Position numbers and translations under genes: made by a program. This document shows positions 1 to 64,000 of a stretch of DNA of 64,000 bases, piece after piece. The notes under the pieces were generated by a model. That model was given only the letters and a program-made list of their open reading frames with translations. It did no database searches and had not been told where the DNA came from. Source of the stretch: Chiloscyllium plagiosum (lineage: Eukaryota); the NCBI RefSeq assembly GCF_004010195.1, contig NC_057718.1:94800702-94864701 (forward strand). The letters run 5' to 3'. How positions within the stretch are numbered: position 1 is the stretch's first letter; each line of letters opens with the position of its first letter.

Positions 1-227
1 GTTTGTTTTTGTAGCCTTCTCAATCTTCTGATTTCCCAGTGCTCTTGGCCACTTTATAGGATGTCTCTTTTTCTTTGATAGATTTCCTGACTTCCTTTGT
101 CAGCCATGGCTGTCTAATCCCTCCCCGGATAATCTTTCTCTTCTTGGGGATGAACCTCTGTACAGTGTCCTCAATTTTACCCACAAACTCCTGCCATTTT
201 TCCTCTACTGTCTTCCCTGCTAGGCTC
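1..227 (-). mobile_element. CR1-clade LINE internal fragment, 5'-truncated, running off the window start
   Basis: Sequence resembles the antisense of the CR1 ORF2 region between endonuclease and RT; it ends at a perfect fold-back at 228-284. Confidence 0.6.
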
Positions 228-254
228 TGTCAGACTGGCTGAAGAGTGGCAAAT

Positions 255-1450
255 TCCATTTGCCACTCTTCAGCCAGTCTGACAAATCCATTAATATTAG
301 CTTGTAGTCCAAAGACTTCCTATTTACCATATCCGAATCCTGAGGTAGGCCACTGGATAGATGCTTTCATTCACAAAAACACCTTTCAACCAACGACTTC
401 TGCTTCCTGCCACTCAACCAATTTGCCAATTGGGCCCTGAGCTTCTCAACCAGTTGCCATGCGAGACCTCATCAAAAGCCTTACTGAAGTCAATGTAGAC
501 TACATCAACTCCACCGCCCTCATCTACACACCTGATCACCTCCTTCAAAAATTCAGTCAAAGTTGTTACACCTTTACAAAGCCATGCTGATTTCCCTTGA
601 TTAATCCTTGCATCTCCAAGTGGAGATTAATTCTATCCGTAAAAATTTTTCCCAATAGTTTCCCCACCGCAATTGTTAAGGTCATTGGCCTGCAGTTTCC
701 TGGCTTCTTGAATAATGATACCCTTCTTGATTATGGTACCTGTGATAATGCTGCCCCTTTAACAAGGTTATTTTGTCCTTGGGTTTTTCTCAAGAGAGGT
801 TGTTAAGGCACAGGTGCTGAAAAGTCCGGGGAGGAGCCTAATTCAACACCAGCAGGAGAGTGGCCAATTCTCCCAGATCAGATGTTTTCTAGTTTCTTTT
901 AGCTGTAACAGTGAGAAGCTGCTGCAGTCCGGAGAAAGGTTCCAAGCTTCAGCAGATGATTCCTGACCGACTTCTCTCTCTGAACTCTCTCCTGCCTGTT
1001 TGTTTGAATTTACCTTTTGCCAAGGGGTGTCTTTTAGGGATGCTATGGGAATTGGAACAGTTCCTTAGTTAAGTTATGGTATTGAGTTGGTTGGGTTTTC
1101 AAATGGTTAAGTTATTCTAAAGTCTATTTTAGTTTGTTCGTGTTTCAATTGTCGTGTTTAAATAAATTAAAGTGAAGTGGATTCACCAGCTGTGTCATTA
1201 TTGGAATATCTACTTCACATCAGCTTTAAAATAAGTTCGGGTCTGGGCTACCTACTTAACATATTTTGAGGGGGGGGGGGGTCTGGCCTGGATCTCCAGT
1301 CATCTGGCAGCTCTCCTGTGATTGGAGAGGATTTGAAAATGAATGTCCTCTCTTGTCTTCCTCAGTAGCCTTGGATACGTCTCATCTGGCCCAGGGATTT
1401 AGCTACTTCAAGCCCGCTAAAGCATTGATGTTTCCTCCCACTCAATTCTA
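255..1450 (-). mobile_element. Old CR1 RT fragment interrupted by a solo LTR
   Basis: Minus strand gives WQ-EF-like and 'VDVVYIDFSKAFDEV' RT motifs (255-720); CR1-like sequence resumes at about 1296-1450. Confidence 0.7.
741..1296 (+). mobile_element. Probable solo LTR (Gypsy-like)
   Basis: Starts TGTG, contains AATAAA at about 1161, ends in a G-run plus 'tctggcctgg'; sits as an insert within a CR1 fragment; no internal coding sequence. Confidence 0.5.
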
Positions 1451-1796
1451 AGTATTTCAAGTGGATCACAGTTCCTCTCATAGACTAACATTGTCCTTGT
1501 CTATATTGAACGCGATGTACTAATTTAAAACCTCAGTTTGTATTATAACTTCTTTGTGAATGTTCACAACTGCTGATTCCTTGCCAATCTCTATTTAGGT
1601 TCTTAGTTTATTCCAAGGGAGCTTTAAGGATGTAAGCTGAATCTGTTTTCTCTCTCTTCTCGATTCTGGTAGTGAGGATGAGAAATGATGCAGACAAATG
1701 CAATTTACAAGCCAAAAATGTTGGGCCGCCTATGTGTCTTTCCTGTTCCACTTGACCTTCTTTGCAATAACATTTTCCCACACAATTCATGTAACT

Positions 1797-2329
1797 TAGA
1801 GTTATAGAGTCATAAAATTGTACAGCAGACAAATAGACCCTTCGGTCCAATTCGTCCATGGTGACCAGATATCCTAAATTAATCTACTCCCATTTGACAG
1901 CACTTGGCCCATCATATTCCTCTAAACCCTTTCTATTCATACACCCATCCAGATGCTGTTTGAATGTTGCAATTGTACCAGCCTCCACCACTTCCTCTAG
2001 CAGCTCGTTCCATACACGCACCACCCTCTGCATTAAAAGCTTGCCCCTTAGGTCCATTTAAATCTTTCTCCTCTCACCTTAAACCTATGCCCTCTAGTTC
2101 TGGACTCCTCATACCCTGGGGAAAAGACCTTGGTTATTCACCCTATCCATGCCCCTCATGATTTTATAAACCTCTATAATGTCACTCCTCAGCCTCCGAC
2201 GCTCCAGGGTAAACACCCCCAGCCTATTCAGCCACCCCCCATAGCTCAAACCCTCCAATCCTTGTAAATCCTTTCTGAATCCTTTCAAGTTTAATAATAC
2301 CTTTCCTATAGCTGGGAGACCAGAACTGA
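1797..2329 (-). mobile_element. CR1 (HER1-like) LINE 3' end
   Basis: Antisense of the conserved CR1 3' ORF2 end (RVVRVWNELLEEVV) with a (CTATGA)-type tail. Confidence 0.9.
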
Positions 2330-2617
2330 AAAAAAAGTTTATGAAAAGGAATAATTACAGAAAGAGAGTGCGTTATTTATGGACTTTATATATCTATGAA
2401 AATGTAAACAATTGGTATCCTAGAAATGATGAATTGCAAATTTGTTTAACTATTGCTAAAAAAAAGCTACACCAAAAATCAATATCCACAGGCAAAATAT
2501 TTTAACCTGTATTCAAATGGGCTTTACACTCACAAATTTCATCATTTGCAACACTTCTCAGGAATGGACCTCCTGCCGATACAGAGGAATGACTGTATTT
2601 ACACAAATTAAGTTGGA

Positions 2618-2749
2618 GCAGCACCATGGCTCAGTGGTTAGCACCACTGCCTCATAGCACCAGACACCCAGGTTTAATTCCACCTTCAGGTGACTGTCTC
2701 TGTAGAGTTTTCATGTTCTCCCTGCATCTGTGTGGGTTTCGTCTCCACA
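2618..2749 (+). mobile_element. HE1/V-SINE-type SINE, 5' part
   Basis: tRNA-like head with A box TGGCTCAGTGG and B-box-like GGTTTAATTCC, matching other copies in the window. Confidence 0.8.
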
Positions 2750-2769
2750 TGAAGAACAATGAAAAGTCT

Positions 2770-2962
2770 GCAATTCTCCTACAAACGTCTGTAATGGTGG
2801 ACAATTGGGACGCGCAAAACCAAGAATGCCAGGCCTTTTTGGATATTAAGGAATATGGAGCTAAAATGGGTAAATAGAATAAGGTACAGATCAGCCATGA
2901 TCTAAGTGAATGGCAATGCAGACTCACACAATATTAAATGGCTTGCTTCAGTTCCAATGTTC
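2770..2962 (+). mobile_element. Degenerate CR1 3' end
   Basis: 'ttttggatattaaggaatatggag...gatcagccatgatct...aaatggcttgcttc' resembles the CR1 tails at 55232 and 59030. Confidence 0.55.
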
Positions 2963-3024
2963 ATAAATTAACATGGTCAGATCCTGAGGACAGTGTTCTG
3001 GAAAGCAAAGTAGAAATGGCTTAA

Positions 3025-3220
3025 TTCTTATTCATCCATGGGATGTAAGTGTGTCTGTTGAGGTCAACCTTTAATGTCCATTTCTAGTTGCCCTTAAGAA
3101 AGTGGTAGTGAGTCACCTTCTGCAGTCACTATGCTCACCACCACCTTCTCAAGGCCAACTCGGGATTGGCAATAAATGCTGGGCCACCAGTGCTACCCAT
3201 GCCCTGAGAGTGAATAAAAA
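3025..3220. repeat. Inverted pair of LINE 3' ends (CR1/L2-type family 2)
   Basis: 3025-3125 is the approximate reverse complement of 3135-3220 (caccaccttctcaagg...gtgaataaaaa). Confidence 0.65.
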
Positions 3221-4355
3221 GTCAAGTACCTTACTGACATTGCTCCTGATTGCCATCAGAGAGATTACTTTATTTCAGTTCAGTATTGGTGCTTGCATTT
3301 GACTATTGCTTGGGCTGATAATTTCTCTTTGTGTCAGGAATAAAATTCCTCATTCAAATTTAGCGTAGGCCGCAGAGGGCAACATTACTTGTAATGTAGT
3401 AGAACATTGGCATGTTGTCTCAAGAGCCAAATTTGCTAATTAAGAGAATGTGCTCTGTTGTTTTAAGGCTGAAATTGAGTGAAAGGGAATTTTAATTTAC
3501 CTCAGCAAAATCTAGGAATGATTAATAATGTGACTGGGCACTGAAATTAGAAAATGTTTCTATTTTCTGGCATTATACAACAATCTATCTTGCTGACAAG
3601 CAAAAATAAACAGGAAAATCATTCAGTTTGAAGTTGCTTGGATGGAGATTTTCATCTATGCAGGAATATTTCAGAAGCATGAGGATTTTTTCCATGGAGG
3701 TCAGCATTTGAAGAGGAATACTGTTACTATCCAATTACCACAAGCCATCGCAACATGTAAATACCCAATTAAACCACTAAAGTGATCAATTTGCCTGACA
3801 GACTGCTATTCATGTTAAAAGTAGTTTTCATCATCAACAGAATATTAACTCTATCTCTCATGAACAAACTTAATCTTTAACAAGTGGTAAGCAAGTATAA
3901 CTAATTCACTACTATGCCTCTGAAACTATACTCCATTAAACCTCACAAATTCGTTCACAAACAAGACAACCAAAATAGACAATTTGATAATAATTATTAC
4001 AGATGGAAGATTTCAGACAGGGAAATTAATTTCTGGAGATCAAAATTCCAGATCACAAGAATAGAGAATTATTTCCCAAAGTTCCTTTCGTTTTAACAAT
4101 GATGGCGCAGGTTTGTCTGAAGAGCAATAGCCAATCTCTGATTCAAAAGTGAATCAGATAGATCAAGGTCATTTCTTGCATTAGAAATTTTTATTTTAGA
4201 TCTTGTGATATTTCTGTTTCTTCAATGACTTGTAAAGGTCTTTTTATCAATTCATTTTAATGGGAATCCAACCACATAAAGATTCTAACTACTCAGGTTG
4301 CTGCCTCAAATGTGTGTGTACATTAAGAACTAACTCATACACACCAACAATAAGA

Positions 4356-4641
4356 AAGCATAGGTATAGGGTGAGAGGAGAAAGATACAAAAGAGACCTA
4401 AGGGGCAACATTTTCACACAGAGGGTGGTGTGTGTATGGAATGAGCTACCAGAGGAAGTGGTGGAGGCTAGTACAATTGCAATATTTAAAAGGCATTTGG
4501 ATGGGTATATGAATAGGAAGGGTTTGGAGGAATATGGGCCAAGTGTTGACAGGTGGGACTAGATTGGGTTGGGATATCTGGTAGGCATGGATGGGTTGGA
4601 CCAAAGGGTCTGTTTCCATGCTGTACATCTCTATGACTCTA
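4356..4641 (+). mobile_element. CR1 LINE 3' end
   Basis: ORF reads HRYRVRGERYKRDLRGNIFTQRVVCVWNELPEEVV; tail ctctatgactct. Confidence 0.9.
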
Positions 4642-5465
4642 ATAGCCTTTTTTTTAACAGTGTCGTAATAATTGGAAACCTACTTCACAGCAATACATAC
4701 ATTTCATGTGCTTTCCCTGTCAACCTGCTGTGCAGGCAATTCGGCCACTTCACTTACTTCATTGTTTTCTGAAATGAAATTTAAAAATCCCTTATCCTCC
4801 AAGTGTGTTGGGGTCTTAATAAAATTAAACATATCTTTACTAAACGTTAGATTATGACTAGAATTTTCCTCTCCAGAATCTTTCTTTGCACCTGAAGTAT
4901 TTCCTAAATGTCTCCTCTTTTTTCCCCTTTCTTTATCTTTTCCACTCTATTGAAATTCTTTTCCCAGCCTCTTAAATTCCCTTGCTCTTTCATTTCAAGC
5001 TGAGTTAATTGTGACTGAAATTGCATTGACTTAGTCACCTAGTCTCTCTTGCATTCCCTCCAGATGTTTTGCCAATATTTTTAAATTCTTCATGCTTTAA
5101 AGTTTATAAAAAGGCTGCTGCTGTCACTGAGAGTTAAAAAAGCTCTGGTCAACTGATTTATTTGATGGACACCTACTGGTGGTGAGAAAATAAAAACCTT
5201 AACTTCTGGTTGTGTTGTTTCACTCAAGCTCTTTGATGACAATTTCACAAAGTTTCTTTGATGACATTTCTTCATAGGCTACTACTATTATGAATATTTT
5301 ACTTAGTTTCAAAAGCTACCAATATCTGAGCAGCTATTAAAGGATTCGTTGTCGGTGATGTGGAGTCAGAATAGAAATTTATTTGTATAAGACATCAATC
5401 AATAGACGATATTGAAAACATTTCTGGTAAAGGAGTATTTTCACAGTCAAGTGTGCTGGACTGAT

Positions 5466-5815
5466 CATAGAATCCCTACAGCGTAGAAACAGGCTATTTG
5501 GCCCAACGCATTCACACCAACCGTCCAAAGAGTAACCCACCCAGATCCAAAGCCCTAACATATCATACTACATTTCCTATGACTATTGCACCTAACCTAC
5601 ACATGCCTGAAAATTATGGGCAACTTAGCATGGCCAATTCACCTAACCTGCACATCTTTGGACTGTGGGAGGAAACCGGAGCACCCGAAGGAAACCCACG
5701 CAGACACGGGGAGAATGTGCAATCTCCACACAGACAGTCACCCGAGGCTGGAATTGAACCCGGGTCTCTGGTGCCTATGAGGCAGCAGCGTTAATCACTG
5801 AACCACCATGCTGCT
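5466..5815 (-). mobile_element. HE1/V-SINE-type SINE, full length
   Basis: tRNA head, conserved central domain and CR1-like tail on the minus strand. Confidence 0.9.
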
Positions 5816-6831
5816 ACTGAGCGACTGTGATCATTAAACATTTATTCCTTTTCATTTTGACATGTCTCCTGCGCTGTACCCATGAATACTGGGTGAGAGG
5901 CTATGGAGGTGACATGTAGAGTATGAGAGACCATGATGGGTTGGCTATAGTTGTCATGAAATTGCTCTGATAGATATTAGGGGTCATACAGTGGGTGCAA
6001 GTGCAGCAATTGGATGTAAGTTGGTGGCTATGAGGGACCTTAAGGATGGGTAGGACAGTGAGTGGTGTAAAGGGTGAGAGCTGGAGGACCTAGAGAAATG
6101 AGGCAGAGTTTTTAATCATCTTGGCACACACTCACTCCAACATCTTGCTTCCAGAATCCCTTTCACACTTACCCCCAGGAAAATTGTACCGTTCTGGGTA
6201 CATATCACCAAAGGTGGGCCTGCTACTTTGGGGAAATGTCTGAGTCAAGCTAGCAGACTTGGCAAAAACACAAAACATCAAACACAAAATTGGCATTTTT
6301 AACAGCAACCCAAGCAGATTGATATGAGGTGCAATATTCTTTTTGAAAATCGATGATGCATGGATGTATCAGTACTTGATAAATATGGCCTACTTCATGC
6401 TTTGTTGGCCAAAGTAATCCTTCTCATCCCATGCAAAGTGCAGAGGACCCAAATATGATGACACACAACTATCCTTCAACACTTAGATTTGTTTGGGAAT
6501 AGTCTGTCTGATTGCTATCCAGGGATGCCCATTTTAGAGAATACAACTCAATACATCTTATGCCCGTGCAAAATGTGGACAATAAAACTGGCTTCACCGT
6601 GGGGAATTGAATTTCAGCTGTAAGTCCACATCTGCACAGGACGTATTCATCCCAACAGTATCAACTTTAGTTTTAAACTATTCCATTAAAACACCTTTCC
6701 ATTTAGCAAATTAAATGCCCAAATTTTCTAATGAGAATATGTGACTTTTTAAAAATGCTGACATCAGAGTAGCATGATAAAGATTGAAGTTTGAAGGGCA
6801 AAATCAGTAGATCAAGATGGTGGCGTTGGGA

Positions 6832-7488
6832 GGGTAGGACGTTTGTGCCCGTACACTCTCACTCACCTGGCCGACTGCATTCTTCTTTGTTTTGTTTCTT
6901 CATTTCTCTTTCGTCTTAAAATTCACCTTTCCTTGTTTTCTGTGGCTGTGGTGGAGGAAGGTGGTTAGCAAGGGCCCGCTGTGATGGCGAATGTCCATTC
7001 CCCGTGGTCATAGCGGCCACTGCTTTATCAAGACTTTATCAAGGTCTCCTCCCGTCCTCCTGCTGGTGGTTTCAGCGGAGGCTATCATGGTGACGCTATG
7101 GTGGTTCTGGTTCATTCCTCGTGGCTATGGCGACAACGTGACAGCTTCAGTTGCAACTGAAATGGTGACGGTTTTACCATCGGTGAGTTGGTGGGTCCGG
7201 TCTGTCCCTCCTGGCTTTGGCAGCGATACAGTGGCTTCGATGTTGGCAATGGCAGAGTGGTGGGTTCAGTCAGGAAATCCTTGCTTCAGTGGCTTCAGGG
7301 GCATCCTGTAGCTACTTCAGAAACCCAGGAGCCATGGAGGGAACTAAAGATGAACTTTGTCCTAAATTTGTCTCAAGTATTTCTTTTTATAATTTCTGTA
7401 TTTAAAATGGTGTCAAATTGTGATGACTGATAGACACCTCACTGCATTTTCATAAATACAAGTGAAAATAAATTGCTATTCTATTCTA
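6832..7488 (+). mobile_element. Non-autonomous retroposon with internal degenerate tandem repeats
   Basis: Begins CAAGATGGTGGCG (YY1-like), GC-rich body with recurring 'ggtgg..t.cggt...t.cct' units, ends AATAAA plus (CTATT)n tail. Confidence 0.55.
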
Positions 7489-8005
7489 AAACTTGGAAAT
7501 AATACAAAAACTCAGTATACCAAGAGATAGATTTCTAGTACAAAAGTATGTTCATTTTGCAGAGTTACTGGTTATACTTTATTTTACTTTGTTTCTCTCT
7601 GCTAGGGCAACAAAACTTTCTGTCACTCCAAATGTCATTTTCTATTGCTTGGAATAAGTAAACCCCAGAATAATGTCAAAGAAACTGCAACAATACTGAA
7701 TAAACATAGCTTAGAAGAAATTGCATTTGCATGTATTCACTTGACTGAGAAACTGAGGACTGAGAGATGTTTTAAAGCATCAAATCACAATTAATCAAAC
7801 CGCTCCCCATTCTCACTTCAGTGTAACCGTCAAGTGTGTTCTTCACATTTCAATCATTCTTCCAAATATTGAAAGAATTGGTGGCATTCTTGCTGACATT
7901 GTCAGCTTTTGCTTTCAAAGATCGCTCAGTCAACTCAAGTTGGGATCAGCACATCAGGAGATTCAGTGTTACTTAATTATTTTTCTGCCAACATCAAGCT
8001 AGATT

Positions 8006-8535
8006 TATAGAGTCAGGGAGATGTACAGCATGGAAACAGATGCTTCGGTCTGACTCGTCCATGCCGACCAGATATCCCAACCCAATCTAGTCCCATTTGC
8101 CAACAGTTCTCCTATATCCCTCGAAACACTTCCTATTCATATATCTATCCAGATGCCTTTTAAACGCTGTAATTGTATCAGCCTCCACCATTTCCTCTGG
8201 CAGCTCATTCCATAAATGTACCACCCTCTGCATGAAACAGTTGCCCCTTAGGTCCTTTTTAAATCTTTCCCCTCTCACCCTAAACCTATTCCTTCTAGTT
8301 TTGGATTGCCCCACCCCAGGTAAAAGACCTTGTCTATTTACCCTACCCATGATTTTATAAACCTCTATAAGGTCACTCCTCAGCCTCCGAAGCTCCAAGG
8401 AAAATAACCCCAGTCTATTCAGCCTCTCTCTATAGCTCAAGTTCTTCAACCCTGGCAAAATCATCATAAATCTTTTCTAAACCCTTTCAAGTTTCACAAT
8501 ATCATTCCTATAGGAGGCAAACTAGAATTGCACGC
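8006..8535 (-). mobile_element. CR1 LINE 3' end
   Basis: 126-aa ORF LPGLKNLSYRERLNRLGLFSLELRRLRSDLIEVYKIM is the CR1 ORF2 C-terminus. Confidence 0.9.
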
Positions 8536-8589
8536 AAAAAACTCAATTAGTAAGGCACGATTTCCCACCAACAAAGCCAAGTTGTATTA

Positions 8590-8932
8590 GGGCAGGATGG
8601 TGGCTCAGTGGTTAACACTGCTGCCTCACTGCACCACTGACCTGGGTTCGCTTCCAACCTTGAGTGGCTGTCTGTGTGGAGTTTACACGTTTTCCTCATT
8701 TCTGTGTGGGTTTCCTCTGAGTGCTCTGACTTCCTCCCACGGTCCAAAGATATGCAGTTAGGCGGATTGGCCATGCTCAATGGCCCATAGTTTTCAGGGA
8801 TGTGCAGGCTAGGTGGGTCAGCCATGGGAAATACAGGGTAGGGGGTGGGTCTGGGTGGGGTGCTCTTCGGAGTGTTGGTGTGGATCAGCTGGCCGTATGG
8901 CCTGTTTCCGCACTGTTGGGACCATAGGATTC
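8590..8932 (+). mobile_element. HE1/V-SINE-type SINE
   Basis: A box, B box GGTTCGCTTCC, central domain and tail ggcctgtttcc... Confidence 0.9.
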
Positions 8933-9180
8933 TTGACTATCAGTAATTAGTCCTTGCCTTTCCAAATACATGTAAATCCTGTCTCTTAGGATTCCCTCCA
9001 ACAACTTCCGCATCACTGATGTCAGGCTCACTGGTCTATCATTCTCTGGCTTTTCCCCCATCTCCTGCAGTTCCACATGTAGATGGCTTTGCTGATCTTT
9101 CAGGGGCCCTATTCGCTCCTCTTTTGTCCTTAATGTGTTTGTAGAATCCCTTTGGATTCTTCTTAACCTTACTTGCCAAG
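8933..9180 (-). mobile_element. CR1 RT fragment
   Basis: KPENDRPVSLTSVMRKLLEGILRDRIYMYLERQGLI is the RT N-terminal motif. Confidence 0.85.
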
Positions 9181-10204
9181 GTTAAAGTGGTTGAGTAATT
9201 AACTAAAAAAAATTATTTTTCCTTTTCCGCCCATAATTTTAAGAGAGTGGTCATTAAGTGCATTATATAAAAGAGTTGTTTTGAATTTGATTTTTCAAGT
9301 TAAATCTACTTCCCAAGCAGTGTAGTATGTGCATGATTATGTTCTTTGTTTCATTTTCCTGTAGTTTAGTCCTGGTTAAACATTGTCCTTTTGAAAATGT
9401 TGTCCCTGAGACTGGAAGCTCTTCTTTGTAGCCACATTTGCCACTCAAGTGTCCACATCAACGGTTCCGCCATTACAGGCTCAAATGCACAATTCCCTTT
9501 CCACTGACTCTGCAGCAACCTTTCAGCCCCAGCCCATAAAGAGCACACAGTTGCTCCACCAGTGTTACATTCTAATGTACCTTACCCTCGCCATTCATTC
9601 ATGAAGTCAAATTGCTAACTTGGCAAATCAACCAAAAGGAAGAACTGCCTTTGTGTGGCACTGGAGTGCGATGGAGTTCGATGGAAGAGAAGATGGGGAG
9701 AAATGTCTAGTGAGTGGTGCCAGTCCTCTTAAGGCCATCAACCAAGATCAAACCAGGACACCCTGGTATTCTTTACCAGGGTGCAATCAAGAATTGATAT
9801 TCTTAGGACCCTGATGATGACATGCCCAACTGATGATTTCACCTATGAAGAACAACAATCCATTACCATGCCAACTGCTGCCAAGCAGGTACACCAGAAA
9901 TGCACAACTAAAATTATGTTATTTGGAAATCGAAGCTCATGATCAAACTGCCTCCTTTCACCAAACTCTGTGTAGCCTAAACAAAACCCTTCGCCATTTC
10001 ATTCTCACCTTGAGTGTCAACATTATCTCTCATGCGGCAGAACTGAAAGAACAAGCAATCCCGCATGGAATATTTTCACAGCTATCTGCCGAAATGTTAT
10101 TTGATTTTATTTCAATAGACACCCCTTCTGAGCACCCAAGTCACTCCATCAACATGGCCGTCAGGGACTGCTCAGCTTATGGCTGCTGTGTATAAAACCA
10201 ATCA

Positions 10205-11995
10205 CACCTTGGGTACAGAACTGGCTTGGTCACAGAAAACAAAGAACAGCAGGGGAGGTTGTTTTTCTGACCTGAGGCCTGTGTCCAATGGTTTTCAGCA
10301 GGGATCAGTGCTGGGACCCTTTTTGTTTGTATTTTATATAAGAATGATTTGGAGGAGAATGAAGGTGCCCTGATTAGTAGGTTTGTGGATGACACAAAGA
10401 TTGGAGGAACTGTGGATATTGAGGGAGGGTTGCCAAAGGATTCAGCAGGAGGATTTGGGCAGAGAAATGCATATGGAGTTTAATCCGGACACATGCAAAG
10501 TGATGCATTTCAGAATGCCTACTGCAGGAGGGAGGTATACAGTAAACAGCAGAACTCTTAGTAGCATCAATATACAGAGAGATCGAGGTGCAGAGGTCCA
10601 CAGTTCCCTGAAAGTGGCAAAAAAAGTGGAAAAGATAGTCAAAAAGCCAAATGACATGCTTGCCTTCATTGGTCAGGGTATAGCATATAAAAATTGGCAA
10701 GTCATGGTCCATTGTTGGAATATCGTATACAGTTCTAGTTGCCACGTTACTAGATGGATGTGGAGACTTTGGAGCGGGTTGTAAAAATGTTTTATCTGGA
10801 TTGGCCAGGTTTGGAGGGCACCAGGCAGGAGGAGAAATTAGACAAGCTTGGTTTGTTTTCTCTTCAACACCAGACGCTGAGGGACAACCTGATAATTAAC
10901 AGAAAGAGTTACAAGAAGCGGAGAGAGAATGAGTTTTTTCTGAGGGTAGAAATGTCAATTATGAAGATAATTGAGGTAAAAGGAGGGAAGATAAAAGGAG
11001 ATGGGAGAGGGAAATTTCTTTACACAGAAGGTGGTAAGTACCAGGAATGCGCTGCCAGAGGAGGCGATTTTGGGAAAGCAAATCTTAGCATGACTTATAC
11101 ACTTAATGGCAAGGTCCTAGGGAGAGTTGCTGAACAAAGAGACCTTGGAGTGCAGGTTCTTAGCTCCTTGAAAGTGGAGTCGCAGGTAGATAGGATAGTG
11201 AAGAAGGCGTTTGGTATGCTTTCCTTTATCAGTCAGAGTATTAAGTACAGGAGTTGGGAGGTCATGTTGCAGCTGTACAAGACATTGGTTAGGCCATTAT
11301 TGGAATATTGCATGCAATTCTGATCTCCTTCCGATCGGAAAGATGTTGTGAAACTTGAAAGGGTTCAGAAAAGATTTACAAAGATGTTGCCAGGGTTGGA
11401 GGATTTGAGCTATAGGGAGAGTCTGAACAGGCTGGGGCTGTTTTCCCTGGAGGGTCGGAGGCTGAGGAGTGACCTTATATAGGTTTACAAAATTATGAGG
11501 GGTATGGATAGGGTAAATAGGCAAAGTCTTTTCCCTGGGTACGGGGAGTCCAGAACTAGGGGCATAGGTTTAGGGTGAGAGGGGAAAGATATAAAAGAGA
11601 CCTAAGGAGCAACTTTTTCATACAGAGGGTGGTATGTGTATGGAATGAGCTGCCACAGGAAGTGGTGGAGGCTGGTACAATTGCAACATTTAAGAGGCAT
11701 TTGGATGGGTGTATGAATAGGAAGGGTTTGGAGGGATATGGGCCGGGTGCTGGCAGGTGGGACGAGATTGGGTTGGGATATCTGATCGGCATGGACGGGT
11801 TGGAATAAAGGGTCTGTTTCCATGCTGTACATCTCTATGACTCTATGACTTTATGATAGCAGCATTTAAGAGGTATCTTGACAGATACATAAAAAGGTAG
11901 GGAGTAGAGGGATAAGGGTCAAAAGGTTTTAAAGATGTCTTGTGTCAGCACAGTCTTATGGGCCAAAGGCCTGTTCCTGTGCTGTATTGTTCTTT
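10205..11995 (+). mobile_element. Older CR1 LINE (RT to 3' end), split by a younger CR1
   Basis: QGSVLGP and FVDD-like motifs, MEFNPDTCKVMHF; stops at about 11063 and resumes at about 11857 (gcagcatttaagagg). Confidence 0.85.
11066..11855 (+). mobile_element. Younger CR1 (HER1-like) 3' part nested in an older CR1
   Basis: EQRDLGVQV...LYKTLVRPLLEYCMQF, then the standard 3' end and (CTATGA)n tail. Confidence 0.9.
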
Positions 11996-12329
11996 TGTCT
12001 TTGAGCCTATTTTTATCTCAAATTTCTCAAGGCTTGAGATGGTCTTGGGATCTACTGATCTTTTCACATGGTCCAGCTAAAGTAAAACCATTCTCACTTG
12101 TCTGGAAACAGCTGTCAGTCACACACAACAGGTACCTCGCTGCACTATACCCTCTCCAGTCCCATTACTTGGGACCGATTCATTGCTGGATTTTGGAATG
12201 TTCTGAATTATGGAGCAATTTTAAAATGCCTAAGTGTATGAAGCAGAAAACCACTGTTGATATAAATACTTACGAGTTATAAAGTTGTGATAAAATGTTT
12301 GAAAGCAAACCCATGAACCTGACCGTCTG

Positions 12330-12560
12330 GAAAGATAAGGCCGGGAGATGCATGGGAGCACCACCTTTTGCAAGTTCTCCACCAAGCTGGTGTGATTTGG
12401 AATGATATCACTGTTCCTTCACTGTCACTGGGTCAAAATCCTGGAAATCCCTTCCCAGCGGCACTGTCGTTATATCTGCACCACATGGACTGCAAGGAGG
12501 CAGCTCATTGCTACCTCCTCAAGGGCAATTAGTGATGGGCAGCATTGCTGGCAGCACTGA
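12330..12560 (+). mobile_element. LINE family-2 3' end (CR1/L2-type)
   Basis: 'gttccttcactgtcactgggtcaaaatcctgg..ccct' is shared with copies near 26720 and 45490. Confidence 0.7.
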
Positions 12561-13289
12561 ACCAGCCATACCGGCAGAAAAATATTAAAAATGTCTCACA
12601 AACCACTTGCGGTATCTGCTATGTTTCCACCCTCCAGTCTTTCCCTGAGTTGAATGGGCAGGTTCAACCTCTTTCTGGACAACTAGTGTTTCTGAACAAT
12701 AGATTTCTGAATGGGAGAGGTCCCGGTGTATTATGTAGATAGGAATAGGATCCTGAGTACCAGTGATCAATGAACCAACGGAGGTCAGGGAATTGCAAAG
12801 ATGCTGATTCTTTGCTCTTTCAAAGATGCTTCCTAGCAGTATTTGCAATCTTGGTTTTTCCACATGCTTCCCCAAAGATCTGTATGCAGTTATTGTGAGC
12901 AGTGATGAAAATCCCATTGAGAGGGAGCTTGATCGCAAGGTGGGATTCAGCTAGGAGTGAGGAGATCCAACTGTAGTTAGAGAAAAACTGGTGGCAGGAA
13001 AAGCAGGTTATTGTTGGGAATGGGGTGGAGGTTATGCTCCATCTGACCCACAAGGCAAGGCAACCACCTTACACGTAGAGAAATCAGGATCAGGGGACTA
13101 AGTTGGATGATCAACCATGATCATATTGCATGGTGGAATAGACTGGAAGGACTGAATGCCCTCTCCTATTTTCAATGTTGCTATATTTACTTCTTCCGCA
13201 CCAGCGTCATCAATAGTTGCATTACCCCAGACCCAGAAAGTAAACAGCCGGCTGGCATTCCAAATAAAATACAAGTAAATGATGAGACA

Positions 13290-13413
13290 TGAAGCATTTA
13301 GAGGGATATGGCCAAGAGCTGGGAAATGTGACTAGATTAGGTTAGGGTATCTGGTCAGCATGGACGGGTTGGACCAAAGGGTCTGTTCCTGTGCTGTACA
13401 TCTCTGACTCTAT
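13290..13413 (+). mobile_element. CR1 3' tail
   Basis: Matches the terminal 120 bp of other CR1 copies. Confidence 0.85.
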
Positions 13414-13780
13414 GAAGACTTAACACACTACTGAAATGATTAAACTATCTCCGAGAAAAAGCTTGATTATGAACTCTATATTCTCCCTGGCACACACATT
13501 TATTGCTGCTCCATTATGTTTGGACGTGAGTGAGTTCAAGCTGGGTTTGGGTCTGGTACGAGGTTCTAGAATTTTTCTATTTCCAGTTGGACACCAAGCA
13601 CCCTTTTCTTTTCCCCTTCCAACATCCTGAGGTTTGTCGCTCTCTAACATTATTAATGTTCTTGCTTCTTCAGACAAATAAGCCCATGGAACATGCACTT
13701 ACAATGCAATGGTATCAACCCGTTTCTTGTTCCTGGGCCTAGCTCACCATTTCCCTCTAATGTGACCCTGCCCTTTAATT

Positions 13781-14142
13781 AGGGTGGATGGTGGCTCAGT
13801 GGTTAGCACTGTTGCCTCACAGCGTCACTGGACCTGGGTTCAATTCCAGCCTCGGGTGACTGTCTGTGTGGAGTTTGCACATTCTCTCTGTGTCTGTGTG
13901 GGTTTCCTCCGGGTGCTCCAGTTTCCTCCCACAATCCAAAGATGTGCAGTTTAGGTGAATTGGCCATGCTAAGTTGACCGTAGGTTAGGTGTATTAGTAA
14001 ATGTAGAGGAATGGCTCTGGGCTGGTTACTCTTCAGAGGGTCAGTGTGGACTTGTTGGGCCTAAGGGTCTGTTTCCACACTGTAGGGATTGCATAGACGT
14101 GTTGGACCAAAGGGTCTGTTTCTGTGCTGTATATCTCTATGA
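13781..14142 (+). mobile_element. HE1-type SINE fused to a CR1 3' tail
   Basis: Complete SINE to about 14090, then 'gcatagacgtgttggaccaaagggtctgtttc...ctatgac'; flanked by ~75-bp direct repeats. Confidence 0.85.
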
Positions 14143-15326
14143 CAATGCAATGGTATCAACCTGCTTCTTGTTCCTGGGCCTAGCTCACTCCTTCTAATAT
14201 GACCCTGCCCTTTGGCATTGACTGTTACCAATAAGTAAAGAGGAAGAATATTGATGTTATACGGGAAATGCTCTGCTGGGTGAAATAACGTCACAGACAC
14301 CGGTATTCCTCACTAACTCACCCCTCATTAACACGTGGAGAGTCTTTGACATGGATCAAATTCCCTCAAAGTCAGTTCTCAGAGTGAAACGTTGTGCAGT
14401 GATATGGAGATTGGCACTCAGTAATAGAGCCGGTGCAGACATGATGGGCCAAATGGCCTCTGGCTATACCATAATAATTCTGCAATTTCAATCATGTTTA
14501 ACAACAGTGGGAGGGAAGGCTGTCGGCTTGGTCATGAAAGATTAGTTTCTGACTGAAGTGTTCATATTTGGGTTGTACACTGAGGATTTCTCCTCTAAGA
14601 AAGCAGGCCAAGTCATCACACTTACCGTAAGCCAAAAGCTCTTAGTTATTAATATAGCTGTTCTGTTTAGAACCGATGCCATTAAGAATACAAGCAAGCC
14701 CTTGGGAGCTTATTGTCAGGTCTGTCCTTGCCAAGTTGTCAACACTGGTGAATATAATTTAAGGTCAGCCAGATTGCCAGTTGCTATTGAAGGATAAAGA
14801 GCTCTGTTTAGCTTTTGGTGCAAGATGTTCCACATTAAAATCTGTTAGCAGGATTTCAAACCAAAATGAATGATGCTCAGCAAGGCCTCAGTTTCTCATT
14901 GTGTATTTTTACAAGATCCAGTCATTGTCTGTTTGTCTTCTGTACAAGGCCATAACAGTGTACAGCTGTCAGAGGCCTGTCACAGATATCTAACAACACT
15001 GCTCCTGTGGCAAGACAGTGCACACAGCAATGTAAAGAACGTGGACTGGAGTGAGAATGGAGGGAGTGCTGTTTTCCCATCGCCTAATGACGACATTCTC
15101 CACTAACTGCTGGCTTACTCTCTATTTATGTTTCTGCACCCAAAGTATGACCTTCCAAGGGATACGACTGGCAGAGGGGTGCACTACAAATGAAATTGTA
15201 CATGTGCTTTGGCTACTATCCCTTTCCAGACGTTTTGAATCAAGGCGGAATTGCAAAGTCCCACTCTCCGCCACGTGTTCACAGAAATCTGTCTTAAATC
15301 AGAGAGGTTATCGATAGTATCCAAAC

Positions 15327-15886
15327 CGGGGGTTGAGGAGGAGGATGAAGGGAGTGAGGGGAAGGTAGGGAGGTGAGGGGAATGCTGGGGGTTAAAGAGG
15401 AAGGTGAGGGGAGTGAGGAAACGATGGGGAGTTGAGGGGAGGCTGGGGTTGANNNNNNNNNNNNNNNNNNNNNNNNNNNNNNNNNNNNNNNNNNNNNNNN
15501 NNNNNNNNNNNNNNNNNNNNNNNNNNNNNNNNNNNNNNNNNNNNNNNNNNNNNNNNNNNNNNNNNNNNNNNNNNNNNNNNNNNNNNNNNNNNNNNNNNNN
15601 NNNNNNNNNNNNNNNNNNNNNNNNNNNNNNNNNNNNNNNNNNNNNNNNNNNNNNNNNNNNNNNNNNNNNNNNNNNNNNNNNNNNNNNNNNNNNNNNNNNN
15701 NNNNNNNNNNNNNNNNNNNNNNNNNNGAGGGGAAGGATGGGGGCAAAAGGGAGGCTGAATGGGTGAGAGGAGGGTGGGGGCTTGAGGGTGTGACTGCGGG
15801 GTGAGGGGGAAGCTGAGGGATGATGTGGGGAGGGTGGGGGATAAGTGAGAGGATGGGGGCTGAGAGGAGGGTGGGAGAGGGAAGTG
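15327..15886. repeat. Purine/G-rich low-complexity tract containing an assembly gap (N 15453-15726)
   Basis: GA/GGG-rich sequence on both sides of 274 Ns. Confidence 0.9.
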
Positions 15887-16929
15887 CAAGGCCTGTGCTC
15901 AGAGAGGAAGGCCTACACCAGGAGAGTGGTGAAGCCTATACCGGGACCAAGAATATCTGCCTCATTCCATTGTTTACCAATGACGTCGGCCTTCTCTTTG
16001 CCCTGAGTAGTCTTTGCGCCAACTACAGGTGGAATTTATATGGATCACAGCCCTCTGAAATACCATTGGTTCTTGGAGCCTTATTACATCCAAATCCTCA
16101 CAACATACAGAATCCAGTCACATACATTCTCTGACCTAATGTGACATTCTAATCCTGTTCACTCATCTCTGATCTTAATGACTTTGGATAAAAAAATACA
16201 TGCAGAAACAGGAGATCCAATCCTTGGCAGCCAACCAAGTGGGAAAATAGAATTCACATCACCTTGGAGATGGCATTTTGACAGATTGTCTGGGATTTAC
16301 AAAAGACTGCCTTCATTGACTGTGACAATTAGGTTGAATCTCCTCAAGAACCTGTTCTCTGCTGCCAGCTTTCTAACTGACTCCATTGTTTGCAGAGATC
16401 TGGCTATTAAGCTGAGGGATGTGTGAACATTTCCTGGTGTTGTTGCAAAAGGGAACAATACTTCAGCCAGTCTGTCTCCATCAAGTACAGACCCAGAGTC
16501 CTCAATTGCTCCTTATTAACTGCTCATTAATGTCCTTGAGAGGAGAAAATCTGTCATCCTGATCTGATCTGGCCTACATGTGACTACACACAGTGATGTG
16601 GTTGACGTGAAACAGCCCTTTGAAATGGCCTAGCTAGCTTTTCAGTTGTATTAATCACCACAAAATCTCAGCAAGGAAATGCAACCAGACAGACCACCGG
16701 ACGTCTACCAGGGCACTGGAAAAATCAACTGCAGACCCCACAAAGTTGTCCTTACTAACACATAGGAGCTAATGAATTCCCTTCCCTAAAGGCATTATGA
16801 ATGCACATGGATTGCAATGGTTTAAGATGGCAGCTCACCACCATTTTCCTAAGGACAACTAGGATATAGGTAATAAATGCTGGCCCAGCTAGTGACGCCT
16901 ATGTCCCACAAGTGAATAAAAAATATGAT

Positions 16930-17312
16930 AAGCCCTTCATTTCCACTAGTAGATGGATTGAGTTTAAGAGCCACAAGGTATTGCTACATCTCTGCAGAGC
17001 CCTGGTTAGACCATATTTGGAATATTGTGTTCACTTCTGGTCACCTCATTATAGGAAGGATGTGAAAACTTTACAAAGGGTGCAGAGGAGATTTACTAGG
17101 ATGCTGCCTGGACTGGTGGTCATGAAGTAAAGTTGAGGGAGCTCGGGCTTTTCTCATTGGAGCAAAGAAGGATGAAAGGTGATTTGACAGAGGTGTACAA
17201 GATTATGTGAGGCATAGATAGAGTGGATAGCCAGAGACATTTTTCCCAGGGCAAAAATGGCTATCATGAGGGAACAATAATTTTGAGGTGATTGGAAGAA
17301 AGTTTAGGGGAG
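16930..17312 (+). mobile_element. CR1 ORF2 fragment
   Basis: ALVRPYLEYCVHFWSPHYRKDVKTLQRVQRRFTRMLPGL. Confidence 0.9.
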
Positions 17313-17499
17313 ACTAGAAAGACTGAAAGACAGAAAGCAACCTTACATATTATATTCTTCACACCCACTCTGGTTTGATGGATCTGGAGATGGCTGTTCA
17401 ATTCAGACTCTGCCAAATGTGAGGCAGGGAGTGCAATGAGGGTTGGATAGATGAGGTATTTGGAGGTTTTTCAATCCCTCAAATTTTGCCCTGAAATAT

Positions 17500-17960
17500 T
17501 TCCAGCAGGAATCCCAACGTGTTGCGTATCTTACCAGCTGAACCGTCTCCATTTTACTCAGTCACAAGCTGGTGACTTGTGTTGCAGAGATTGACTTGTT
17601 CAGGGAAGCCCTGAGGACATCCCCTGAAACGTTTCCACTGCTCTTCTGGGAGTCTCCTGCTGAGTCCGGAGTAGAGTGATTGCCTCAGGTGTCTGCTGTT
17701 GGGTACTTGAGCAACATATCCCACCCTGCAAAGGTATTTTTCAGCCATTTACCTTGAACATGATGATTCAGCAGATGTTCTGTGCAGCGCATATGCTATC
17801 AGAAACCCCAACTGGTGATACTTCTTTTCGGTGCCTATTGTAGGTTGTCCAAATGCATCTTTGTGGAATGTAGGAACGTGGGGATCACTGCCAGTAAATC
17901 ATAGCCTTAGTCTTGAGTTTGAGATCCTGGTCCTCAAGTCTTCTTTCCCTCAGTCAGCTG
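17500..17960 (-). mobile_element. Degenerate RTE-clade LINE fragment
   Basis: LCRVGYVAQVPNSRHLRQSLYSGLSRR..QWKRF resembles the RTE ORF C-terminal pattern LRWxGHVxRMPxxRLPKQxLYGEL...KRF. Confidence 0.6.
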
Positions 17961-18095
17961 AAGGCTTAGCCCGCACGATAGAGGTGAATATAAATTCATC
18001 ATCGACACCCAGTTTAGATGGTGGGACTAGTTTAGTTTGGGATTATCGTCAGCATGGACTAGTTGGACCAAAGGGTCTTTTATCAGTGCTATATG

Positions 18096-18262
18096 ATTAG
18101 ATTAGATTCCCTACAGTGTGGAAACAGGGTCATCGGCCCAACAAGTCCACACCGACACTCTGAAAGAGTAACCCACACAGATCCATTTCCCTCTGACGAA
18201 TGCACCTAACACTATGGGCAATTTAGCATGGCCAATTCACCTGATCTGCACATCTTTGGACT
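18096..18262 (-). mobile_element. HE1-type SINE 3' half
   Basis: Tail with (GATTA)n and part of the central domain; adjacent to a CR1 tail at about 18015-18095. Confidence 0.85.
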
Positions 18263-18540
18263 GACTCTACGAGTCCACAACTGACTTTGTTGAGGGGAGA
18301 CTCCCAAGAAGAAGCTCGTTGTTCCAAAGGATTTGAAAGAACCCGCTACAAAATGGGGCCCCAAATGTAGAATTGATTCTTTATTCATTTTCTTAATGAT
18401 TAGCAAATTGGTGCTTTATTTTCAATGAGAAATCTAATATTTTACTCACTTTGTAACACTGTTATGCAAAGTTTGCGAGAAGATTTGTAGCTCGGATGCT
18501 CGTTGCTGTGGTTCTGTTCGCCGAGCTGGAAGTTTTTGTT

Positions 18541-18580
18541 GCAAACGTTTCGTCCCCTGTCTAGGTGACATCCTCAGTGC
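18541..18580 (-). ncRNA. Minimal type-I hammerhead ribozyme motif (PLE family D), intact
   Basis: Exact reverse complement of 19816-19855. Confidence 0.8.
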
Positions 18581-19815
18581 TTGGGAGCCTCCTGTGAAGC
18601 GCTTCTGTGGTGTTTCCTCCGGCATTTATAGTGGCCTGTCCCCGCCGCTTCCGGTTGTCAGTTTCAGCTGTCCGCTGTAGTGGCCAGTATATTGGGTCCA
18701 GGTCTATGTGTTTGTTGATGGAGTTTGTGGATGAGTGCCATGCTTCTAGGAATTCCCTGGATGTTCTTTGTTTCGCTTGCCCTATAATGGTAATGTTGTC
18801 CCAGTCAAATTCACGTTGCTTGTCGTCTGCGTGTGTGGCATGATGACATGATAGCTGATCATGTCATTTCGTGGCTAGTTGATGTTCATGGATGCGGATC
18901 GTTAGCTGTCTTCCTGTGTGTCCTGTATTATATCACCCCTTGAGTATACTTCTCACCCTAATGTCGACAGTCTCTATGGTAAAGAATCCCATACGTTCTC
19001 TACCCTCTTGAGAGAAGAAGATACTTCTAATATTTGTCTTAAATGTGTGTTCCTTTAGTCTGAGATTATGCTCTTTGGTCTTTGATTTCCTCCACAAGAG
19101 GAAACACTGCATCTACCCTGTCAAGCACCCTACAAATCTTGCGTTCTTCAATAAGGTTGCCTCTTATTCTTCTAAACTGCAAATAGACTCCCTACCTACT
19201 CAACTAAAGTCCCTCCATACTAATGCCATCCAAGTGAACCTTTCCTATGCTGCCTCCAAAATCAGTATATCTCACCTTAGATAAGGGGCAGAAAACTGTT
19301 CACAGTTTGCCAGCTGTGGTCTGACTAGTGCCACGTATAGTTTTAGCAAAACCTCGCTACTTTTCGACACCATTCCTTTTGAAATGAAGGCCAGCATTCC
19401 ACTTGCCTTCTCTATTATCTGCTGAACCTGGATGCTAGCTTTTTGTGATTAAGAACTCTGAAGTCCCTCTGTTCTGTTGTCTTTGTTAATTTAAATACGA
19501 TTTGGCTCCCCTTTTGCCTGCCAAAGTGCTTCTGTGGTGGCCGGTATATTGGGTCCAGGTCTATGTGTTTGTTGATGGAGTTTGTGGATGAGTGCCATGC
19601 TTCTAGGAATTCCCTGGCTGTTCTTTGTTTCGCTTGCCCTGTAATGGTAGTGTTGTCCCAGTCAAATTCATGTTGTTTGTCGTCTGCGTGTGTGGCTACT
19701 AGGATATACCAGCCACTACAACGAACAGCTGAAACTGACAACCGGAAGCGGCAGGGACAGGCCACTATAAATGCCGGAGGAAACACCACAGAAGCGCTTC
19801 ACAGGAGGCTCCCAA

Positions 19816-19855
19816 GCACTGAGGATGTCACCTAGACAGGGGACGAAACGTTTGC
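19816..19855 (+). ncRNA. Minimal type-I hammerhead ribozyme motif (PLE family D), intact
   Basis: GCA-CUGAGGA-U-GUCaCCU(AGAC)AGGgGAC-GAA-ACGU-U-UGC: core, stem II, palindromic stem III and stem I GCA/UGC. Confidence 0.8.
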
Positions 19856-20549
19856 AACAAAAACTTCCAGCTCGGCGAACAGAACCACAGCAACTGTTAT
19901 GCAAGTTTTGTTTGAGCTTTTATTTTCACACAGACAACCACAAAAGATGAAAGAACAGGAGCTCCATATTGACGTTCCTCAGCGTGAGAGCTTTAAGTGC
20001 TACAGACAAAAGTGAATGATGATAGGTTTATACCTCAGAAAAAGGTGGATAATACACATGATAAATTCACTCCAAGTTACTTTTCTCATTTGCTGATATG
20101 CTATTGTATTAATGTGTTTACTGCTAGTTAATAAAACAGAAATATCTTCCAGTTTATTCCTGTGAATGATTGAATTGTTGAATAATTAAATTACTGTTCA
20201 CTGCTGGGTTTTAAATAGTTTCTGGGGTACAGTGAAATGGGGAGATGAAGATTGTAAGCAACAAAAGAAATAGGTTAAAATGCTACATATGCAGGCTTGT
20301 CGAATAGGTCTTCAAATTTTACTGAGCCCTTTTGGAAACATTTGCTGTTTATTATCTTTTTAAACAGAATCATTAGAATAACAATATGCCAAATATAACA
20401 CATTAAAATCTTGTCAGTTTTGGTTTTTTTATGCAGACAAACCACAAGTCAGCACTTAACAACTGAAGGAAGGCTTTGAGCCAGATATATGCAGAATCAT
20501 TTGTTTACAGCTAGATTTTCAAGAGTTGAAACTCACATGTATGAAGTGG

Positions 20550-20762
20550 GGGAGGTTGGTTAGCTCAGTTGGCTGATTTTCAGTACAGAGTAATGTCAAC
20601 AGTGTGAGTTCAATTCCCACACTGGCTGAGGGACTCTCAATCTCTCCCCTTGCCTGAACACTTTACACTGTGCCTCAGTACATCTGACGGTAATCAGTCA
20701 AATCAAAAATTACTCTTAAAGGGACAGAAAGCAATGCTATGGTCTGCTAGGACTATGACAAT
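20550..20762 (+). mobile_element. tRNA-derived SINE, family 2 (degenerate)
   Basis: TTAGCTCAGTTGG A box and GAGTTCAATTCCC B box; related copies at 34025-34226 (-) and 49720-49925 (+). Confidence 0.65.
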
Positions 20763-21334
20763 TTTGAGAATGTTACTGCAGGGAAAGAAGCCTACAGTTT
20801 TGTTCGTTGTTGTGTCCCTGGGGAGGTGGCCCAGATATTTGAAGAAGGGTGAGTGGTGAGTGATCCCAAATTCTGGTGGCCTGGTGGCTGGTGGCTGGTG
20901 GGATGGGCTTCACATCTCAGGGAGTTGATCACTGACAAAGACACAGGGTCTCACCTCTGTTCCCAGAGCTTCCAATCACGGGGCAAGATGAGATCTGACC
21001 ACAAGGTGGCACAGGAGGATGGGGAGGTACTGGCATGGTCGCCAATCTGAGAAACAGTTGAGTTTATGATCCCAGCAGACCAAATACCGAGTGATTTGTT
21101 GGATCATGCACAATGGGAAACAGGGAGTTCCAATAAAGTGCAGGTAATAAGGCAAGTTTGGTGGGCTTGGGGGAAAGAGCTCCAGTTTCCCTTGGCCCGC
21201 AGGTAATGCTCCAAACTTCTTTTCAAATTCTTTCCGTTCTTTATCACAGAAACAAGATGATTGGCACATCCATTGCCATGCTTTCAGACACTGGCAGAAG
21301 GGAGTGATCTTCCGGGTTTTGGTTACTTCACTGC

Positions 21335-21371
21335 AGAAAGAGAGAGAGAGAGAGAGAGGGAGAGAGTGAAA
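21335..21371. repeat. (GA)n microsatellite
   Basis: Visible AG dinucleotide run. Confidence 0.9.
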
Positions 21372-21484
21372 GACAGTATCTTTGGTTCAATCTGGAGGCT
21401 TCTTCCCCTGGATTGTTCAGAGAGGTAGTATCATGTTCATGACTCATGGACTCTACAACTGGTCCTGACTGTACAAACCAATCA

Positions 21485-21690
21485 AGATTACAGAGGTGCT
21501 GGAAAAGCACAGCAGGTCAGGCAGCATCCGAGGAGCAGGAACATCGATGTTTCATTTGCAGTCCTCACTTGCGCCTCTACAAACCAATCAGCAGTCTGAT
21601 GAAAATCTTATGCCTGAAAGATCGATTCTCCTGCTCCTCGGATGCTACCTGACCTCCTGTGCTTTTCCAGCGCCACACCTTTCGACTTTG
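21485..21690. mobile_element. PLE family A fold-back insertion with a degenerate hammerhead (about 21597)
   Basis: Arms ggtgctggaaaagcacagcagg... and ...cctgtgcttttccagcgcc are inverted; CTGATGA...GAAA is present. Confidence 0.75.
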
Positions 21691-21796
21691 TCTCTGAATG
21701 AAGCTTGCTTTGGATACATCCACTGTGCCATGGTATTTAGCACGACACCCCCCACTGCTTAAACAAAGAATCAGCGTAAATACAACTCACAATGAG

Positions 21797-21995
21797 TTAT
21801 AGAGCTATAGAGTCATACAGCATGGAAACAGACCCTTCGGTCCAACTAGTCCACGCCAACCAAACATCCCAATCTGACCTAGTCCCACCTGCCTGCATTT
21901 GGCCCATATCCTGACGAAAACTTTCCTATTCATGTATTTATCCAAATGGCTTTTAAACATTCTAACTGTCCCTGCATCCATCATTTCCTCTGGCA
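21797..21995 (-). mobile_element. CR1 3' end
   Basis: PEEMMDAGTVRMFKSHLDKYMNRK plus tail. Confidence 0.85.
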
Positions 21996-22854
21996 ATTCC
22001 AGTTCCTTGCTTTTAAAAGTGCAACAACTCCTTCCACAGTCCCCTGGTGTAAAACAGGCATTTTCCTATTTTTAGCCACAATCGCAAATAAAGAAAAATG
22101 GAAGGATGAAGCCTTTAAGAGTACGAGATCCTCCTGGCCTGTTGTTGTTCCTGCTGAGGTTTCCAAAATACTTATTCACACAATACAATTAATTGCTCTA
22201 CCGTCCCTCAACAGGCCAGTATCTGTCAATCTGCAGATTTCACGGTGAGGACACTTCCTGAAGATTGGCGTCTCTGCTACCCAAGATCCTTTGGTGGTTG
22301 AGAATTGTAGACTCTAGTAAAATTCAGCACTCCGAATAGGGCACTCAAAGGGTCATTGAGGGATTAATATGAGGCTGAGCTTCATGCACTGAGTCACAAA
22401 TTGGGGCAGTCTCTCTATTTGCATTTCAGAGTATTCTTTACAAGAAAATTTAATTTTAAAAATGTTTGTCATCTTTATCTGGAAGGAGCACTTGTTGATG
22501 CATCATTGTTTGAAAAAAAGTGCAGCTACTGACTTCAGCCTCACTCAGAAAGGGTTAAATGCACAGAGCAGTAAAGTCTGTGGTATGGGATTAAAATTCA
22601 GATACAGTGCCTGCATCTGGGGGCTGTTTCAAAATCAGCTCAGACATTTCAACGATTGTTTACTTTCACTCGTGTTGAGGTGAAGCAATTCATTTAGATT
22701 CTTCAGGGACAGTGCCAGGCGAGTCTGCTGTGTTGAGATCAGAATTAATAAATATGAGAGAAAGATCCTGTTCACCATCAGCCAACTGTTACAAAGGCAG
22801 TGAAAAAGCAGGCCTCAGGCTGAAATAGGAATTAAAGATATTGTTTCCCCAATT

Positions 22855-23759
22855 TAGAACATAGAACATAGAAAAGTACAGCGCAGTCCAGGCCCTTTGG
22901 CCCTCGATGTTGCGCCGATCCAAGCCCACCTAACCTACACGAGCCCACTATCCTCCATATGCCTATCCAATGCCCGCTTAAATGCCCATAAAGAGGGAGA
23001 GTCCACCACTGCTACTGGGAGGGCATTCCATGAACTCACGACTCGCTAAGTAAAGAATCTACCCCTAACATCTGTCCTATACCTACCACCCCTTAATTTA
23101 AAGCTATGCCCCCTCGTAATAGCTGACTCCATACGTGGAAAAAGGTTCTCATAGTCAACCCTATCTAAACCCCTAATCATCTTGTACACCTCTACCAAGT
23201 CACCCCCAAACCCTCTTTTCTCCAATGAAAACAGCCCCAACTGCCTCAGCCTTTCTTCATACGATCTCAAGTATCCGACTATTAGCCCAGTACCCCATCT
23301 TTTTGTTATTGTTCCCAAAGTGAATCACCTCACACTTAGCTACATTGAATTCCATTTGCCACCTTTCTGCCCAGCTCTGCAGCTTATCTATATCCCGCTG
23401 TAACCTGACACATCCTTCCTCACTGTCAACAACTCCACCGACTTTCGTATCATCCGCAAACTTGCTCACCCAACCTTCTAGCCCCTCTTCCAGGTCATTT
23501 ATAAAAATGACAAACAGCAATGGTCTCAAAACAGATCCTTGCAGAACACCGCTAGCAACTGCACGCCAAGATGAATCTTTACCATCAACTACTACCCTCT
23601 GTCTTTTTCCAGCCAGCCAATTCCTAATCCAAACCTCCAACTCACCCTCAATGCTAACCTCCGTATTTTTTGCAGTAGCCTACCATGGGGAACCTTATCA
23701 AACGCCTTACTAAAATCCATATACACCACATCTACCGCTTTACCCTCGTCTACCTCCTT
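22855..23759 (-). mobile_element. Young CR1 LINE with RT motifs and an internal deletion (about 23262)
   Basis: GVLQGSVLRPLLFVIFINDL...SKFADDTK...WQMEFNVAKCEVIHFG; (TAGAACA)n tail. Confidence 0.9.
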
Positions 23760-24170
23760 AAAGCTGATCTAAAGGGAAACTATATTAAAAGAGACTATTT
23801 TGTTGATTACTTCGAACAGAAAACATGCTGACTGTTTCATAGAATCACAAAATCTCAGCTCGTGAATTCATTTAGGGTCCCAGCACCCATTGTCTCCCTT
23901 AACATGAGCGACCTATAGTTTCATAATACTTCACTTTGTTGAGTTCTATTTTTCCATAGGGGTTGCCTGGCCTGATGAATCATCCAAACATTTTCTACTG
24001 CTTTTTTTCAGATTACCCAGCAGCCCCCTGCACTGCTTTGCGTTTTTGCCTAAATATTTAATGATTCTATTTTCTGCTACTTTACGCTGAACTCCAGACG
24101 AGTAATGAGGGATTTGCTTTGGAGATAAAGCCTATAAGTTAACTTGCAAAACTACATAAATGCTTTATCA

Positions 24171-24490
24171 AGCAGTGATGGCCTAGTGGCACTGTTGCTT
24201 GACCAGCTATCTAGAGCCCCAGGGAGTGTTCTGGGGGCCTGGGTTCAAATCCTGCTATGGCAGATAGTGGAATCTGAATTCAACAGAAATCAGGAATTAA
24301 GCATCCACTGATGATCATAGAACAGTTGTTGGGGGAAAACCCATCTGTTTCACTAATGTCCTTTAGGGGAAGGAAACTGCCATCCTTACCTGGTCTGGCC
24401 TACATGCAATTCCAGACCTGTTCTCTGGACAATTAGGGATGGGCAATAGTCCTGGTCAGTGACACCTTACTCCTGTAAATGAAATTTAAA
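24171..24490 (+). mobile_element. tRNA-derived SINE, family 3 (shares the LINE family-2 tail)
   Basis: TGGCCTAGTGG A box and GGTTCAAATCC B box; related minus copy at 34275-34860. Confidence 0.7.
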
Positions 24491-25699
24491 AATGACATTC
24501 CATTGGCCTGAAGCATATTAGAGGTGTTAGCATACTAAATAATCCATGTGGATTTAAAATAGCAGGATTGGGAGATGGATTATAAAGAGATTTTTACACT
24601 AACATCACAAGCTTAAATTTATGGATTTAAATGAAAACACTTCTGAATAAAAATAAACCAGTATTATTATATACATTTGGGTATTTTGATCAACTTGAGC
24701 AATGTTACGTTTATGAATTAGAATGTTGACAAAATAGACCCTTTTTGGGTAGTTTTTTTTCATTAACTGACAATGAAATATGCATTACCATAATCAATAT
24801 AGATGCAGTATCCCTTTCAAGTATATAAATTTCATCATAACTTGGAATACAAATGATAGTAATGCAAGTCATACATCACCCAATGCAATCAATTTGCTGC
24901 ATAATTAGCTGGCAAACATCTCAAAGCACATATATGTCCTGGTACGACCTTTGAATTTACAGCACACGTTACATTTAGAGAATTATTCAATGTTAAGTCA
25001 GATTAAACGTTAAGTCCAAGTTGAAATGTTTCAGCAAACCTTCATTGGCAGACATCTCAAATAGGAAAGGAATTGTATCCTTCATTCTACCTGGAAAGGT
25101 CTAGTCTAATGGAGGCATTTATTAATAATGTAGCTGCCTTACATGGATAAAGAATGATGGAGACCATTCAGCTCATTGTGCCATGCCTTTGCAACTGGAA
25201 GGGGTTGGACAATAAAGAAATGTCCAAAGTAGCAAAGTTAAGGTCAATGACGAGAATGATTTTGGACTGGGCTGTGCAGATCTGCTGGCCCAATCTCAAA
25301 AAATGCCTTCGCAACATTTCAGAGACTTTCATTTTAAACCTCACATTGACCAGAAAAAGCAAAGCAGCTCAAGTCAAAAAGCTCGCCAACTGTTTAAATG
25401 TATTATGGAACAATGGAGGGCAAATTGAACAAACAAATGCAATACTGCATTTAGTAATTAAAAGATATGACAGAGACAATACAGAAGCAATGGCTAGTAT
25501 TTATAGATTCAATACAGAATTTACAATAACTAATAATTTGTATTCCTTAAAAAAACAAACCCCATGGTGTCAAGAGGTATTAAAAACAGCATTTGATTCA
25601 AAGAAGAGACATAAAATGCTACTAAACAGAGCATAAATTCTGAGGTTTGGGTGATGCTAAAATTCAGGAAAGGAGGACAGAACATTTGAAAGGGAAATG

Positions 25700-27210
25700 A
25701 AAAGAGAAGTATTTTTGACATGCTTGACAATTCTGCTTGGGTGTCCAGCCAATAGGATGGATAAAGGAGAATCAGTGGATGTAATGCCTTTAAATTTTCA
25801 AAAATCATTCAATAAGCTGCCACACAAGATGTTATTACAGAAAGTTAGAATCCACACTTTTGGGATAATATAGTCAGATGTGGATATGTTCACTGATGAT
25901 TGTTTTCAACACTATTTGCAACTCCACAGATACTGAAGAAGCCTGTGCCAAATGCAGGAAGACATGCACAACATTTAAGTATGGGCTGACAAGTGATAAG
26001 TAACATTTGTGTCATACAAATGCTCAGCAATGACCATTTCCAACAAGAGAGAATCAATCATCTTCCCTTGACATTACAATCACTCAAAATCTCACTAACA
26101 ACATCCTTTGTCCAGAAAATGAGCTAGGCAAGTCTTATAAATATTGTGGCTAAAGGAGCAAGTTAGAGACATAGAACTTTGCAGCAAGTAACTCACCTCC
26201 TAACTCCCTAAAACATGTCCATCATTTGCAAGGCACAAGTCAGGGATGTATTGGAGTCTCCAATTGCCTGGATGGGTGCAGCTCCAACTACATTTAAGTA
26301 GATCTACACCATTCAAAACAAAAACTTCCACTTGATTGGCATCCCATCCACTGCCTACATTCAACCGTTCAATCCCTCCACCACCGATCCACAAGGTCAG
26401 CATTATCTATGATATTCTGGATCAGTGGTGCTGGAAGAGCACAGCAATTCAGGCCTGTCCTCGGATGCTGCCTGAATTGCTGTGCTCTTCCAGCACCACT
26501 GATCCAGAATCTGGTTCCCAGCATCTGCAGTCATTGTTTTTACCTCATTATCTATGATATACTAGGTGCATTTCAGTCACTCACACAATCTCCTTCGACA
26601 GTACCTTCCAAACCTATAGCTACCAGCTAGAAGGACAAGGGGAGCAGACACTAGGGAGCATCACCACTTGTAAGTTCCCTTCCAAGCAACAAACAACCCT
26701 GACTTGGCAAGCAATCACTGTTCCTTCACTGTCAACTAGGACCCAATCCTTGAACTCCCTTCCGAATAGTATTGTGGGTTTATCTATCACATGGAGTGCA
26801 GCAACTCAAGAAGACAGCTCTAATTAGGGACAGGAAATAAATACAGGCCTAGCCAGCAACACTTCTACACCATGCAAAAATATTTTAAAATTATTAGCAT
26901 GAATTGAGGATTGCTTAATGAACAGAAAGCCAAGAGTAGGAATAAACGGGAAATTTTCCAATGGTGAGTCATAACTAGCGAGGTACCAGAAACATCAGTA
27001 CTTTTTCTCAGCAATATACAATCGATATCACTGACTTAGATGAGGGGACCGAATGTAGGATATCAGAGTTTCTTGATGATAGACCATTAACTGGGAAAAT
27101 AAATGGTGGGGAGGATACAAAGAGGCTGGAAAGTGACAGATAGAGACAGGTTGTGTGAATAGGTGAAAAAACTGCACATCGAATATAATATGGTAAAGTT
27201 ATCCACATTC
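25700..27210 (+). mobile_element. Old CR1 fragment split by a LINE family-2 copy (about 25870-26880)
   Basis: RT-like sequence at 25700-25860 continues at about 26895-27210; the intervening LINE has the family-2 3' end. Confidence 0.65.
26416..26545. mobile_element. PLE family A fold-back micro-insertion with 15-bp TSD
   Basis: TSD CATTATCTATGATAT at 26401-26415 and 26546-26560; perfect 41-bp arms at 26414-26454 and 26470-26510. Confidence 0.9.
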
Positions 27211-28002
27211 CTGGCTTCAATTAAACTAATAATTAACCAGAAAAAGTTAGATGATTAAAAACATTGTCTAACTTCTGGGTAATAATTAAACTGACCTCCC
27301 AATGCACCACTGACACCTCAACTACACTTCCCCCAACTCTTACATTTCCCAGGCTCCTGACGACCAGGCTAAAGCAAATTAAGCCTCATCCTAGCAGCAT
27401 GTTTAAAGAGTAGCTTGTAAGACAAATAACCTGTTGTAGAATAAATATAGGGTTGTTCTATCAGAGACATAAATTTGTGTCAACTGTATTTTGGGGAAAG
27501 ATTGGTGTAATTCTGAAATACGAAGTGTGAAATTGCATCTCCAAAAGCAGCACTTCCACAATCCAATGCAAGCTGCAGTGTTCGAACAGGTGACAACAAT
27601 ACATTCAATGTAAAGGCTTCTCAAACTGCATGCATTGCTGTTGGAAAGTGGAAATTCACTGTAAACAGACACTGGGAGGTAGATAACACAATCAAATGTA
27701 ACCAGCTAAATAAATAAGATTGCTGACTGATTGATTCATTGCTGACAACTTTAAGGAGGGAAATAATGTACCATTGATGTGTTTAGATAACCTTTCCCAG
27801 GCTGTATCTCAGATCCTATATGGATTGTAATTACAACAGCTGATGTTATCTCATAAACATTTACTACACTCGTATCAAATTCAAACCATTACTGCTTTAA
27901 GTGAGGCATGTATTTTCAATGGTTAATAACTTTGAATCGAACAAAGAAAAACAGTTGATACAAACATATTTTAACAGTTATATCAGCAATTTCTTCCTAA
28001 AA

Positions 28003-28200
28003 TGGTGTGGAGGTGCCAGCGTTGGACTGGGATGAGCAAAGCCAAAAATCACTGGGTTGTCGTCCAACAGGTTTATTTGAAACCGCAAGCTTTCGAAGCC
28101 CCCGCTCCTTCTTCAAAATGCTAGAAATAGCAGGGTCTCGCAAAGGTTGTGGTTTCAAATAACCTGTTGGACTATAACCCAGTGTAGTGTGAGTTTTGAC
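28003..28200. mobile_element. PLE family B fold-back insertion with a degenerate hammerhead
   Basis: gtccaacaggtttatttgaaacc is inverted to ggtttcaaataacctgttggac; same family as 40724-41105. Confidence 0.75.
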
Positions 28201-28431
28201 TTCCCAATGTGGTTAGTACTTATACAGTAACATTATAGAAAATAATTTCTACTCCATCTTATCATGCAGGTACAGTGTGCTAACAAAGTAAAGCAAAGTT
28301 ACTGGTTGCTTAGGATTGTCTGATCTCTTCAGAATAACATCAGCTTTGCAACACCAAATTGTTACACCAGAATACACTACGAACATCTTGGTGGTTGCCA
28401 GGAAACTGAACTAAGTCTAACCATATAAATA

Positions 28432-28752
28432 TCAAACAATCCCGATAGTGTGGAAACAAGCCATTTGACCCATGAGTCCACGTTGAACCTCTGAAGAGCA
28501 CTTTACCCAGACCCACTCCCTTGTATTTCAAACAGCTAATCCACCTGTCTGCACACCTCAAGTAACTTAGCACAGTCAATCCACCTAACCTGCACACCTT
28601 TGGACTGTGGGAAGAAACCAGAACACGCAGAGGAAAACCCACACAGACACAGAGCGAATGTGCAAATTGCACACAGACATTTGCCCAAGGCTGGAATTGA
28701 ACCTGGGTCCCTGGTGCTGTGAGACAGCAATGCTAACCACTGAACCACTGTG
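28432..28752 (-). mobile_element. HE1-type SINE
   Basis: Full head, body and tail on the minus strand. Confidence 0.9.
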
Positions 28753-29837
28753 CACCCTACATCAGTCTGAATTTTACTGTTTTTGTGTCTATGTCTGGGT
28801 TACATTGTGCTTTGTGGAGGGAACCTCACTGCGTGGCTCAGGGACTATTTTCACCATATCTTGCCATACTAATTGCTAATCCTGTCTGTTTGGTGGCCCT
28901 CATGTCTGTTTTCATTCTCACATCTTACCACCCTCCGTTCCCAGAACAACTTGCCTCTCTTGAGGATATCCATCTGAAGACCAGCATCCCTTGCAACCAC
29001 ACCATCTTTGAAAGGCTACTAAGCACTCGGAGGATCACTGGGATCAGGAAGTTGCACTGCTTGGATAGTTCAAATGTTCAAATTAATCACACCTTTACAC
29101 CCTAAATCCTGGAGCCCCATTGAGCTCTCCATGTGACTAGTGGACTGAGTCATTGTTGCTCAGTATGTGACTACAGTGCGACAATGAACATGGAACCCTG
29201 GATATACATTGCCATAGCAATCAGTTCCATCCCTTTATGATTAACATAACCCTGGTGTTAAGATCTTTTCTGCTTTTCCAGTCCAGCTGTCAAATACAGC
29301 AAACAACAAATGCTGGAGATCACAGCGGGTCAGCACCCATGGAGAGACAGCAAGCTAACCTTTCAAGTCTAGATGACTCTTCATTAGAGCTGACATGTAG
29401 TGTGGAGGGGGTAGCATTTATGTAAGTTATGCAATAGTTGTTGAAGGGAGGTGAATGTGGGGAGGATTGCATTCCTCTAGAAATGCCTCTATGTTAATGT
29501 AACGATCATGATCATTAATTTTTCTTTCTAAAATATTAACAATCAATTTCTGTAATTAAACTGAACACCTTTAGAGTCTGTCATGGATGGTGCTCCAAAC
29601 ATTCTTCTCCAAAACATTACTCATGGTATCGGTTAGCTAAAGAATGGTGATCTCCCATTTGTAGGGGCAGCATCTGTCACTGTCAGTGGTGCGTAGACAC
29701 TCTCTACAGGCAATGATGTGCATTTTGCTCCTGGTGTACCTATACCCAGGCTGGATTCTGCTGATGTTTTGTCACTGGTGGCATTGTTGATGTTGGATTA
29801 CTTATCAGTGATGATGTCTTCCTGGGTAGTGATGTTA

Positions 29838-29968
29838 GGAAAAAGTGAGGACTGCATATGCTGGAGATCAGAGTCAAAAAGTGTGGTGCTGGAAAAGCAC
29901 AGCAGGTTAGGCAGCATCTGAGGAGGAGGAGAATCGGTGTTTCAGGCATAAGCTCTTCATCAGGAATG
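29838..29968 (-). mobile_element. PLE family A terminal-repeat insertion with hammerhead
   Basis: gtgaggactgc...tttcaggcataagctcttcatcagg is the reverse complement of the CTGATGA..GAAA unit. Confidence 0.8.
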
Positions 29969-30019
29969 TGACGTTGCTGATGTTAAGATCTTTTCTGCTT
30001 TTCCAGTTCAGCTGACTAT

Positions 30020-30625
30020 CAAATACAGAAAACAACAAATGCTGGCGATCACAGCAGATCAGCATTCATGGAGAGACAGCAAGCTAATGTTTCAAGTCTA
30101 GATGACTCTTCATCAGAGCTGACATGGAGTGGACAGCATTTATGCAATAGTTGTTGGAGGGGAGGTGAAAGTAGGGAGGATGGCATGCTGGGGGAGTTAA
30201 AATACTAATAGTTCAGATTAAGCAATCAAAATGTGAGAATATAGGACAATGGTGTGTCTAATTGCCAGAATGGAAAGAACAAACAGTCCCACTGGAGTCA
30301 GAGGAAGGGAGAGAGGACATGGTGACAGAGGGTATAAGCTAAAAGAAAGGGAAGGAATGGAAGTGGATTCACAATCTGAAGATGCTGAACTCAATATTGA
30401 GTCCAGGAGACTGTAAAGTGCCTGGTCTAAAGATAAGATGTTCCTCCAGTTTGCGCTGTAATTCACAGGAACACAGCAGCATGCTGAGGACAGACATGTT
30501 GGCATGTGAGCAGAACACTGTCTTAAAATGACTGGCTACAGGAAGGTCTGGGTCCTGCTTGCACACGGACCAGAGGTGTTCTGCAAAGCGATCACCCAGT
30601 CTGCATTTAGTTTCTCCAATGCAGA
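30020..30625 (-). mobile_element. PLE family C 3' part: GIY-YIG C-terminus plus terminal repeat
   Basis: IGETKCRLGDRFAEH...PVASHF...QRKLEEHLIFRPGTLQSPGLNIEF. Confidence 0.85.
30083..30119 (-). ncRNA. Minimal hammerhead ribozyme motif (PLE family C)
   Basis: GCU-CUGAUGA-A-GAGUC(AUCUA)GACUU-GAA-ACAU-U-AGC. Confidence 0.75.
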
Positions 30626-31486
30626 GCAAAGGCTGATATCCAAGTTCAGAACCCATGAAGATGGCCTCAACCAGGACCTTGGGTTCATGTCACACTACAG
30701 GTGACCCCACTACACTTTACACTCTCTCATACACATGCACTCTTACATACTCACACACTCACGTGGACTCTCTCACATACACACGCTGTGTCTCATAGAC
30801 AGACACATACACTCCCCACACTCACACCCACGTGCACAACCTCTCATAGGCTTATACTCCATCACACTCACACACACACTTTACCAAGCATGCACACACA
30901 CAAACGCGCACTCTCTTATGCACACTCACACTCACACACTCACCTGCACACACTGTCTCTGTCTCTCATGCACACACACACACACACACATATAAGTGTA
31001 TGGGCTGAATTTGCATTTGCAGAATTGTATTTCCAGATACATTCTATTTTGCTCAAAAAGCACACAATCTGCAGGCAGTCAATGCAAGCAGTCAATCCAT
31101 GTAATAGTTTATAAGTTGATACTTTGGAAATAGAACCAGTCTGACTCAAGATTGGAATACAGAAAGATTCTAACCTCACACCTTTAATACATTGTCTGAG
31201 CTGAGATGTCACCTTTTTAAATAAAACCTTAAATTATCTCGAGCATGTGACTCAAAAGAAGTTCTGGGTTTTACATATTAATGAACTGAAACCTGCAACC
31301 CATTCTAAAAGATGAAAGACTTAACAGCAATCTAAGTTTGTTCATTTCAGTTGCATGACACTGTAATCTTTTGCTCTAAATTCTGTGTCATATGATCCCA
31401 TTCCACAGCTATCTGATAAAGGAGCAGCCCTCCGAAAGCTAGTGCTTCCAAATAAACTTGTTTATTTGGTGTTCTGTGATTTTTAG
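30621..31486 (+). mobile_element. PLE family B 3' part: ORF C-terminus, (CA)-rich UTR and degenerate hammerhead (31413)
   Basis: AEQRLISKFRTHEDGLNQDLGFMSHYR* at 30621-30704; downstream UTR is related to 42770-43267. Confidence 0.8.
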
Positions 31487-31657
31487 CAATGTAGAGGCAG
31501 CAGTGAATACAACACAGACTCTGTTCCCTCTTGCTTGTTGACTGGCTTTATCCTCAATGACATACACCTCAGTGTCTCAGCCTCAGCAATAACTTCTGTT
31601 GGCCCTAGCTTTTCACAATTGGATCCTGAACACGTACATTGTCCTTTCAACAGCTCA

Positions 31658-31692
31658 TTTCTGATGAAGGGCTTATGCCCGAAATGTTGATT
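31658..31692 (+). ncRNA. Minimal hammerhead ribozyme motif (PLE family A)
   Basis: CUGAUGA-A-GGGC(UUAU)GCCC-GAA-AUGU-U; stem III shows a CpG-type change. Confidence 0.7.
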
Positions 31693-31782
31693 CTCCTGCT
31701 CCTCGGATACTGCCTGACCTGCTGTGCTTTTCCAGCACTACACTCTCGACTCTGAGCTGCAGCATCTGCAGTCCTCACTTTC
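31658..31782 (+). mobile_element. PLE family A solo terminal repeat with 16-bp TSD
   Basis: TSD TCCTTTCAACAGCTCA at 31642-31657 and 31783-31798. Confidence 0.9.
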
Positions 31783-32044
31783 TCCTTTCAACAGCTCAAA
31801 CAAGGTTTCACATGGTTGTCAATGTGCTGACCTCCTCCTATGTGGTCACTTGGAGAAAGTATGTTACTTGACAAAAGTGTCTTATACATTCTTTCATTCA
31901 ACAGCACTTCATTTTTGCTGTTAATATTCATTTACAGTGTATCTGAGCATCACAGATGAGATTAGCATTTTCTGTCCATAATTGTTTTGGAGAAAGTGTT
32001 GATTGCAGTCAAGTTGAATCACTGCAATTCTTGGGACATAAGGG

Positions 32045-32345
32045 CACTCGCAGAGCTATAAAGGAGGGAGTTTCAGGATTTTGACCCAGTGACACTGAAG
32101 AAATGGTGATATATTTCAAAGTCAGGATGACGAGTGGTTAGGAGGGGGAGCTGTAGGTGGTTGAATTCCCATTTGCCTGATGCCTTTCACCTTCTCAATG
32201 GTAGAGTTTAGGGGATTTACGGTAACAGTCAAAGGATCCTAGTTGAGTTACTGCTTGTGCATCTTGTAAACATAAGCATATTGAGTAGCTGGTGGACTGA
32301 GTGAATCTGTAGTGATGATGAATTAGATGCCAATCAAGTGAATTT
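32045..32345 (-). mobile_element. LINE family-2 3' region
   Basis: Reverse complement of the 'ttcactgtcactgggtcaaaatcctg' family. Confidence 0.65.
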
Positions 32346-32777
32346 CTGGATCATTGTCACATTGCACACTCAAATTTGTCAGGAATCCCGAAAGATAAAG
32401 CTAATGCCACTGTTCAGTCAAAAGCCACAGAGAAATCCATTGCACAAAGCTTCTGGTACTCTGTTGGAATTCCTACTACATATTGGTTGAAAGGTTAATT
32501 CAGTTCATTATGTTTGAACATGTTGCCAAGAATTTAGGCCATAAAACACTCACAGATACTAATAATGATACTTACCTGAAACATAGATTGCCGTGCACAC
32601 TTTTCTCAGAATGTCATTGCACTATTAAGATGATCTACTCCTGGTTATTTCCATATTTCAAACAGAGGCACCATTGATCCTGTCTGATTAGACCGCCATC
32701 AGTTTAAATGTCCATTGAAAAATTCCCAGTTCAAACTTGCTGGATTGTTAGTTTATCTGACTCATCAAGAATAAATG

Positions 32778-33068
32778 GAGCAAGTGAGGACTGCAGATGC
32801 TGGAGATCAGAGTCAAAAAGTGTGGTGCTGGAAAAGCGCAGCAGGTCAGACAGCATCCGAGGAGCAGGAGAGTCAACGTTTCGGGCCTTCATCAGGAATG
32901 TCAGGAAACCTGGAAGATAGAGCTAATGCCACTTCTCTGTCAAAAGCCACAGAGAAATCAGTTGCACAATGCTCTGATTTCTTGACATTCCTGATGAAGG
33001 ACTTATGACAGAAGTATCGAATCTCCTGCTCCTCAGATGCTCCCTGATTTTCCAGTGCTACAGTTTCG
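32778..33068. mobile_element. PLE family A fold-back insertion enclosing a copy of local DNA
   Basis: Inverted arms; 19-bp TSD (32759-32777 and 33069-33087, 2 mismatches); 32899-32976 copies 32377-32455. Confidence 0.85.
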
Positions 33069-33409
33069 GACTCTTCAAGATTAAATGACTGTCATACTCG
33101 AAGCTTTAATTTTAGGATTTATCACCTCATGATACCGTTTGTTTTATCATATGGATATATCCCGAGTTCATTAAGCACGTTCATGTGACTTCATTGAGCC
33201 AGCTCACAATGTAAGCATGTGATGATGGAGGTCAGATATGGACAAGGGTTTTCAGGCACTAATCCAGAAATGCTTCAACTTGACAGGAATAGATTTATTA
33301 CCAAAATGTAGTGAACAAAAGGATGAATTGAGTTGACAGAAATAGGTCAAACTTATTCTCAAATGTTAGTGGAATAAATAATGGATTTCAATAGCAGTGT
33401 TTTGCTTTT

Positions 33410-33605
33410 TGATGTCAACGTTTCAGGAAAAAGCTTTTCATCAGAAGTGAGGCCTCGATTTTCCTGCTCCTCGGATGCTGCCTGACCTGCTGTGCTTTTC
33501 CAGCATCACTCTAATCTTGACTAGCATCCATGGGATGCTGTGATCCGCTGTGATCTCCAGCATTTGTTGTTTTCAGTACAGATTCCAGCACCTGCTGTGA
33601 TTTGT
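33410..33605. mobile_element. Nested PLE family A and C terminal-repeat fragments
   Basis: Antisense hammerhead-like 'cgtttcaggaaaaagcttttcatcag', a sense family A body, then a family C tail. Confidence 0.65.
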
Positions 33606-34024
33606 TGAGTTATAATGTTGTGTTGGTGCTGCAAAGGATGTTTCTTGCAGTGAAGGCATTTTTGAATCCATTTACAAGGGAAGTGCAGCACTGACAAATT
33701 ATGTCATTAACCTGCCCGCTGCTTCATAAATATGTAGAAGCATTTGGACCCTCGAGCCTGTTCCACCATTAAACATGATCATAGTTCATATCCATCTCAA
33801 CTCACTTTCCTGCTCAGGGAGCAATAAACCAGTTAAGCTCACATCTGCTGTAAGCAAAATACCAGAGTCAATAATTAAGGTCAAGGTGACTGAAAAGTTT
33901 GAAAACTTTCACCTGAACAGAAAGTTGAGTGGATGTGCGCAGGGTTATCAAACTTGATGAAGTTTTTGAAGAGGTGAATAAAGAGAATGACAGGGAAATG
34001 CCTGCGGATACTAATTATAGACTG

Positions 34025-34226
34025 CATTGTCGCCGTAGTCTTACCAGGGGCTGCTCTCTTTAGAGAGAAGTGACTGGTGGTGATTTAACCTGAGGGCCAC
34101 CAGACCTCAGGTGAGGGAAGAGGTTGAGAAGGAGAGTCCTTCATGGTAGCTTCAAACCAGTGAAGGGAATTGAATCCTTGGTGTTGGCATCATACTGCTC
34201 TCAGTATGATACAGCCAACTGAGTTA
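34025..34226 (-). mobile_element. tRNA-derived SINE, family 2
   Basis: Reverse complement of the ...ctcaggttaaatcaccaccagtca... family. Confidence 0.65.
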
Positions 34227-34274
34227 CATCTTCCTAAGCCAGCAGAACTGGGCTTTTGTTGGACCCGAGAATCT

Positions 34275-34860
34275 TTTCTTTATTCATTCATGGGATGTGG
34301 GTGTCGTTAGTTATAACTCATCCCTAATTGCCCAGAGGCCAGTTTCAGAGTAAAGCACATTGCTATGGGTCTGGAGTCACTTATAGGCCAGATCAGGTAA
34401 GGATGGCAGTTTTTCTTCTCTAAAGGACAGTAGTGAACCAAATGATGCTTTTTTACAACAAATGGCAATAGTTTCATGGTCATCATTTAGATTTTTAATT
34501 CACTTTTTATTTAAGTCAAATTTTGTCATCTGTTGTATGATTCCAGGCTCAAACGACTATCTGCGTGGGTTTCCTTTGGTTGCTCCAGTTTCCTCCCACA
34601 GCCCAAAGATGTGCAGGTTAGGTGGATTGGGCATGTGAAATCGCCATAGTGTTCAGGGATGTGTATTAGTTAGGGGAAATGGAGACTAATAGGTTAGAGG
34701 ATGGGTCTGTGTGGGATACTCTTCAGAGGGTTGGTGTGGACTTGTTGGGCCAAATGGCCTGTTTCCACACTATAGGGATTCTATGAATTGGACTAAGGTT
34801 AACAGACCATTATCTGGGTCACTGGCTTATTAATCTAGTAACAAGAGCACTACACCACCC
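34275..34860 (-). mobile_element. SINE family 3 interrupted by a HE1-type SINE (34560-34786, +)
   Basis: Antisense of the 24171-24490 family; the HE1 3' part lies inside it. Confidence 0.7.
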
Positions 34861-34949
34861 CTTTCTTATTTCGGCGTAATTAAAATACCTCTTTCCACGA
34901 ATGATTTCCAAAACAGCCAGCAGGGAAAGGGGATAAAATGATGCATTAT

Positions 34950-35405
34950 GGTTGGCACGGTGGCTCAGTGGTTAGCACTTCTGCCTCACAGCACTGGGTT
35001 CAATTCTAATCTTGGACAACTGTCTGTGTGGACTTTGCACATTCCGTATACATGTATGTGTGTGTTTCCAGTGGATGCTCCTGGTTCCTCTCACAATCCA
35101 AAGGTGTGCAGGTTAGGTGGATTGGCCATGCTAAATTACCCCATAGCTTTCAGGGATACGTAGGTTAGATGGATTAGCCACGGGAAATGTGGGAATAGGA
35201 TAATGGGTGTGGAACTGGGTTGGATGCTCTTTGGAGGGTCAGTGTAGACTTGATGGGCTGCATGGCCTCTATATGCATTGTTGGGTTTCTATGATTAAGC
35301 AAACTACATAAAAACAAGTTATTTGGGGTCGCTCAGTGATTAGCACGAGGGACCAAGTTTCAATTCCAGACTGTCTGTGTGGAGTTTGCACATTCTCCCT
35401 GTGTC
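34950..35405 (+). mobile_element. HE1-type SINE (34950-35295) plus a second 5' fragment (35325-35405)
   Basis: A and B boxes, central domain and tail. Confidence 0.85.
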
Positions 35406-35431
35406 TTCATCTTTTCCCATTCTGCAGCAGC

Positions 35432-36090
35432 TGTAGAGTGTCATAGAGGTTTGACAGCATGGAAAGAGACCTTCAGTCCATTGAGCCCATACTGACCATC
35501 AGACTCCCACCCACTTGGCACCACAGCACTGTATGCCATGATGTTTCAAGTGCCCATTTAAATACTTCTGAAACGTCTTGAGTGTTCCTACCTGTACTGC
35601 ACTCTTATAGAGTCGAGGATTACAGCACAGAGAAAGGCCTTAAAGTCCATCACTGGCCAAAAAAAACCCACTTAATTATTCTAATCCCATTTCCCAACAA
35701 ATGGCCCCAATGCCATGAATAACTTGGCATCGAAAGCACATATTTCTCAAATTTTATTAACACTTCTGCCTCTCCCACCTGTACAGTCAGAGAATTCCCA
35801 AATCCCTCTGGACTGGAAAAATGTTGCCTCAAATTTCCCCTAAACCTCCTGCTCCTTACCTTAAAACTGTTCCCCCTGGTTATTGATCCCTCCACAACAG
35901 AGAAACGTTTCTCCCTCTCTACACTGCTCAGAACTTTGTACGCCTCAATTGGATTCCCTCCTCAGCCTTCCCTGTTCAAAGGAAAACAACCCCAGCCTGT
36001 CTAGGGCTCTTCACAGCCGAATCGCTGCAGCTCAGACACCTCCTGGTTAATCTCTTCTGCACTCTCTCTAGTGCAATCACATCCTGTAGC
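35432..36090 (-). mobile_element. Two adjacent CR1 3' ends
   Basis: ITRGNSFKVRSRRFRGNLR; two tail starts at about 35432 and 35605. Confidence 0.75.
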
Positions 36091-36151
36091 ATTGTTGGGG
36101 AAAAAAAGTAAGGGAAGGAAATTAGGAAGGAAAACAGTCAGCGGATCAGCT

Positions 36152-36360
36152 GAGCAACTGGGTGGGGGAGGCAAGGACAGAAGAAAAGAATCTGTGCTGG
36201 GAGAAGCAGATAACAAATAAGACAACAAAGAACTAGGGCGGAACACTTAGTGCCTTTTGATTGATTAATAGACAGATGGAAAACCAGTAAAGCTCTATCC
36301 TTATCAATCAAAGTGTGTCAGCATGTCCAGTAGCGTAAAGGGAGCACTTGGTCTAGACTG
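36152..36360 (+). repeat. ~210-bp direct repeat, copy 1 (copy 2 at 37814-38021)
   Basis: The two copies align visually end to end with scattered substitutions. Confidence 0.9.
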
Positions 36361-37072
36361 TGTAGTGTGTCTAAGATTAATAATTCAGGAGATGGAAGAT
36401 CATGGCTGTGAATTATTATTTCTACGTGCCCATCATGTGGTTTTCTGCTGCAAAATTTTGAAAATAAATGATGAATAATTACTCCTCCTCCCAATAGCCT
36501 ACAGCAGGCTATTTTCAACTTCTGGTCATGTGTCTACCTGGAAAAATGAGTAAACACAGTGAATGCATTGTGCCTCCAAAACGTCTGGTGTAGTTTCTTA
36601 TGTGAGCCAATTGCTGGCTTTTCAATGTTTTCAATGGTTGCGGTGGCTTTTGGCTTCCTCGTTGTGGTTTTCGACCACATCTGAATAGGAGCAAAGAAGT
36701 GGTTGCAATAATATTTTTTCCGTAGTGTATGATCTCCCAGATGTCTCAATATTTACCATATGCTGAGTGTACCAATTTGCGGCTTGATCTGTTAACTGTA
36801 TAAGGAAGAAGACTATCATGTTCCCGCTACAAATTAATTTTGATCACGAGCCTCTCCTAGTATTTATGCTCAAATGCCGTCTTCCTTTTCCCTCCAGCCA
36901 GATTTTCAGTGCACAACCCAAGTTATAAATGATGTCCTTCAATGATTAAGATCAAGATACTTTGTGCTTTCTCTGCCACTTGAACCCTTTGATATAGCTG
37001 ACCACATTACCCTCCTCCATTGCCTCTCAGAAGACCCACTATGGTTTTCTTCTGAGCTTATATATTCAGTCA

Positions 37073-37178
37073 TTGGGCTCTTGCAGTAGAGTGGTAGTGC
37101 ATGTACCTCTAAGCCAGGAGGCCCAGGTCCCCTCGATATGTATCATAGTATGTCTGAATAGGTAGATGAAAAATATCT
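37073..37178 (+). mobile_element. Short tRNA-derived SINE
   Basis: 'gtagagtggtagtg..tacctctaagccaggaggcccagg' head; imperfect TSD tatattcagtca/tatatttagcca. Confidence 0.5.
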
Positions 37179-37731
37179 ATTATATTTAGCCAGAGCATTG
37201 TCAAAAATGGCTTCTCTTCTCACCCATTCATTGTTACCTCTGAAAGTTCCATAAAGTGACCACTTTTGGTCCCATCCTCTTCCTGATTGTTATGCTGTCT
37301 CTTGTTGGAATCTTTCACAATTTCAGAGGCAACTTTCATGGGTGAACAAGTCCACCTCCCCATTAATTCACGCAATCCTTCTGCTATCTTTGTGCTTTCA
37401 AATTGTTTATGCAAACCTGTTTCATGCAATTTCCTTCGGTTAAACATTGGGAAGACTATAAAGCCATCATCTTTGGATGATCATCTACAATCTCTATCCT
37501 TTTCCAAAAAAAAATCTCCTATTCTTCCTCAGGCTATCTTAGATTGAATCGCATTTTTTGTTTTGCAATGTCAATATTCTTTTGAACCCTATTTTGAATT
37601 TTTGATTCATATCACCTCTAATCAAAAAGACCCCCAATTTCTCCTCTGTAAAAACACCTGCTTCTACCATTACCTCAGTTGCAGAACATCTCATACATGC
37701 CTTTGTCACAGTCAAATTCAAATATTATTAT

Positions 37732-38048
37732 TATTCTGAAGACGGGTCACTGGACTCAAAATGTTAACTCTGCTTTCCCTCCACAGATGCTGCCAGGCCT
37801 GCTGAGTTTTGCCAGCAACTGGGTGAGGGAGGCAAGGATAGAAGAAAAGAGGCAGAGCTGGGAGAAGCAGATAACAAACAAGACAACAAAGAACTAGAGA
37901 GGAAGACTTAGTGCCTTTTAATAGATTAATAGACAGATAGAGTACCAATGAAGCTCTGTGCTTATCAATCAAGGTGTGTCTGCATGTCCAGTAGCAAAAA
38001 AGGGATCACGTGATCTAGACTGAGTTTTTGTTTCAGATTTTCAACATT
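37732..38048 (+). mobile_element. PLE family E terminal repeat (degenerate hammerhead at 37736) interrupted by the 210-bp duplicate
   Basis: CTGAAGA-C-GGGTC(ACTG)GACTC-AAA-ATGT-T-AAC; element resumes 'gtttttgtttcagatttt' after 38021. Confidence 0.7.
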
Positions 38049-38919
38049 TTATTCATTTTATTTTATTTGATTATTCTTCATTTTATTTGATTATTCCTTA
38101 GCTGAACTCCCACCCTTCAAGCTTTGTAAATTTCTGCACAAAAAACGCTCTGCTATCTCTAGCCCATCGTCATGATGTTCTCACCTCCCCTCACCAGCTT
38201 CCTGCGAGCCTGCCTTAGTCCCTGAACTTCCAATGGCTCAAATTTAAAATCCCCCATCCTCTTCAACTGAACATAACCTCGGACCCCTCAATTTCTTTGT
38301 GACTGCCTTGTAACTAGAGAAAAAAAAACACATTCTTCCACTCTATATTCTTGTAGGTCCCTACCTCCCTTTTCTCCAGCATTTAACCACCCAGTCCTTC
38401 TGTTTTGCAATCTATTTTTAATCCTTCTTTCTCTTAAATCCTGTCCATCTGTAAAATCCACACTGTCAATGAAAGTTTTGCTTGTATCTCCTATTAAATC
38501 TTTCTTTAGTTAAATGTCCGTTCATATGACGGTTTTTTTGGAGGTAAGGTTTAATGAATATGTAGACAAGCCTCTAAGGTAAACTGCAACATATCTATGA
38601 TCTCAGTAGTCATGTGCTAGTTGTAGTACTCTGTTAGAACCAGTATAGAACAGAGCATTCCGTTGTGTAAACCTCATCATTTACAGCCCATTCATAAATA
38701 CTGTTTAGAAGTAACCTAGAAATCTCACCTAATCTTGCATGAGGCTGCAAAAAAACACCAGGTTAGAATACTTTTTGAAACACATTTTGGGCCATTCTCT
38801 CTGTTAAAAGTGCTAGAGAAGTACAATTTGTTGTTGTTAATTTGCCACTCCCATCCAGGCGAGTGTGCCTAAGATGTATAACGATACTCTTACACAATGT
38901 ACACAGCTTTGAACATATG

Positions 38920-39975
38920 TGGCAATCCCACAGTGTGGGAATAGGCCATTTGGCCCAACAAGTCCACATCGACCCTCCAAAGAGTACCCCACCCAAACCC
39001 ATTCCCCTGAATGATGCACCTAGCCTACACACCCTTGAACATTATGGGCAATTTCCCATGGCCAATCCATCTAACCTGCACGTCTTTGAATTGGTCGTGA
39101 AAGCAGAGAGGACAGCACTTTTTAAAAACAACTTTGCAAATTGGAGTTTGATTAAAACCAATCAATCATAACAATAAATGCAACATTAGCTCACCAACTT
39201 TTTTGGTTTATGGCTCTACCTGTCCATATTCTCAACATTTTAAAAGTGTCTGTCTTATTACATCGAAAGCTGCAACACAAAAGAAAGACCAGCAGCATTT
39301 CTTCAATCCTGTCATACAGAACTCAATCAATTCCTCTGTTATCTATAGAATAATAGAATCACAGAATCCTTACAGTGTGGAAACAGGCCCTTCAATCCAA
39401 TAAGTCCACATCGACCCTCCGAAGAGTAACCAACCCAGACCCATTCACCTTACTCTATTATCCTGTAATTACCCTTGACTCGTGCACCTAACCTACACAT
39501 CCTGAATACTATGGGCAATTTGGCCTGGCCAATTCAGCTAACCTGCACATCTTTGGATTGTGAGAGGAAACCGGAGCAACTGGAGGGAACTCACGCAGAA
39601 ACGGGGAGAATGTGCAATCATTTTTAGTTATTTGGGAAAATTAGGAAAATTAGCTACTCATGGTGGCTCAGTGGTTAGCACTGCTACTATTCAGCGCTCG
39701 GGATCCGGGTTCAATTCCAGTCTCGGGCGGCTGTCTGAGTAGAGTTTGTACATTCTCCCTGTGTCTGCGTGGGTTTCCTCTGGATGATCCAGTTTCCTCC
39801 CACAATGTAAAGACATGGAAGTTAGGTGGATTGGCCATCGGAAATTGTCCATAATCTTCAGGGGTATGTAGGCTAGGTGCATCATTCAGGGGAATGGGTC
39901 TCATGGGATACTCTTTGGAGGGTCAGTGTGGACTTGTTGGGCCAAATGGCCTGTTTCCACACTGTGGTGATTCGA
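38920..39975. mobile_element. Cluster of three HE1-type SINEs: 38920-39090 (-), 39347-39617 (-), 39660-39975 (+)
   Basis: Recognisable SINE bodies and tails. Confidence 0.9.
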
Positions 39976-40723
39976 TGACAACTTTTGATCATTTGAACTT
40001 CTTTCCACATTTTTAACTGTAGACTTTCTCCACTCTCTCCTAAATTTATGGGACTCCATTAAAGCCAATTGCCCACCGATTCCTCAACCTCATCTTCGTT
40101 GTTTATGTGTCGCCTAGACAATGGTAACTCTCACATTAACCAAAGCCATGAGACCACAGGGGAAACTTCCACAGTCTGTTCTGACCCTATCCTTCCCAGA
40201 TTTCCACTCAAGAACAGCTTGCATGGCAGTAGCTAAGAGATTGCAACCAAGGACAGGATTTCAGGCTGAATTCTTTATTTTGCTCAGACTAAGAGCATTG
40301 TGGTTGGTTATAATGCATGGTTGCCGCTGTGGCTGAGATTGTACAAGACATTACGGTCAAGGACTTGCCCACAGCAAAGGTGCACCATCCATCTGGTTAA
40401 TCACCCAGGTTTGACAGTAGACATTTCACAGTTGTGATATTTGAAGGGAAGATTGGAAAATTCACATTTTGGACTTTGAAGAGAATTGTGCACAGACTTA
40501 AGATGTTTTGATGCATTAAAATGTAAAAAATAAATAATAGAGGTTTTCAATCTGAAATTAAAAGCGGGAAACGAGTTGCAAAGGAGAGGTTAAACTTGAA
40601 GGAATGCAACACAATGCAGGAGAATGACCTCATAAGGATAGCCACGGTAAGACAAGCTGCCTGCATATATGCAGTCTCTAAGATAAATGGGATTTATTTA
40701 TGTAACAAAATATTTTGTTTAAT

Positions 40724-41105
40724 GATTTGGAGGTGCCGGTGTTGGACTGGGGTGTACAAAGTTAAAAATCACACCACACCAGGTTATAGTCCTTCAGGTT
40801 TATTTGGGAGCACTCGCTTTTGAAGCGCTGCTCCTTCATCAGGTGGTTGATGCCTTTCTTTGCAGAACTATTTTGCAGAATTATTAGATGATGCACAGAT
40901 CTATCTTTAAGTAAGCCTTTTACTGGTTCATTCTGAAACTGATCTATTTTTTGCAAGTTCAGCAATGGCTCAGAACCCCAGTGGTACTTTACATTGACGT
41001 TAAGGGAGGTGACTTATGGGAACAACCACCTGATGAAGGAGAAACGCTCCAAAAGCTGGTGCTTCCAAATAAACCAGTTGGACTATAACCCGGTGTTGTG
41101 TAAAT
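40724..41105. mobile_element. PLE family B fold-back insertion with two opposed hammerhead motifs and a ~170-bp spacer
   Basis: ctccttcatcaggtggttg (40831-40849) is inverted to caaccacctgatgaaggag (41023-41041); imperfect flanking repeat attttgttt(c)aat. Confidence 0.8.
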
Positions 41106-41779
41106 TTGATTTTGTTTCAATTATGAAGAACAGTTGTATATGACTCAAAGCATTATTATATTTCTATCTTCACAGATGCTGGAGGACATGTTGAATTTCT
41201 CCAGAGCTCATTGCTTTTCATTTCAGCGTTTTAGCATCCATAGTGTTTAATTTTTATTATCTCTAACTACTTGAGTATCAACCTCAACTGATACAAATAT
41301 TCCATCAGCATCTTAACACAGAACCTCCATCTGCTTTCTGTGAAACTTGGAGGACAATTCATTTGAAAGGATAAGTCATTTCAGCTTCAGAGCTCATATA
41401 GTCTCCATGTCAACCATAGATCCATGACAACATGTTCTCTTAAGGTCTTCACTAGTGCAATTTATTCCTTTTAACCAGATAAATCTACACCATAAAAGGA
41501 TATTCAGAAGCAACTGTTACCCAATATCACAAAGAATTGATTTTTTTTTCTCACATCCTCAGTGGCACAATGACAATGTCAAAGTTGTATATCATTAGTC
41601 GGAATCAAGCCTTCTTTCTTAAAATTGTTGTATCAGTCACACTCAAATTCTGTACCTTTATGAAATTTCCACAGAAGCTCTCTGTCCTTTATATAATTTC
41701 ACCCCAGACTTTATCTTAGAAATCAAAACCAATTATTGGAACAACTCCAATTAAAATTAAATGGGTGTGACCATTAGAC

Positions 41780-42169
41780 ACCTGGACAGAAGAGATGACC
41801 TGGGGGTTGCAGTGAGAGAGAGACTCACTGACATTCTTGTAGAGAGAGGAGGAAAACTTCTTCAAGGCAGGCATCCTTGCAAGAGGATTCACAGTAAGGT
41901 TAAAATCAACGAGGTAAAAACAAGGACTGCAGATGCTGGAAACCCAAGTCTGAATTAGAGTGGCGCTGGAAAAGCACAGCAGGTCAGGCAGCACCCAAGG
42001 AGCAGAAAAATCAACGATTTGGACAACAGCCCTTCCTTTCCTGATGAAGGGCTTTTGCCTGAAACATCGATTTTTCTGCTCCTTGGTTGCTGCCTGACCT
42101 GCTGTGCTTTTCCAGCGCCACTCTAATTCAGACTCTGGTTTCCAGCATCTGCAGTCCTTGTTTTTACCT
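41780..42169. mobile_element. PLE family A palindromic insertion including a putative ORF start
   Basis: ~125-bp inverted arms (about 41912-42035 and 42046-42169); the left arm extends into MPALKKFSSSLYKN on the minus strand. Confidence 0.85.
42037..42072 (+). ncRNA. Minimal hammerhead ribozyme motif (PLE family A), core intact
   Basis: UC-CUGAUGA-A-GGGC(UUUU)GCCU-GAA-ACAU-C-GA. Confidence 0.75.
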
Positions 42170-42726
42170 AGACAGAAGTCCAAGTTGACCCAATGGGGTC
42201 TTCAAATTACGAAAGATTCTGATAGAGTGGATACAGAGGGAATGATGGAACGTTCCCAACCACTGGATGATGTGAACGAGAATGCTGGGAAAATTAGCTG
42301 AGATATAGTAAGGGCATTCTGGGTAACAGGATCAAAAAACTTTTATTCTCCAACCAAATGTTGAACTGCGAAATGAGGGCCTCGCTAGAGAGGCAAGAGG
42401 TCTATTTGCATGGATTATCACTGATTATCATCCTCATTACTAACAAATCACGTATCATTAATATGTGGTTTCCCATTCTCCTACCCTTTCATTGTAATGC
42501 TCCTACCACTTTGTGTGAAGGGTTAGGCTTCAATTCGTGGATCAAACCAAGGTGCATCTCCAAACACCTCGCTCACACACTTAGAACTCACTCACTTTGT
42601 ACCTGCTTGAATGCTCGAAGCCTATCTGCTTTGCATTGCCTTTTTGTGGTCTACCCCTCAGCCAGATCTTGAATGTTCACTGTACTTTTGACTTGTGTTG
42701 CCTTCCTTGCAGACTTAAAGCCAGGC

Positions 42727-43267
42727 ATGATTCGGAGACGCCGGTGTTGGACTGGGGTGACATTTTTTTGTACTTGCAGAGTTACATTGCACTTTGCTCA
42801 AAAACTGCATACATTCATGTAGAACTCAGAGCTCAAAAACTGCATGAATTTATGTAAAACTGCATGAATTTATGTAAAAGTGTTATCTCACTTTTTAGAT
42901 TGGAATCAATCTAAACATCAGGTCATAGACAGAGAACACAGAGGGCTAACACCTTCAACATATTGTCTAGCTATCACCATTGTTAACAGCTAACCCGAGA
43001 ATGCAACTTTTAAAAAAAGGGTTTTGTGATTTACACATGAAAGAAGTGAAACTATCACTGTATTCTAACAGATGAAAGGCTTAACAGACAATCAATTCTT
43101 CAATGTATAATTTCAGTTACATCACACTGCAAATTTTTGCTATAAATTCTGTGTTACGATTGAGCCCTCCACAATCACCTGATGAAGGAGCATCGCTCCA
43201 AAAGCTCGTGTGCTTCCAATTAAACCTGTTGGACTATAACCTGGTGTTGTGTGATTTTTAACTTTGT
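42727..43267 (+). mobile_element. PLE family B 3' UTR and terminal repeat with a short inverted 5' arm
   Basis: Related to 31010-31486; contains a 20-bp tandem repeat aaaactgcatgaatttatgt (about 42836-42879). Confidence 0.8.
43176..43210 (+). ncRNA. Minimal hammerhead ribozyme motif (PLE family B), G12-to-A
   Basis: CAC-CUGAUGA-A-GGAGC(AUC)GCUCC-aAA-AGCU-C-GUG. Confidence 0.7.
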
Positions 43268-43590
43268 AATGCCATGCAGTTTGTCAAAGTGATCAGTCAA
43301 GGGGCTGGGTGTGTTGCTCTGCAGTTCTGTGTGACATAGTTTCACACCTGTACTATCTGTGCCAGGCTCAAATGCACCAAACACATTGAATGTGCTTCAA
43401 CTAAATGGATTGTCTCAAAGTCTGATGGAAGTTGTCCTCAGTCAAGTTAAGAGAGACACCCTCCAAGCAGGGGCATAGTATATCAATCTTATAGCTGTCC
43501 ACGGGCATGGGCATGGTCAGTCAGTCTTTCAGAGCAATCAGGGTCAGGATGACCCCCCCAAAGTGGGTGAGAAGCCGAATGTTGGGACTG

Positions 43591-43832
43591 GCTTAGTGGT
43601 GCTGGAAAAGCACAGCAGTTCTGGCAGCATCCGTGGAGCAGTAAATCGACGTTTTGGGCAAAAGCCGAGATTTTATCTCTCCACCCTTCAGGCACTCTGC
43701 CTGTATTCCTGATGAAGGGCTTTTGCCCAAAACGTCGATTTTACTGCTCCTCGGATGCTGCCTGAACTGCTGTGCTTTTCCAGCACTACTAATCCAGAAT
43801 CTGGTTTCCAGCATCTGCAGTCATTATTTTTA
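43591..43832. mobile_element. PLE family A fold-back insertion with 16-bp TSD; hammerhead at 43709-43740
   Basis: TSD CCGAATGTTGGGACTG at 43575-43590 and 43833-43848; inverted arms. Confidence 0.9.
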
Positions 43833-44164
43833 CCGAATGTTGGGACTGTCATTACCCATCTTGATTCATTCTGTCCAACTGTGGGCTGTTTTTGTCTGGA
43901 ATAAGGGAGAGAATGAGTGTGATGAGGGAAGTGGTTGCACATCTGTTTGTGCTGGTGTGGGTGAGGGAAAGGTGGTGACTTGGCTCGAATGAGTGAGTGA
44001 GTGAGTCAGAGAAGCAGAAGGTGATGGAAGGTTTAGTGATGGGGAGGGGAATGACAGCGAGTGGTGAAAATTGTTGCAGGCAATAGTGAGAGTGGTAGAT
44101 GATGAGTTGAGAGGTTGGTGTAGTAAGAGATTGAGTGAGTGTGAAGTCACAGAAAAAAGTTGAC

Positions 44165-44410
44165 ACCTCTTACCCTGGCAGACCGGAGAATGTCATTGAC
44201 CAGCTTTGACGTTGCTCCAAACAGATCAGGCCACGTTGGCCTAAATGACATCCTTGGACTCTGCTGGATGATGCAGAGTAAGTCTGGTGTCTTGGCCTCC
44301 TTTGGAGGTCCTACGGAAAGAGGTCAGCCCTCTTTTGCATTATCCATCCAGTAAGACCTCCAGGCCCCTATCCTCAAAGACAGCGCCAATTCCCCTTTAG
44401 CTGCAATGTC
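44165..44410 (-). pseudogene. Decayed Myb/SANT-like gene fragment of a PIF/Harbinger transposon
   Basis: Frameshifted minus-strand reading KGELA..FEDRGLEVLLDG.MQKRADLFP*DLQRRPRHQT...VNDILRSAR followed by a GTAAG donor. Confidence 0.55.
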
Positions 44411-44529
44411 TGGGGCAAATGTCACGAACCCATAGGGGCAGCTCTAGGCAGCAAGCAACGGTCTTTTAAAAACAGCTCAAGTGCCAGGAATCCCTAAAGG
44501 TTCCAATACTATTGAATACTTCTGTCTAA

Positions 44530-45650
44530 GGCGAATGGGAGAATTTGGCTAGGATCAGGTAAGTGAGTGACTGCCCTTGACATCAAGGCTACATTTGCCC
44601 GAGTGTGGTGTCAAGGAGCTGTAGCACAACTGGAGTCATTGGGAATCAGGGAGGATCTGTCCACTGTATGGAGTCATGGAAAAAAATACAATGGCTGTTG
44701 GAGGTGGGCTAATCTCTGCAGGAGTTCCTTCGGGTAGCCCTTCAGCTGCCTCAGCATGCCTCTTCTCGTGATCATAAAGTCAGAAGTGGGGATATTTGTC
44801 AACCTTTGCAGAATGTCCAGCACTCTTTGCACCATAATACTGAAGCAGTCGATGGCCAGATGCGGCAAGACCTGGACAGTATAATAATAAATGGCAAGAA
44901 ACATTCATGGCACACAAGTGCCGCGAAATAACTATCTGCAACAAGAGAAATTCTAACCATCACCCCTTGACCTTCAATGGCATCGCCATCACTGCATCCC
45001 ACACTATCAACAGCCTTGGGAGTTACCTTTGACCAGAATCTGAAATTGGTGAGCCACATAAGTACTGTGGCTACAAGAGAAGATTACAGGCTAGTGGCGA
45101 GTAACTCTCCCCCTGATTACCACAGAGCCTGTCGCGCCAACGGCAAGGCACAAGTCAAGAGTGGGATGAAATGTTCTCCTCTGACCTGGATGGGTGCAAC
45201 TCCAAACACACCTGAGAAGCCTGACATCATCCACGACAAAGCAGCCCGCTTGATTGACACCATATCCACAAGAATCCACTCCCTCCAGCACCGACGCTCA
45301 TTAGCAGAAGTGGGTATTGTCTGTAAGATATGCTGCAGAAATTCCATCATGGATCCTTAACCCACACCTTCCAAAGCCCACAGCTACTAACACCTAGAAG
45401 CACAAGGACAGCCGATACATAGGAAGACCAGCGCTTGTAAGTTCTCCCCAGATCACTCACCATCCCGGCTGGGAAATATATCACCATTCCTTCACTGTCA
45501 TTGAGTTAAAGTCCTGAAACTCCCTCCCTGATGGCATTGTGGGTCTACCTAGGTCAGATGGATTGCAACAGTTCAACAAGACAGCTCTCCACCGTGTTCT
45601 CGAGGTCAAATAGAGATGAGCAATAAATGCTGGCCCAGCCAATGAGAATA
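44530..45650 (+). mobile_element. LINE family-2 (CR1-clade), RT to 3' end
   Basis: LGVTFDQNLKLVSHI...KAQVKSGMKCSPLTWMGA; family-2 tail ending in aataaa. Confidence 0.8.
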
Positions 45651-47469
45651 AAAACAATGCACAAACCGATACTTAAGAATTGGCAGTCATTGATCAGTAG
45701 CATCTGGTGCTTGCTTCTCTGAGTTAGTGAGGCATTGTGCCCCTTTGGATTTTCTCCCATCTCATTCTGTCTCAGTTCCTGTCTTCAAACTGTCCAAACA
45801 CTTTAGTTTGTTGAGGAGCCAATACCCTTGCCTTGTAAGATCCTACTGATTTGCAGGTAACGTAATTGACACATCCAGAAGAGAAAACCAGTAAAAATAA
45901 GGAATACTTGAAAATGAATGTTATTCTGTGTTTCTGTTCTGAAGTTTACAAAACAAGTCAGACCATTTGCCAATTGACTTGGTTTTCCATTCTGGGATTG
46001 ACTTCATCATGAATCCACAGTCTGCATTTTGATCTGGATAATGAGAGTTTGCTTACAGTATCGCCTCATAACTGCACAAAACGGAGTTTCAAAACAAGGT
46101 ATTATAGGAGGCCAGCTGAAAAAGCTAAATTAATTTTATTTCAAGAGTTTATTTCATTATATAACAAGAAATGGTTTAAAAGAGTACCTTTGAGAATTTA
46201 ATGATTTCTGAAAGCTCATTATTTTTGTGTGATGCACCAACGGAAGTGCAGCTGTTATTCTTCGATTCAATAGAGGCTCCAGAATTAGAAGGTGATGTCA
46301 AAGACCCTTAGCAAGCTGCTGCCATGCATTTGTGAAGTGTACACATTGAAAGTGAATAAAAGTATTGGGAGCATTTGATGCTGGAGAGAATGTAGGTTCT
46401 GAAGACCTGGTAACAATGACAGCCCTGGCTCCAAAAGCACAATAAGAAAATTAATGGAATATTTTTGAAGGCTAGAATCAAATGGCATTCTGCTGTAAAC
46501 ATTGTCACATTTCTCTGAAATTTGTATTAGATTGAAACAGCCAGGAGGAGTTTTTGTGCATGATGTTGGATCAATTCTGTTTTGGAACTTTTAGCTTATC
46601 ATGTTAAGCAGTGGCAAATCTCACACCCCCTCCCCCCACCCCACCCCCACCACCGCCTTCTCCCCAATTCCCACCGTGAATGAGGAACTAGCCACAGCAC
46701 TTCAAAAGCACCATAGCAAGCGCCAGGAGCAAGGTACTTTGCAGATCTAAGAAAATATTATGAACAGTGTTTCTGATTGGCAAGAGTGAGACAGATTGGA
46801 ACTGCTGAAAATGTCAAGCTGTGCTCAATTATAAGCTGATATACGTTAAAAAGGTTACTCTTTAAAAGTAAAATTATTGCTTTTCACTCGATTCCACTTG
46901 CAATACTGCTGCGAAATAGTAAAGTATGTGGAAGGACTAAGAATTACTTTCAAGAGGATATTTTTTTCATACATTGAAAATTTCCCATCATTTATGTTCA
47001 TCGCAGCATTATTTTCTGAACCTTCTCCTATTGTGATCTTATTTTGGTGCCTCAAAGGTTGCTGGGACATCAGGCCTATGGGAGCAGGCAGGGAGCATGG
47101 TGAGATGCCCGTGTCAGTGGGAAATGCCTGTCATTGTGGTAGGAGAGGGGAGATACCTATAAGAGATGGGAAGGTAGGTATGAGGTGATGCCTGAGAGAC
47201 TGGGCAGTGCGGAGGGAAGTTGTGGGAGTGTGATTGGGCATCGGTGAGAGCAGCATGAGGGAAAACTGTTTACTCAACAGTGTTTATAAGTAGAAAACAT
47301 CCACCTTCCTGTGAGGATCTTTTAGGACAGGATTCAGGTCATCAAGATCAGGCAGTTAGGCCACTCTTACTATCAAAAAACCTACACAAATTAAAGGAGC
47401 CTTGTCACTGGTAGCACTTGGTTGGAGAGTTGTTGTTGTGTGGGAGCTCAAGATTTTGGCTGTCGACCT

Positions 47470-47800
47470 TAAAGGTCATGACCAACCCTTTGGAAATCCC
47501 TGCACGCGGGTAATAAGGAGGAGGGAAGTTGGCCAACGATCTGTGTCACAAGGTTAAAGATTCCTCTCTCACTGTGAGCACAGGGTCTCCAATGGTGCTC
47601 CATGCTGTGATGTTCATCAGTGCCTCTTGGCCAAAGCCATGTCCTTGCACAACAGTAGGCCTGCAATCACCAAACCCATGTTGTCCACCATATTAAGTAT
47701 CTGGTGTGACCAGGGTGAGTTCTTGTCATGACACACGAGTGTAATGGATTCCACAGATGGACATTCTGCGTCAATTTTACAATGCAAGTTTGACATTGAT
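47470..47800 (-). mobile_element. Possible LINE C-terminal zinc-knuckle relic (RTEX/I-like)
   Basis: RTHPGHTRYL..W...C...SMEH pattern across frames. Confidence 0.35.
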
Positions 47801-47925
47801 TGGAGGTATTTAGGTGTATGCAGTGGTAGAGTGTTTTCACTGATACCTCTATTTGTATAGAGAGCATCCTAATGCAGCATCTGTGAATTTCACCTGGAGT
47901 GGAAGGAAAACATCTGTCGGTGCCA

Positions 47926-48194
47926 TTGGGAAAAGATATGAAAGGGAGCTAAGAGGCAACCTTTTCATGCAGAGGGTGCTGCATGGATGGAATGATCTAC
48001 CAGAGGAAGTGGTGAAGGCTGGGACAATTACAACATTTAAAAGGCATGTGGATGGGTTCAGTAATAGGAAGGGCTTAGAGGGATAAGGATAAATGCTGGC
48101 AAATGGGACTAGATTAATCTTGGATATCTGGTCAGCATGAGCAGGTTGGACTGAATGGTCTGCCTCTGTGCTGTACATCTCTATGACTCTATGA
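47926..48194 (+). mobile_element. CR1 3' end
   Basis: GKRYERELRGNLFMQRVLHGWNDLPEEVV; ctctatgactctatgac tail. Confidence 0.9.
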
Positions 48195-49164
48195 CATGGT
48201 GTAAATACTTACTTTGATACTCACACTGTTGAATGTTAGCTCACGTTGGGTCTCAATGGGCTGCTCATTGTCACCACCTGACTCTCTAGCCAGGCTAGAA
48301 CTTCAGTGGGTCTTGCCTTTAAACCATGTAGTTCACTGTTTCGGTGTTTAAAATGCTGCATCTTAGTTTGTAGCCACTCATGGCATCAAACCATTTGTTT
48401 TGCTCTTTGCTTTTTGCAATGACTTCTGATGTTGCATGCCTTGCATATTACATTAACAACTGGGCAGATTCTGTGTGCATATATGAGGCTGCACCACCTG
48501 CATTGTTTAAGGGACTTGCTATCTCCCAAAGGCAGATATATTACACTCTTTCAACCCACATGCCTTCGCAATTGGGTCTGTTTTGTAGTTGTTCTTCCAC
48601 AGTATAATCTTTGAGGTGATCCAAGATGTCTCCTTCAAATGTTTCCATTGGGATAGATGTTAACATGAGCTTGATTATTCTGTTGGCTAGCTCTGTTTGC
48701 AGTGAAATCGCAATCCTGCCCCTTATCTCTGCATCTACCTATGATTCAGTCAATGCTAACTAAAAAGGCCTGAGCTCTGGATAACATAATTTGGAACTGA
48801 GCTTAACTCTCATTTGATCTTCAGGTTGTGACTAGATCTGACCTGGATCTTTATGATGGTTGTTGGACAGACCTGACTTGATCAATCCTCATTGCTGGGA
48901 GCAATTTTAATTTTAGTGGCTTGTTTATTTGATTCAGAAGTATTGGAAAATATGGTTCAATACCTTGTCAGAACACTATAAATGTGATTGGAGATCTGTT
49001 GCTTTCCAACTGAAGGTTGACTGCAGCTTTTAATGCTATCTGGAGCTTTTAATAGCTATTCAGGTTTCTTCCAGTTCATTTAGAATCAACTTTGCTTTGA
49101 TTTACAGAATGTTTAATAGCTACTGCCTCATCATCGAGGTGTAGGTTATAGTTTGACTTCCGTC

Positions 49165-49370
49165 ACACTATAACCTGCACATCCCTGAACACTATGGGGC
49201 AATTTAGTATGGTCAATTCACCTAACCTGCATAGTTTTGGATTATGGGAGGAAACCCACACAGACACGGGAAGAATGTACAAACTCCACACAATCACCTG
49301 AGGCTGGAATCAAACCTAGATCCTTAGCACTGTGAGGCAGCAGTGTTAACCACTGGCCCACTGTGCTGCA
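49165..49370 (-). mobile_element. HE1-type SINE, 5' and central part
   Basis: Antisense head and central domain. Confidence 0.85.
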
Positions 49371-49719
49371 CCACAACTTCTGTTCCTGAATAAACTTTAC
49401 ATCACGTAGATTACTAAACCCTTCCACCTAAATTTTACAATCAAATCTTCAAAACTGTTTCCATTTTATGGAAGGTACTCTTTAAAAAAAGTTTTCAGAA
49501 ACGACAAGCTACCAGCATGATACAGTCTTCTCTTCGAAGCAAACATATCATTCACACAAAGGGATTGGTGGAACAGTTATGTAGGTTCTCTATGAGAAGT
49601 TAAAACTATTTACAGATAACGCTCACTGAGAGCCAAGCATTGTACATCTGATCTCCATCGCTGCTGCTCCAATCTGCCTGTACGTCATGACGTGAATGCT
49701 GTTGCAGCACATAAAGACT

Positions 49720-49925
49720 AGGGATTGATTAGCTCAGTTGGCTAGATAGCTGGCTTATGATGCAGATTGATATGGACAGTGTGGGTTCAATTTCTCCACC
49801 AGCTGAGGTTACTATGAAGATCCTGCCTTCCCAACCTTAACCTTGTCTGAAACATAGTGACTATCAGATTAAACCACAACCAGTTACCCCTCGTTAATGG
49901 GTGTGCAGGAAGTTGGCAACTTTAC
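49720..49925 (+). mobile_element. tRNA-derived SINE, family 2
   Basis: TTAGCTCAGTTGG A box and GGGTTCAATT B box. Confidence 0.65.
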
Positions 49926-50104
49926 CTATGTAAGCATTGGCAATAACTTCAAATATACTTTCCCAAGGTGCATACAAATCAAATTATATTTCTAATTGGC
50001 AAGAGTGAGACAGATTTGAGACTTTGGAAAATGTCAAGTTATGCTAATTATAAACATGACGTACATTTAAAAAGGTTACATTTTAAAAATCAAATGATCA
50101 CTCG

Positions 50105-50290
50105 TAATCAAAAAGAACTGCAGATGCCAGAAATCAGAAACAAAAGCAGAAATTGCTGGAAAAACTCAGCAGGTCTGGCAGTATCTGTGGAGAGAAAACA
50201 GAGTTAACGTTTCGGGTCCAGTGACTCTTCTTCAAAACATGTTTAACTCACATCGGTTGATTTTGTCTAGCAATTTCTGTTTTTACTTTA
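50105..50290 (-). mobile_element. PLE family E terminal repeat with hammerhead (50203-50238) and a short inverted arm
   Basis: Reverse complement reads GUU-uUGAAGA-A-GAGUC(ACUG)GACCC-GAA-ACGU-U-AAC. Confidence 0.75.
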
Positions 50291-50619
50291 CATTCATAGG
50301 TTAGTTATCAACTTGTAAATCCTTTCCAGATGCTAATGGCATGCACTAAGAGTGAGAGAATCTCTCTGTCTATCAAACGTGATGAGGAACTGTACTCCTC
50401 AAGCTCTTCCCTCTCGTGACAGAATAGTGGTGACCCATTCCAGAGAAATCATAAAGAAAATTAGTACATTCTTATAACAAAGGTAAGACACCACAGATGC
50501 TGGAAGTCTGAAACAAACACAGAGAATGGTAGATATATATTTGTTGGACAAGGGTATTAAGGTTTTAAGACCCGAAGTGAACCATTGGAGGTAATATTCA
50601 GAACAGACATGAACTAATT

Positions 50620-50942
50620 GGGATAGCACTGTGGCTCAGTGGTTAACACTGCTGTCTCACAGTGCCGGGGACTCGGGTTCGATTCCACCCTCAGGTGATC
50701 ATCTGTGTGGTGTTTGCATGCTCTCCCTGTGTCCTCCAGGTCCTCCAGTTTTCTTCTACTGTCCAAAGATGTGCAGGTTAGGGTGGCTTGACCATGCTAA
50801 ATTACCCATAGTGTCCATGGGTGTGCAGGCTAGGTGGGTTAGCCACAGGAAATGTGGAGTGACAGGGATTGGGTGGGGATGCTCTTTGGAAGGGCAGTGT
50901 GAGTCAAATGGCCTGCTTCCACAATGTAGGGAATCTATGATT
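50620..50942 (+). mobile_element. HE1-type SINE nested in a decayed PLE family E fold-back (about 50480-51062)
   Basis: SINE with GGTTCGATTCC B box; flanks read 'cagatgctggaagtctgaaacaaacacagagaatg' and 'ctccagcattctctgtgtttgttt'. Confidence 0.8.
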
Positions 50943-51599
50943 TAACCAATTTGGCAGCATTCTGAAGATGAGCCTTTCTGGACTTAAAACATTAATTGTG
51001 TTTCTCTCTCCACGGATGTTTCCTGGCCGCTAAACTTCTCCAGCATTCTCTGTGTTTGTTTAAGCAGGTTATTTGTCTGCTTCATGCAGCATTAGATGCA
51101 GGAAGTTGCTAAATCTAAATAACAAGTAAACTGTTACTGGAAGATTTGCTTGATTACATCTTTTAATTGCTAAATCGACAAAATGTACAAAAGGGTATGC
51201 AATAATTAGACGTTTCCCTTTTTGTATATATATTTCTAATATGATCCAGTTATGATATTTTATACAGAATATCTTGAATAGATTGGGACAGCCACGCTCA
51301 TGACTTGTAGATCCAAGACGCTAACATCTAACAAGGTTTAAAAGTACAACAGCTCCACCTTTAGAGATTCTGCAGTAATTTGAAACATTCAATGCTCTTT
51401 GATCCAGAAATGTTCAAAAGACATGTTGCAGTCTCAATTATAACCTGTGTCAGTACAAAGGCATCCTCCATTGGATTGTTCATGTCTTGCAAAGTGAAAT
51501 GATGTCGGTTTAAGTACGTAACAAGTTTGAATTAAAACAGTAGGTAATGGAAAAGAATGTAGCCACCAATTTTTGTTGCAGCCTGATGCCCATAAATAT

Positions 51600-52035
51600 A
51601 CAAGTTATAGAAAGGATATTATTAAACTGGAGAGGGTTCAGAAGATATTTACTAGAATGTTGCTGGGTATGGAAGGTTTAAGTTATAAAGAAAGGCTGGA
51701 TAGGCTGGGACGTTTTTGACTGAGCGTAAGAGGTTGAGAGGCGACCTGATAGAAGTTAATAAAATAATGAGGGGTACAGATAGCATTAATGGTAGTTGCC
51801 TTTTCCTTAGGATGGAAGATTTCAAGACTAGGGGTCACATTTTTAAGGTGAGAGGAGAGAGATTTTAAAAAGACATTGGGACAAATTGTTTACACAGAGG
51901 TTCGCATGTGGAATGATCTTCCCTGAGGAAAAATTACAATATTTAAAAGACTTTTTGATAAATACATGAATAGGAAAGATTTTGTGAGGTATGGGCTAGG
52001 AGCCGGCAGGTGGGACTAGCTTATTTTGGGGTTAT
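51600..52035 (+). mobile_element. CR1 3' part
   Basis: KDIIKLERVQK...LSYKERLDRLG-like sequence and 3' end. Confidence 0.85.
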
Positions 52036-52044
52036 CTGATCACA

Positions 52045-52178
52045 CCTTCCTGATGAAGAGCTTATGCTTGAAACATTGACTCTCCTGCTCCTCAGACGCT
52101 TCCTGACCAGTTGTGTTTTTCCAATACCACACTTTTTGACTCTGATCTCCAGCATCTGCAGTCCTCACTTTCTCCTCC
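52045..52178 (+). mobile_element. PLE family A solo terminal repeat; hammerhead at 52050-52080
   Basis: CTGATGA-A-GAGC(TTAT)GCTT-GAA-ACAT-T-GA; common 3' end gcagtcctcactttctcc. Confidence 0.8.
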
Positions 52179-52787
52179 TTAAAGGTGAAGTCATTTAAAG
52201 GAAAGGTACACATACAATAATCTCCTCCTTTCCAAAAGATGGGTTAAAATAGGGGATGAATGTTCCATTAAAAAAAACAAATTATAAATTCTCTAATAAC
52301 TATTAAAGATAGATAAAATAAAGGATTTTATGTATAAATGTAGAATAAAGATTAAGATAGGCCTTTTTAGTTTTCAAGATGTCACTCTGTGTGTCAATTG
52401 ATAACTGTTACTTCACCCTAAGAATATTGAACAGCCTAGTCATTAAGTTTACACACGTGGTTCAAAATGCTTTCCAATGATAGGAAATTCACTGTGCAAG
52501 CTAAAGATTAAAGCAGTTGTTTTCAGCTAACACAACATGATTACTTTTATATTGCTGAGAAAAAGAGGCATGCTTTCAAAGTTCCTTGTCTCGTCCACCA
52601 AGGGACAAAAGTCCCCTCATGCATTCGTACAGAAAAATAGAAAATAGAAACAGTTGGTGTCTACTTGCCAACCAATCAGCAGCCTTTTTCTTTTCCTGTA
52701 TAAATTGTTGCACCACTCAAAATTTGAAATTCTTGTGTCTGTCCTGATGAGTGCACAATGACAAGCAGTGCTTAAGTTCTGTACATG

Positions 52788-53008
52788 TTGTGGAGGTGCT
52801 GGCGTTGGATTGGGTGGACAAAGTTAAATATCAGGAGAAAGTGAGGACTGCAGATGCTGGAGATCAGAGTCAAAGAGTGTGGCGCTGGAAAAGCACAGCA
52901 GGTCAGACAGCATCCAAGGAGCAGGAGAGTCAACATTTCAAGCATAAGCCCTTCATCAGGAATGAGGCTTCCTCTTGGGCTGTAACCTGGTGTGTGATTT
53001 TTAAACTA
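52788..53008. mobile_element. PLE family B fold-back interrupted by a family A copy (52833-52965, -)
   Basis: Family B arms flank an antisense family A unit carrying a hammerhead. Confidence 0.7.
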
Positions 53009-53629
53009 TGTTGTGTACTACCAAGAAACTATCATTACATTGATGGGACTAGATTAATTTAGGATATCTGGTTGACATGGACGAGTTGGACCAAAGGGTC
53101 TGTTTCTGTGCTGCACATCTTTATGACTCTATAACTCAGTATCATTTTAATTATTTCGCTAACATTTTGAAACTTGAAGGACCTAGCCTCTCCAAACATC
53201 CTGGGCTTTGTCATGATATTCTTTGCTTTGAATAGTGACCTTGAGCTAAATTTGTATGGTCGATTCAGAGCTCTTAGATTTTCTTGGAGATCCTGGTATC
53301 ATTTATTCAACTGTGACAGTGGGTGAATTTTCTTTATCACCATCAGTTTCCTCAATTCAATTCTGGAAACAAAACAAAGATCAAAGCTTTGGTTCATGTA
53401 AACCTGGTGTTGAAAGATTTTTTTTTAACAAGAAACAAACATGATCTGAAGTAAAGAGAAAGTGGGGAACAGTGGGATGGGAGTAGGAAAGGGGAGGTCA
53501 GTGGCATTGGAGCAAGGGGAAGAGGAGACATGGCCATAGCTTGGTTGATAAAAGGGAATATGTCGGAATAGTGATGGGAATACGACGTTAGTATGAAGGC
53601 TCAAGGGTAGTGAGGGGGAGACACAAGAA

Positions 53630-54400
53630 CTAGGAACAAGAGTAGGCAATTCAGAACCTCAAATCTACTCCACTATTTAATATGATCGTGATTGATCTCA
53701 TTACAATCTCAACTCCACTTTCTCACCTGCTCTCCATAACCTTACAATTAGCTACTAATCAAAAATCTATCTGTATGTTCCTTAAATTTATTCAATGTCC
53801 CCCCATCCATTGCACTCTGGAATAGTGAATGCCCACTCGTGATCCTTTCAGAGAAACAATTTCTCATTATCTCTGTTTTGAATATGCTACCATTGTCCTA
53901 AACTATGACCTCTCATTCTGGGTTGCCCCACAAGTGGAAACATCCTTATGACATCGACATTGTCAATATCTTTTAGCACCTTACATACCTCAATTAGATT
54001 TCCATGAATTCTTCTAAACTTGAGAGAGTTTAGGCCTAAACTGCTCTATCTCTCTTCATAAGACAAACCCATCATTCCTAGAATTAATCTAGTGAAACTG
54101 CTCTGAATTACCTCTAACTGTATCCCTCCTCAAAATTGGACACAATACTGTACTGACTTACTAATTCCTTGCAAAGTTGCAGGAATACTTCTTTTTTAGT
54201 CCCAAGATGTGCACATCAGATGAATTGACCATGCTAAATTGCCCATACTATTAGGTGCATTAGTCAGAGGGAAATGGGTCTGGGTGGGTTGCTCTTCAGA
54301 GGGTCAGTGTGGACTTGTTGGGCCGAAGGGCCTGTTTCCACACTGTAGAGAATATAATCTAATCTAATCTTATACTCTATTAGCAATGAATGCCAAAAAT
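53630..54400 (-). mobile_element. Old CR1 3' region with a HE1-type SINE 3' half inserted (54198-54370, +)
   Basis: Similar to the 55232 and 59030 family; SINE tail (AATCT)n. Confidence 0.7.
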
Positions 54401-55231
54401 GGGGTCAAGAAAGAGGTAGAGAAATTGACGGGGAGTAAGATGCATCAGTGAGGTGGAAAGATGGGAAGGGAACCATTAAGGGTGAGTTGCAATCTATGAT
54501 TAGGAAAGCATGTACAATTAAGAGAGTTAAGGGATATTATCCATGTGACACCATGCCATGTGGATATTGTGCTGTCATGTCATGTGATATTCCTGCATTA
54601 AAATGGTGCTAATCCCACCTTGCCACTGTACTTTGAATCCCCAAAAGAAAATCACTTGGGCAAAGCCCAGACACATTGATGTCTTGCAATTGTAATATAA
54701 TATAGCTGCGTTGTAGTTACATTTCCTGTGATGTGTTTGCAGTAAGAACATGGTCTCAGTGTTCATGTTACGAGAGCTAACACAATAGCACAAGAATTCA
54801 TTGAGGGGAATGTTTTCACTCCAGCCTCCTACCCATGCAGCTTTCAACAGTTCTTCCCACACAAAACGATAAAAGGAAAAAGCAGAGAAACTAGAAATGG
54901 ACAGAGAGAAGCTGAAAGAAGATTCAAAGGGACAGCAGTAGCAAAGGGGGTTAGAGAAGCACACACAATGACGCACGGATAATAAACAACATGACTGTAC
55001 CTTATTTCCCAATTTAAAAAAATACATCAACAAGTTCATGGGTAGTTTTGGTTCCTTTCTGAAACACACACCTGAATGCTTCATGATTTACTTCATGATA
55101 ACAACAATAACTTGAAATATATCATGCTGAATTTTCATAACTTTATAAAACATTCATTAGTTTGTGCTGTAGTGTTCTTGCAAATCACAGCAAGTCTGCT
55201 CTGTTATTTGTGGAGGTGCACTGCCCTTTTA

Positions 55232-56430
55232 AGTAAGACCAGAAGATCATATGACCTAGGAGCAGAAATTAGGCCATTCAGCTCCATCGAGTCTGCTCCG
55301 CCATTCAATCATGGCGGATAAGTTTCTCAAGGAGGAGAAAGTGAGGACTGCAGATGCTGGAGATGGCTGATACGTTTTTCAACCCCATTCTCCTGCTTTC
55401 TCCCTTTAACTCTTGATCCCCTACAATCAAGACAAGGCAAGGCCCCTACAACCAAGAACCTATCTATCTCAATCTTAAACACACTCAGCGACCTGGCCTC
55501 CACAGTCTTCTGTGGTAATGAATTGCGTAGGTTCACCAATCTCTGGCTGATAAAGTTTCTCCTAATCTCCGTCCTAAAAGGTCCTCCCTTTACTCTCAGA
55601 CTATGCCCTCAGGTCCTAGTCTCTCCAACCAATAGAAACATCTTCCCAACATCCATTCTGTCCAGGCCATTCTGTAGTCTGTATGCTTCAATTAGAACCC
55701 CTTCATCCTTCTAAACTCTATCAAGTATAAACCCAGAGTCCTCAAACATTCCTCATATGTTAAGCTTTTCAGATTCTCCTCTTATCACAGCTCCAGGGCC
55801 AGTACATTCATTCCCAAAACTGTGCACAATATTCCAAATGTCGTCTGACCAAGCCTTATACAGCCTCAGAAGTATATCCTTCCTTTTATGTTCAAGTTTC
55901 TCAAAATAAATGCTTTCATTGCATTTGCCTTCCTAACTACTGACTCAACCTGGAAGTTTACCTTGAAAGAATCTTGGACTAGAACTCCCAAGTCTCTCTG
56001 CACTTCAGACTTTGGAATTTTCTCCCCATTTAGAAAATAATCCATGCCTCTATTCTTCCTACCAGAGTGCATGACCTCACACTTTCCTACATTGTACTCC
56101 ATTTGCCATTTCTTTGCCCAATTTCCTAAGCTGTCCCAATCCTTCTGCAGCCTCCCTGCCTCCTCAATGCTACCTGTCCCTCTACCTATCTTTGTATCAT
56201 CTGCAAACTTAGCCAGAATGCCCTCAGTTCCTTCCTCTAGATTGTTAATGAATAAAGTGAAAAGTTGTGGTCCCAACACAGAGCCTTGTGGAAACACCAC
56301 TTGTCACCGGTTGCCATCCTGAGAAGGACCCGTTTATCCCCACTCTCTGGTGTCTGCCAGACAGCCAAGCTTCTATCCATGCGAGCACCTTGCCTCTGAC
56401 ACCATGGGTCCTTATGTAGGACCTCTGAGA
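55232..56430 (-). mobile_element. CR1 LINE, RT to 3' end
   Basis: PQGSVLGPQLFTLFINNL...AKFADDTKIG...WQMEYNVGKCEVMH. Confidence 0.9.
55331..55362 (-). mobile_element. 32-bp PLE family A end with ~20-bp TSD
   Basis: GGAGGAGAAAGTGAGGACTGCAGATGCTGGAG between atggcggataagtttctcaa and atggctgatacgtttttcaa. Confidence 0.8.
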
Positions 56431-57517
56431 ATAAATCATGGATGGGGCTGATCACAGTGTTTCCCATTCCTTGCAATGAACAGTCTTGTTATTTCCATTG
56501 CAGAAGAATTCATCCAGTTCAGGCCTTGATTATGTCCTTCACTGATATTGCATTTATAATATACAAATGTCTCCAAATACAAGAAAATTATCAAATGTTT
56601 CTCTATAATAAAACCGACATCCTATATACCCATGAGTGGGAACACAGCAGTACTACTTCTTGCAATAAAGCATCACAAGTCCAATAAGACAAAATTTCAT
56701 AACTTTATTGCCCAATGCTGACATTTCCTTGCTACCTCCAATGCTCTAAATCTGCCCTGCAATATCAAAAGGGTGAGTTTACAGCTGGCACATCTTTTAC
56801 TTGAGATGATTTGTTATCAGATTCACAAATAGGATTCGAAAGTAAATGCGGAAAAATAAATTTGAGAGTCACATTTGCTTCATTCTTTGGCAAAATAACC
56901 TATTACCTGTTCTATTTTAGAATCTCTTCTTCAGTCTGCCCCTTCAAGTCTGGTAGGAAACATTATGTTTACATTTTTTCTTTAATTTCTCTCTTGAGAT
57001 AGCAAAGTATATCAAATGTATTGGTTTGCAGAAACTAATTTTGCATTCATAGCTGAACAATATTGAAATACATATAAATTCAAAGCATCTGCATGTGGCT
57101 AACCATCTTCTCGACCCAATGTAAACTCAAAGGAAAGCAGCTGGATCAACAGTCAGACAAGAAATCTTTCTGTTATTATGATTGATTAAATGTGGTTTCA
57201 TTTTATTAACAAGAATCATTGCCTCTGATTGTGTTGATTCTCCCATTGAAATCAGTTTTATCAATTCACAGTGAACACAAATCAACAGCATATCCTGTTA
57301 TTGATTTCTCACTGATTGAGCCTAATGAAGTGATCTTACCTTCAATAAGTATTTGGACAGGAAGCATAATAGAGATCTATTTCCTCTGGTATTAGGAGAT
57401 ATTCTGCTGCACAGTACTACATCTACTAAATACACTGATGTTAAAACAGCCTAGGTACACTCCCTTCCTCTTCTCTTGAGTGGTGAGCAGAATAACTTAA
57501 GAACAGCAATCAAGGTT

Positions 57518-57570
57518 TGACACTGCACTGCAGTAATGAGGGAGTGTTGCAGACTAAGGTCCCCACATCC
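57518..57570 (+). mobile_element. Possible Deu-domain SINE remnant
   Basis: tgacactgcactgcagtaatgagggagtgttgc resembles, from memory, the DeuSINE/AmnSINE central motif. Confidence 0.4.
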
Positions 57571-57610
57571 AGCCTGAAATAAGCCAGAGGGAAAAACATA
57601 AGAGCTACAT

Positions 57611-57800
57611 TCACTTTAAGGCAACTGACATTGGATGTCCCTCAACACAGCTTGATGCTATCTTGTTAACCAACATTTCCCAGAGAGAAGTCACAGGTGC
57701 TCTTGGAAACCAGTCTCCCCAGGCATTGTGTCTCTGCCATCCATTCCCTGTAGACATGGTTGGTTGGGGACAGCCTCCTCTCATATCACAGTGGCAACTA
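57611..57800 (-). pseudogene. Decayed Harbinger (HARBI1-like) transposase fragment
   Basis: VTSLWEMLVNKIASSCVEGHPMSVALK resembles the N-terminal HTH region of Harbinger DDE transposases. Confidence 0.5.
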
Positions 57801-58353
57801 CAGTGAGACCCTTGCACTGGTGTGTTCCCTCACACACAGTTTGCACCTCCTGCCTCTGAATATCTGACCTCATCCACCCTTCTTCTCATTCTTAGTCTCC
57901 TCACCGCAAGGTACATCTCTCACAGACACAACCGTGTGCAGTGGGGATAATGTATACAGGTTTATGGGGAAATTAATGGTGAGGAACTCTGACCGTGGAC
58001 AGAGAGTTTTCCCCTTACCAGAATGATGTATCACAAACCTCTCAGCAGTCCCTCCTCCTGAGATCACATATTAATTCAACTCCAGCTTTTATATCCACCC
58101 AGGTGAGCAATTGTGACGATAAAGAGTTTCCCAGCTGGCCTTTCTCCCATCCTAAAACTGTATTATTGCAGTCAATTGAACTGCTAATGAGGTTAACCCT
58201 CCCTTTATTGTCAGTGCCCCAAATTCACAGCCCAACCAGTGTACTCTGTTTACCAGCATGATGATATCAGGAATGCGACCCAACTCCATCACACGAGATA
58301 GGATGTTGTCATGAGAGGTAATTCCCATTTCAAGAAGGTACAACTCACACCCA

Positions 58354-58668
58354 ATTAGATTAGATTACTTACAGTGTGGAAACAGGCCCTTCGGCCCAAC
58401 AAGTCCACATCGACCCGCCGAAGCGCAACCCATCCAGACCCATTCTCCTACACTTACCCCTGTACCTAACACTACGGGCAATTTAGCATGGCCAATTCAT
58501 CTAACCTGCACATTTTTGGACTGTGGGAGGAAACCGGAGCACCCGGCGGAAACCCACGCAGACACGGGGAGAATGTGCAAACTCCACACAGTCTAGTCGC
58601 CTGAGGCTGGAATTGAACCCGGGTCTCTGGCGCTGTGAGGCAGCAGTGCTAACCACTGAGCTTCCTCC
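58354..58668 (-). mobile_element. HE1-type SINE, young (CpG-rich) full copy
   Basis: Intact A and B boxes, retained CpGs, (GATTA)n tail. Confidence 0.92.
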
Positions 58669-59029
58669 CCGATTTGAATATAAATTAAACTTAGATACAA
58701 TTCTTCTTGGTTCACCTTCTTTAGCTACAATCAATGCACAATAAATACTTTCATTTGATTTGGCAACTCGATTTTTCTGCTTATTGCAATTCTGAATCAG
58801 ACATTCAAGAGCTGATCAATCTATCAGTTTCTGAGCAGATCTAAGCCATAGTATCTCACCTGCCTAATTATTAACATAATTGAATGCTCATCAAAAATCT
58901 TTTTAACTGATCACTTTGTCACAGGCAAATTTTAAATTAGGTGAAAGATAGAAATCTCCACAATGTTACTTTGAAAGCAATTCCCTCATTTGCAACAACA
59001 ACCACGGAGCGGGACAAGAATAGCAATGT

Positions 59030-59582
59030 CCATAAGGCTATAAGACATAGGAACAAAAGTAGCCCATTCAGCCCATCAAATCTGCTCTGCCATTCAGTGA
59101 GATCATGACTGATCTGATAATCTCCAACACCACTTTCCTGCCTTTTCCCTATAACCCTTGATTCCCTTACTGATTAAAAATCTGTCCTTTTCATATTGAA
59201 CATGTTCAACATCTACAGCCTCTACAGCCCTCTGTGGTAAAGAATTCCATAGATTCACTATTCTCTGAAAGAAGAAATTCCACCTCATCTCTGTTTTTAA
59301 AGATGATCTCTCACTCTGAGATTATGCCCTCTGGACCTAGACTCTCCCACAAGCAGAAACAACCTCCCAGCATCTATCATGCTAAGTCCCCTAAAGAGCT
59401 TATGTTTCGATAAGGTTGCCTCTAACTCTTCTAAGTTCCAATAAGTACAGGCTTAACCTACCCAACTCTCCTCATTTGATAATCCCTCTGTACCTGGGAT
59501 CAAGCCAATGAACCTTGTCTGGGTTGCCTCCAATGCCAACATATCTTCCCCAGATAAGAGGACTAAAACTATCCACAGCATT
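59030..59582 (-). mobile_element. CR1 3' part
   Basis: NFFFQRIVNLWNSLPQRAVEA; followed by a HE1 3' half at 59590-59785 (+). Confidence 0.85.
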
Positions 59583-59799
59583 TGTGCTCTGGTTTCTTCC
59601 CACAGTCCAAAAACATGCAGGTTAGGTGAATTGGCCATGCTAAATTTGCCCGTGGTGTTAGGTGAAGGGGTAAATGTAGGGGAATGGGTCTGGATGGGTT
59701 GCTGTTCGGAGGGTCGGGTGGACTTGGTGGGCCGAAGGGCCTGTTTCCACACGGTAAATAATCTATTCCAAATTAAATCTAATCTAGGTGTGCAGCCCC

Positions 59800-60490
59800 T
59801 AAAATGGTAATATTGGGGGATTCAGTAATGGTAATGTCATTGCATGTCCATGAGCCATGGTTAGATTCTCTCTTGTTGAAGATGGTCATTGCCTGGCACG
59901 TGTATGGCACAAATGTTACTTGTCACTTATCAGCCCAAACCTGGATATCGTTCAACTCATGTTACCTTTGGATGTGGACCCTTCAGTATCTGAGGAGTTG
60001 TGAATGGTGGTGAACTTGGTGCAATTGTTGGCAAACATCCCCACCTCTGACCTTATGATGGAGGAAAGGTCATTGATGAAGCAGCTGAAGATGGTCGGGC
60101 CGAGGACCCTACCCTGAGAAACTCCTGCTGTCGTGAAGCTGAGATTAGAGACCGCCAATAACCACAACCATCCTCTTTGATGACTCCAATCCAAGGAGCA
60201 TTTTGCCCTTGATTCCCATTGAATCTAATTTTGCCAGGGCTCTTAGATGCCACATTCAGCATTGTAGGCCATGATCTCTGGAACACAGCTCTTTTTTCCA
60301 TGTTTGAACTAAAGCTGTAATGAGGTCAGGAGTCCTGGTGGGACCCAAACTGGGCATCACTGAGCAGGTTATTGCTGAGCAGTTGCTGCTTGATAGCACA
60401 GTTGACACCTTCCCTCACTTCACTGATGATTGAGAGTAGACTGATGAGGCAGTCATTGACTGGGTTTGTCCTGCTTTTGTGTACAGGATT
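59800..60490 (-). mobile_element. LINE family-2 RT fragment
   Basis: GVSQGRVLGPTIFSCFINDLSSIIRSEVGMFANNCT. Confidence 0.85.
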
Positions 60491-61519
60491 GATGCCCACT
60501 GATGCAGTGGCAAGATGATCATACTTGCTCCTCTTGGTCCCATGAAGCCAAGTCCAATATAACTGGTTACATCTGGTCCAATATAATCCTCAGCTCCACC
60601 AACCATAGAATCAATTGGAGTGAAGTTCAGTGCACATTCTGACCATTCATCCAGAACAGCAGTTGGAGTCCCAGGGTACACATTCAAAATGGGTCACCAC
60701 TCAAAAAAAGCTGTTGTTTCTAGTATTAAATCTCTCTTGTTAGTATTAATCAGACAATAATACTATCAATTCCATCTTGATGCTGTTGCTGCCTGAGCTA
60801 ATAGAAGTGAAAATTGACAGCAATATTTGGGAGGAAGGTTCCATGAGCAATATATAGCCAGAACATCTGTTGCAATGTTTCTGGTTAATGGATGAAAGGT
60901 CCATGCTCAATTCCACTATCTCCAGAGGGATGTCAAAATATGTCTGAACAAGCCAATTACAAATAATTAAATGGGAATTTATTCTCATATGACCGGTTCC
61001 TGAAGAAGGTCATTTGTCAAAGACAATCTCTCAATGGCAATGTTAAATCCAACAGAAATATAAGAATTGAAATCCCCAGTGTTTAAATTTTCCATGTTTA
61101 ATTTTTCCTTCTCGAACTATAGCCCTCAAAAGCTGTTTTTCATCTCCTCCCCACAACCCCCTTGTTTGTGTCTGATATTTTAGCTATGACAACCTGTGAT
61201 ACCTTCATGACTGCAGATTATCAAGCAGTCTGTCAGATTTTAAAAAGACATTGAATAAAATCATTGCCTTAATGAGACAAATGCATGGTCAGCTAATTTT
61301 TCGCCAAAACTGAGCAACTTTTAAAAAATGTATTCACAGATGTGGGTACCACAGGTCAGGCTGGCATTTATTGCCCTTGAGAAGGTGACAGTGAACCACT
61401 TTAGAACCACAATGTTGTGACAGAAGTAGTTCCAGAATTTAAACCGATCCAGTGGTGACTTCAGGCAGTCGCCTTCGCAAGAAAATTGAAATCAGAAAGC
61501 ATGTTACCCTTGGAACAGA

Positions 61520-61872
61520 TGGTTGGCACAGTGACTCAATGGTTCGCACTGCTGCCTCACAGTGCCAGGGACCTGGGTGCAATTCTAACCTTAGGGAACT
61601 GTCTGTGTGGAATTTGCATGGTCTCCCTGTGTCTGCGCAGGTTTCCTCTGGGTGCTGTGGTTTCCTCCCATGGTCCAACAATGTGCAGGGTAGATGGGTT
61701 GACCATGCTATATTGACCATAGTGTCTAGGGATGTGCAGGCTAGATGGATTAGCCAAGGGAAATGCAGGTTGACAGGGAAGGGGTAGGGAGATGGGTGTG
61801 GGTGGGCTGCTCTTTGGTGGGTCAGTGTGGATGGGCTAAATTATCTGCTTCCACACTGTAGGGATTCTATGA
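61520..61872 (+). mobile_element. HE1-type SINE, preceded by a LINE family-2 tail (61325-61500, -)
   Basis: Head, body and tail are recognisable. Confidence 0.88.
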
Positions 61873-63245
61873 GAATGACTTTTCAACTGGGATAGATAAG
61901 CGATGTGAACATACTTTGGGAAGAAAAGTGGAGAAAGAAAACATAGTAATCATCAAGAGCTAATTAATTCTTAGTTTAAATTATCTCCTCCCCAAATACA
62001 CCAAATCATGAGAATGTATTTTTTTAAGTCTCAAAGTGAATCTTGTCTTCATTTTCTTGAACATCAACACATCCGTCCATAGCTGGAGGATAAAAGCAGA
62101 ATCATAGTCACTCGGATAATAAATGGTGAAACTCCGGATGTTACAATCTGACTTATTCCATTATTTTAATGGAATCATAATTTCAGCATGCGAAGCCTTT
62201 TTCTCTGCACTTTGCGAGCATCATTTCACATTACTTTCCAATAATGCTTTAATGGAACATTCAAGAGGAGACTAAAAACCTGCCACAATACCCAGTTCAT
62301 TAAGTGCTCAGGTAAGTTGGCAAGGGCAAATTTCAAAGCTATGTTAGACATTCAGCAGCTGGTTTGTCCTGTGCTTTGGTATGCTCAGCTCTATTGATGC
62401 ACTGCATTTGTACCATCAGAAATGAATATTAAGGTGAAATAAATCATGGTTGCATCTTCTAAATGATGCTTTAATGTTCCATTACCCATCCTTTTATTAT
62501 TTTGCACTTTCCTACTCTCTAAGATTTTTCCAAATTCAGTTAAATACATAGGCCTGGAAATTTGATTGAGCACCACCTGTTTTGTAGATAGAAAACAGGG
62601 TAATCAAAACCAGAATCCAGGTTGCTGAGAAGATTTGGAGGTGGGGGAGGACATGGGCATATATATTTATTCAGTACCTGAGAAATTGCTACTTGCAATA
62701 TTGGAATGAGCTTCCCCACTAGCAGGGACTGGAAATGTTTTGAATGCCCTTTCCAGTTATTAAATAGAACCCTTATCGCTTGAAAAGGAAGAATGTGTAG
62801 TATTCCAGGAAGGAGGTGGGGGAGTGGTACTGAGCGTGTTGCTCATTTGGAGAGCTAGCACTGACACAATGGGCTGAACAGTCGCTTCCTATGCTGTAAT
62901 CACTCTGTGGTCCTTATTGCAGGATCCTTGTGTGAATTGGTCTGCCAAAGCATCTGATTCTCGGAAATGATCAGCAAGAGCACTAGCTCATGTACGCACA
63001 CACAGGCACCGAGGGGTCCACAGAAGCATTATATTTAAAGGGCTCATTCACTCTATATATAACTTAAATGGTACTTTGTCCTTTTGGGCTTTCAGCTGAT
63101 TTCTATTTTCTTTCTTTCCTCACTGCTGCACACAGTTTATTCAACAATGTGGAAAATAAGAAACAAAATAATTGTAGCATTCCATACAGTGATTCAAAGT
63201 ATTATAAATTTTTGTAAGCACTTATCAGTACATTGCATGATTTAC

Positions 63246-63311
63246 ATGCTTCTGGATAGAGTTCTTTTCTCTTTTTTCTGTTTGGCCATTTTTGAAGTTT
63301 TACGCAGATGT
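63246..63311 (-). other. Candidate 66-nt exon of an unidentified gene
   Basis: Acceptor tttttttaaccctttcAG; open frame HLRKTSKMAKQKKEKRTLSRS; weak GTAAAT donor, or M-stop if terminal. Confidence 0.25.
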
Positions 63312-64000
63312 CTGAAAGGGTTAAAAAAACTCAAGGGGTGTGTTGAATAAATGTGACTGACCATACGGTCTCTTTAAAGGATCTTTCGATAGCTGCACCA
63401 AAGGAAAAAGCAAAATCTTCACCATTAAACTGGATTTAAAAACTCCACACTATTGTATCGCTGCAAGACATTTTGGCAGCAGTCAGTTTGTGAAAAGGCT
63501 CTAACTCTAGCTGTACAAACTATTAGTGCTTCAAAATTTCTGATTAAGTCCTTATACTGAAGTGGAAATAAACGATCAAGGAAGAAGAGGTACACAAGGA
63601 GGTATCATAATCTTTCTGCTTTTATTCTGTATTCTGTGGTTGAATTCTGACTATGGCTAACAATTGCGTGTTGGTGCCAGACTGCTGAGCAATTTTAACG
63701 GTTTGTCAGGGCTGCCTTTGGGGCTGGAGGATGAGGGAGAGCAGCAAGGAATGCAGGAGAGAGCAAGAGCTGGGAAAAGGAGGAGACTACATTGGAGACT
63801 ATTCCCCCAGCCAGATTTCAGGCTGCATTTCTGAACACTTCAGTTTCAATGGGGATCAATGTGGAGGCTGTACGCATTTCACTGAGGAGGCTGTAACTTT
63901 TCCCCACCATTTGCTACACGGGTGTTTGTGGGCTATCAAAGACTCCATGGGCCTTAATGTTAATTCAACAGGCTGAGCCATTGTACACAGGCTTGCCCAG

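Follow-up and report, generated by a model that had tools for sequence, protein, structure and literature searches.

The window analysed here is a stretch of 64,000 nucleotides from Chiloscyllium plagiosum (contig NC_057718.1), and it carries 22 copies of a short motif that was originally predicted to be the minimal type-I hammerhead ribozyme (min-HHR) of Penelope-like retroelements (PLEs). We put at about 85% the probability that the motifs are min-HHR modules of endonuclease-bearing PLEs, a reading supported by their architecture, the covariation of their stems, their linkage to reverse transcriptase (RT) and GIY-YIG endonuclease sequences, and the anatomy of their insertions.

All 19 sites named in the original prediction, which spoke of about 20 repeats, hold the succession CUGANGA, bulge, stem II, GAAA, NNU-H and stem I', or a decayed version of it; copies at 21596 (+), 32986 (+) and 50963 (+) complete the total. 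The pattern CTGANGA-N4-30-GAAA occurs 20 times in the window, versus 7.6 +/- 3.1 times in 100 dinucleotide shuffles, whose maximum is 16: none of the 100 reaches 20. A strict descriptor was also used, with an exact core, a bulge of 0-1 nt, a stem II of 4 bp or more, GAAA-NN-U, an H that is not G, and a stem I of 2 bp or more. The window has 7 matches to it, and genome pieces picked arbitrarily, 130 kb in total, have 8; against these 15 matches in 194 kb, dinucleotide shuffling of the 194 kb, done 30 times, never produced one. One of the 15, at locus L044, has the look of a chance AT-rich hairpin. Relaxed patterns yield stray matches in the window, for example at 2533, 9830 and 11462. Intact genome copies of families A, C, D and E were used to build a covariance model, which at E <= 0.002 recovers 16 sites of the window; a seventeenth, at 21589-21631, has an E of 0.77, too weak by itself, and none of the five window copies of family B is recovered. 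The Rfam hammerhead families give no match to the window motifs, even at E <= 10, which is expected because the motif is without helix III; lacking such a match, it has no curated model vouching for it.

The window copies are mostly dead fossils. The core and both stems are kept in 7 of the 22 and broken in 15: core letters are altered in 12 (all five B copies, both E copies, the E-like copy, one C copy, and the A copies at 43709, 29963 and 32986), and stem II is lost in three further A copies, at 32895, 33444 and 21596. The intact copies are those at 31661, 42041, 52050 and 52959 (A), 30116 (C), and 18577 and 19819 (D). The two D hammerheads are identical and fully intact. One lies at 18536..18585 on the minus strand (C3 at 18577; covariance model 46.4 bits, E 1.6e-11), with a predicted cut between 18544 and 18543; the other, at 19811..19860 on the plus strand, belongs to an inverted, 5'-truncated copy and is found by both the strict descriptor and the covariance model. 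These two are the only intact copies to keep the ACGU palindrome; the remaining five have ACAU or AUGU, the pattern that CpG decay would give.

Family C has one hammerhead with intact core and stems (30078..30124, -; helix III ACAU, G.U at 10.1-11.1, 53.6 bits) and a decayed one (29349..29395, -; G5 to A, helix III AGGU). The intact A copies are at 31653..31696 (+; helix III AUGU; strict descriptor and covariance model), 42033..42076 (+; the forward half of a palindromic insertion at about 41920-42170), 52043..52085 (+; ACAU) and 52924..52967 (-; AUGU). The broken ones are at 43701..43744 (+; G12 to A), 29928..29971 (-; U16.1 to C, one stem II mismatch), 32867..32903 (-; stem II removed by a 7-nt deletion), 33409..33452 (-; core letters retained, stem II decayed, an inverted tail copy directly upstream), 32983..33026 (+; decayed, E 0.0018) and 21589..21631 (+; stem II decayed, part of an inverted pair at 21496-21690, supported by the family alignment). 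The last two were absent from the first list of sites, as was an E/C-like copy at 50955..51001 (+; G12 to A, E 0.0012). Family E itself is found at 50198..50243 (-; C3 to U) and 37728..37773 (+; G12 to A). The best preserved B copy, at 43179..43207 (+), has G12 changed to A and retains its stems, its AGCU palindrome and a TATAAA at 43141; the others, all decayed, are at 41030..41058 (+; G12 to A, H17 = G), head to head with 40814..40842 (-; G12 to A, 16.1 = G), and at 31413..31441 (+; G8 to A) and 28087..28116 (-; C3 to U).

The claim that the stems covary across families is borne out by family alignments. The families A, A2, A3, C, E, D and D2 supply the 16 rows of alignment A3; pairs are kept in 83.7% of its cells, versus 61.4% after shuffling, with none of 500 shuffles reaching 83.7%, and 16-48% after sliding. 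For covariation it scores 0.52 versus 0.19, and 6 of the 11 pairs show two-sided change. Once the rows of family B are added by script, pairs are kept in 31 of 32 family-majority cells of stem II and in 19 of 24 of stem I, versus 3-5 of 24 after sliding. Stem I has only 2-4 bp; both D2 copies, and one of the two copies of E examined from the genome, pair poorly in it. The statement that stems always pair holds for family-level sequences but not for every copy, as the three A copies that lost stem II show. Nor is every one of the "at least five families" independent of the others: a tail motif is common to A, C and E, to whose sequences those of B and D bear no relation. Four features that were outside the search terms, namely one unpaired base after A9 in every family, a G-C pair at 10.1-11.1, palindromic 15.2-16.2 and a helix I of 2-4 bp, agree with the min-HHR published for metazoan PLEs (PMC4209133), which likewise has the CUGANGA and GAAA boxes and no helix III.

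The coding sequence next to the motifs points to the same elements. The 3' part of a family D element, at 18467..18956 on the minus strand, consists of a GIY-YIG C-terminal remnant, a TATAAA at 18630-18625, the hammerhead, and a tail; tblastn aligns 18501-18956 to P0004 with an E of 1e-68. P0002 is 86% identical (E 2e-47) to shark RT/GIY-YIG proteins, in which a YVDD reverse transcriptase is followed by VVYKIPC..C...YIGQTGR...RIHEH. A second D remnant, detected by tblastn at 19520..19777 (-), abuts the inverted plus-strand copy. Upstream of the intact C hammerhead, a GIY-YIG C-terminal remnant at 30342..30686 (-), found by phmmer and tblastn, has 340 phmmer matches at E <= 1e-3; among the 12 longer matches scanned, Pfam GIY-YIG lies at the aligned place in 9 and RVT_1 is present in 4. 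The predicted linkage of B, C and D to GIY-YIG remnants is therefore seen in the window for D and for one of two C copies. The five B copies there show no such link; B has PLE-type ORF ends upstream of it only at other places in the genome, L021 and L027. Likewise, family A adjoins RT/GIY-YIG remnants only at other genome loci, as upstream of the A motif at L003.

The insertions have PLE-type anatomy: they are truncated at the 5' end, where an inverted copy abuts them, they carry target-site duplications, and a tail may be present or absent. Between the motif and the 3' end of an inserted copy there are about 100-135 nt. The two D copies form an inverted pair, 18502-18692 and 19704-19894, with 97% identity, and the D tail has two alternative 3' ends, at about 18502-18507 and at 18467, with loose read ends at both; being 35-40 nt apart, they delimit an optional tail of about that length. 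A PLE tail with two such ends is described in the available part of PMC11167929. The insertion 43591-43832, in which the family A hammerhead at 43701..43744 lies, consists of an inverted truncated copy and a forward copy and has a 16-bp target-site duplication on its two sides (43575-43590 and 43833-43848); further duplications were found at loci L001 and L065. Whole-genome pattern counts bear out the proposed very large, multi-family population, with at least 195,819 copies of A, 41,771 of B, 23,515 of D and 1,775 of C, versus 0-67 for reversed-pattern controls: 10^3 to 10^5 per family, and several hundred thousand in all. Family A has head-to-head junctions at 11,201 loci, B at 2,207 and D at 42.

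In the mechanism known from the literature, two motifs would pair via palindromic ACGU or AGCU, building helix III, and each strand would be cut 3' of H17, so processing multimeric or read-through transcripts. That the resemblance to hammerheads arose by chance in abundant repeats, and means nothing at the RNA level, is hardly credible: relaxed patterns do give stray matches, L044 being another, but the strict descriptor is silent on shuffled DNA, the reversed patterns stay at 67 or below, and both stems show compensatory changes between families. It is also quite improbable that the short copies are retrozyme-like replicators, transcribed as tandem units, self-cleaved, circularised and reverse-transcribed by rolling circle, instead of by-products of PLEs. 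The stubs are non-coding, hammerhead-only tandem arrays with a period of 38-41 nt do occur in the genome, and the available part of a 2026 preprint (Li et al.; 10.64898/2026.07.22.740005) derives animal retrozymes from PLE pseudo-LTRs, with one chondrichthyan included. However, same-strand A tandems at stub spacing number only 159 against the 11,201 head-to-head pairs, single stubs lie between target-site duplications of their own, and the L065 array is contained in a single insertion, with one tail and a duplication on its two sides, as if the template had been switched repeatedly during one event.

A third alternative, which we consider rather unlikely, accepts descent from a true hammerhead but holds that in these vertebrate PLEs the motif is kept for a non-cutting role, with negligible cleavage in vivo: it might serve as a folded leader at the 5' end or be bound by the element's protein, marking the 5' end of the RNA or the start of the ORF. 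In its favour, one subfamily of C, with a non-palindromic ACAU in helix III and a G.U at 10.1-11.1, spread to 1,775 copies, of which 46 are identical; copying therefore does not depend on an intact dimerisation site. In family D, A9, the bulge U and G10.1 form an ATG whose frame is open to the element end in every copy examined, so that cutting would remove the start codon. Read depth over the predicted D cut site is even (106.9 versus 107.8 in two bins) in run X19, and no pile of read ends was seen there among 290 reads, in a poly(A)-primed single-cell library that detects 5'-OH ends poorly. Published in vitro activity is very low, dimers included (PMC4209133), and for the Anolis PLE the available part of PMC11167929 reports that catalytic mutants had no effect on insertion in vitro and that RNA-seq ends at the cut site were not found. 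Against it, invariant catalytic letters, some without a Watson-Crick pair, are kept across sequence-unrelated families whose stems have diverged, and a mere hairpin or protein site is disfavoured because neither would need them; moreover, the same source reports that the Anolis motif cleaves in vitro with the expected pattern in C3 and G8 mutants.

Seen as min-HHR of PLEs, the shark motifs can be compared with known systems. As in the metazoan PLEs of PMC4209133, there are many consensus families per genome with compensatory changes, full elements are far fewer than single motifs, and opposite-strand pairs are separated by 100-700 bp. The hosts differ, an orectolobiform-like shark here and teleosts, coelacanth, Xenopus and reptiles there; the shark copy number is one to two orders of magnitude above the 4,000-9,000 of coelacanth and Xenopus; and only the shark has tight palindromes joined within a few bases of the motif. 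In Poseidon PAc of Anolis carolinensis, going by the available part of Frangieh et al. 2024 (PMC11167929), the ATG lies at the start of stem II, as does the putative start codon of shark D, with the cut site 26 nt after the ATG versus 28 nt in D; both insertions end about 100 nt past the motif, at two alternative ends some 35-40 nt apart. Unlike in PAc, no long frame begins within the motif of shark families A and B. Animal non-LTR retrozymes, as far as Cervera & de la Peña 2020 (PMC7229834) and the 2026 preprint are available, are similar non-coding, hammerhead-bearing derivatives of PLE termini, but they are defined by tandem units, rare in the shark beside its dispersed single stubs and head-to-head pairs.

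The window motifs are thus the min-HHR already described in the pseudo-LTRs of metazoan PLEs (Cervera & De la Peña 2014, PMC4209133; see also Lünse et al. 2017, as cited in PMC6765202, available in part). What is added here is a spacing. Relative to C3, TATA-like boxes stand at -35/-34 (A), -38 (B) and -53 (D), and the commonest 5' ends at about -4 (A) and -7/-8 (B), both judged by eye from listed junctions, and at -23 (D), by count, 26 of the 42 D head-to-head junctions being centred at -23/-24. Three unrelated families thus have sharp stub 5' ends 30-31 nt downstream of a TATA-like box, a spacing that, taken by itself, fits a transcription start in the pseudo-LTR. Drosophila virilis Penelope also starts transcription inside its terminal repeat, from a promoter that the available part of Schostak et al. 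2008 (PMC2377424) describes as internal and TATA-less, whereas the shark families would use a box about 30 nt upstream. Judging from the anatomy, the recurrent 5' ends of short stubs would be the starts of a TATA-type promoter, and the stubs of about 130 nt would be complete cDNAs of short transcripts, internally primed in the tail by the reverse transcriptase. If transcription does start at the stub 5' ends, the hammerhead would, we propose, be the first folded element of the element RNA.

Minimal hammerhead motifs of Penelope-like elements (PLEs) had been predicted at 19 places in the window, and all 19 hold the same succession of parts: the 5' strand of stem I, CUGANGA, one extra base, the stem II hairpin, GAA, a four-base stretch, H, and the 3' strand of stem I. 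The window itself is 41.8% G+C, with a single N gap at 15453-15726 and no long open frame. The loose pattern CTGANGA-N4-30-GAAA occurs 20 times in it, against 7.6 +/- 3.1 in 100 shuffles, none of which reaches 20. A strict descriptor yields 15 matches, of which 7 lie in the window and the other 8 in 130 kb sampled from thirteen further chromosome-size pieces of the genome; 30 dinucleotide shuffles of the combined 194 kb yield none. One of the 15, at locus L044 outside the window, is probably a chance match. A covariance model, R1, trained on intact copies from the genome, detects 16 window sites at E <= 0.002, and gives the site at 21589-21631 an E of 0.77, too weak alone. The model misses family B, both in the window with filters off and at B loci with default filters. 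With five B copies found by pattern, the total is 22 motif sites, including three additions to the predicted list, at 21596 (+), 32986 (+) and 50963 (+). Rfam has no match at gathering score over the whole window, and its 17 matches at E <= 10 in 17000-54000 include no hammerhead family (type I, HH9, HH10 or others). The motifs are real and well above chance, and they were correctly read as minimal PLE hammerheads, a kind already known.

The reference definition is that of Cervera & De la Peña 2014 (PMC4209133): no helix III, an unpaired base at 9/10.1, a G10.1-C11.1 pair, a palindromic 15.2-16.2 and a short helix I. The shark motif matches it exactly. The catalytic boxes C3-A9 (CUGANGA), G12-A14 and A15.1 are exact in 7 of the 22 window copies, and in the 81,303 genome matches of the generic pattern CTGAAGA-N10-22-CGAAACGTH. 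Every family leaves one base unpaired after A9. It is U in D, either A or C in E, and A in the other three; C or G at this place is rare among genome copies (1,972, against 579 in the control). The 10.1-11.1 pair is G-C in 12 of 16 aligned rows and G.U in the other 4. Helix II, 4-8 bp long in the known motif, has 4 bp in A, 5 bp in B, C and E, and 6-7 bp in D and the D-like family D2; helix I has 2-4 bp, with family-specific strands. Helix III and loop 3 are absent, and intact genome copies carry in their place a 4-nt palindrome, ACGU in A, D, D2 and E, and AGCU in B; the exception is the master of the C subfamily, which has ACAU.

The stems covary between families, as the original prediction held. 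In an alignment of 16 intact copies from A (three sub-forms), C, E, D and D2, 83.7% of cells pair. Column shuffles give 61.4% (none of 500 as high), and sliding the partner by 1-3 columns gives 16-48%. The covariation score of 0.52 compares with 0.19 in shuffles and no more than 0.13 after sliding, and both sides have changed in 6 of 11 pairs. Two of five whole-structure measures do not exceed shuffles, namely both-side changes (6, against a shuffle mean of 5.5, with 257 of 500 as high) and further pair types (14, against 14.5, with 357 of 500 as high); these two have little power, because independent lineages are so few. The formal pair count leaves out B, which MAFFT moved by one column, and B was entered in the stem tables by an anchored script, since the covariance model had missed it. 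With B included, 31 of 32 family-majority cells pair in the outer four pairs of stem II; the exception is an A.G in D, at a pair that is A-U in D2. In the first three pairs of stem I, 19 of 24 such cells pair, against 3-5 of 24 when slid, with weak pairing in D2 and in one E copy. All five predicted families are present, but not all are independent: A, C and E have a tail motif in common, the tail being the 3' part of the element after the motif, and B and D are unrelated to these three in sequence. The covariation is clear, and rests on about five or six lineages.

That stems always pair, as had been claimed, is true of families and not of every window copy. The whole core survives, along with at least 4 bp of stem II and 2 bp of stem I, in 7 of the 22: four A copies (31661, 42041, 52050 and 52959), one C copy (30116) and two D copies (18577 and 19819). 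Stem II is lost in three A copies, and three further A copies have an altered core or helix III. All five B copies are hit in the core (G12A in three, G8A in one, C3U in one), the E copies carry C3U or G12A, and one C copy carries G5A. Within the window only the two D copies, whose motifs are identical and which sit in a 191-nt inverted repeat of 97%, keep the ACGU palindrome; the remaining intact copies have ACAU or AUGU, as expected from CpG decay.

In the whole genome of 3.56 Gb, where the window lies on piece C9, the very large multi-family population that had been proposed is borne out by pattern counts of 10^3-10^5 per family. Family A has 195,819 copies (24-mer, at most 2 mismatches), B 41,771 (at most 1 mismatch), D 23,515 (37-mer, at most 3 mismatches) and C 1,775 (34-mer, at most 3 mismatches), each with a reversed-pattern control of 0; together these give at least ~260,000 near-intact copies. 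The 81,303 exact matches of the generic pattern, with a reversed control of 67, overlap the A count and are not to be added to it. At least 100 perfect D copies stand among the matches listed, every one of them on piece C1 and within its first 94 Mb.

The link to PLEs is provided by coding remnants. Protein P0002, read from the frame that leads into the D motif on the minus strand, has up to 86% identity, with an E of 2e-47, to proteins of Chiloscyllium punctatum, Hemiscyllium ocellatum and Rhincodon typus. In the longer of these, a reverse transcriptase with YVDD precedes a GIY-YIG block that bears two cysteines and two histidines. Two of the proteins, P0005 and P0009, show YVDD and then VVYKIPCKDC..YIGQTGR..RIHEH, the single-ORF layout of EN+ PLEs, in which a C-terminal GIY-YIG endonuclease with CCHH comes after the reverse transcriptase. 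On these shark proteins, Pfam RVT_1 and GIY-YIG score under the curated cut-offs. Pfam finds nothing on the D frame read through with X (P0003), and of the 106 frames between stops in 17-54 kb that reach 70 aa, one matches RVT_1 and none GIY-YIG. For the frame next to the C motif, a word-indexed homologue search finds no longer protein at E <= 0.001; an exhaustive phmmer search with the frame at 30372-30689 (-), upstream of the motif, returns 340 relatives. Among 12 longer relatives scanned, 9 have GIY-YIG where the C frame aligns, 3 of them reaching the Pfam cut-off, and 4 have RVT_1, 1 of them reaching it.

When all 158 retrieved proteins are compared with the window by tblastn, the only endonuclease remnants are at 18501-18956 (-), 19520-19777 (-), 19548-19925 (+) and 30342-30686 (-). 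The predicted linkage of B, C and D to GIY-YIG remnants thus stands for D and for one C copy, and falls for B within the window, where this search finds no such remnant beside B, A or E copies. At two loci outside the window (L021 and L027), a PLE-type ORF ends ~0.5 kb upstream of a B motif, past a CA-rich stretch, and at a third (L003) one ends ~190 nt upstream of an A motif. Reverse-transcriptase remnants also lie at 23290-23658 (-), 10266-11287 (+), 56001-56403 (-) and 59979-60128 (-), with an RVT_1 E of 2e-13 at 23260-23679. The stretch 18960-19500 (-), by eye, presumably resembles the C-terminal region of a CR1/L2-type LINE reverse transcriptase; as this LINE-like fragment lies between two direct copies of the D endonuclease remnant, the D locus is composite.

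Family D has some features of its own. The frame upstream of its motif ends at a TAG in loop II (18577-18544 (-) and 19819-19852 (+)), and A9, the bulge U and G10.1 together make an ATG, from which a second frame stays open to the 3' end of the element in all copies examined, an arrangement parallel to that of the Anolis Poseidon element. The C-terminal peptide of the D endonuclease is also contained in two shark gene models, P0007 and P0010 (E of 4e-41 and 3e-29), named 5'-nucleotidase domain-containing protein 1 isoform X3 and MAP3K7 isoform X3. These fragments are either exonised or misjoined to host genes in annotation, and for annotation the lesson is that stubs, the short non-coding copies of ~130 nt, get read into host gene models.

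Insertion anatomy also fits PLEs. Copies are strongly 5' truncated, target-site duplications flank the insertions, and an inverted truncated copy abuts the 5' end at 41920-42170, at 43591-43832 and in the D pair; D has two alternative 3' ends 35-40 nt apart, visible as loose read ends at 18467 and 18502-18507. The same anatomy, with 5' truncation, an inverted truncated 5' copy and an optional 30-40-bp tail, is described for PLEs in the accessible text of PMC8557442 and PMC11167929. By eye, a motif with a small inverted repeat, UGCUG ... CAGCA, recurs in the A, C and E tails ~45-65 nt past the cut site, with examples at 31689-31760, 30000-30082 (-) and 50120-50197 (-); this motif may be an internal priming site.

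Animal non-LTR retrozymes consist of tandem hammerhead units that give circular RNA. Here, by contrast, same-strand A tandems at stub spacing number 159, against 11,201 head-to-head pairs, and the window has no tandem head-to-tail units. Two hammerhead-only tandem arrays of 4.7 units, with a period of 38-41 nt, occur elsewhere, at L065:381-570 (piece C7) and L066:347-525 (piece C15); in both, the 3' strand of stem I passes directly into the 5' strand of the next stem I, and the units are shorter than the 51-bp consensus minimum of retrozymes given in the accessible part of a 2026 preprint (10.64898/2026.07.22.740005). Since a single insertion with a 14-bp target-site duplication encloses both the L065 array and its one normal tail, the array comes from a single round of retrotransposition, in which the template was probably switched repeatedly at a shared UCCUG.

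Short copies often start within a few bases of the motif. Head-to-head pairs with 5' ends at most 30 nt apart are found at 11,201 loci for A, 2,207 for B and 42 for D, with 0 in all three controls. Of the 42 D junctions, 26 are centred at -23/-24 from C3, with a spacer of 8 nt in 22 and of 6 nt in 4; estimated by eye on 50 loci listed for each, the commonest start is about -4 in A and about -7/-8 in B. Long copies carry a TATA-like box further upstream. In A it reads TTTATC and lies at -35/-34; in the other two it reads TATAAA, at -38 in B, or -40 in a variant with two more bases, and at -53 in D. Such boxes stand in the window at 18630-18625 (-), 19766-19771 (+) and 43141-43146 (+), and that of D falls within a stretch that gene models translate as a C-terminal protein extension. 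The distance from the box to the commonest 5' end is 30-31 nt in A, B and D, which share no other sequence. As the D end lies away from the edge of the motif, the shared factor is the distance from the box and not the ribozyme, and from this spacing we infer that the recurrent 5' ends are transcription starts.

It is tempting to conjecture, at a probability of about 0.4, that stub 5' ends mark the starts of a TATA-box promoter situated in the pseudo-LTR, a short way upstream of the ribozyme. A hammerhead would then open each PLE RNA of the shark genome. The ~130-nt stubs, in their hundreds of thousands, would be full cDNAs of short RNAs begun in 3' pseudo-LTRs, primed internally in the tail and without a promoter on arrival. 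A cut by the ribozyme would take away the cap, and in D the start codon as well. Cleavage could thus switch the RNA between the roles of messenger and template, or let the element limit itself, instead of serving to trim what lies upstream. According to the accessible text of PMC11167929, the Anolis PLE enzyme does prime internally in the tail in vitro. The fly Penelope promoter differs from the shark families and their TATA-like box: the accessible text of PMC2377424 describes it as internal and TATA-less.

An inverted tail lies at most 30 nt from a forward tail at 648 loci genome-wide, and 12 of 50 loci listed are perfect hairpins with the 28-nt hammerhead core as loop, their junction falling in the two-base stem I overlap. 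We considered that these 12, which end at 1.1, record cDNAs ending at the cut site, predicted 3' of H17, and dropped the idea: microhomology in stem I explains them equally, by snap-back of a cDNA ending just 5' of C3, and we do not count the junctions as evidence of cleavage. In the RNA read run X19, 290 reads fall on a D copy, ~5-6:1 in the direction that, for most stranded libraries, indicates sense RNA. Read depth stays level over the predicted D cut (106.9 and 107.8 in the flanking bins), with no pile of ends, in a single-cell, poly(A)-primed library that is weak for cleavage and unsuited to settling it; a second run, X20, gives no reads there. Published in vitro activity of metazoan minimal hammerheads is low (PMC4209133); the Anolis motif cleaves in vitro in a mutant-sensitive pattern, as reported in the accessible text of PMC11167929. 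That two motifs would build helix III through the palindrome, and then cut, is the published hypothesis; a C subfamily has spread with a spoiled palindrome, and copying thus proceeds without need of an intact dimer site.

Thousands of minimal hammerheads in covarying families, mostly single and at times in opposite-strand pairs, have been described in teleosts, coelacanth, Xenopus and reptiles (PMC4209133). For Chondrichthyes, the accessible part of the 2026 preprint reports PLEs and retrozymes in one species, and the whale shark genome paper merely lists Penelope among repeats. A literature search on Penelope-like hammerheads and on Penelope in sharks and Chondrichthyes, covering papers and not the supplements, which may name these families, found none describing them. 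What is new is the host lineage, the scale of at least ~260,000 near-intact copies, and the spacing evidence that would put the ribozyme at the transcript start. The role of the hammerhead in PLEs is called an open question in the accessible text of PMC8557442 and PMC11167929, and the shark genome is unusually good material on it: several young families, thousands of identical copies, clean compensatory stem changes between families, and tens of thousands of head-to-head junctions that fix where cDNA ended. If the spacing between TATA box and 5' end does reflect transcription starts, the ribozyme stands at the very start of the RNA, which would constrain its possible roles and would explain why copies end so exactly at the motif.

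Follow-up and report, generated by a model that had tools for sequence, protein, structure and literature searches.

Short, often hairpin-shaped inserts in a Chiloscyllium plagiosum contig are very probably retro-insertion products of Penelope-like elements

Introduction

In the available portions of the study on Adineta vaga (Arkhipova et al. 2013, PMC3846280), EN+ Penelope units carry an inverted pLTR that is ca. 37 bp shorter than the full pLTR and a 31-bp tail at one end, and a target-site duplication (TSD) surrounds the whole unit, as verified by an empty allele. The same portions describe solo pLTRs, unrelated host DNA lying between solo pLTRs within a TSD, and some copies that have no TSD. 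Poseidon of Anolis carolinensis (PAc; Frangieh et al. 2024, PMC11167929) has a hammerhead in its pLTR, and the accessible text reports that, in vitro, reverse transcription (RT) starts internally at two sites bracketing the tail, uncleaved RNA is the template, and both target strands are cleaved and extended. For Penelope-like elements (PLEs) in general, the parts of Craig et al. 2021 (PMC8557442) and Goubert et al. 2022 (PMC8969392) at hand list 5' truncation, an adjacent inverted 5'-truncated copy, and a 30-40 bp tail at one end. How PLE integration is completed, and how the inverted ends and the one-sided tail arise, are called unresolved in passages of PMC8557442 and PMC11167929.

A type I core with a 4-bp stem II is described, in the text available, for the minimal hammerheads of metazoan PLEs (PMC4209133) and for the monomers of non-LTR retrozymes (bioRxiv 10.64898/2026.07.22.740005), the latter preprint reporting retrozymes in one chondrichthyan. 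MITEs are defined in the relevant part of PMC8969392 as short, non-coding elements with terminal inverted sequence and a flanking duplication. L1 twin priming is mentioned in the portion seen of bioRxiv 10.1101/2024.12.14.628481, which concerns large L1 rearrangements. The literature searched, which lay largely outside subscription papers, yielded no tabulation of TSD lengths for PLEs of sharks and no paper that invokes twin priming for this group of elements.

PLE families in the window

The analysed window was a 64,000-nt stretch of C. plagiosum (GCF_004010195.1, NC_057718.1:94,800,702-94,864,701, forward strand), in which pieces of two PLE families, A and B, occupied ca. 4%. The family B fragment was 86% identical to the C-terminus of P0002, and thus belongs to an ORF that contains RT and has a GIY-YIG endonuclease at its C-terminal end. 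Its pLTR features were a hammerhead core at 19819 (+) and 18577 (-), a 32-nt tail, and a 191-nt inverted arm. The parts of the family B unit are listed below; end positions here and elsewhere are counted in nt past the predicted hammerhead cleavage site.

18458-18469: left TSD copy, 12 bp
18470-18925 (-): main arm with the 3' end of the PLE ORF (GIY-YIG region), hammerhead core and 32-nt tail; ends at +74
18925-19529: captured host spacer, ca. 600 bp, including an old LINE-like 3' piece
19520-19703 (-): second family B fragment, a direct repeat of 18675-18839, 96% identical
19704-19894 (+): inverted arm, 191 nt, tailless (ends at +42), 97.4% identical to the main arm
19893-19904: right TSD copy, 12 bp

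Family A was recognised by a minimal hammerhead core motif in eight arms (21596, 29963, 31661, 32895, 33444, 42041, 52050, and 52959), which folds with a 4-bp stem II and is predicted to cleave, as well as by a one-sided 30-40 nt tail, 5' truncation, and adjacent inverted copies, with five TSD-flanked hairpins that were all head-to-head. An Rfam gathering search of the window gave 0 hits, hammerhead included. No ORF remnant with RT and GIY-YIG was linked to family A in the window; protein searches found no relatives of its run-on at 41788-42012 or of a GIY-YIG-like frame of another repeat (30369-30689), and Pfam returned nothing for 3/3 PLE-like fragments. Four protein hits sought for family A were unrelated repeat proteins without a match to the window and were dropped. 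A likeness of the family A terminus to the GIY-YIG-linked repeat 29985-30135 (score 39; shuffle maximum 42) was left unused. The family A inserts were as follows.

21472-21590: 13-bp exact TSD; inverted arm (-9 to ca. +64) and 23-nt tail piece (+78 to +100)
21591-21691 (+): solo arm ending at the short site, adjoining the TSD of the 21472 insert; no TSD of its own
26401-26560: fold-back in a 15-bp exact TSD; inverted arm 26416-26454 (ends at +64), main arm 26455-26545 (+98)
29830-29985 (-): solo arm (-33 to +99) at the end of another PLE-like repeat; possible 8-bp TSD
31642-31798 (+): solo arm, hammerhead to +99, in a 16-bp exact TSD; the end of the element and the start of the TSD share 4 nt
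32759-33087: 19-bp TSD (2 mismatches); head-to-head arms 32778-32903 (-, ends at +98) and 32978-33074 (+, ends at +66)
33413-33522: head-to-head pieces, a hammerhead-only piece (-) and an arm ending at +66 (+); TSD not found
41780-42178: fold-back; possible 13-bp TSD with 1 mismatch (41780-92/42166-78); + arm ends at +101, - arm continues to ca. +220 to +230
43575-43848: 16-bp exact TSD; inverted arm 43591-43666 (ends at +61), main arm 43667-43832 (-70 to +98), with 94% identity between the two
52043-52179 (+): solo arm (-31 to +99); TSD not found
52833-52966 (-): solo arm, ends at +99; TSD not found
55311-55382 (-): 20-bp TSD (3 mismatches); the enclosed 32 nt consist of nothing but the tail (+67 to ca. 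+102), and the site is inside a multi-copy LINE-like 3' end

Target-site duplications

All six TSD pairs claimed in a sequence-only reading of this DNA were found again, with four of them exact (26401-15/26546-60, 15 bp; 31642-57/31783-98, 16 bp; 43575-90/43833-48, 16 bp; 18458-69/19893-904, 12 bp) and two carrying mismatches (32759-77/33069-87, 19 bp, 2; 55311-30/55363-82, 20 bp, 3). The boundaries of 15 inserts were set by homology and by hand, with the six claimed pairs already known, and the strongest duplication lying no more than 8 nt to either side of them was compared with that at 1,500 random position pairs. Six of the 15 inserts (18458, 26401, 31642, 32759, 43575, and 21472) had strong TSDs scoring 11-16, among them a newly found exact one of 13 bp (21472-84/21578-90). 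None of the random pairs (0/1,500) scored above 10. When real boundaries were mismatched, 209 of 210 combinations stayed at 7 or below, and the exception was a trivial self-overlap of two adjacent inserts. Three TSDs were borderline: that of 55311 had a score of 8, which 0.6% of random pairs attained, and the corresponding shares were 0.6% for 29830 (8 bp) and 1.9% for 41780. In the other six inserts (21591, 33413, 37740, 50114, 52043, and 52833), the TSD was at background level. The TSD signature, which had been called stereotyped, is therefore strong in 6/15 inserts but not universal, since 6/15 have no detectable TSD.

Eight TSDs, with those of 41780 and 55311 among them, were 12, 13, 13, 15, 16, 16, 19, and 20 bp long; five of them fit the staggered cut of 15-20 nt proposed earlier, but the actual span is 12-20 bp. 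Their composition was 44-80% AT, with no ATT or strongly AT-rich consensus. At the outer junctions, 10/10 of those inspected had 1-6 nt common to the element continuation and the TSD, a raw count with no null run.

Two preferred end positions

The earlier description of one end as nearly fixed ca. 95 nt past the cut agreed with copy 43667, which ended 96-99 nt after the predicted cut. Of 18 family A arms, 10 had their outer 3' end at +98 to +101, 6 at +59 to +72, 1 at +3, and 1 far downstream; how tight the long class is depends in part on the family A end rulers, which themselves stop at +98 to +101. Six of the seven non-long ends lay within 13 nt (P ca. 0.002 under uniform placement). The other end had been taken to be variable and often an inverted partial copy. 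Inverted arms were indeed present, but their end was a second preferred site ca. 32-37 nt inside the main end: in the TSD-flanked hairpins of family A, they stopped at +61 to +66, 41780 apart. In total, 5/6 TSD-flanked hairpins paired one long with one short end, whereas 41780 was the exception, its shorter arm stopping at the long site as well. The 55311 insert was exactly the interval between the long and short sites. Read-through of the hammerhead core, as far as -28 or beyond, was seen in ten of these 18 arms.

Since the outer end of the inverted arm is nearly fixed as well, lying 33-37 nt before the main end, two priming events are favoured over snap-back in these hairpins, although the sample is small (n = 6). 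The arms overlapped in template coordinates in 5/6 of them; the exception was 21472, whose inverted arm holds sequence missing from the 23-nt direct piece. In L1 twin priming, reportedly described by Ostertag and Kazazian in 2001, both target 3' ends are said to act as primers, which leaves a 5' inversion within a single TSD; the segments are said to come from different parts of one RNA, the second primer landing anywhere. Classical L1 twin priming on one RNA does not fit the hairpins because their arms overlap, the L1-type non-overlap of inverted and direct parts being found in 1/6 (21472). Of the previous suggestion of twin priming or snap-back, two priming events are favoured, but not twin priming in its literal L1 form.

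Host DNA between the arms and empty sites

The two arms of the 32759 insert began at the same base and were separated by ca. 80 nt of host DNA. This spacer (32899-32977) copied sequence lying 310-380 bp upstream, and the left junction had a 5-nt match.

32377-32451 (+): local template of the 32759 spacer, 87% over 75 nt

The 18458 spacer (18925-19529) was present at single-copy depth, as judged from contig depth, in relatives that do not have the insert. Both spacers are host DNA, one copied locally and the other existing in relatives without the insert. Contig joints linking different repeat copies (e.g. 29968 to 31661) were excluded, since they do not distinguish a spacer from a neighbouring insertion.

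The comparison with contigs of relatives covered positions 18200-34200 in 4 of the 24 listed runs, with 15 of 11,561 joints listed. The 18458 insert was missing from the contigs of related sharks in 3/3 runs; these contigs fitted from 19893 (the right TSD copy) on, and the left piece of the run X5 contig ended at 18457-8. Apparently, the empty site of the relatives holds one TSD copy. Empty sites with both repeat copies, which would contradict insertion, were looked for and none was indicated, the evidence for a single copy at 18458 being indirect. The 26401 site was empty in one of three runs listed (X5 contig), and the 32759 insert was present in both relatives too. Paralogs of the host repeats around 55311 and 26401 fitted best with one TSD copy (scores 258/250/222 and 255/252/246, respectively; small margins).

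Origin of the inserts

These observations make it very probable that the short, often hairpin-shaped inserts are retro-insertion products of PLEs. They are single-event products, each built at its own site, dead-on-arrival and 5'-truncated, from PLEs that presumably bear an endonuclease. The sequence-only reading had regarded them as MITE mimics made by reverse transcription, and the true TSDs and the lack of any hairpin recurring in the window support this. Identical fold-back units at many loci were looked for: all six TSD-flanked hairpins in the window differed in their junctions, and none (0/6) had the junction or arm lengths of another. Unlike in MITEs, one arm was 32-37 nt longer in 5/6 hairpins and TSD length was not fixed. 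Tandem hammerhead units, which non-LTR retrozymes would have, were absent among the 10 tandem-repeat rows of the window. A look-up of look-alike stretches in other genomes gave none, and a degenerate pattern of the tail had 0 matches in metagenome and viral contigs.

We consider that the inserts were probably made by priming from both target ends, because their end positions match the two internal RT starts bracketing the Penelope tail in the available account of PAc (PMC11167929). A GIY-YIG endonuclease would presumably nick both target strands 12-20 nt apart, the TSD itself being observed. One target 3' end would then prime internal reverse transcription at the long site, which in family A lies at +98 to +101 and in family B at +74; these positions are observed, and the priming is suggested by the in vitro work on PAc. 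For solo inserts, the cDNA would simply be joined to the other target end. For hairpins, the other target 3' end would prime a second cDNA at the short site observed 32-37 nt upstream (+61 to +66 in family A, +42 in family B), its template presumably being either a second RNA or another pLTR copy within a tandem RNA. The two cDNA ends would be joined head-to-head, where a few bases match or by way of a bridge of host DNA; of the bridges seen here, that of 32759 was copied locally and that of 18458 came from elsewhere. The one-sided tail would then be the distance between the two start sites. A more specific version, which is possible and which we offer tentatively, is that a PLE dimer nicks both strands 12-20 nt apart with one RT start site per target end, the cDNA ends often being bridged by neighbourhood or distant DNA.

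Two-end priming is weakened by the 6/15 inserts that have no detectable TSD, by the lack of a protein linked to family A, and by the Rfam search that returned no hammerhead. The overlapping arms with shared private variants count against it in that they are predicted equally well by cDNA snap-back, in which one target end primes, and the cDNA folds, copies itself, and joins the second end, with stops near +64 being due to a bound protein. The arms of 26401 were identical at 41/41 positions and those of 41780 (41912/42036) differed at 1/46, near-palindromic centres lay at 26454 and 42036, and self-priming has been proposed for PLE inversions in the part of PMC3846280 available. Nevertheless, the inverted arm ends where a second RT start site is expected, the arms of 32759 begin at the same base with locally copied DNA between them, and PAc, in the text seen of PMC11167929, extends both strands. 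The direct piece of 21472 is too short to template its inverted arm, although this non-overlap could be a later deletion within a palindrome. On balance, snap-back appears rather unlikely. Capture of PLE cDNA at staggered breaks independently of the endonuclease, with duplications and spacers arising by polymerase-theta-type end joining, would suit the locally templated spacer and its 5-nt match, the variable TSD length, the six of 15 inserts lacking a TSD, and the absence of an ATT or strongly AT-rich consensus (44-80% AT). It leaves the two fixed element positions at both ends unexplained, and the PAc endonuclease is reported to cut both strands in vitro (PMC11167929, in part), so that we regard it as very unlikely; it may act at the joining step alongside two-end priming rather than replace it.

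The hairpin itself might be mobile, as a MITE-like element or a palindromic non-autonomous retroposon copied whole from masters. Summed depth at the 26455-57 junction was 224,631-307,916 in run X15 vs 745-11,036 in three relative runs, and contigs of organism B had this junction in a 3-nt-shorter version at ca. 5-7x single-copy depth. However, depth differed tenfold between two runs of one species (745 vs 7,510), a few very deep short contigs with end mismatches can account for the spike, and low-level recurrence would be expected at a 2-nt-match junction in a very large family. Together with the 0/6 hairpins repeating a junction or arm lengths, the asymmetric termini with a one-sided tail, and TSDs of 12 to 20 bp, this makes a mobile hairpin highly improbable. 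The 18458 unit, in which three PLE pieces accompany 600 bp of host sequence, and the three borderline TSD calls could also suggest chance or pre-existing direct repeats, or two neighbouring independent insertions resembling one unit. This seems a negligible prospect, given that 0/1,500 random pairs reached the six strong TSD scores, that the relatives' contigs skip the whole 1.4-kb 18458 unit, and that its spacer exists elsewhere in relatives.

In these short inserts bounded by TSDs, both junctions are defined to the base, and a genome-wide tally in sharks could therefore decide cheaply between two-end priming and snap-back. Annotators should be aware that such hairpins are most probably not MITEs. 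If a dimer does act with one start site per target end, the tail, the inversion, and the TSD would be three read-outs of one geometry; if the cDNA ends are often bridged as described, shark PLE stubs would regularly give rise to small duplications of host sequence. Their copies, numbering tens of thousands, would provide a genome-scale in vivo test of the PLE second-strand step.

Comparison with known systems

The shark inserts differ from L1 twin priming in their overlapping arms (5/6), the fixed site of the second end, and the lack of poly(A), and from MITEs in their asymmetric ends, variable TSD length, retroelement-derived sequence, and lack of a recurring unit in the window. Dispersed short copies with a minimal type I core are common to family A and to the PLE and retrozyme hammerheads in the descriptions available; the shark copies are single or head-to-head, with no tandem arrays of the unit in the window. 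PLEs are generally described, in the passages at hand, as long or tandem units, whereas the shark inserts are mostly pLTR-sized stubs.

With PAc, the uncleaved template can be likened to the read-through of the hammerhead core in the family A arms. The PAc start at +111 to +118 from the ATG, with the cut at +26, lies ca. 85-92 nt past the cut, compared with +99/+64 and +74/+42 in the shark families; the available text of PMC11167929 gives for PAc no TSD length and no assignment of one site per end. All the features listed for A. vaga in the accessible portions of PMC3846280, namely the short inverted pLTR, one-sided tail, TSD, solo pLTRs, capture, and some copies that have no TSD, are common to the shark inserts. 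The TSDs reported there are 8-10 bp vs 12-20 bp in the shark, the shark units are much smaller (32-290 nt, with a single unit of 1.4 kb), and the source of one shark spacer can be located 310-380 bp away from the target, which those portions do not describe for A. vaga. The architecture is already known: the same portions report TSDs, inverted and solo ends, and captured host DNA for Penelope elements, and the text seen of PMC11167929 already interprets the tail as the stretch separating two RT start sites. The additions made by the shark inserts are modest: the two ends seem to have separate starts, and in some cases the arms enclose host DNA.

Target-site duplications of the inserts

The sequence-only reading had claimed six target-site duplication (TSD) pairs, and all six were recovered in place (inserts 26401, 31642, 43575, 32759, 55311 and 18458, named by their start in the window, with 0, 0, 0, 2, 3 and 0 mismatches). 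Self-comparison of the window yielded 13 family A-related loci and one family B unit, the two families being groups of Penelope-like element (PLE) terminal inserts, and division of locus 21490-21717 into two gave 15 inserts. For each, boundaries were placed by homology and by hand with the six pairs already known, and the top-scoring duplication no more than 8 nt from them was compared with 1,500 random pairs. Scores of 11-16 were obtained for six of the 15 (18458, 21472, 26401, 31642, 32759 and 43575), while the random-pair maximum was 10 (n = 1,500); when real boundaries were mismatched, 209 of 210 combinations scored 7 or less, the single exception being a self-overlap. Three inserts (55311, 29830 and 41780) were borderline, and the other six gave no TSD above background in this 8-nt search range. 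In ascending order, the TSD lengths of the six claimed pairs, 21472 and 41780 were 12, 13, 13, 15, 16, 16, 19 and 20 bp (mean 15.5). The TSD signature is genuine, yet not universal among the inserts. The initial observation is confirmed, and its interpretation as a staggered cut followed by reverse transcription was partly supported overall. An assembly gap (~15450-15730; 274 N in the window) lies within a purine-rich low-complexity tract.

Identity of families A and B

18470-19894: family B unit, 3' end of an endonuclease-bearing PLE, from protein matches of its frame
18925-19529: spacer of insert 18458, ~600 bp of non-PLE DNA between PLE pieces

The family B frame matched eight proteins named from carpet sharks (66-86% identity), one of which, P0002, gave a weak reverse transcriptase (RT) match and ends C-terminally in what we take to be a GIY-YIG-type region. 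A minimal hammerhead core with a 4-bp stem II was present in eight family A arms, as likewise described for metazoan PLE termini in the available part of PMC4209133. Three protein searches gave no ORF link for family A and an Rfam search no hammerhead match; its status therefore rests on architecture, from which we strongly infer that it is a PLE.

Older, diverged kin of the family A terminus occur at 37735-37817 and 50110-50245 (scores 61 and 90 against shuffle maxima of 47 and 38), with no significant TSD at either. At 41780-41911, the long arm extends ~130 nt beyond its usual end as an open frame, which may be the start of the element's ORF or captured DNA; protein searches gave no relative of it. 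Another hammerhead-bearing repeat (29977-30689, 29252-29472 and 33527-33600) contains a GIY-YIG-like frame (30369-30689, minus strand), and family A copies lie twice at its ends (29837 and 33413), which hints at integration into the ends of other PLEs. A further short repeat family, with a hammerhead-like core first, was seen at 31405-31493, 40755-40842, 41022-41074, 43168-43268 and 28066-28098.

Preferred end sites

With the predicted hammerhead cut as zero, 18 family A arms had their outer 3' ends at +98 to +101 in ten cases (long site), a group made artificially tighter by rulers that stop there, and at +59 to +72 in six (short site); the remaining two were at +3 and about +220 to +230. The second end had been called variable but is not freely so: of the seven ends that fall between 0 and +97, six share a 13-nt interval (P about 0.002 under uniform placement). 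One long and one short end were paired in five of the six TSD-flanked hairpins (head-to-head arms), and the 32-nt insert at 55331 is exactly the interval between the two sites. Family B ends were at +74 and +42. All ten outer junctions inspected had 1-6 nt common to the element continuation and the TSD, a count without a null.

According to the available part of PMC11167929, the RT of an anole PLE has two internal start sites bracketing the tail, and the protein, a predicted dimer, cuts and extends both strands. Given these start sites and the clustering observed here, the second end is best read as a second RT start site. Nine of the 18 arms (one being a ruler) have their 5' ends between -28 and -35 relative to the predicted cut (21591, 29977, 31658, 32903/32978, 33450, 42036, 52043 and 52966), just before the hammerhead core and not at the cut itself; this reflects either an RT stop past the ribozyme or a non-autonomous unit of ~135 nt.

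Empty sites in relatives

Contigs from four public runs were compared with 18200-34200: two of organism B (X5, X12), one of organism C (X8) and one of organism A (X15), whose word share was the highest of any species. At 18458, each of the three relative runs had a contig whose fit began exactly at 19893, where the right TSD copy starts, and these contigs carried 220, 109 and 87 extra letters not matching the PLE arm. In X5, variants at 18329-18357 had a depth of 16, equal to that of the contig starting at 19893, and their distance to the end placed the end of the left piece at 18457-18458 and not at 18469, which argues for one TSD copy at 18458 unless 11-12 bases were deleted there. These observations indirectly suggest that the relatives lack the 18458 insert and have a single TSD copy; the joint was absent among the 15 of 11,561 matches listed. 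At 26401, one contig began exactly at 26546 with 186 letters left over, in X5 only among the matches listed. The 32759 insert was found in all three relative runs and is thus older. Paralogous host repeats within the window fit best with one TSD copy, by small margins, at both 55311 (258 with one copy, 250 with two, 222 with none) and 26401 (255, 252 and 246). Contigs of organism B (X5) and organism C (X8) bypass 904 bp at 22854-23757, a lineage-specific LINE fragment that contains an RT-like frame (RVT_1 match) and at whose edges no clear TSD was seen.

Spacers between arms

The 75-nt spacer of 32759 was 87% identical (E 2e-21) to 32377-32451, a segment 310-380 bp upstream of the left TSD; the window contains no further copy. 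Contigs of all four runs crossed this template unbroken; the left spacer junction had a 5-nt match, and the divergence of the spacer resembles that of its TSD pair (2/19). The 18458 spacer (18925-19529) was present in the relatives at single-copy depth, with a fit from 18925, though the insert is missing there; it is thus host DNA captured from another locus, not found in the window. One organism A contig (X15, depth 8) has the relatives' base at 19021, 12 letters from its end, and is possibly, if weakly, the source copy. Capture of unrelated DNA between solo terminal repeats (pLTRs) within one TSD is known from PMC3846280, in whose available part local templating was not seen.

Integration mechanism

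In the mechanism that we consider probable, both target ends would prime reverse transcription, one per start site, and the two cDNA ends would then be joined head to head. This would depart from L1 twin priming, since the template coordinates of the two arms overlap in five of six cases; a tandem RNA or two RNAs would therefore be needed. Snap-back of the cDNA, put forward for rotifer PLEs in the available part of PMC3846280, equally predicts this overlap, as well as private variants shared between arms (41 of 41 at 26401). However, it appears rather unlikely here, being a poorer match for the fixed second end, the spacers and insert 41780, whose shorter arm stops at the long site; at 21472, the inverted arm has sequence missing from the 23-nt direct piece, although a later deletion could explain this.

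That the hairpins recur as MITE-like units is very improbable, as their junctions and arm lengths all differ among the six in the window, their ends are asymmetric and their TSD lengths vary. In its favour, the summed depth at the 26455-57 junction was 224,631-307,916 in X15 against 745-11,036 in the relatives (30-400 times higher), and organism B contigs had a 3-nt-shorter form at about 5-7 times single-copy depth. However, this depth varied tenfold between the two organism B runs and was therefore read as noise contributed by short contigs of very high depth; the spike is either an artefact or a recurring junction.

Comparison with known systems

General PLE architecture is already described in the available parts of PMC8557442 and PMC8969392, and dispersed hammerhead monomers, including one chondrichthyan, in that of bioRxiv 10.64898/2026.07.22.740005. 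A literature search covering few subscription journals returned no paper on shark PLE TSD lengths or PLE twin priming. As far as its available part describes, PMC3846280 reports solo pLTRs, an empty allele, host DNA capture, a 31-bp tail, an inverted pLTR reduced in length by about 37 bp, and TSDs of 8-10 bp, whereas those of the shark inserts are longer (12-20 bp). To these systems, the window adds the longer TSDs, the pairing of one site per end, an empty site at an orthologous locus and a spacer with a local template.
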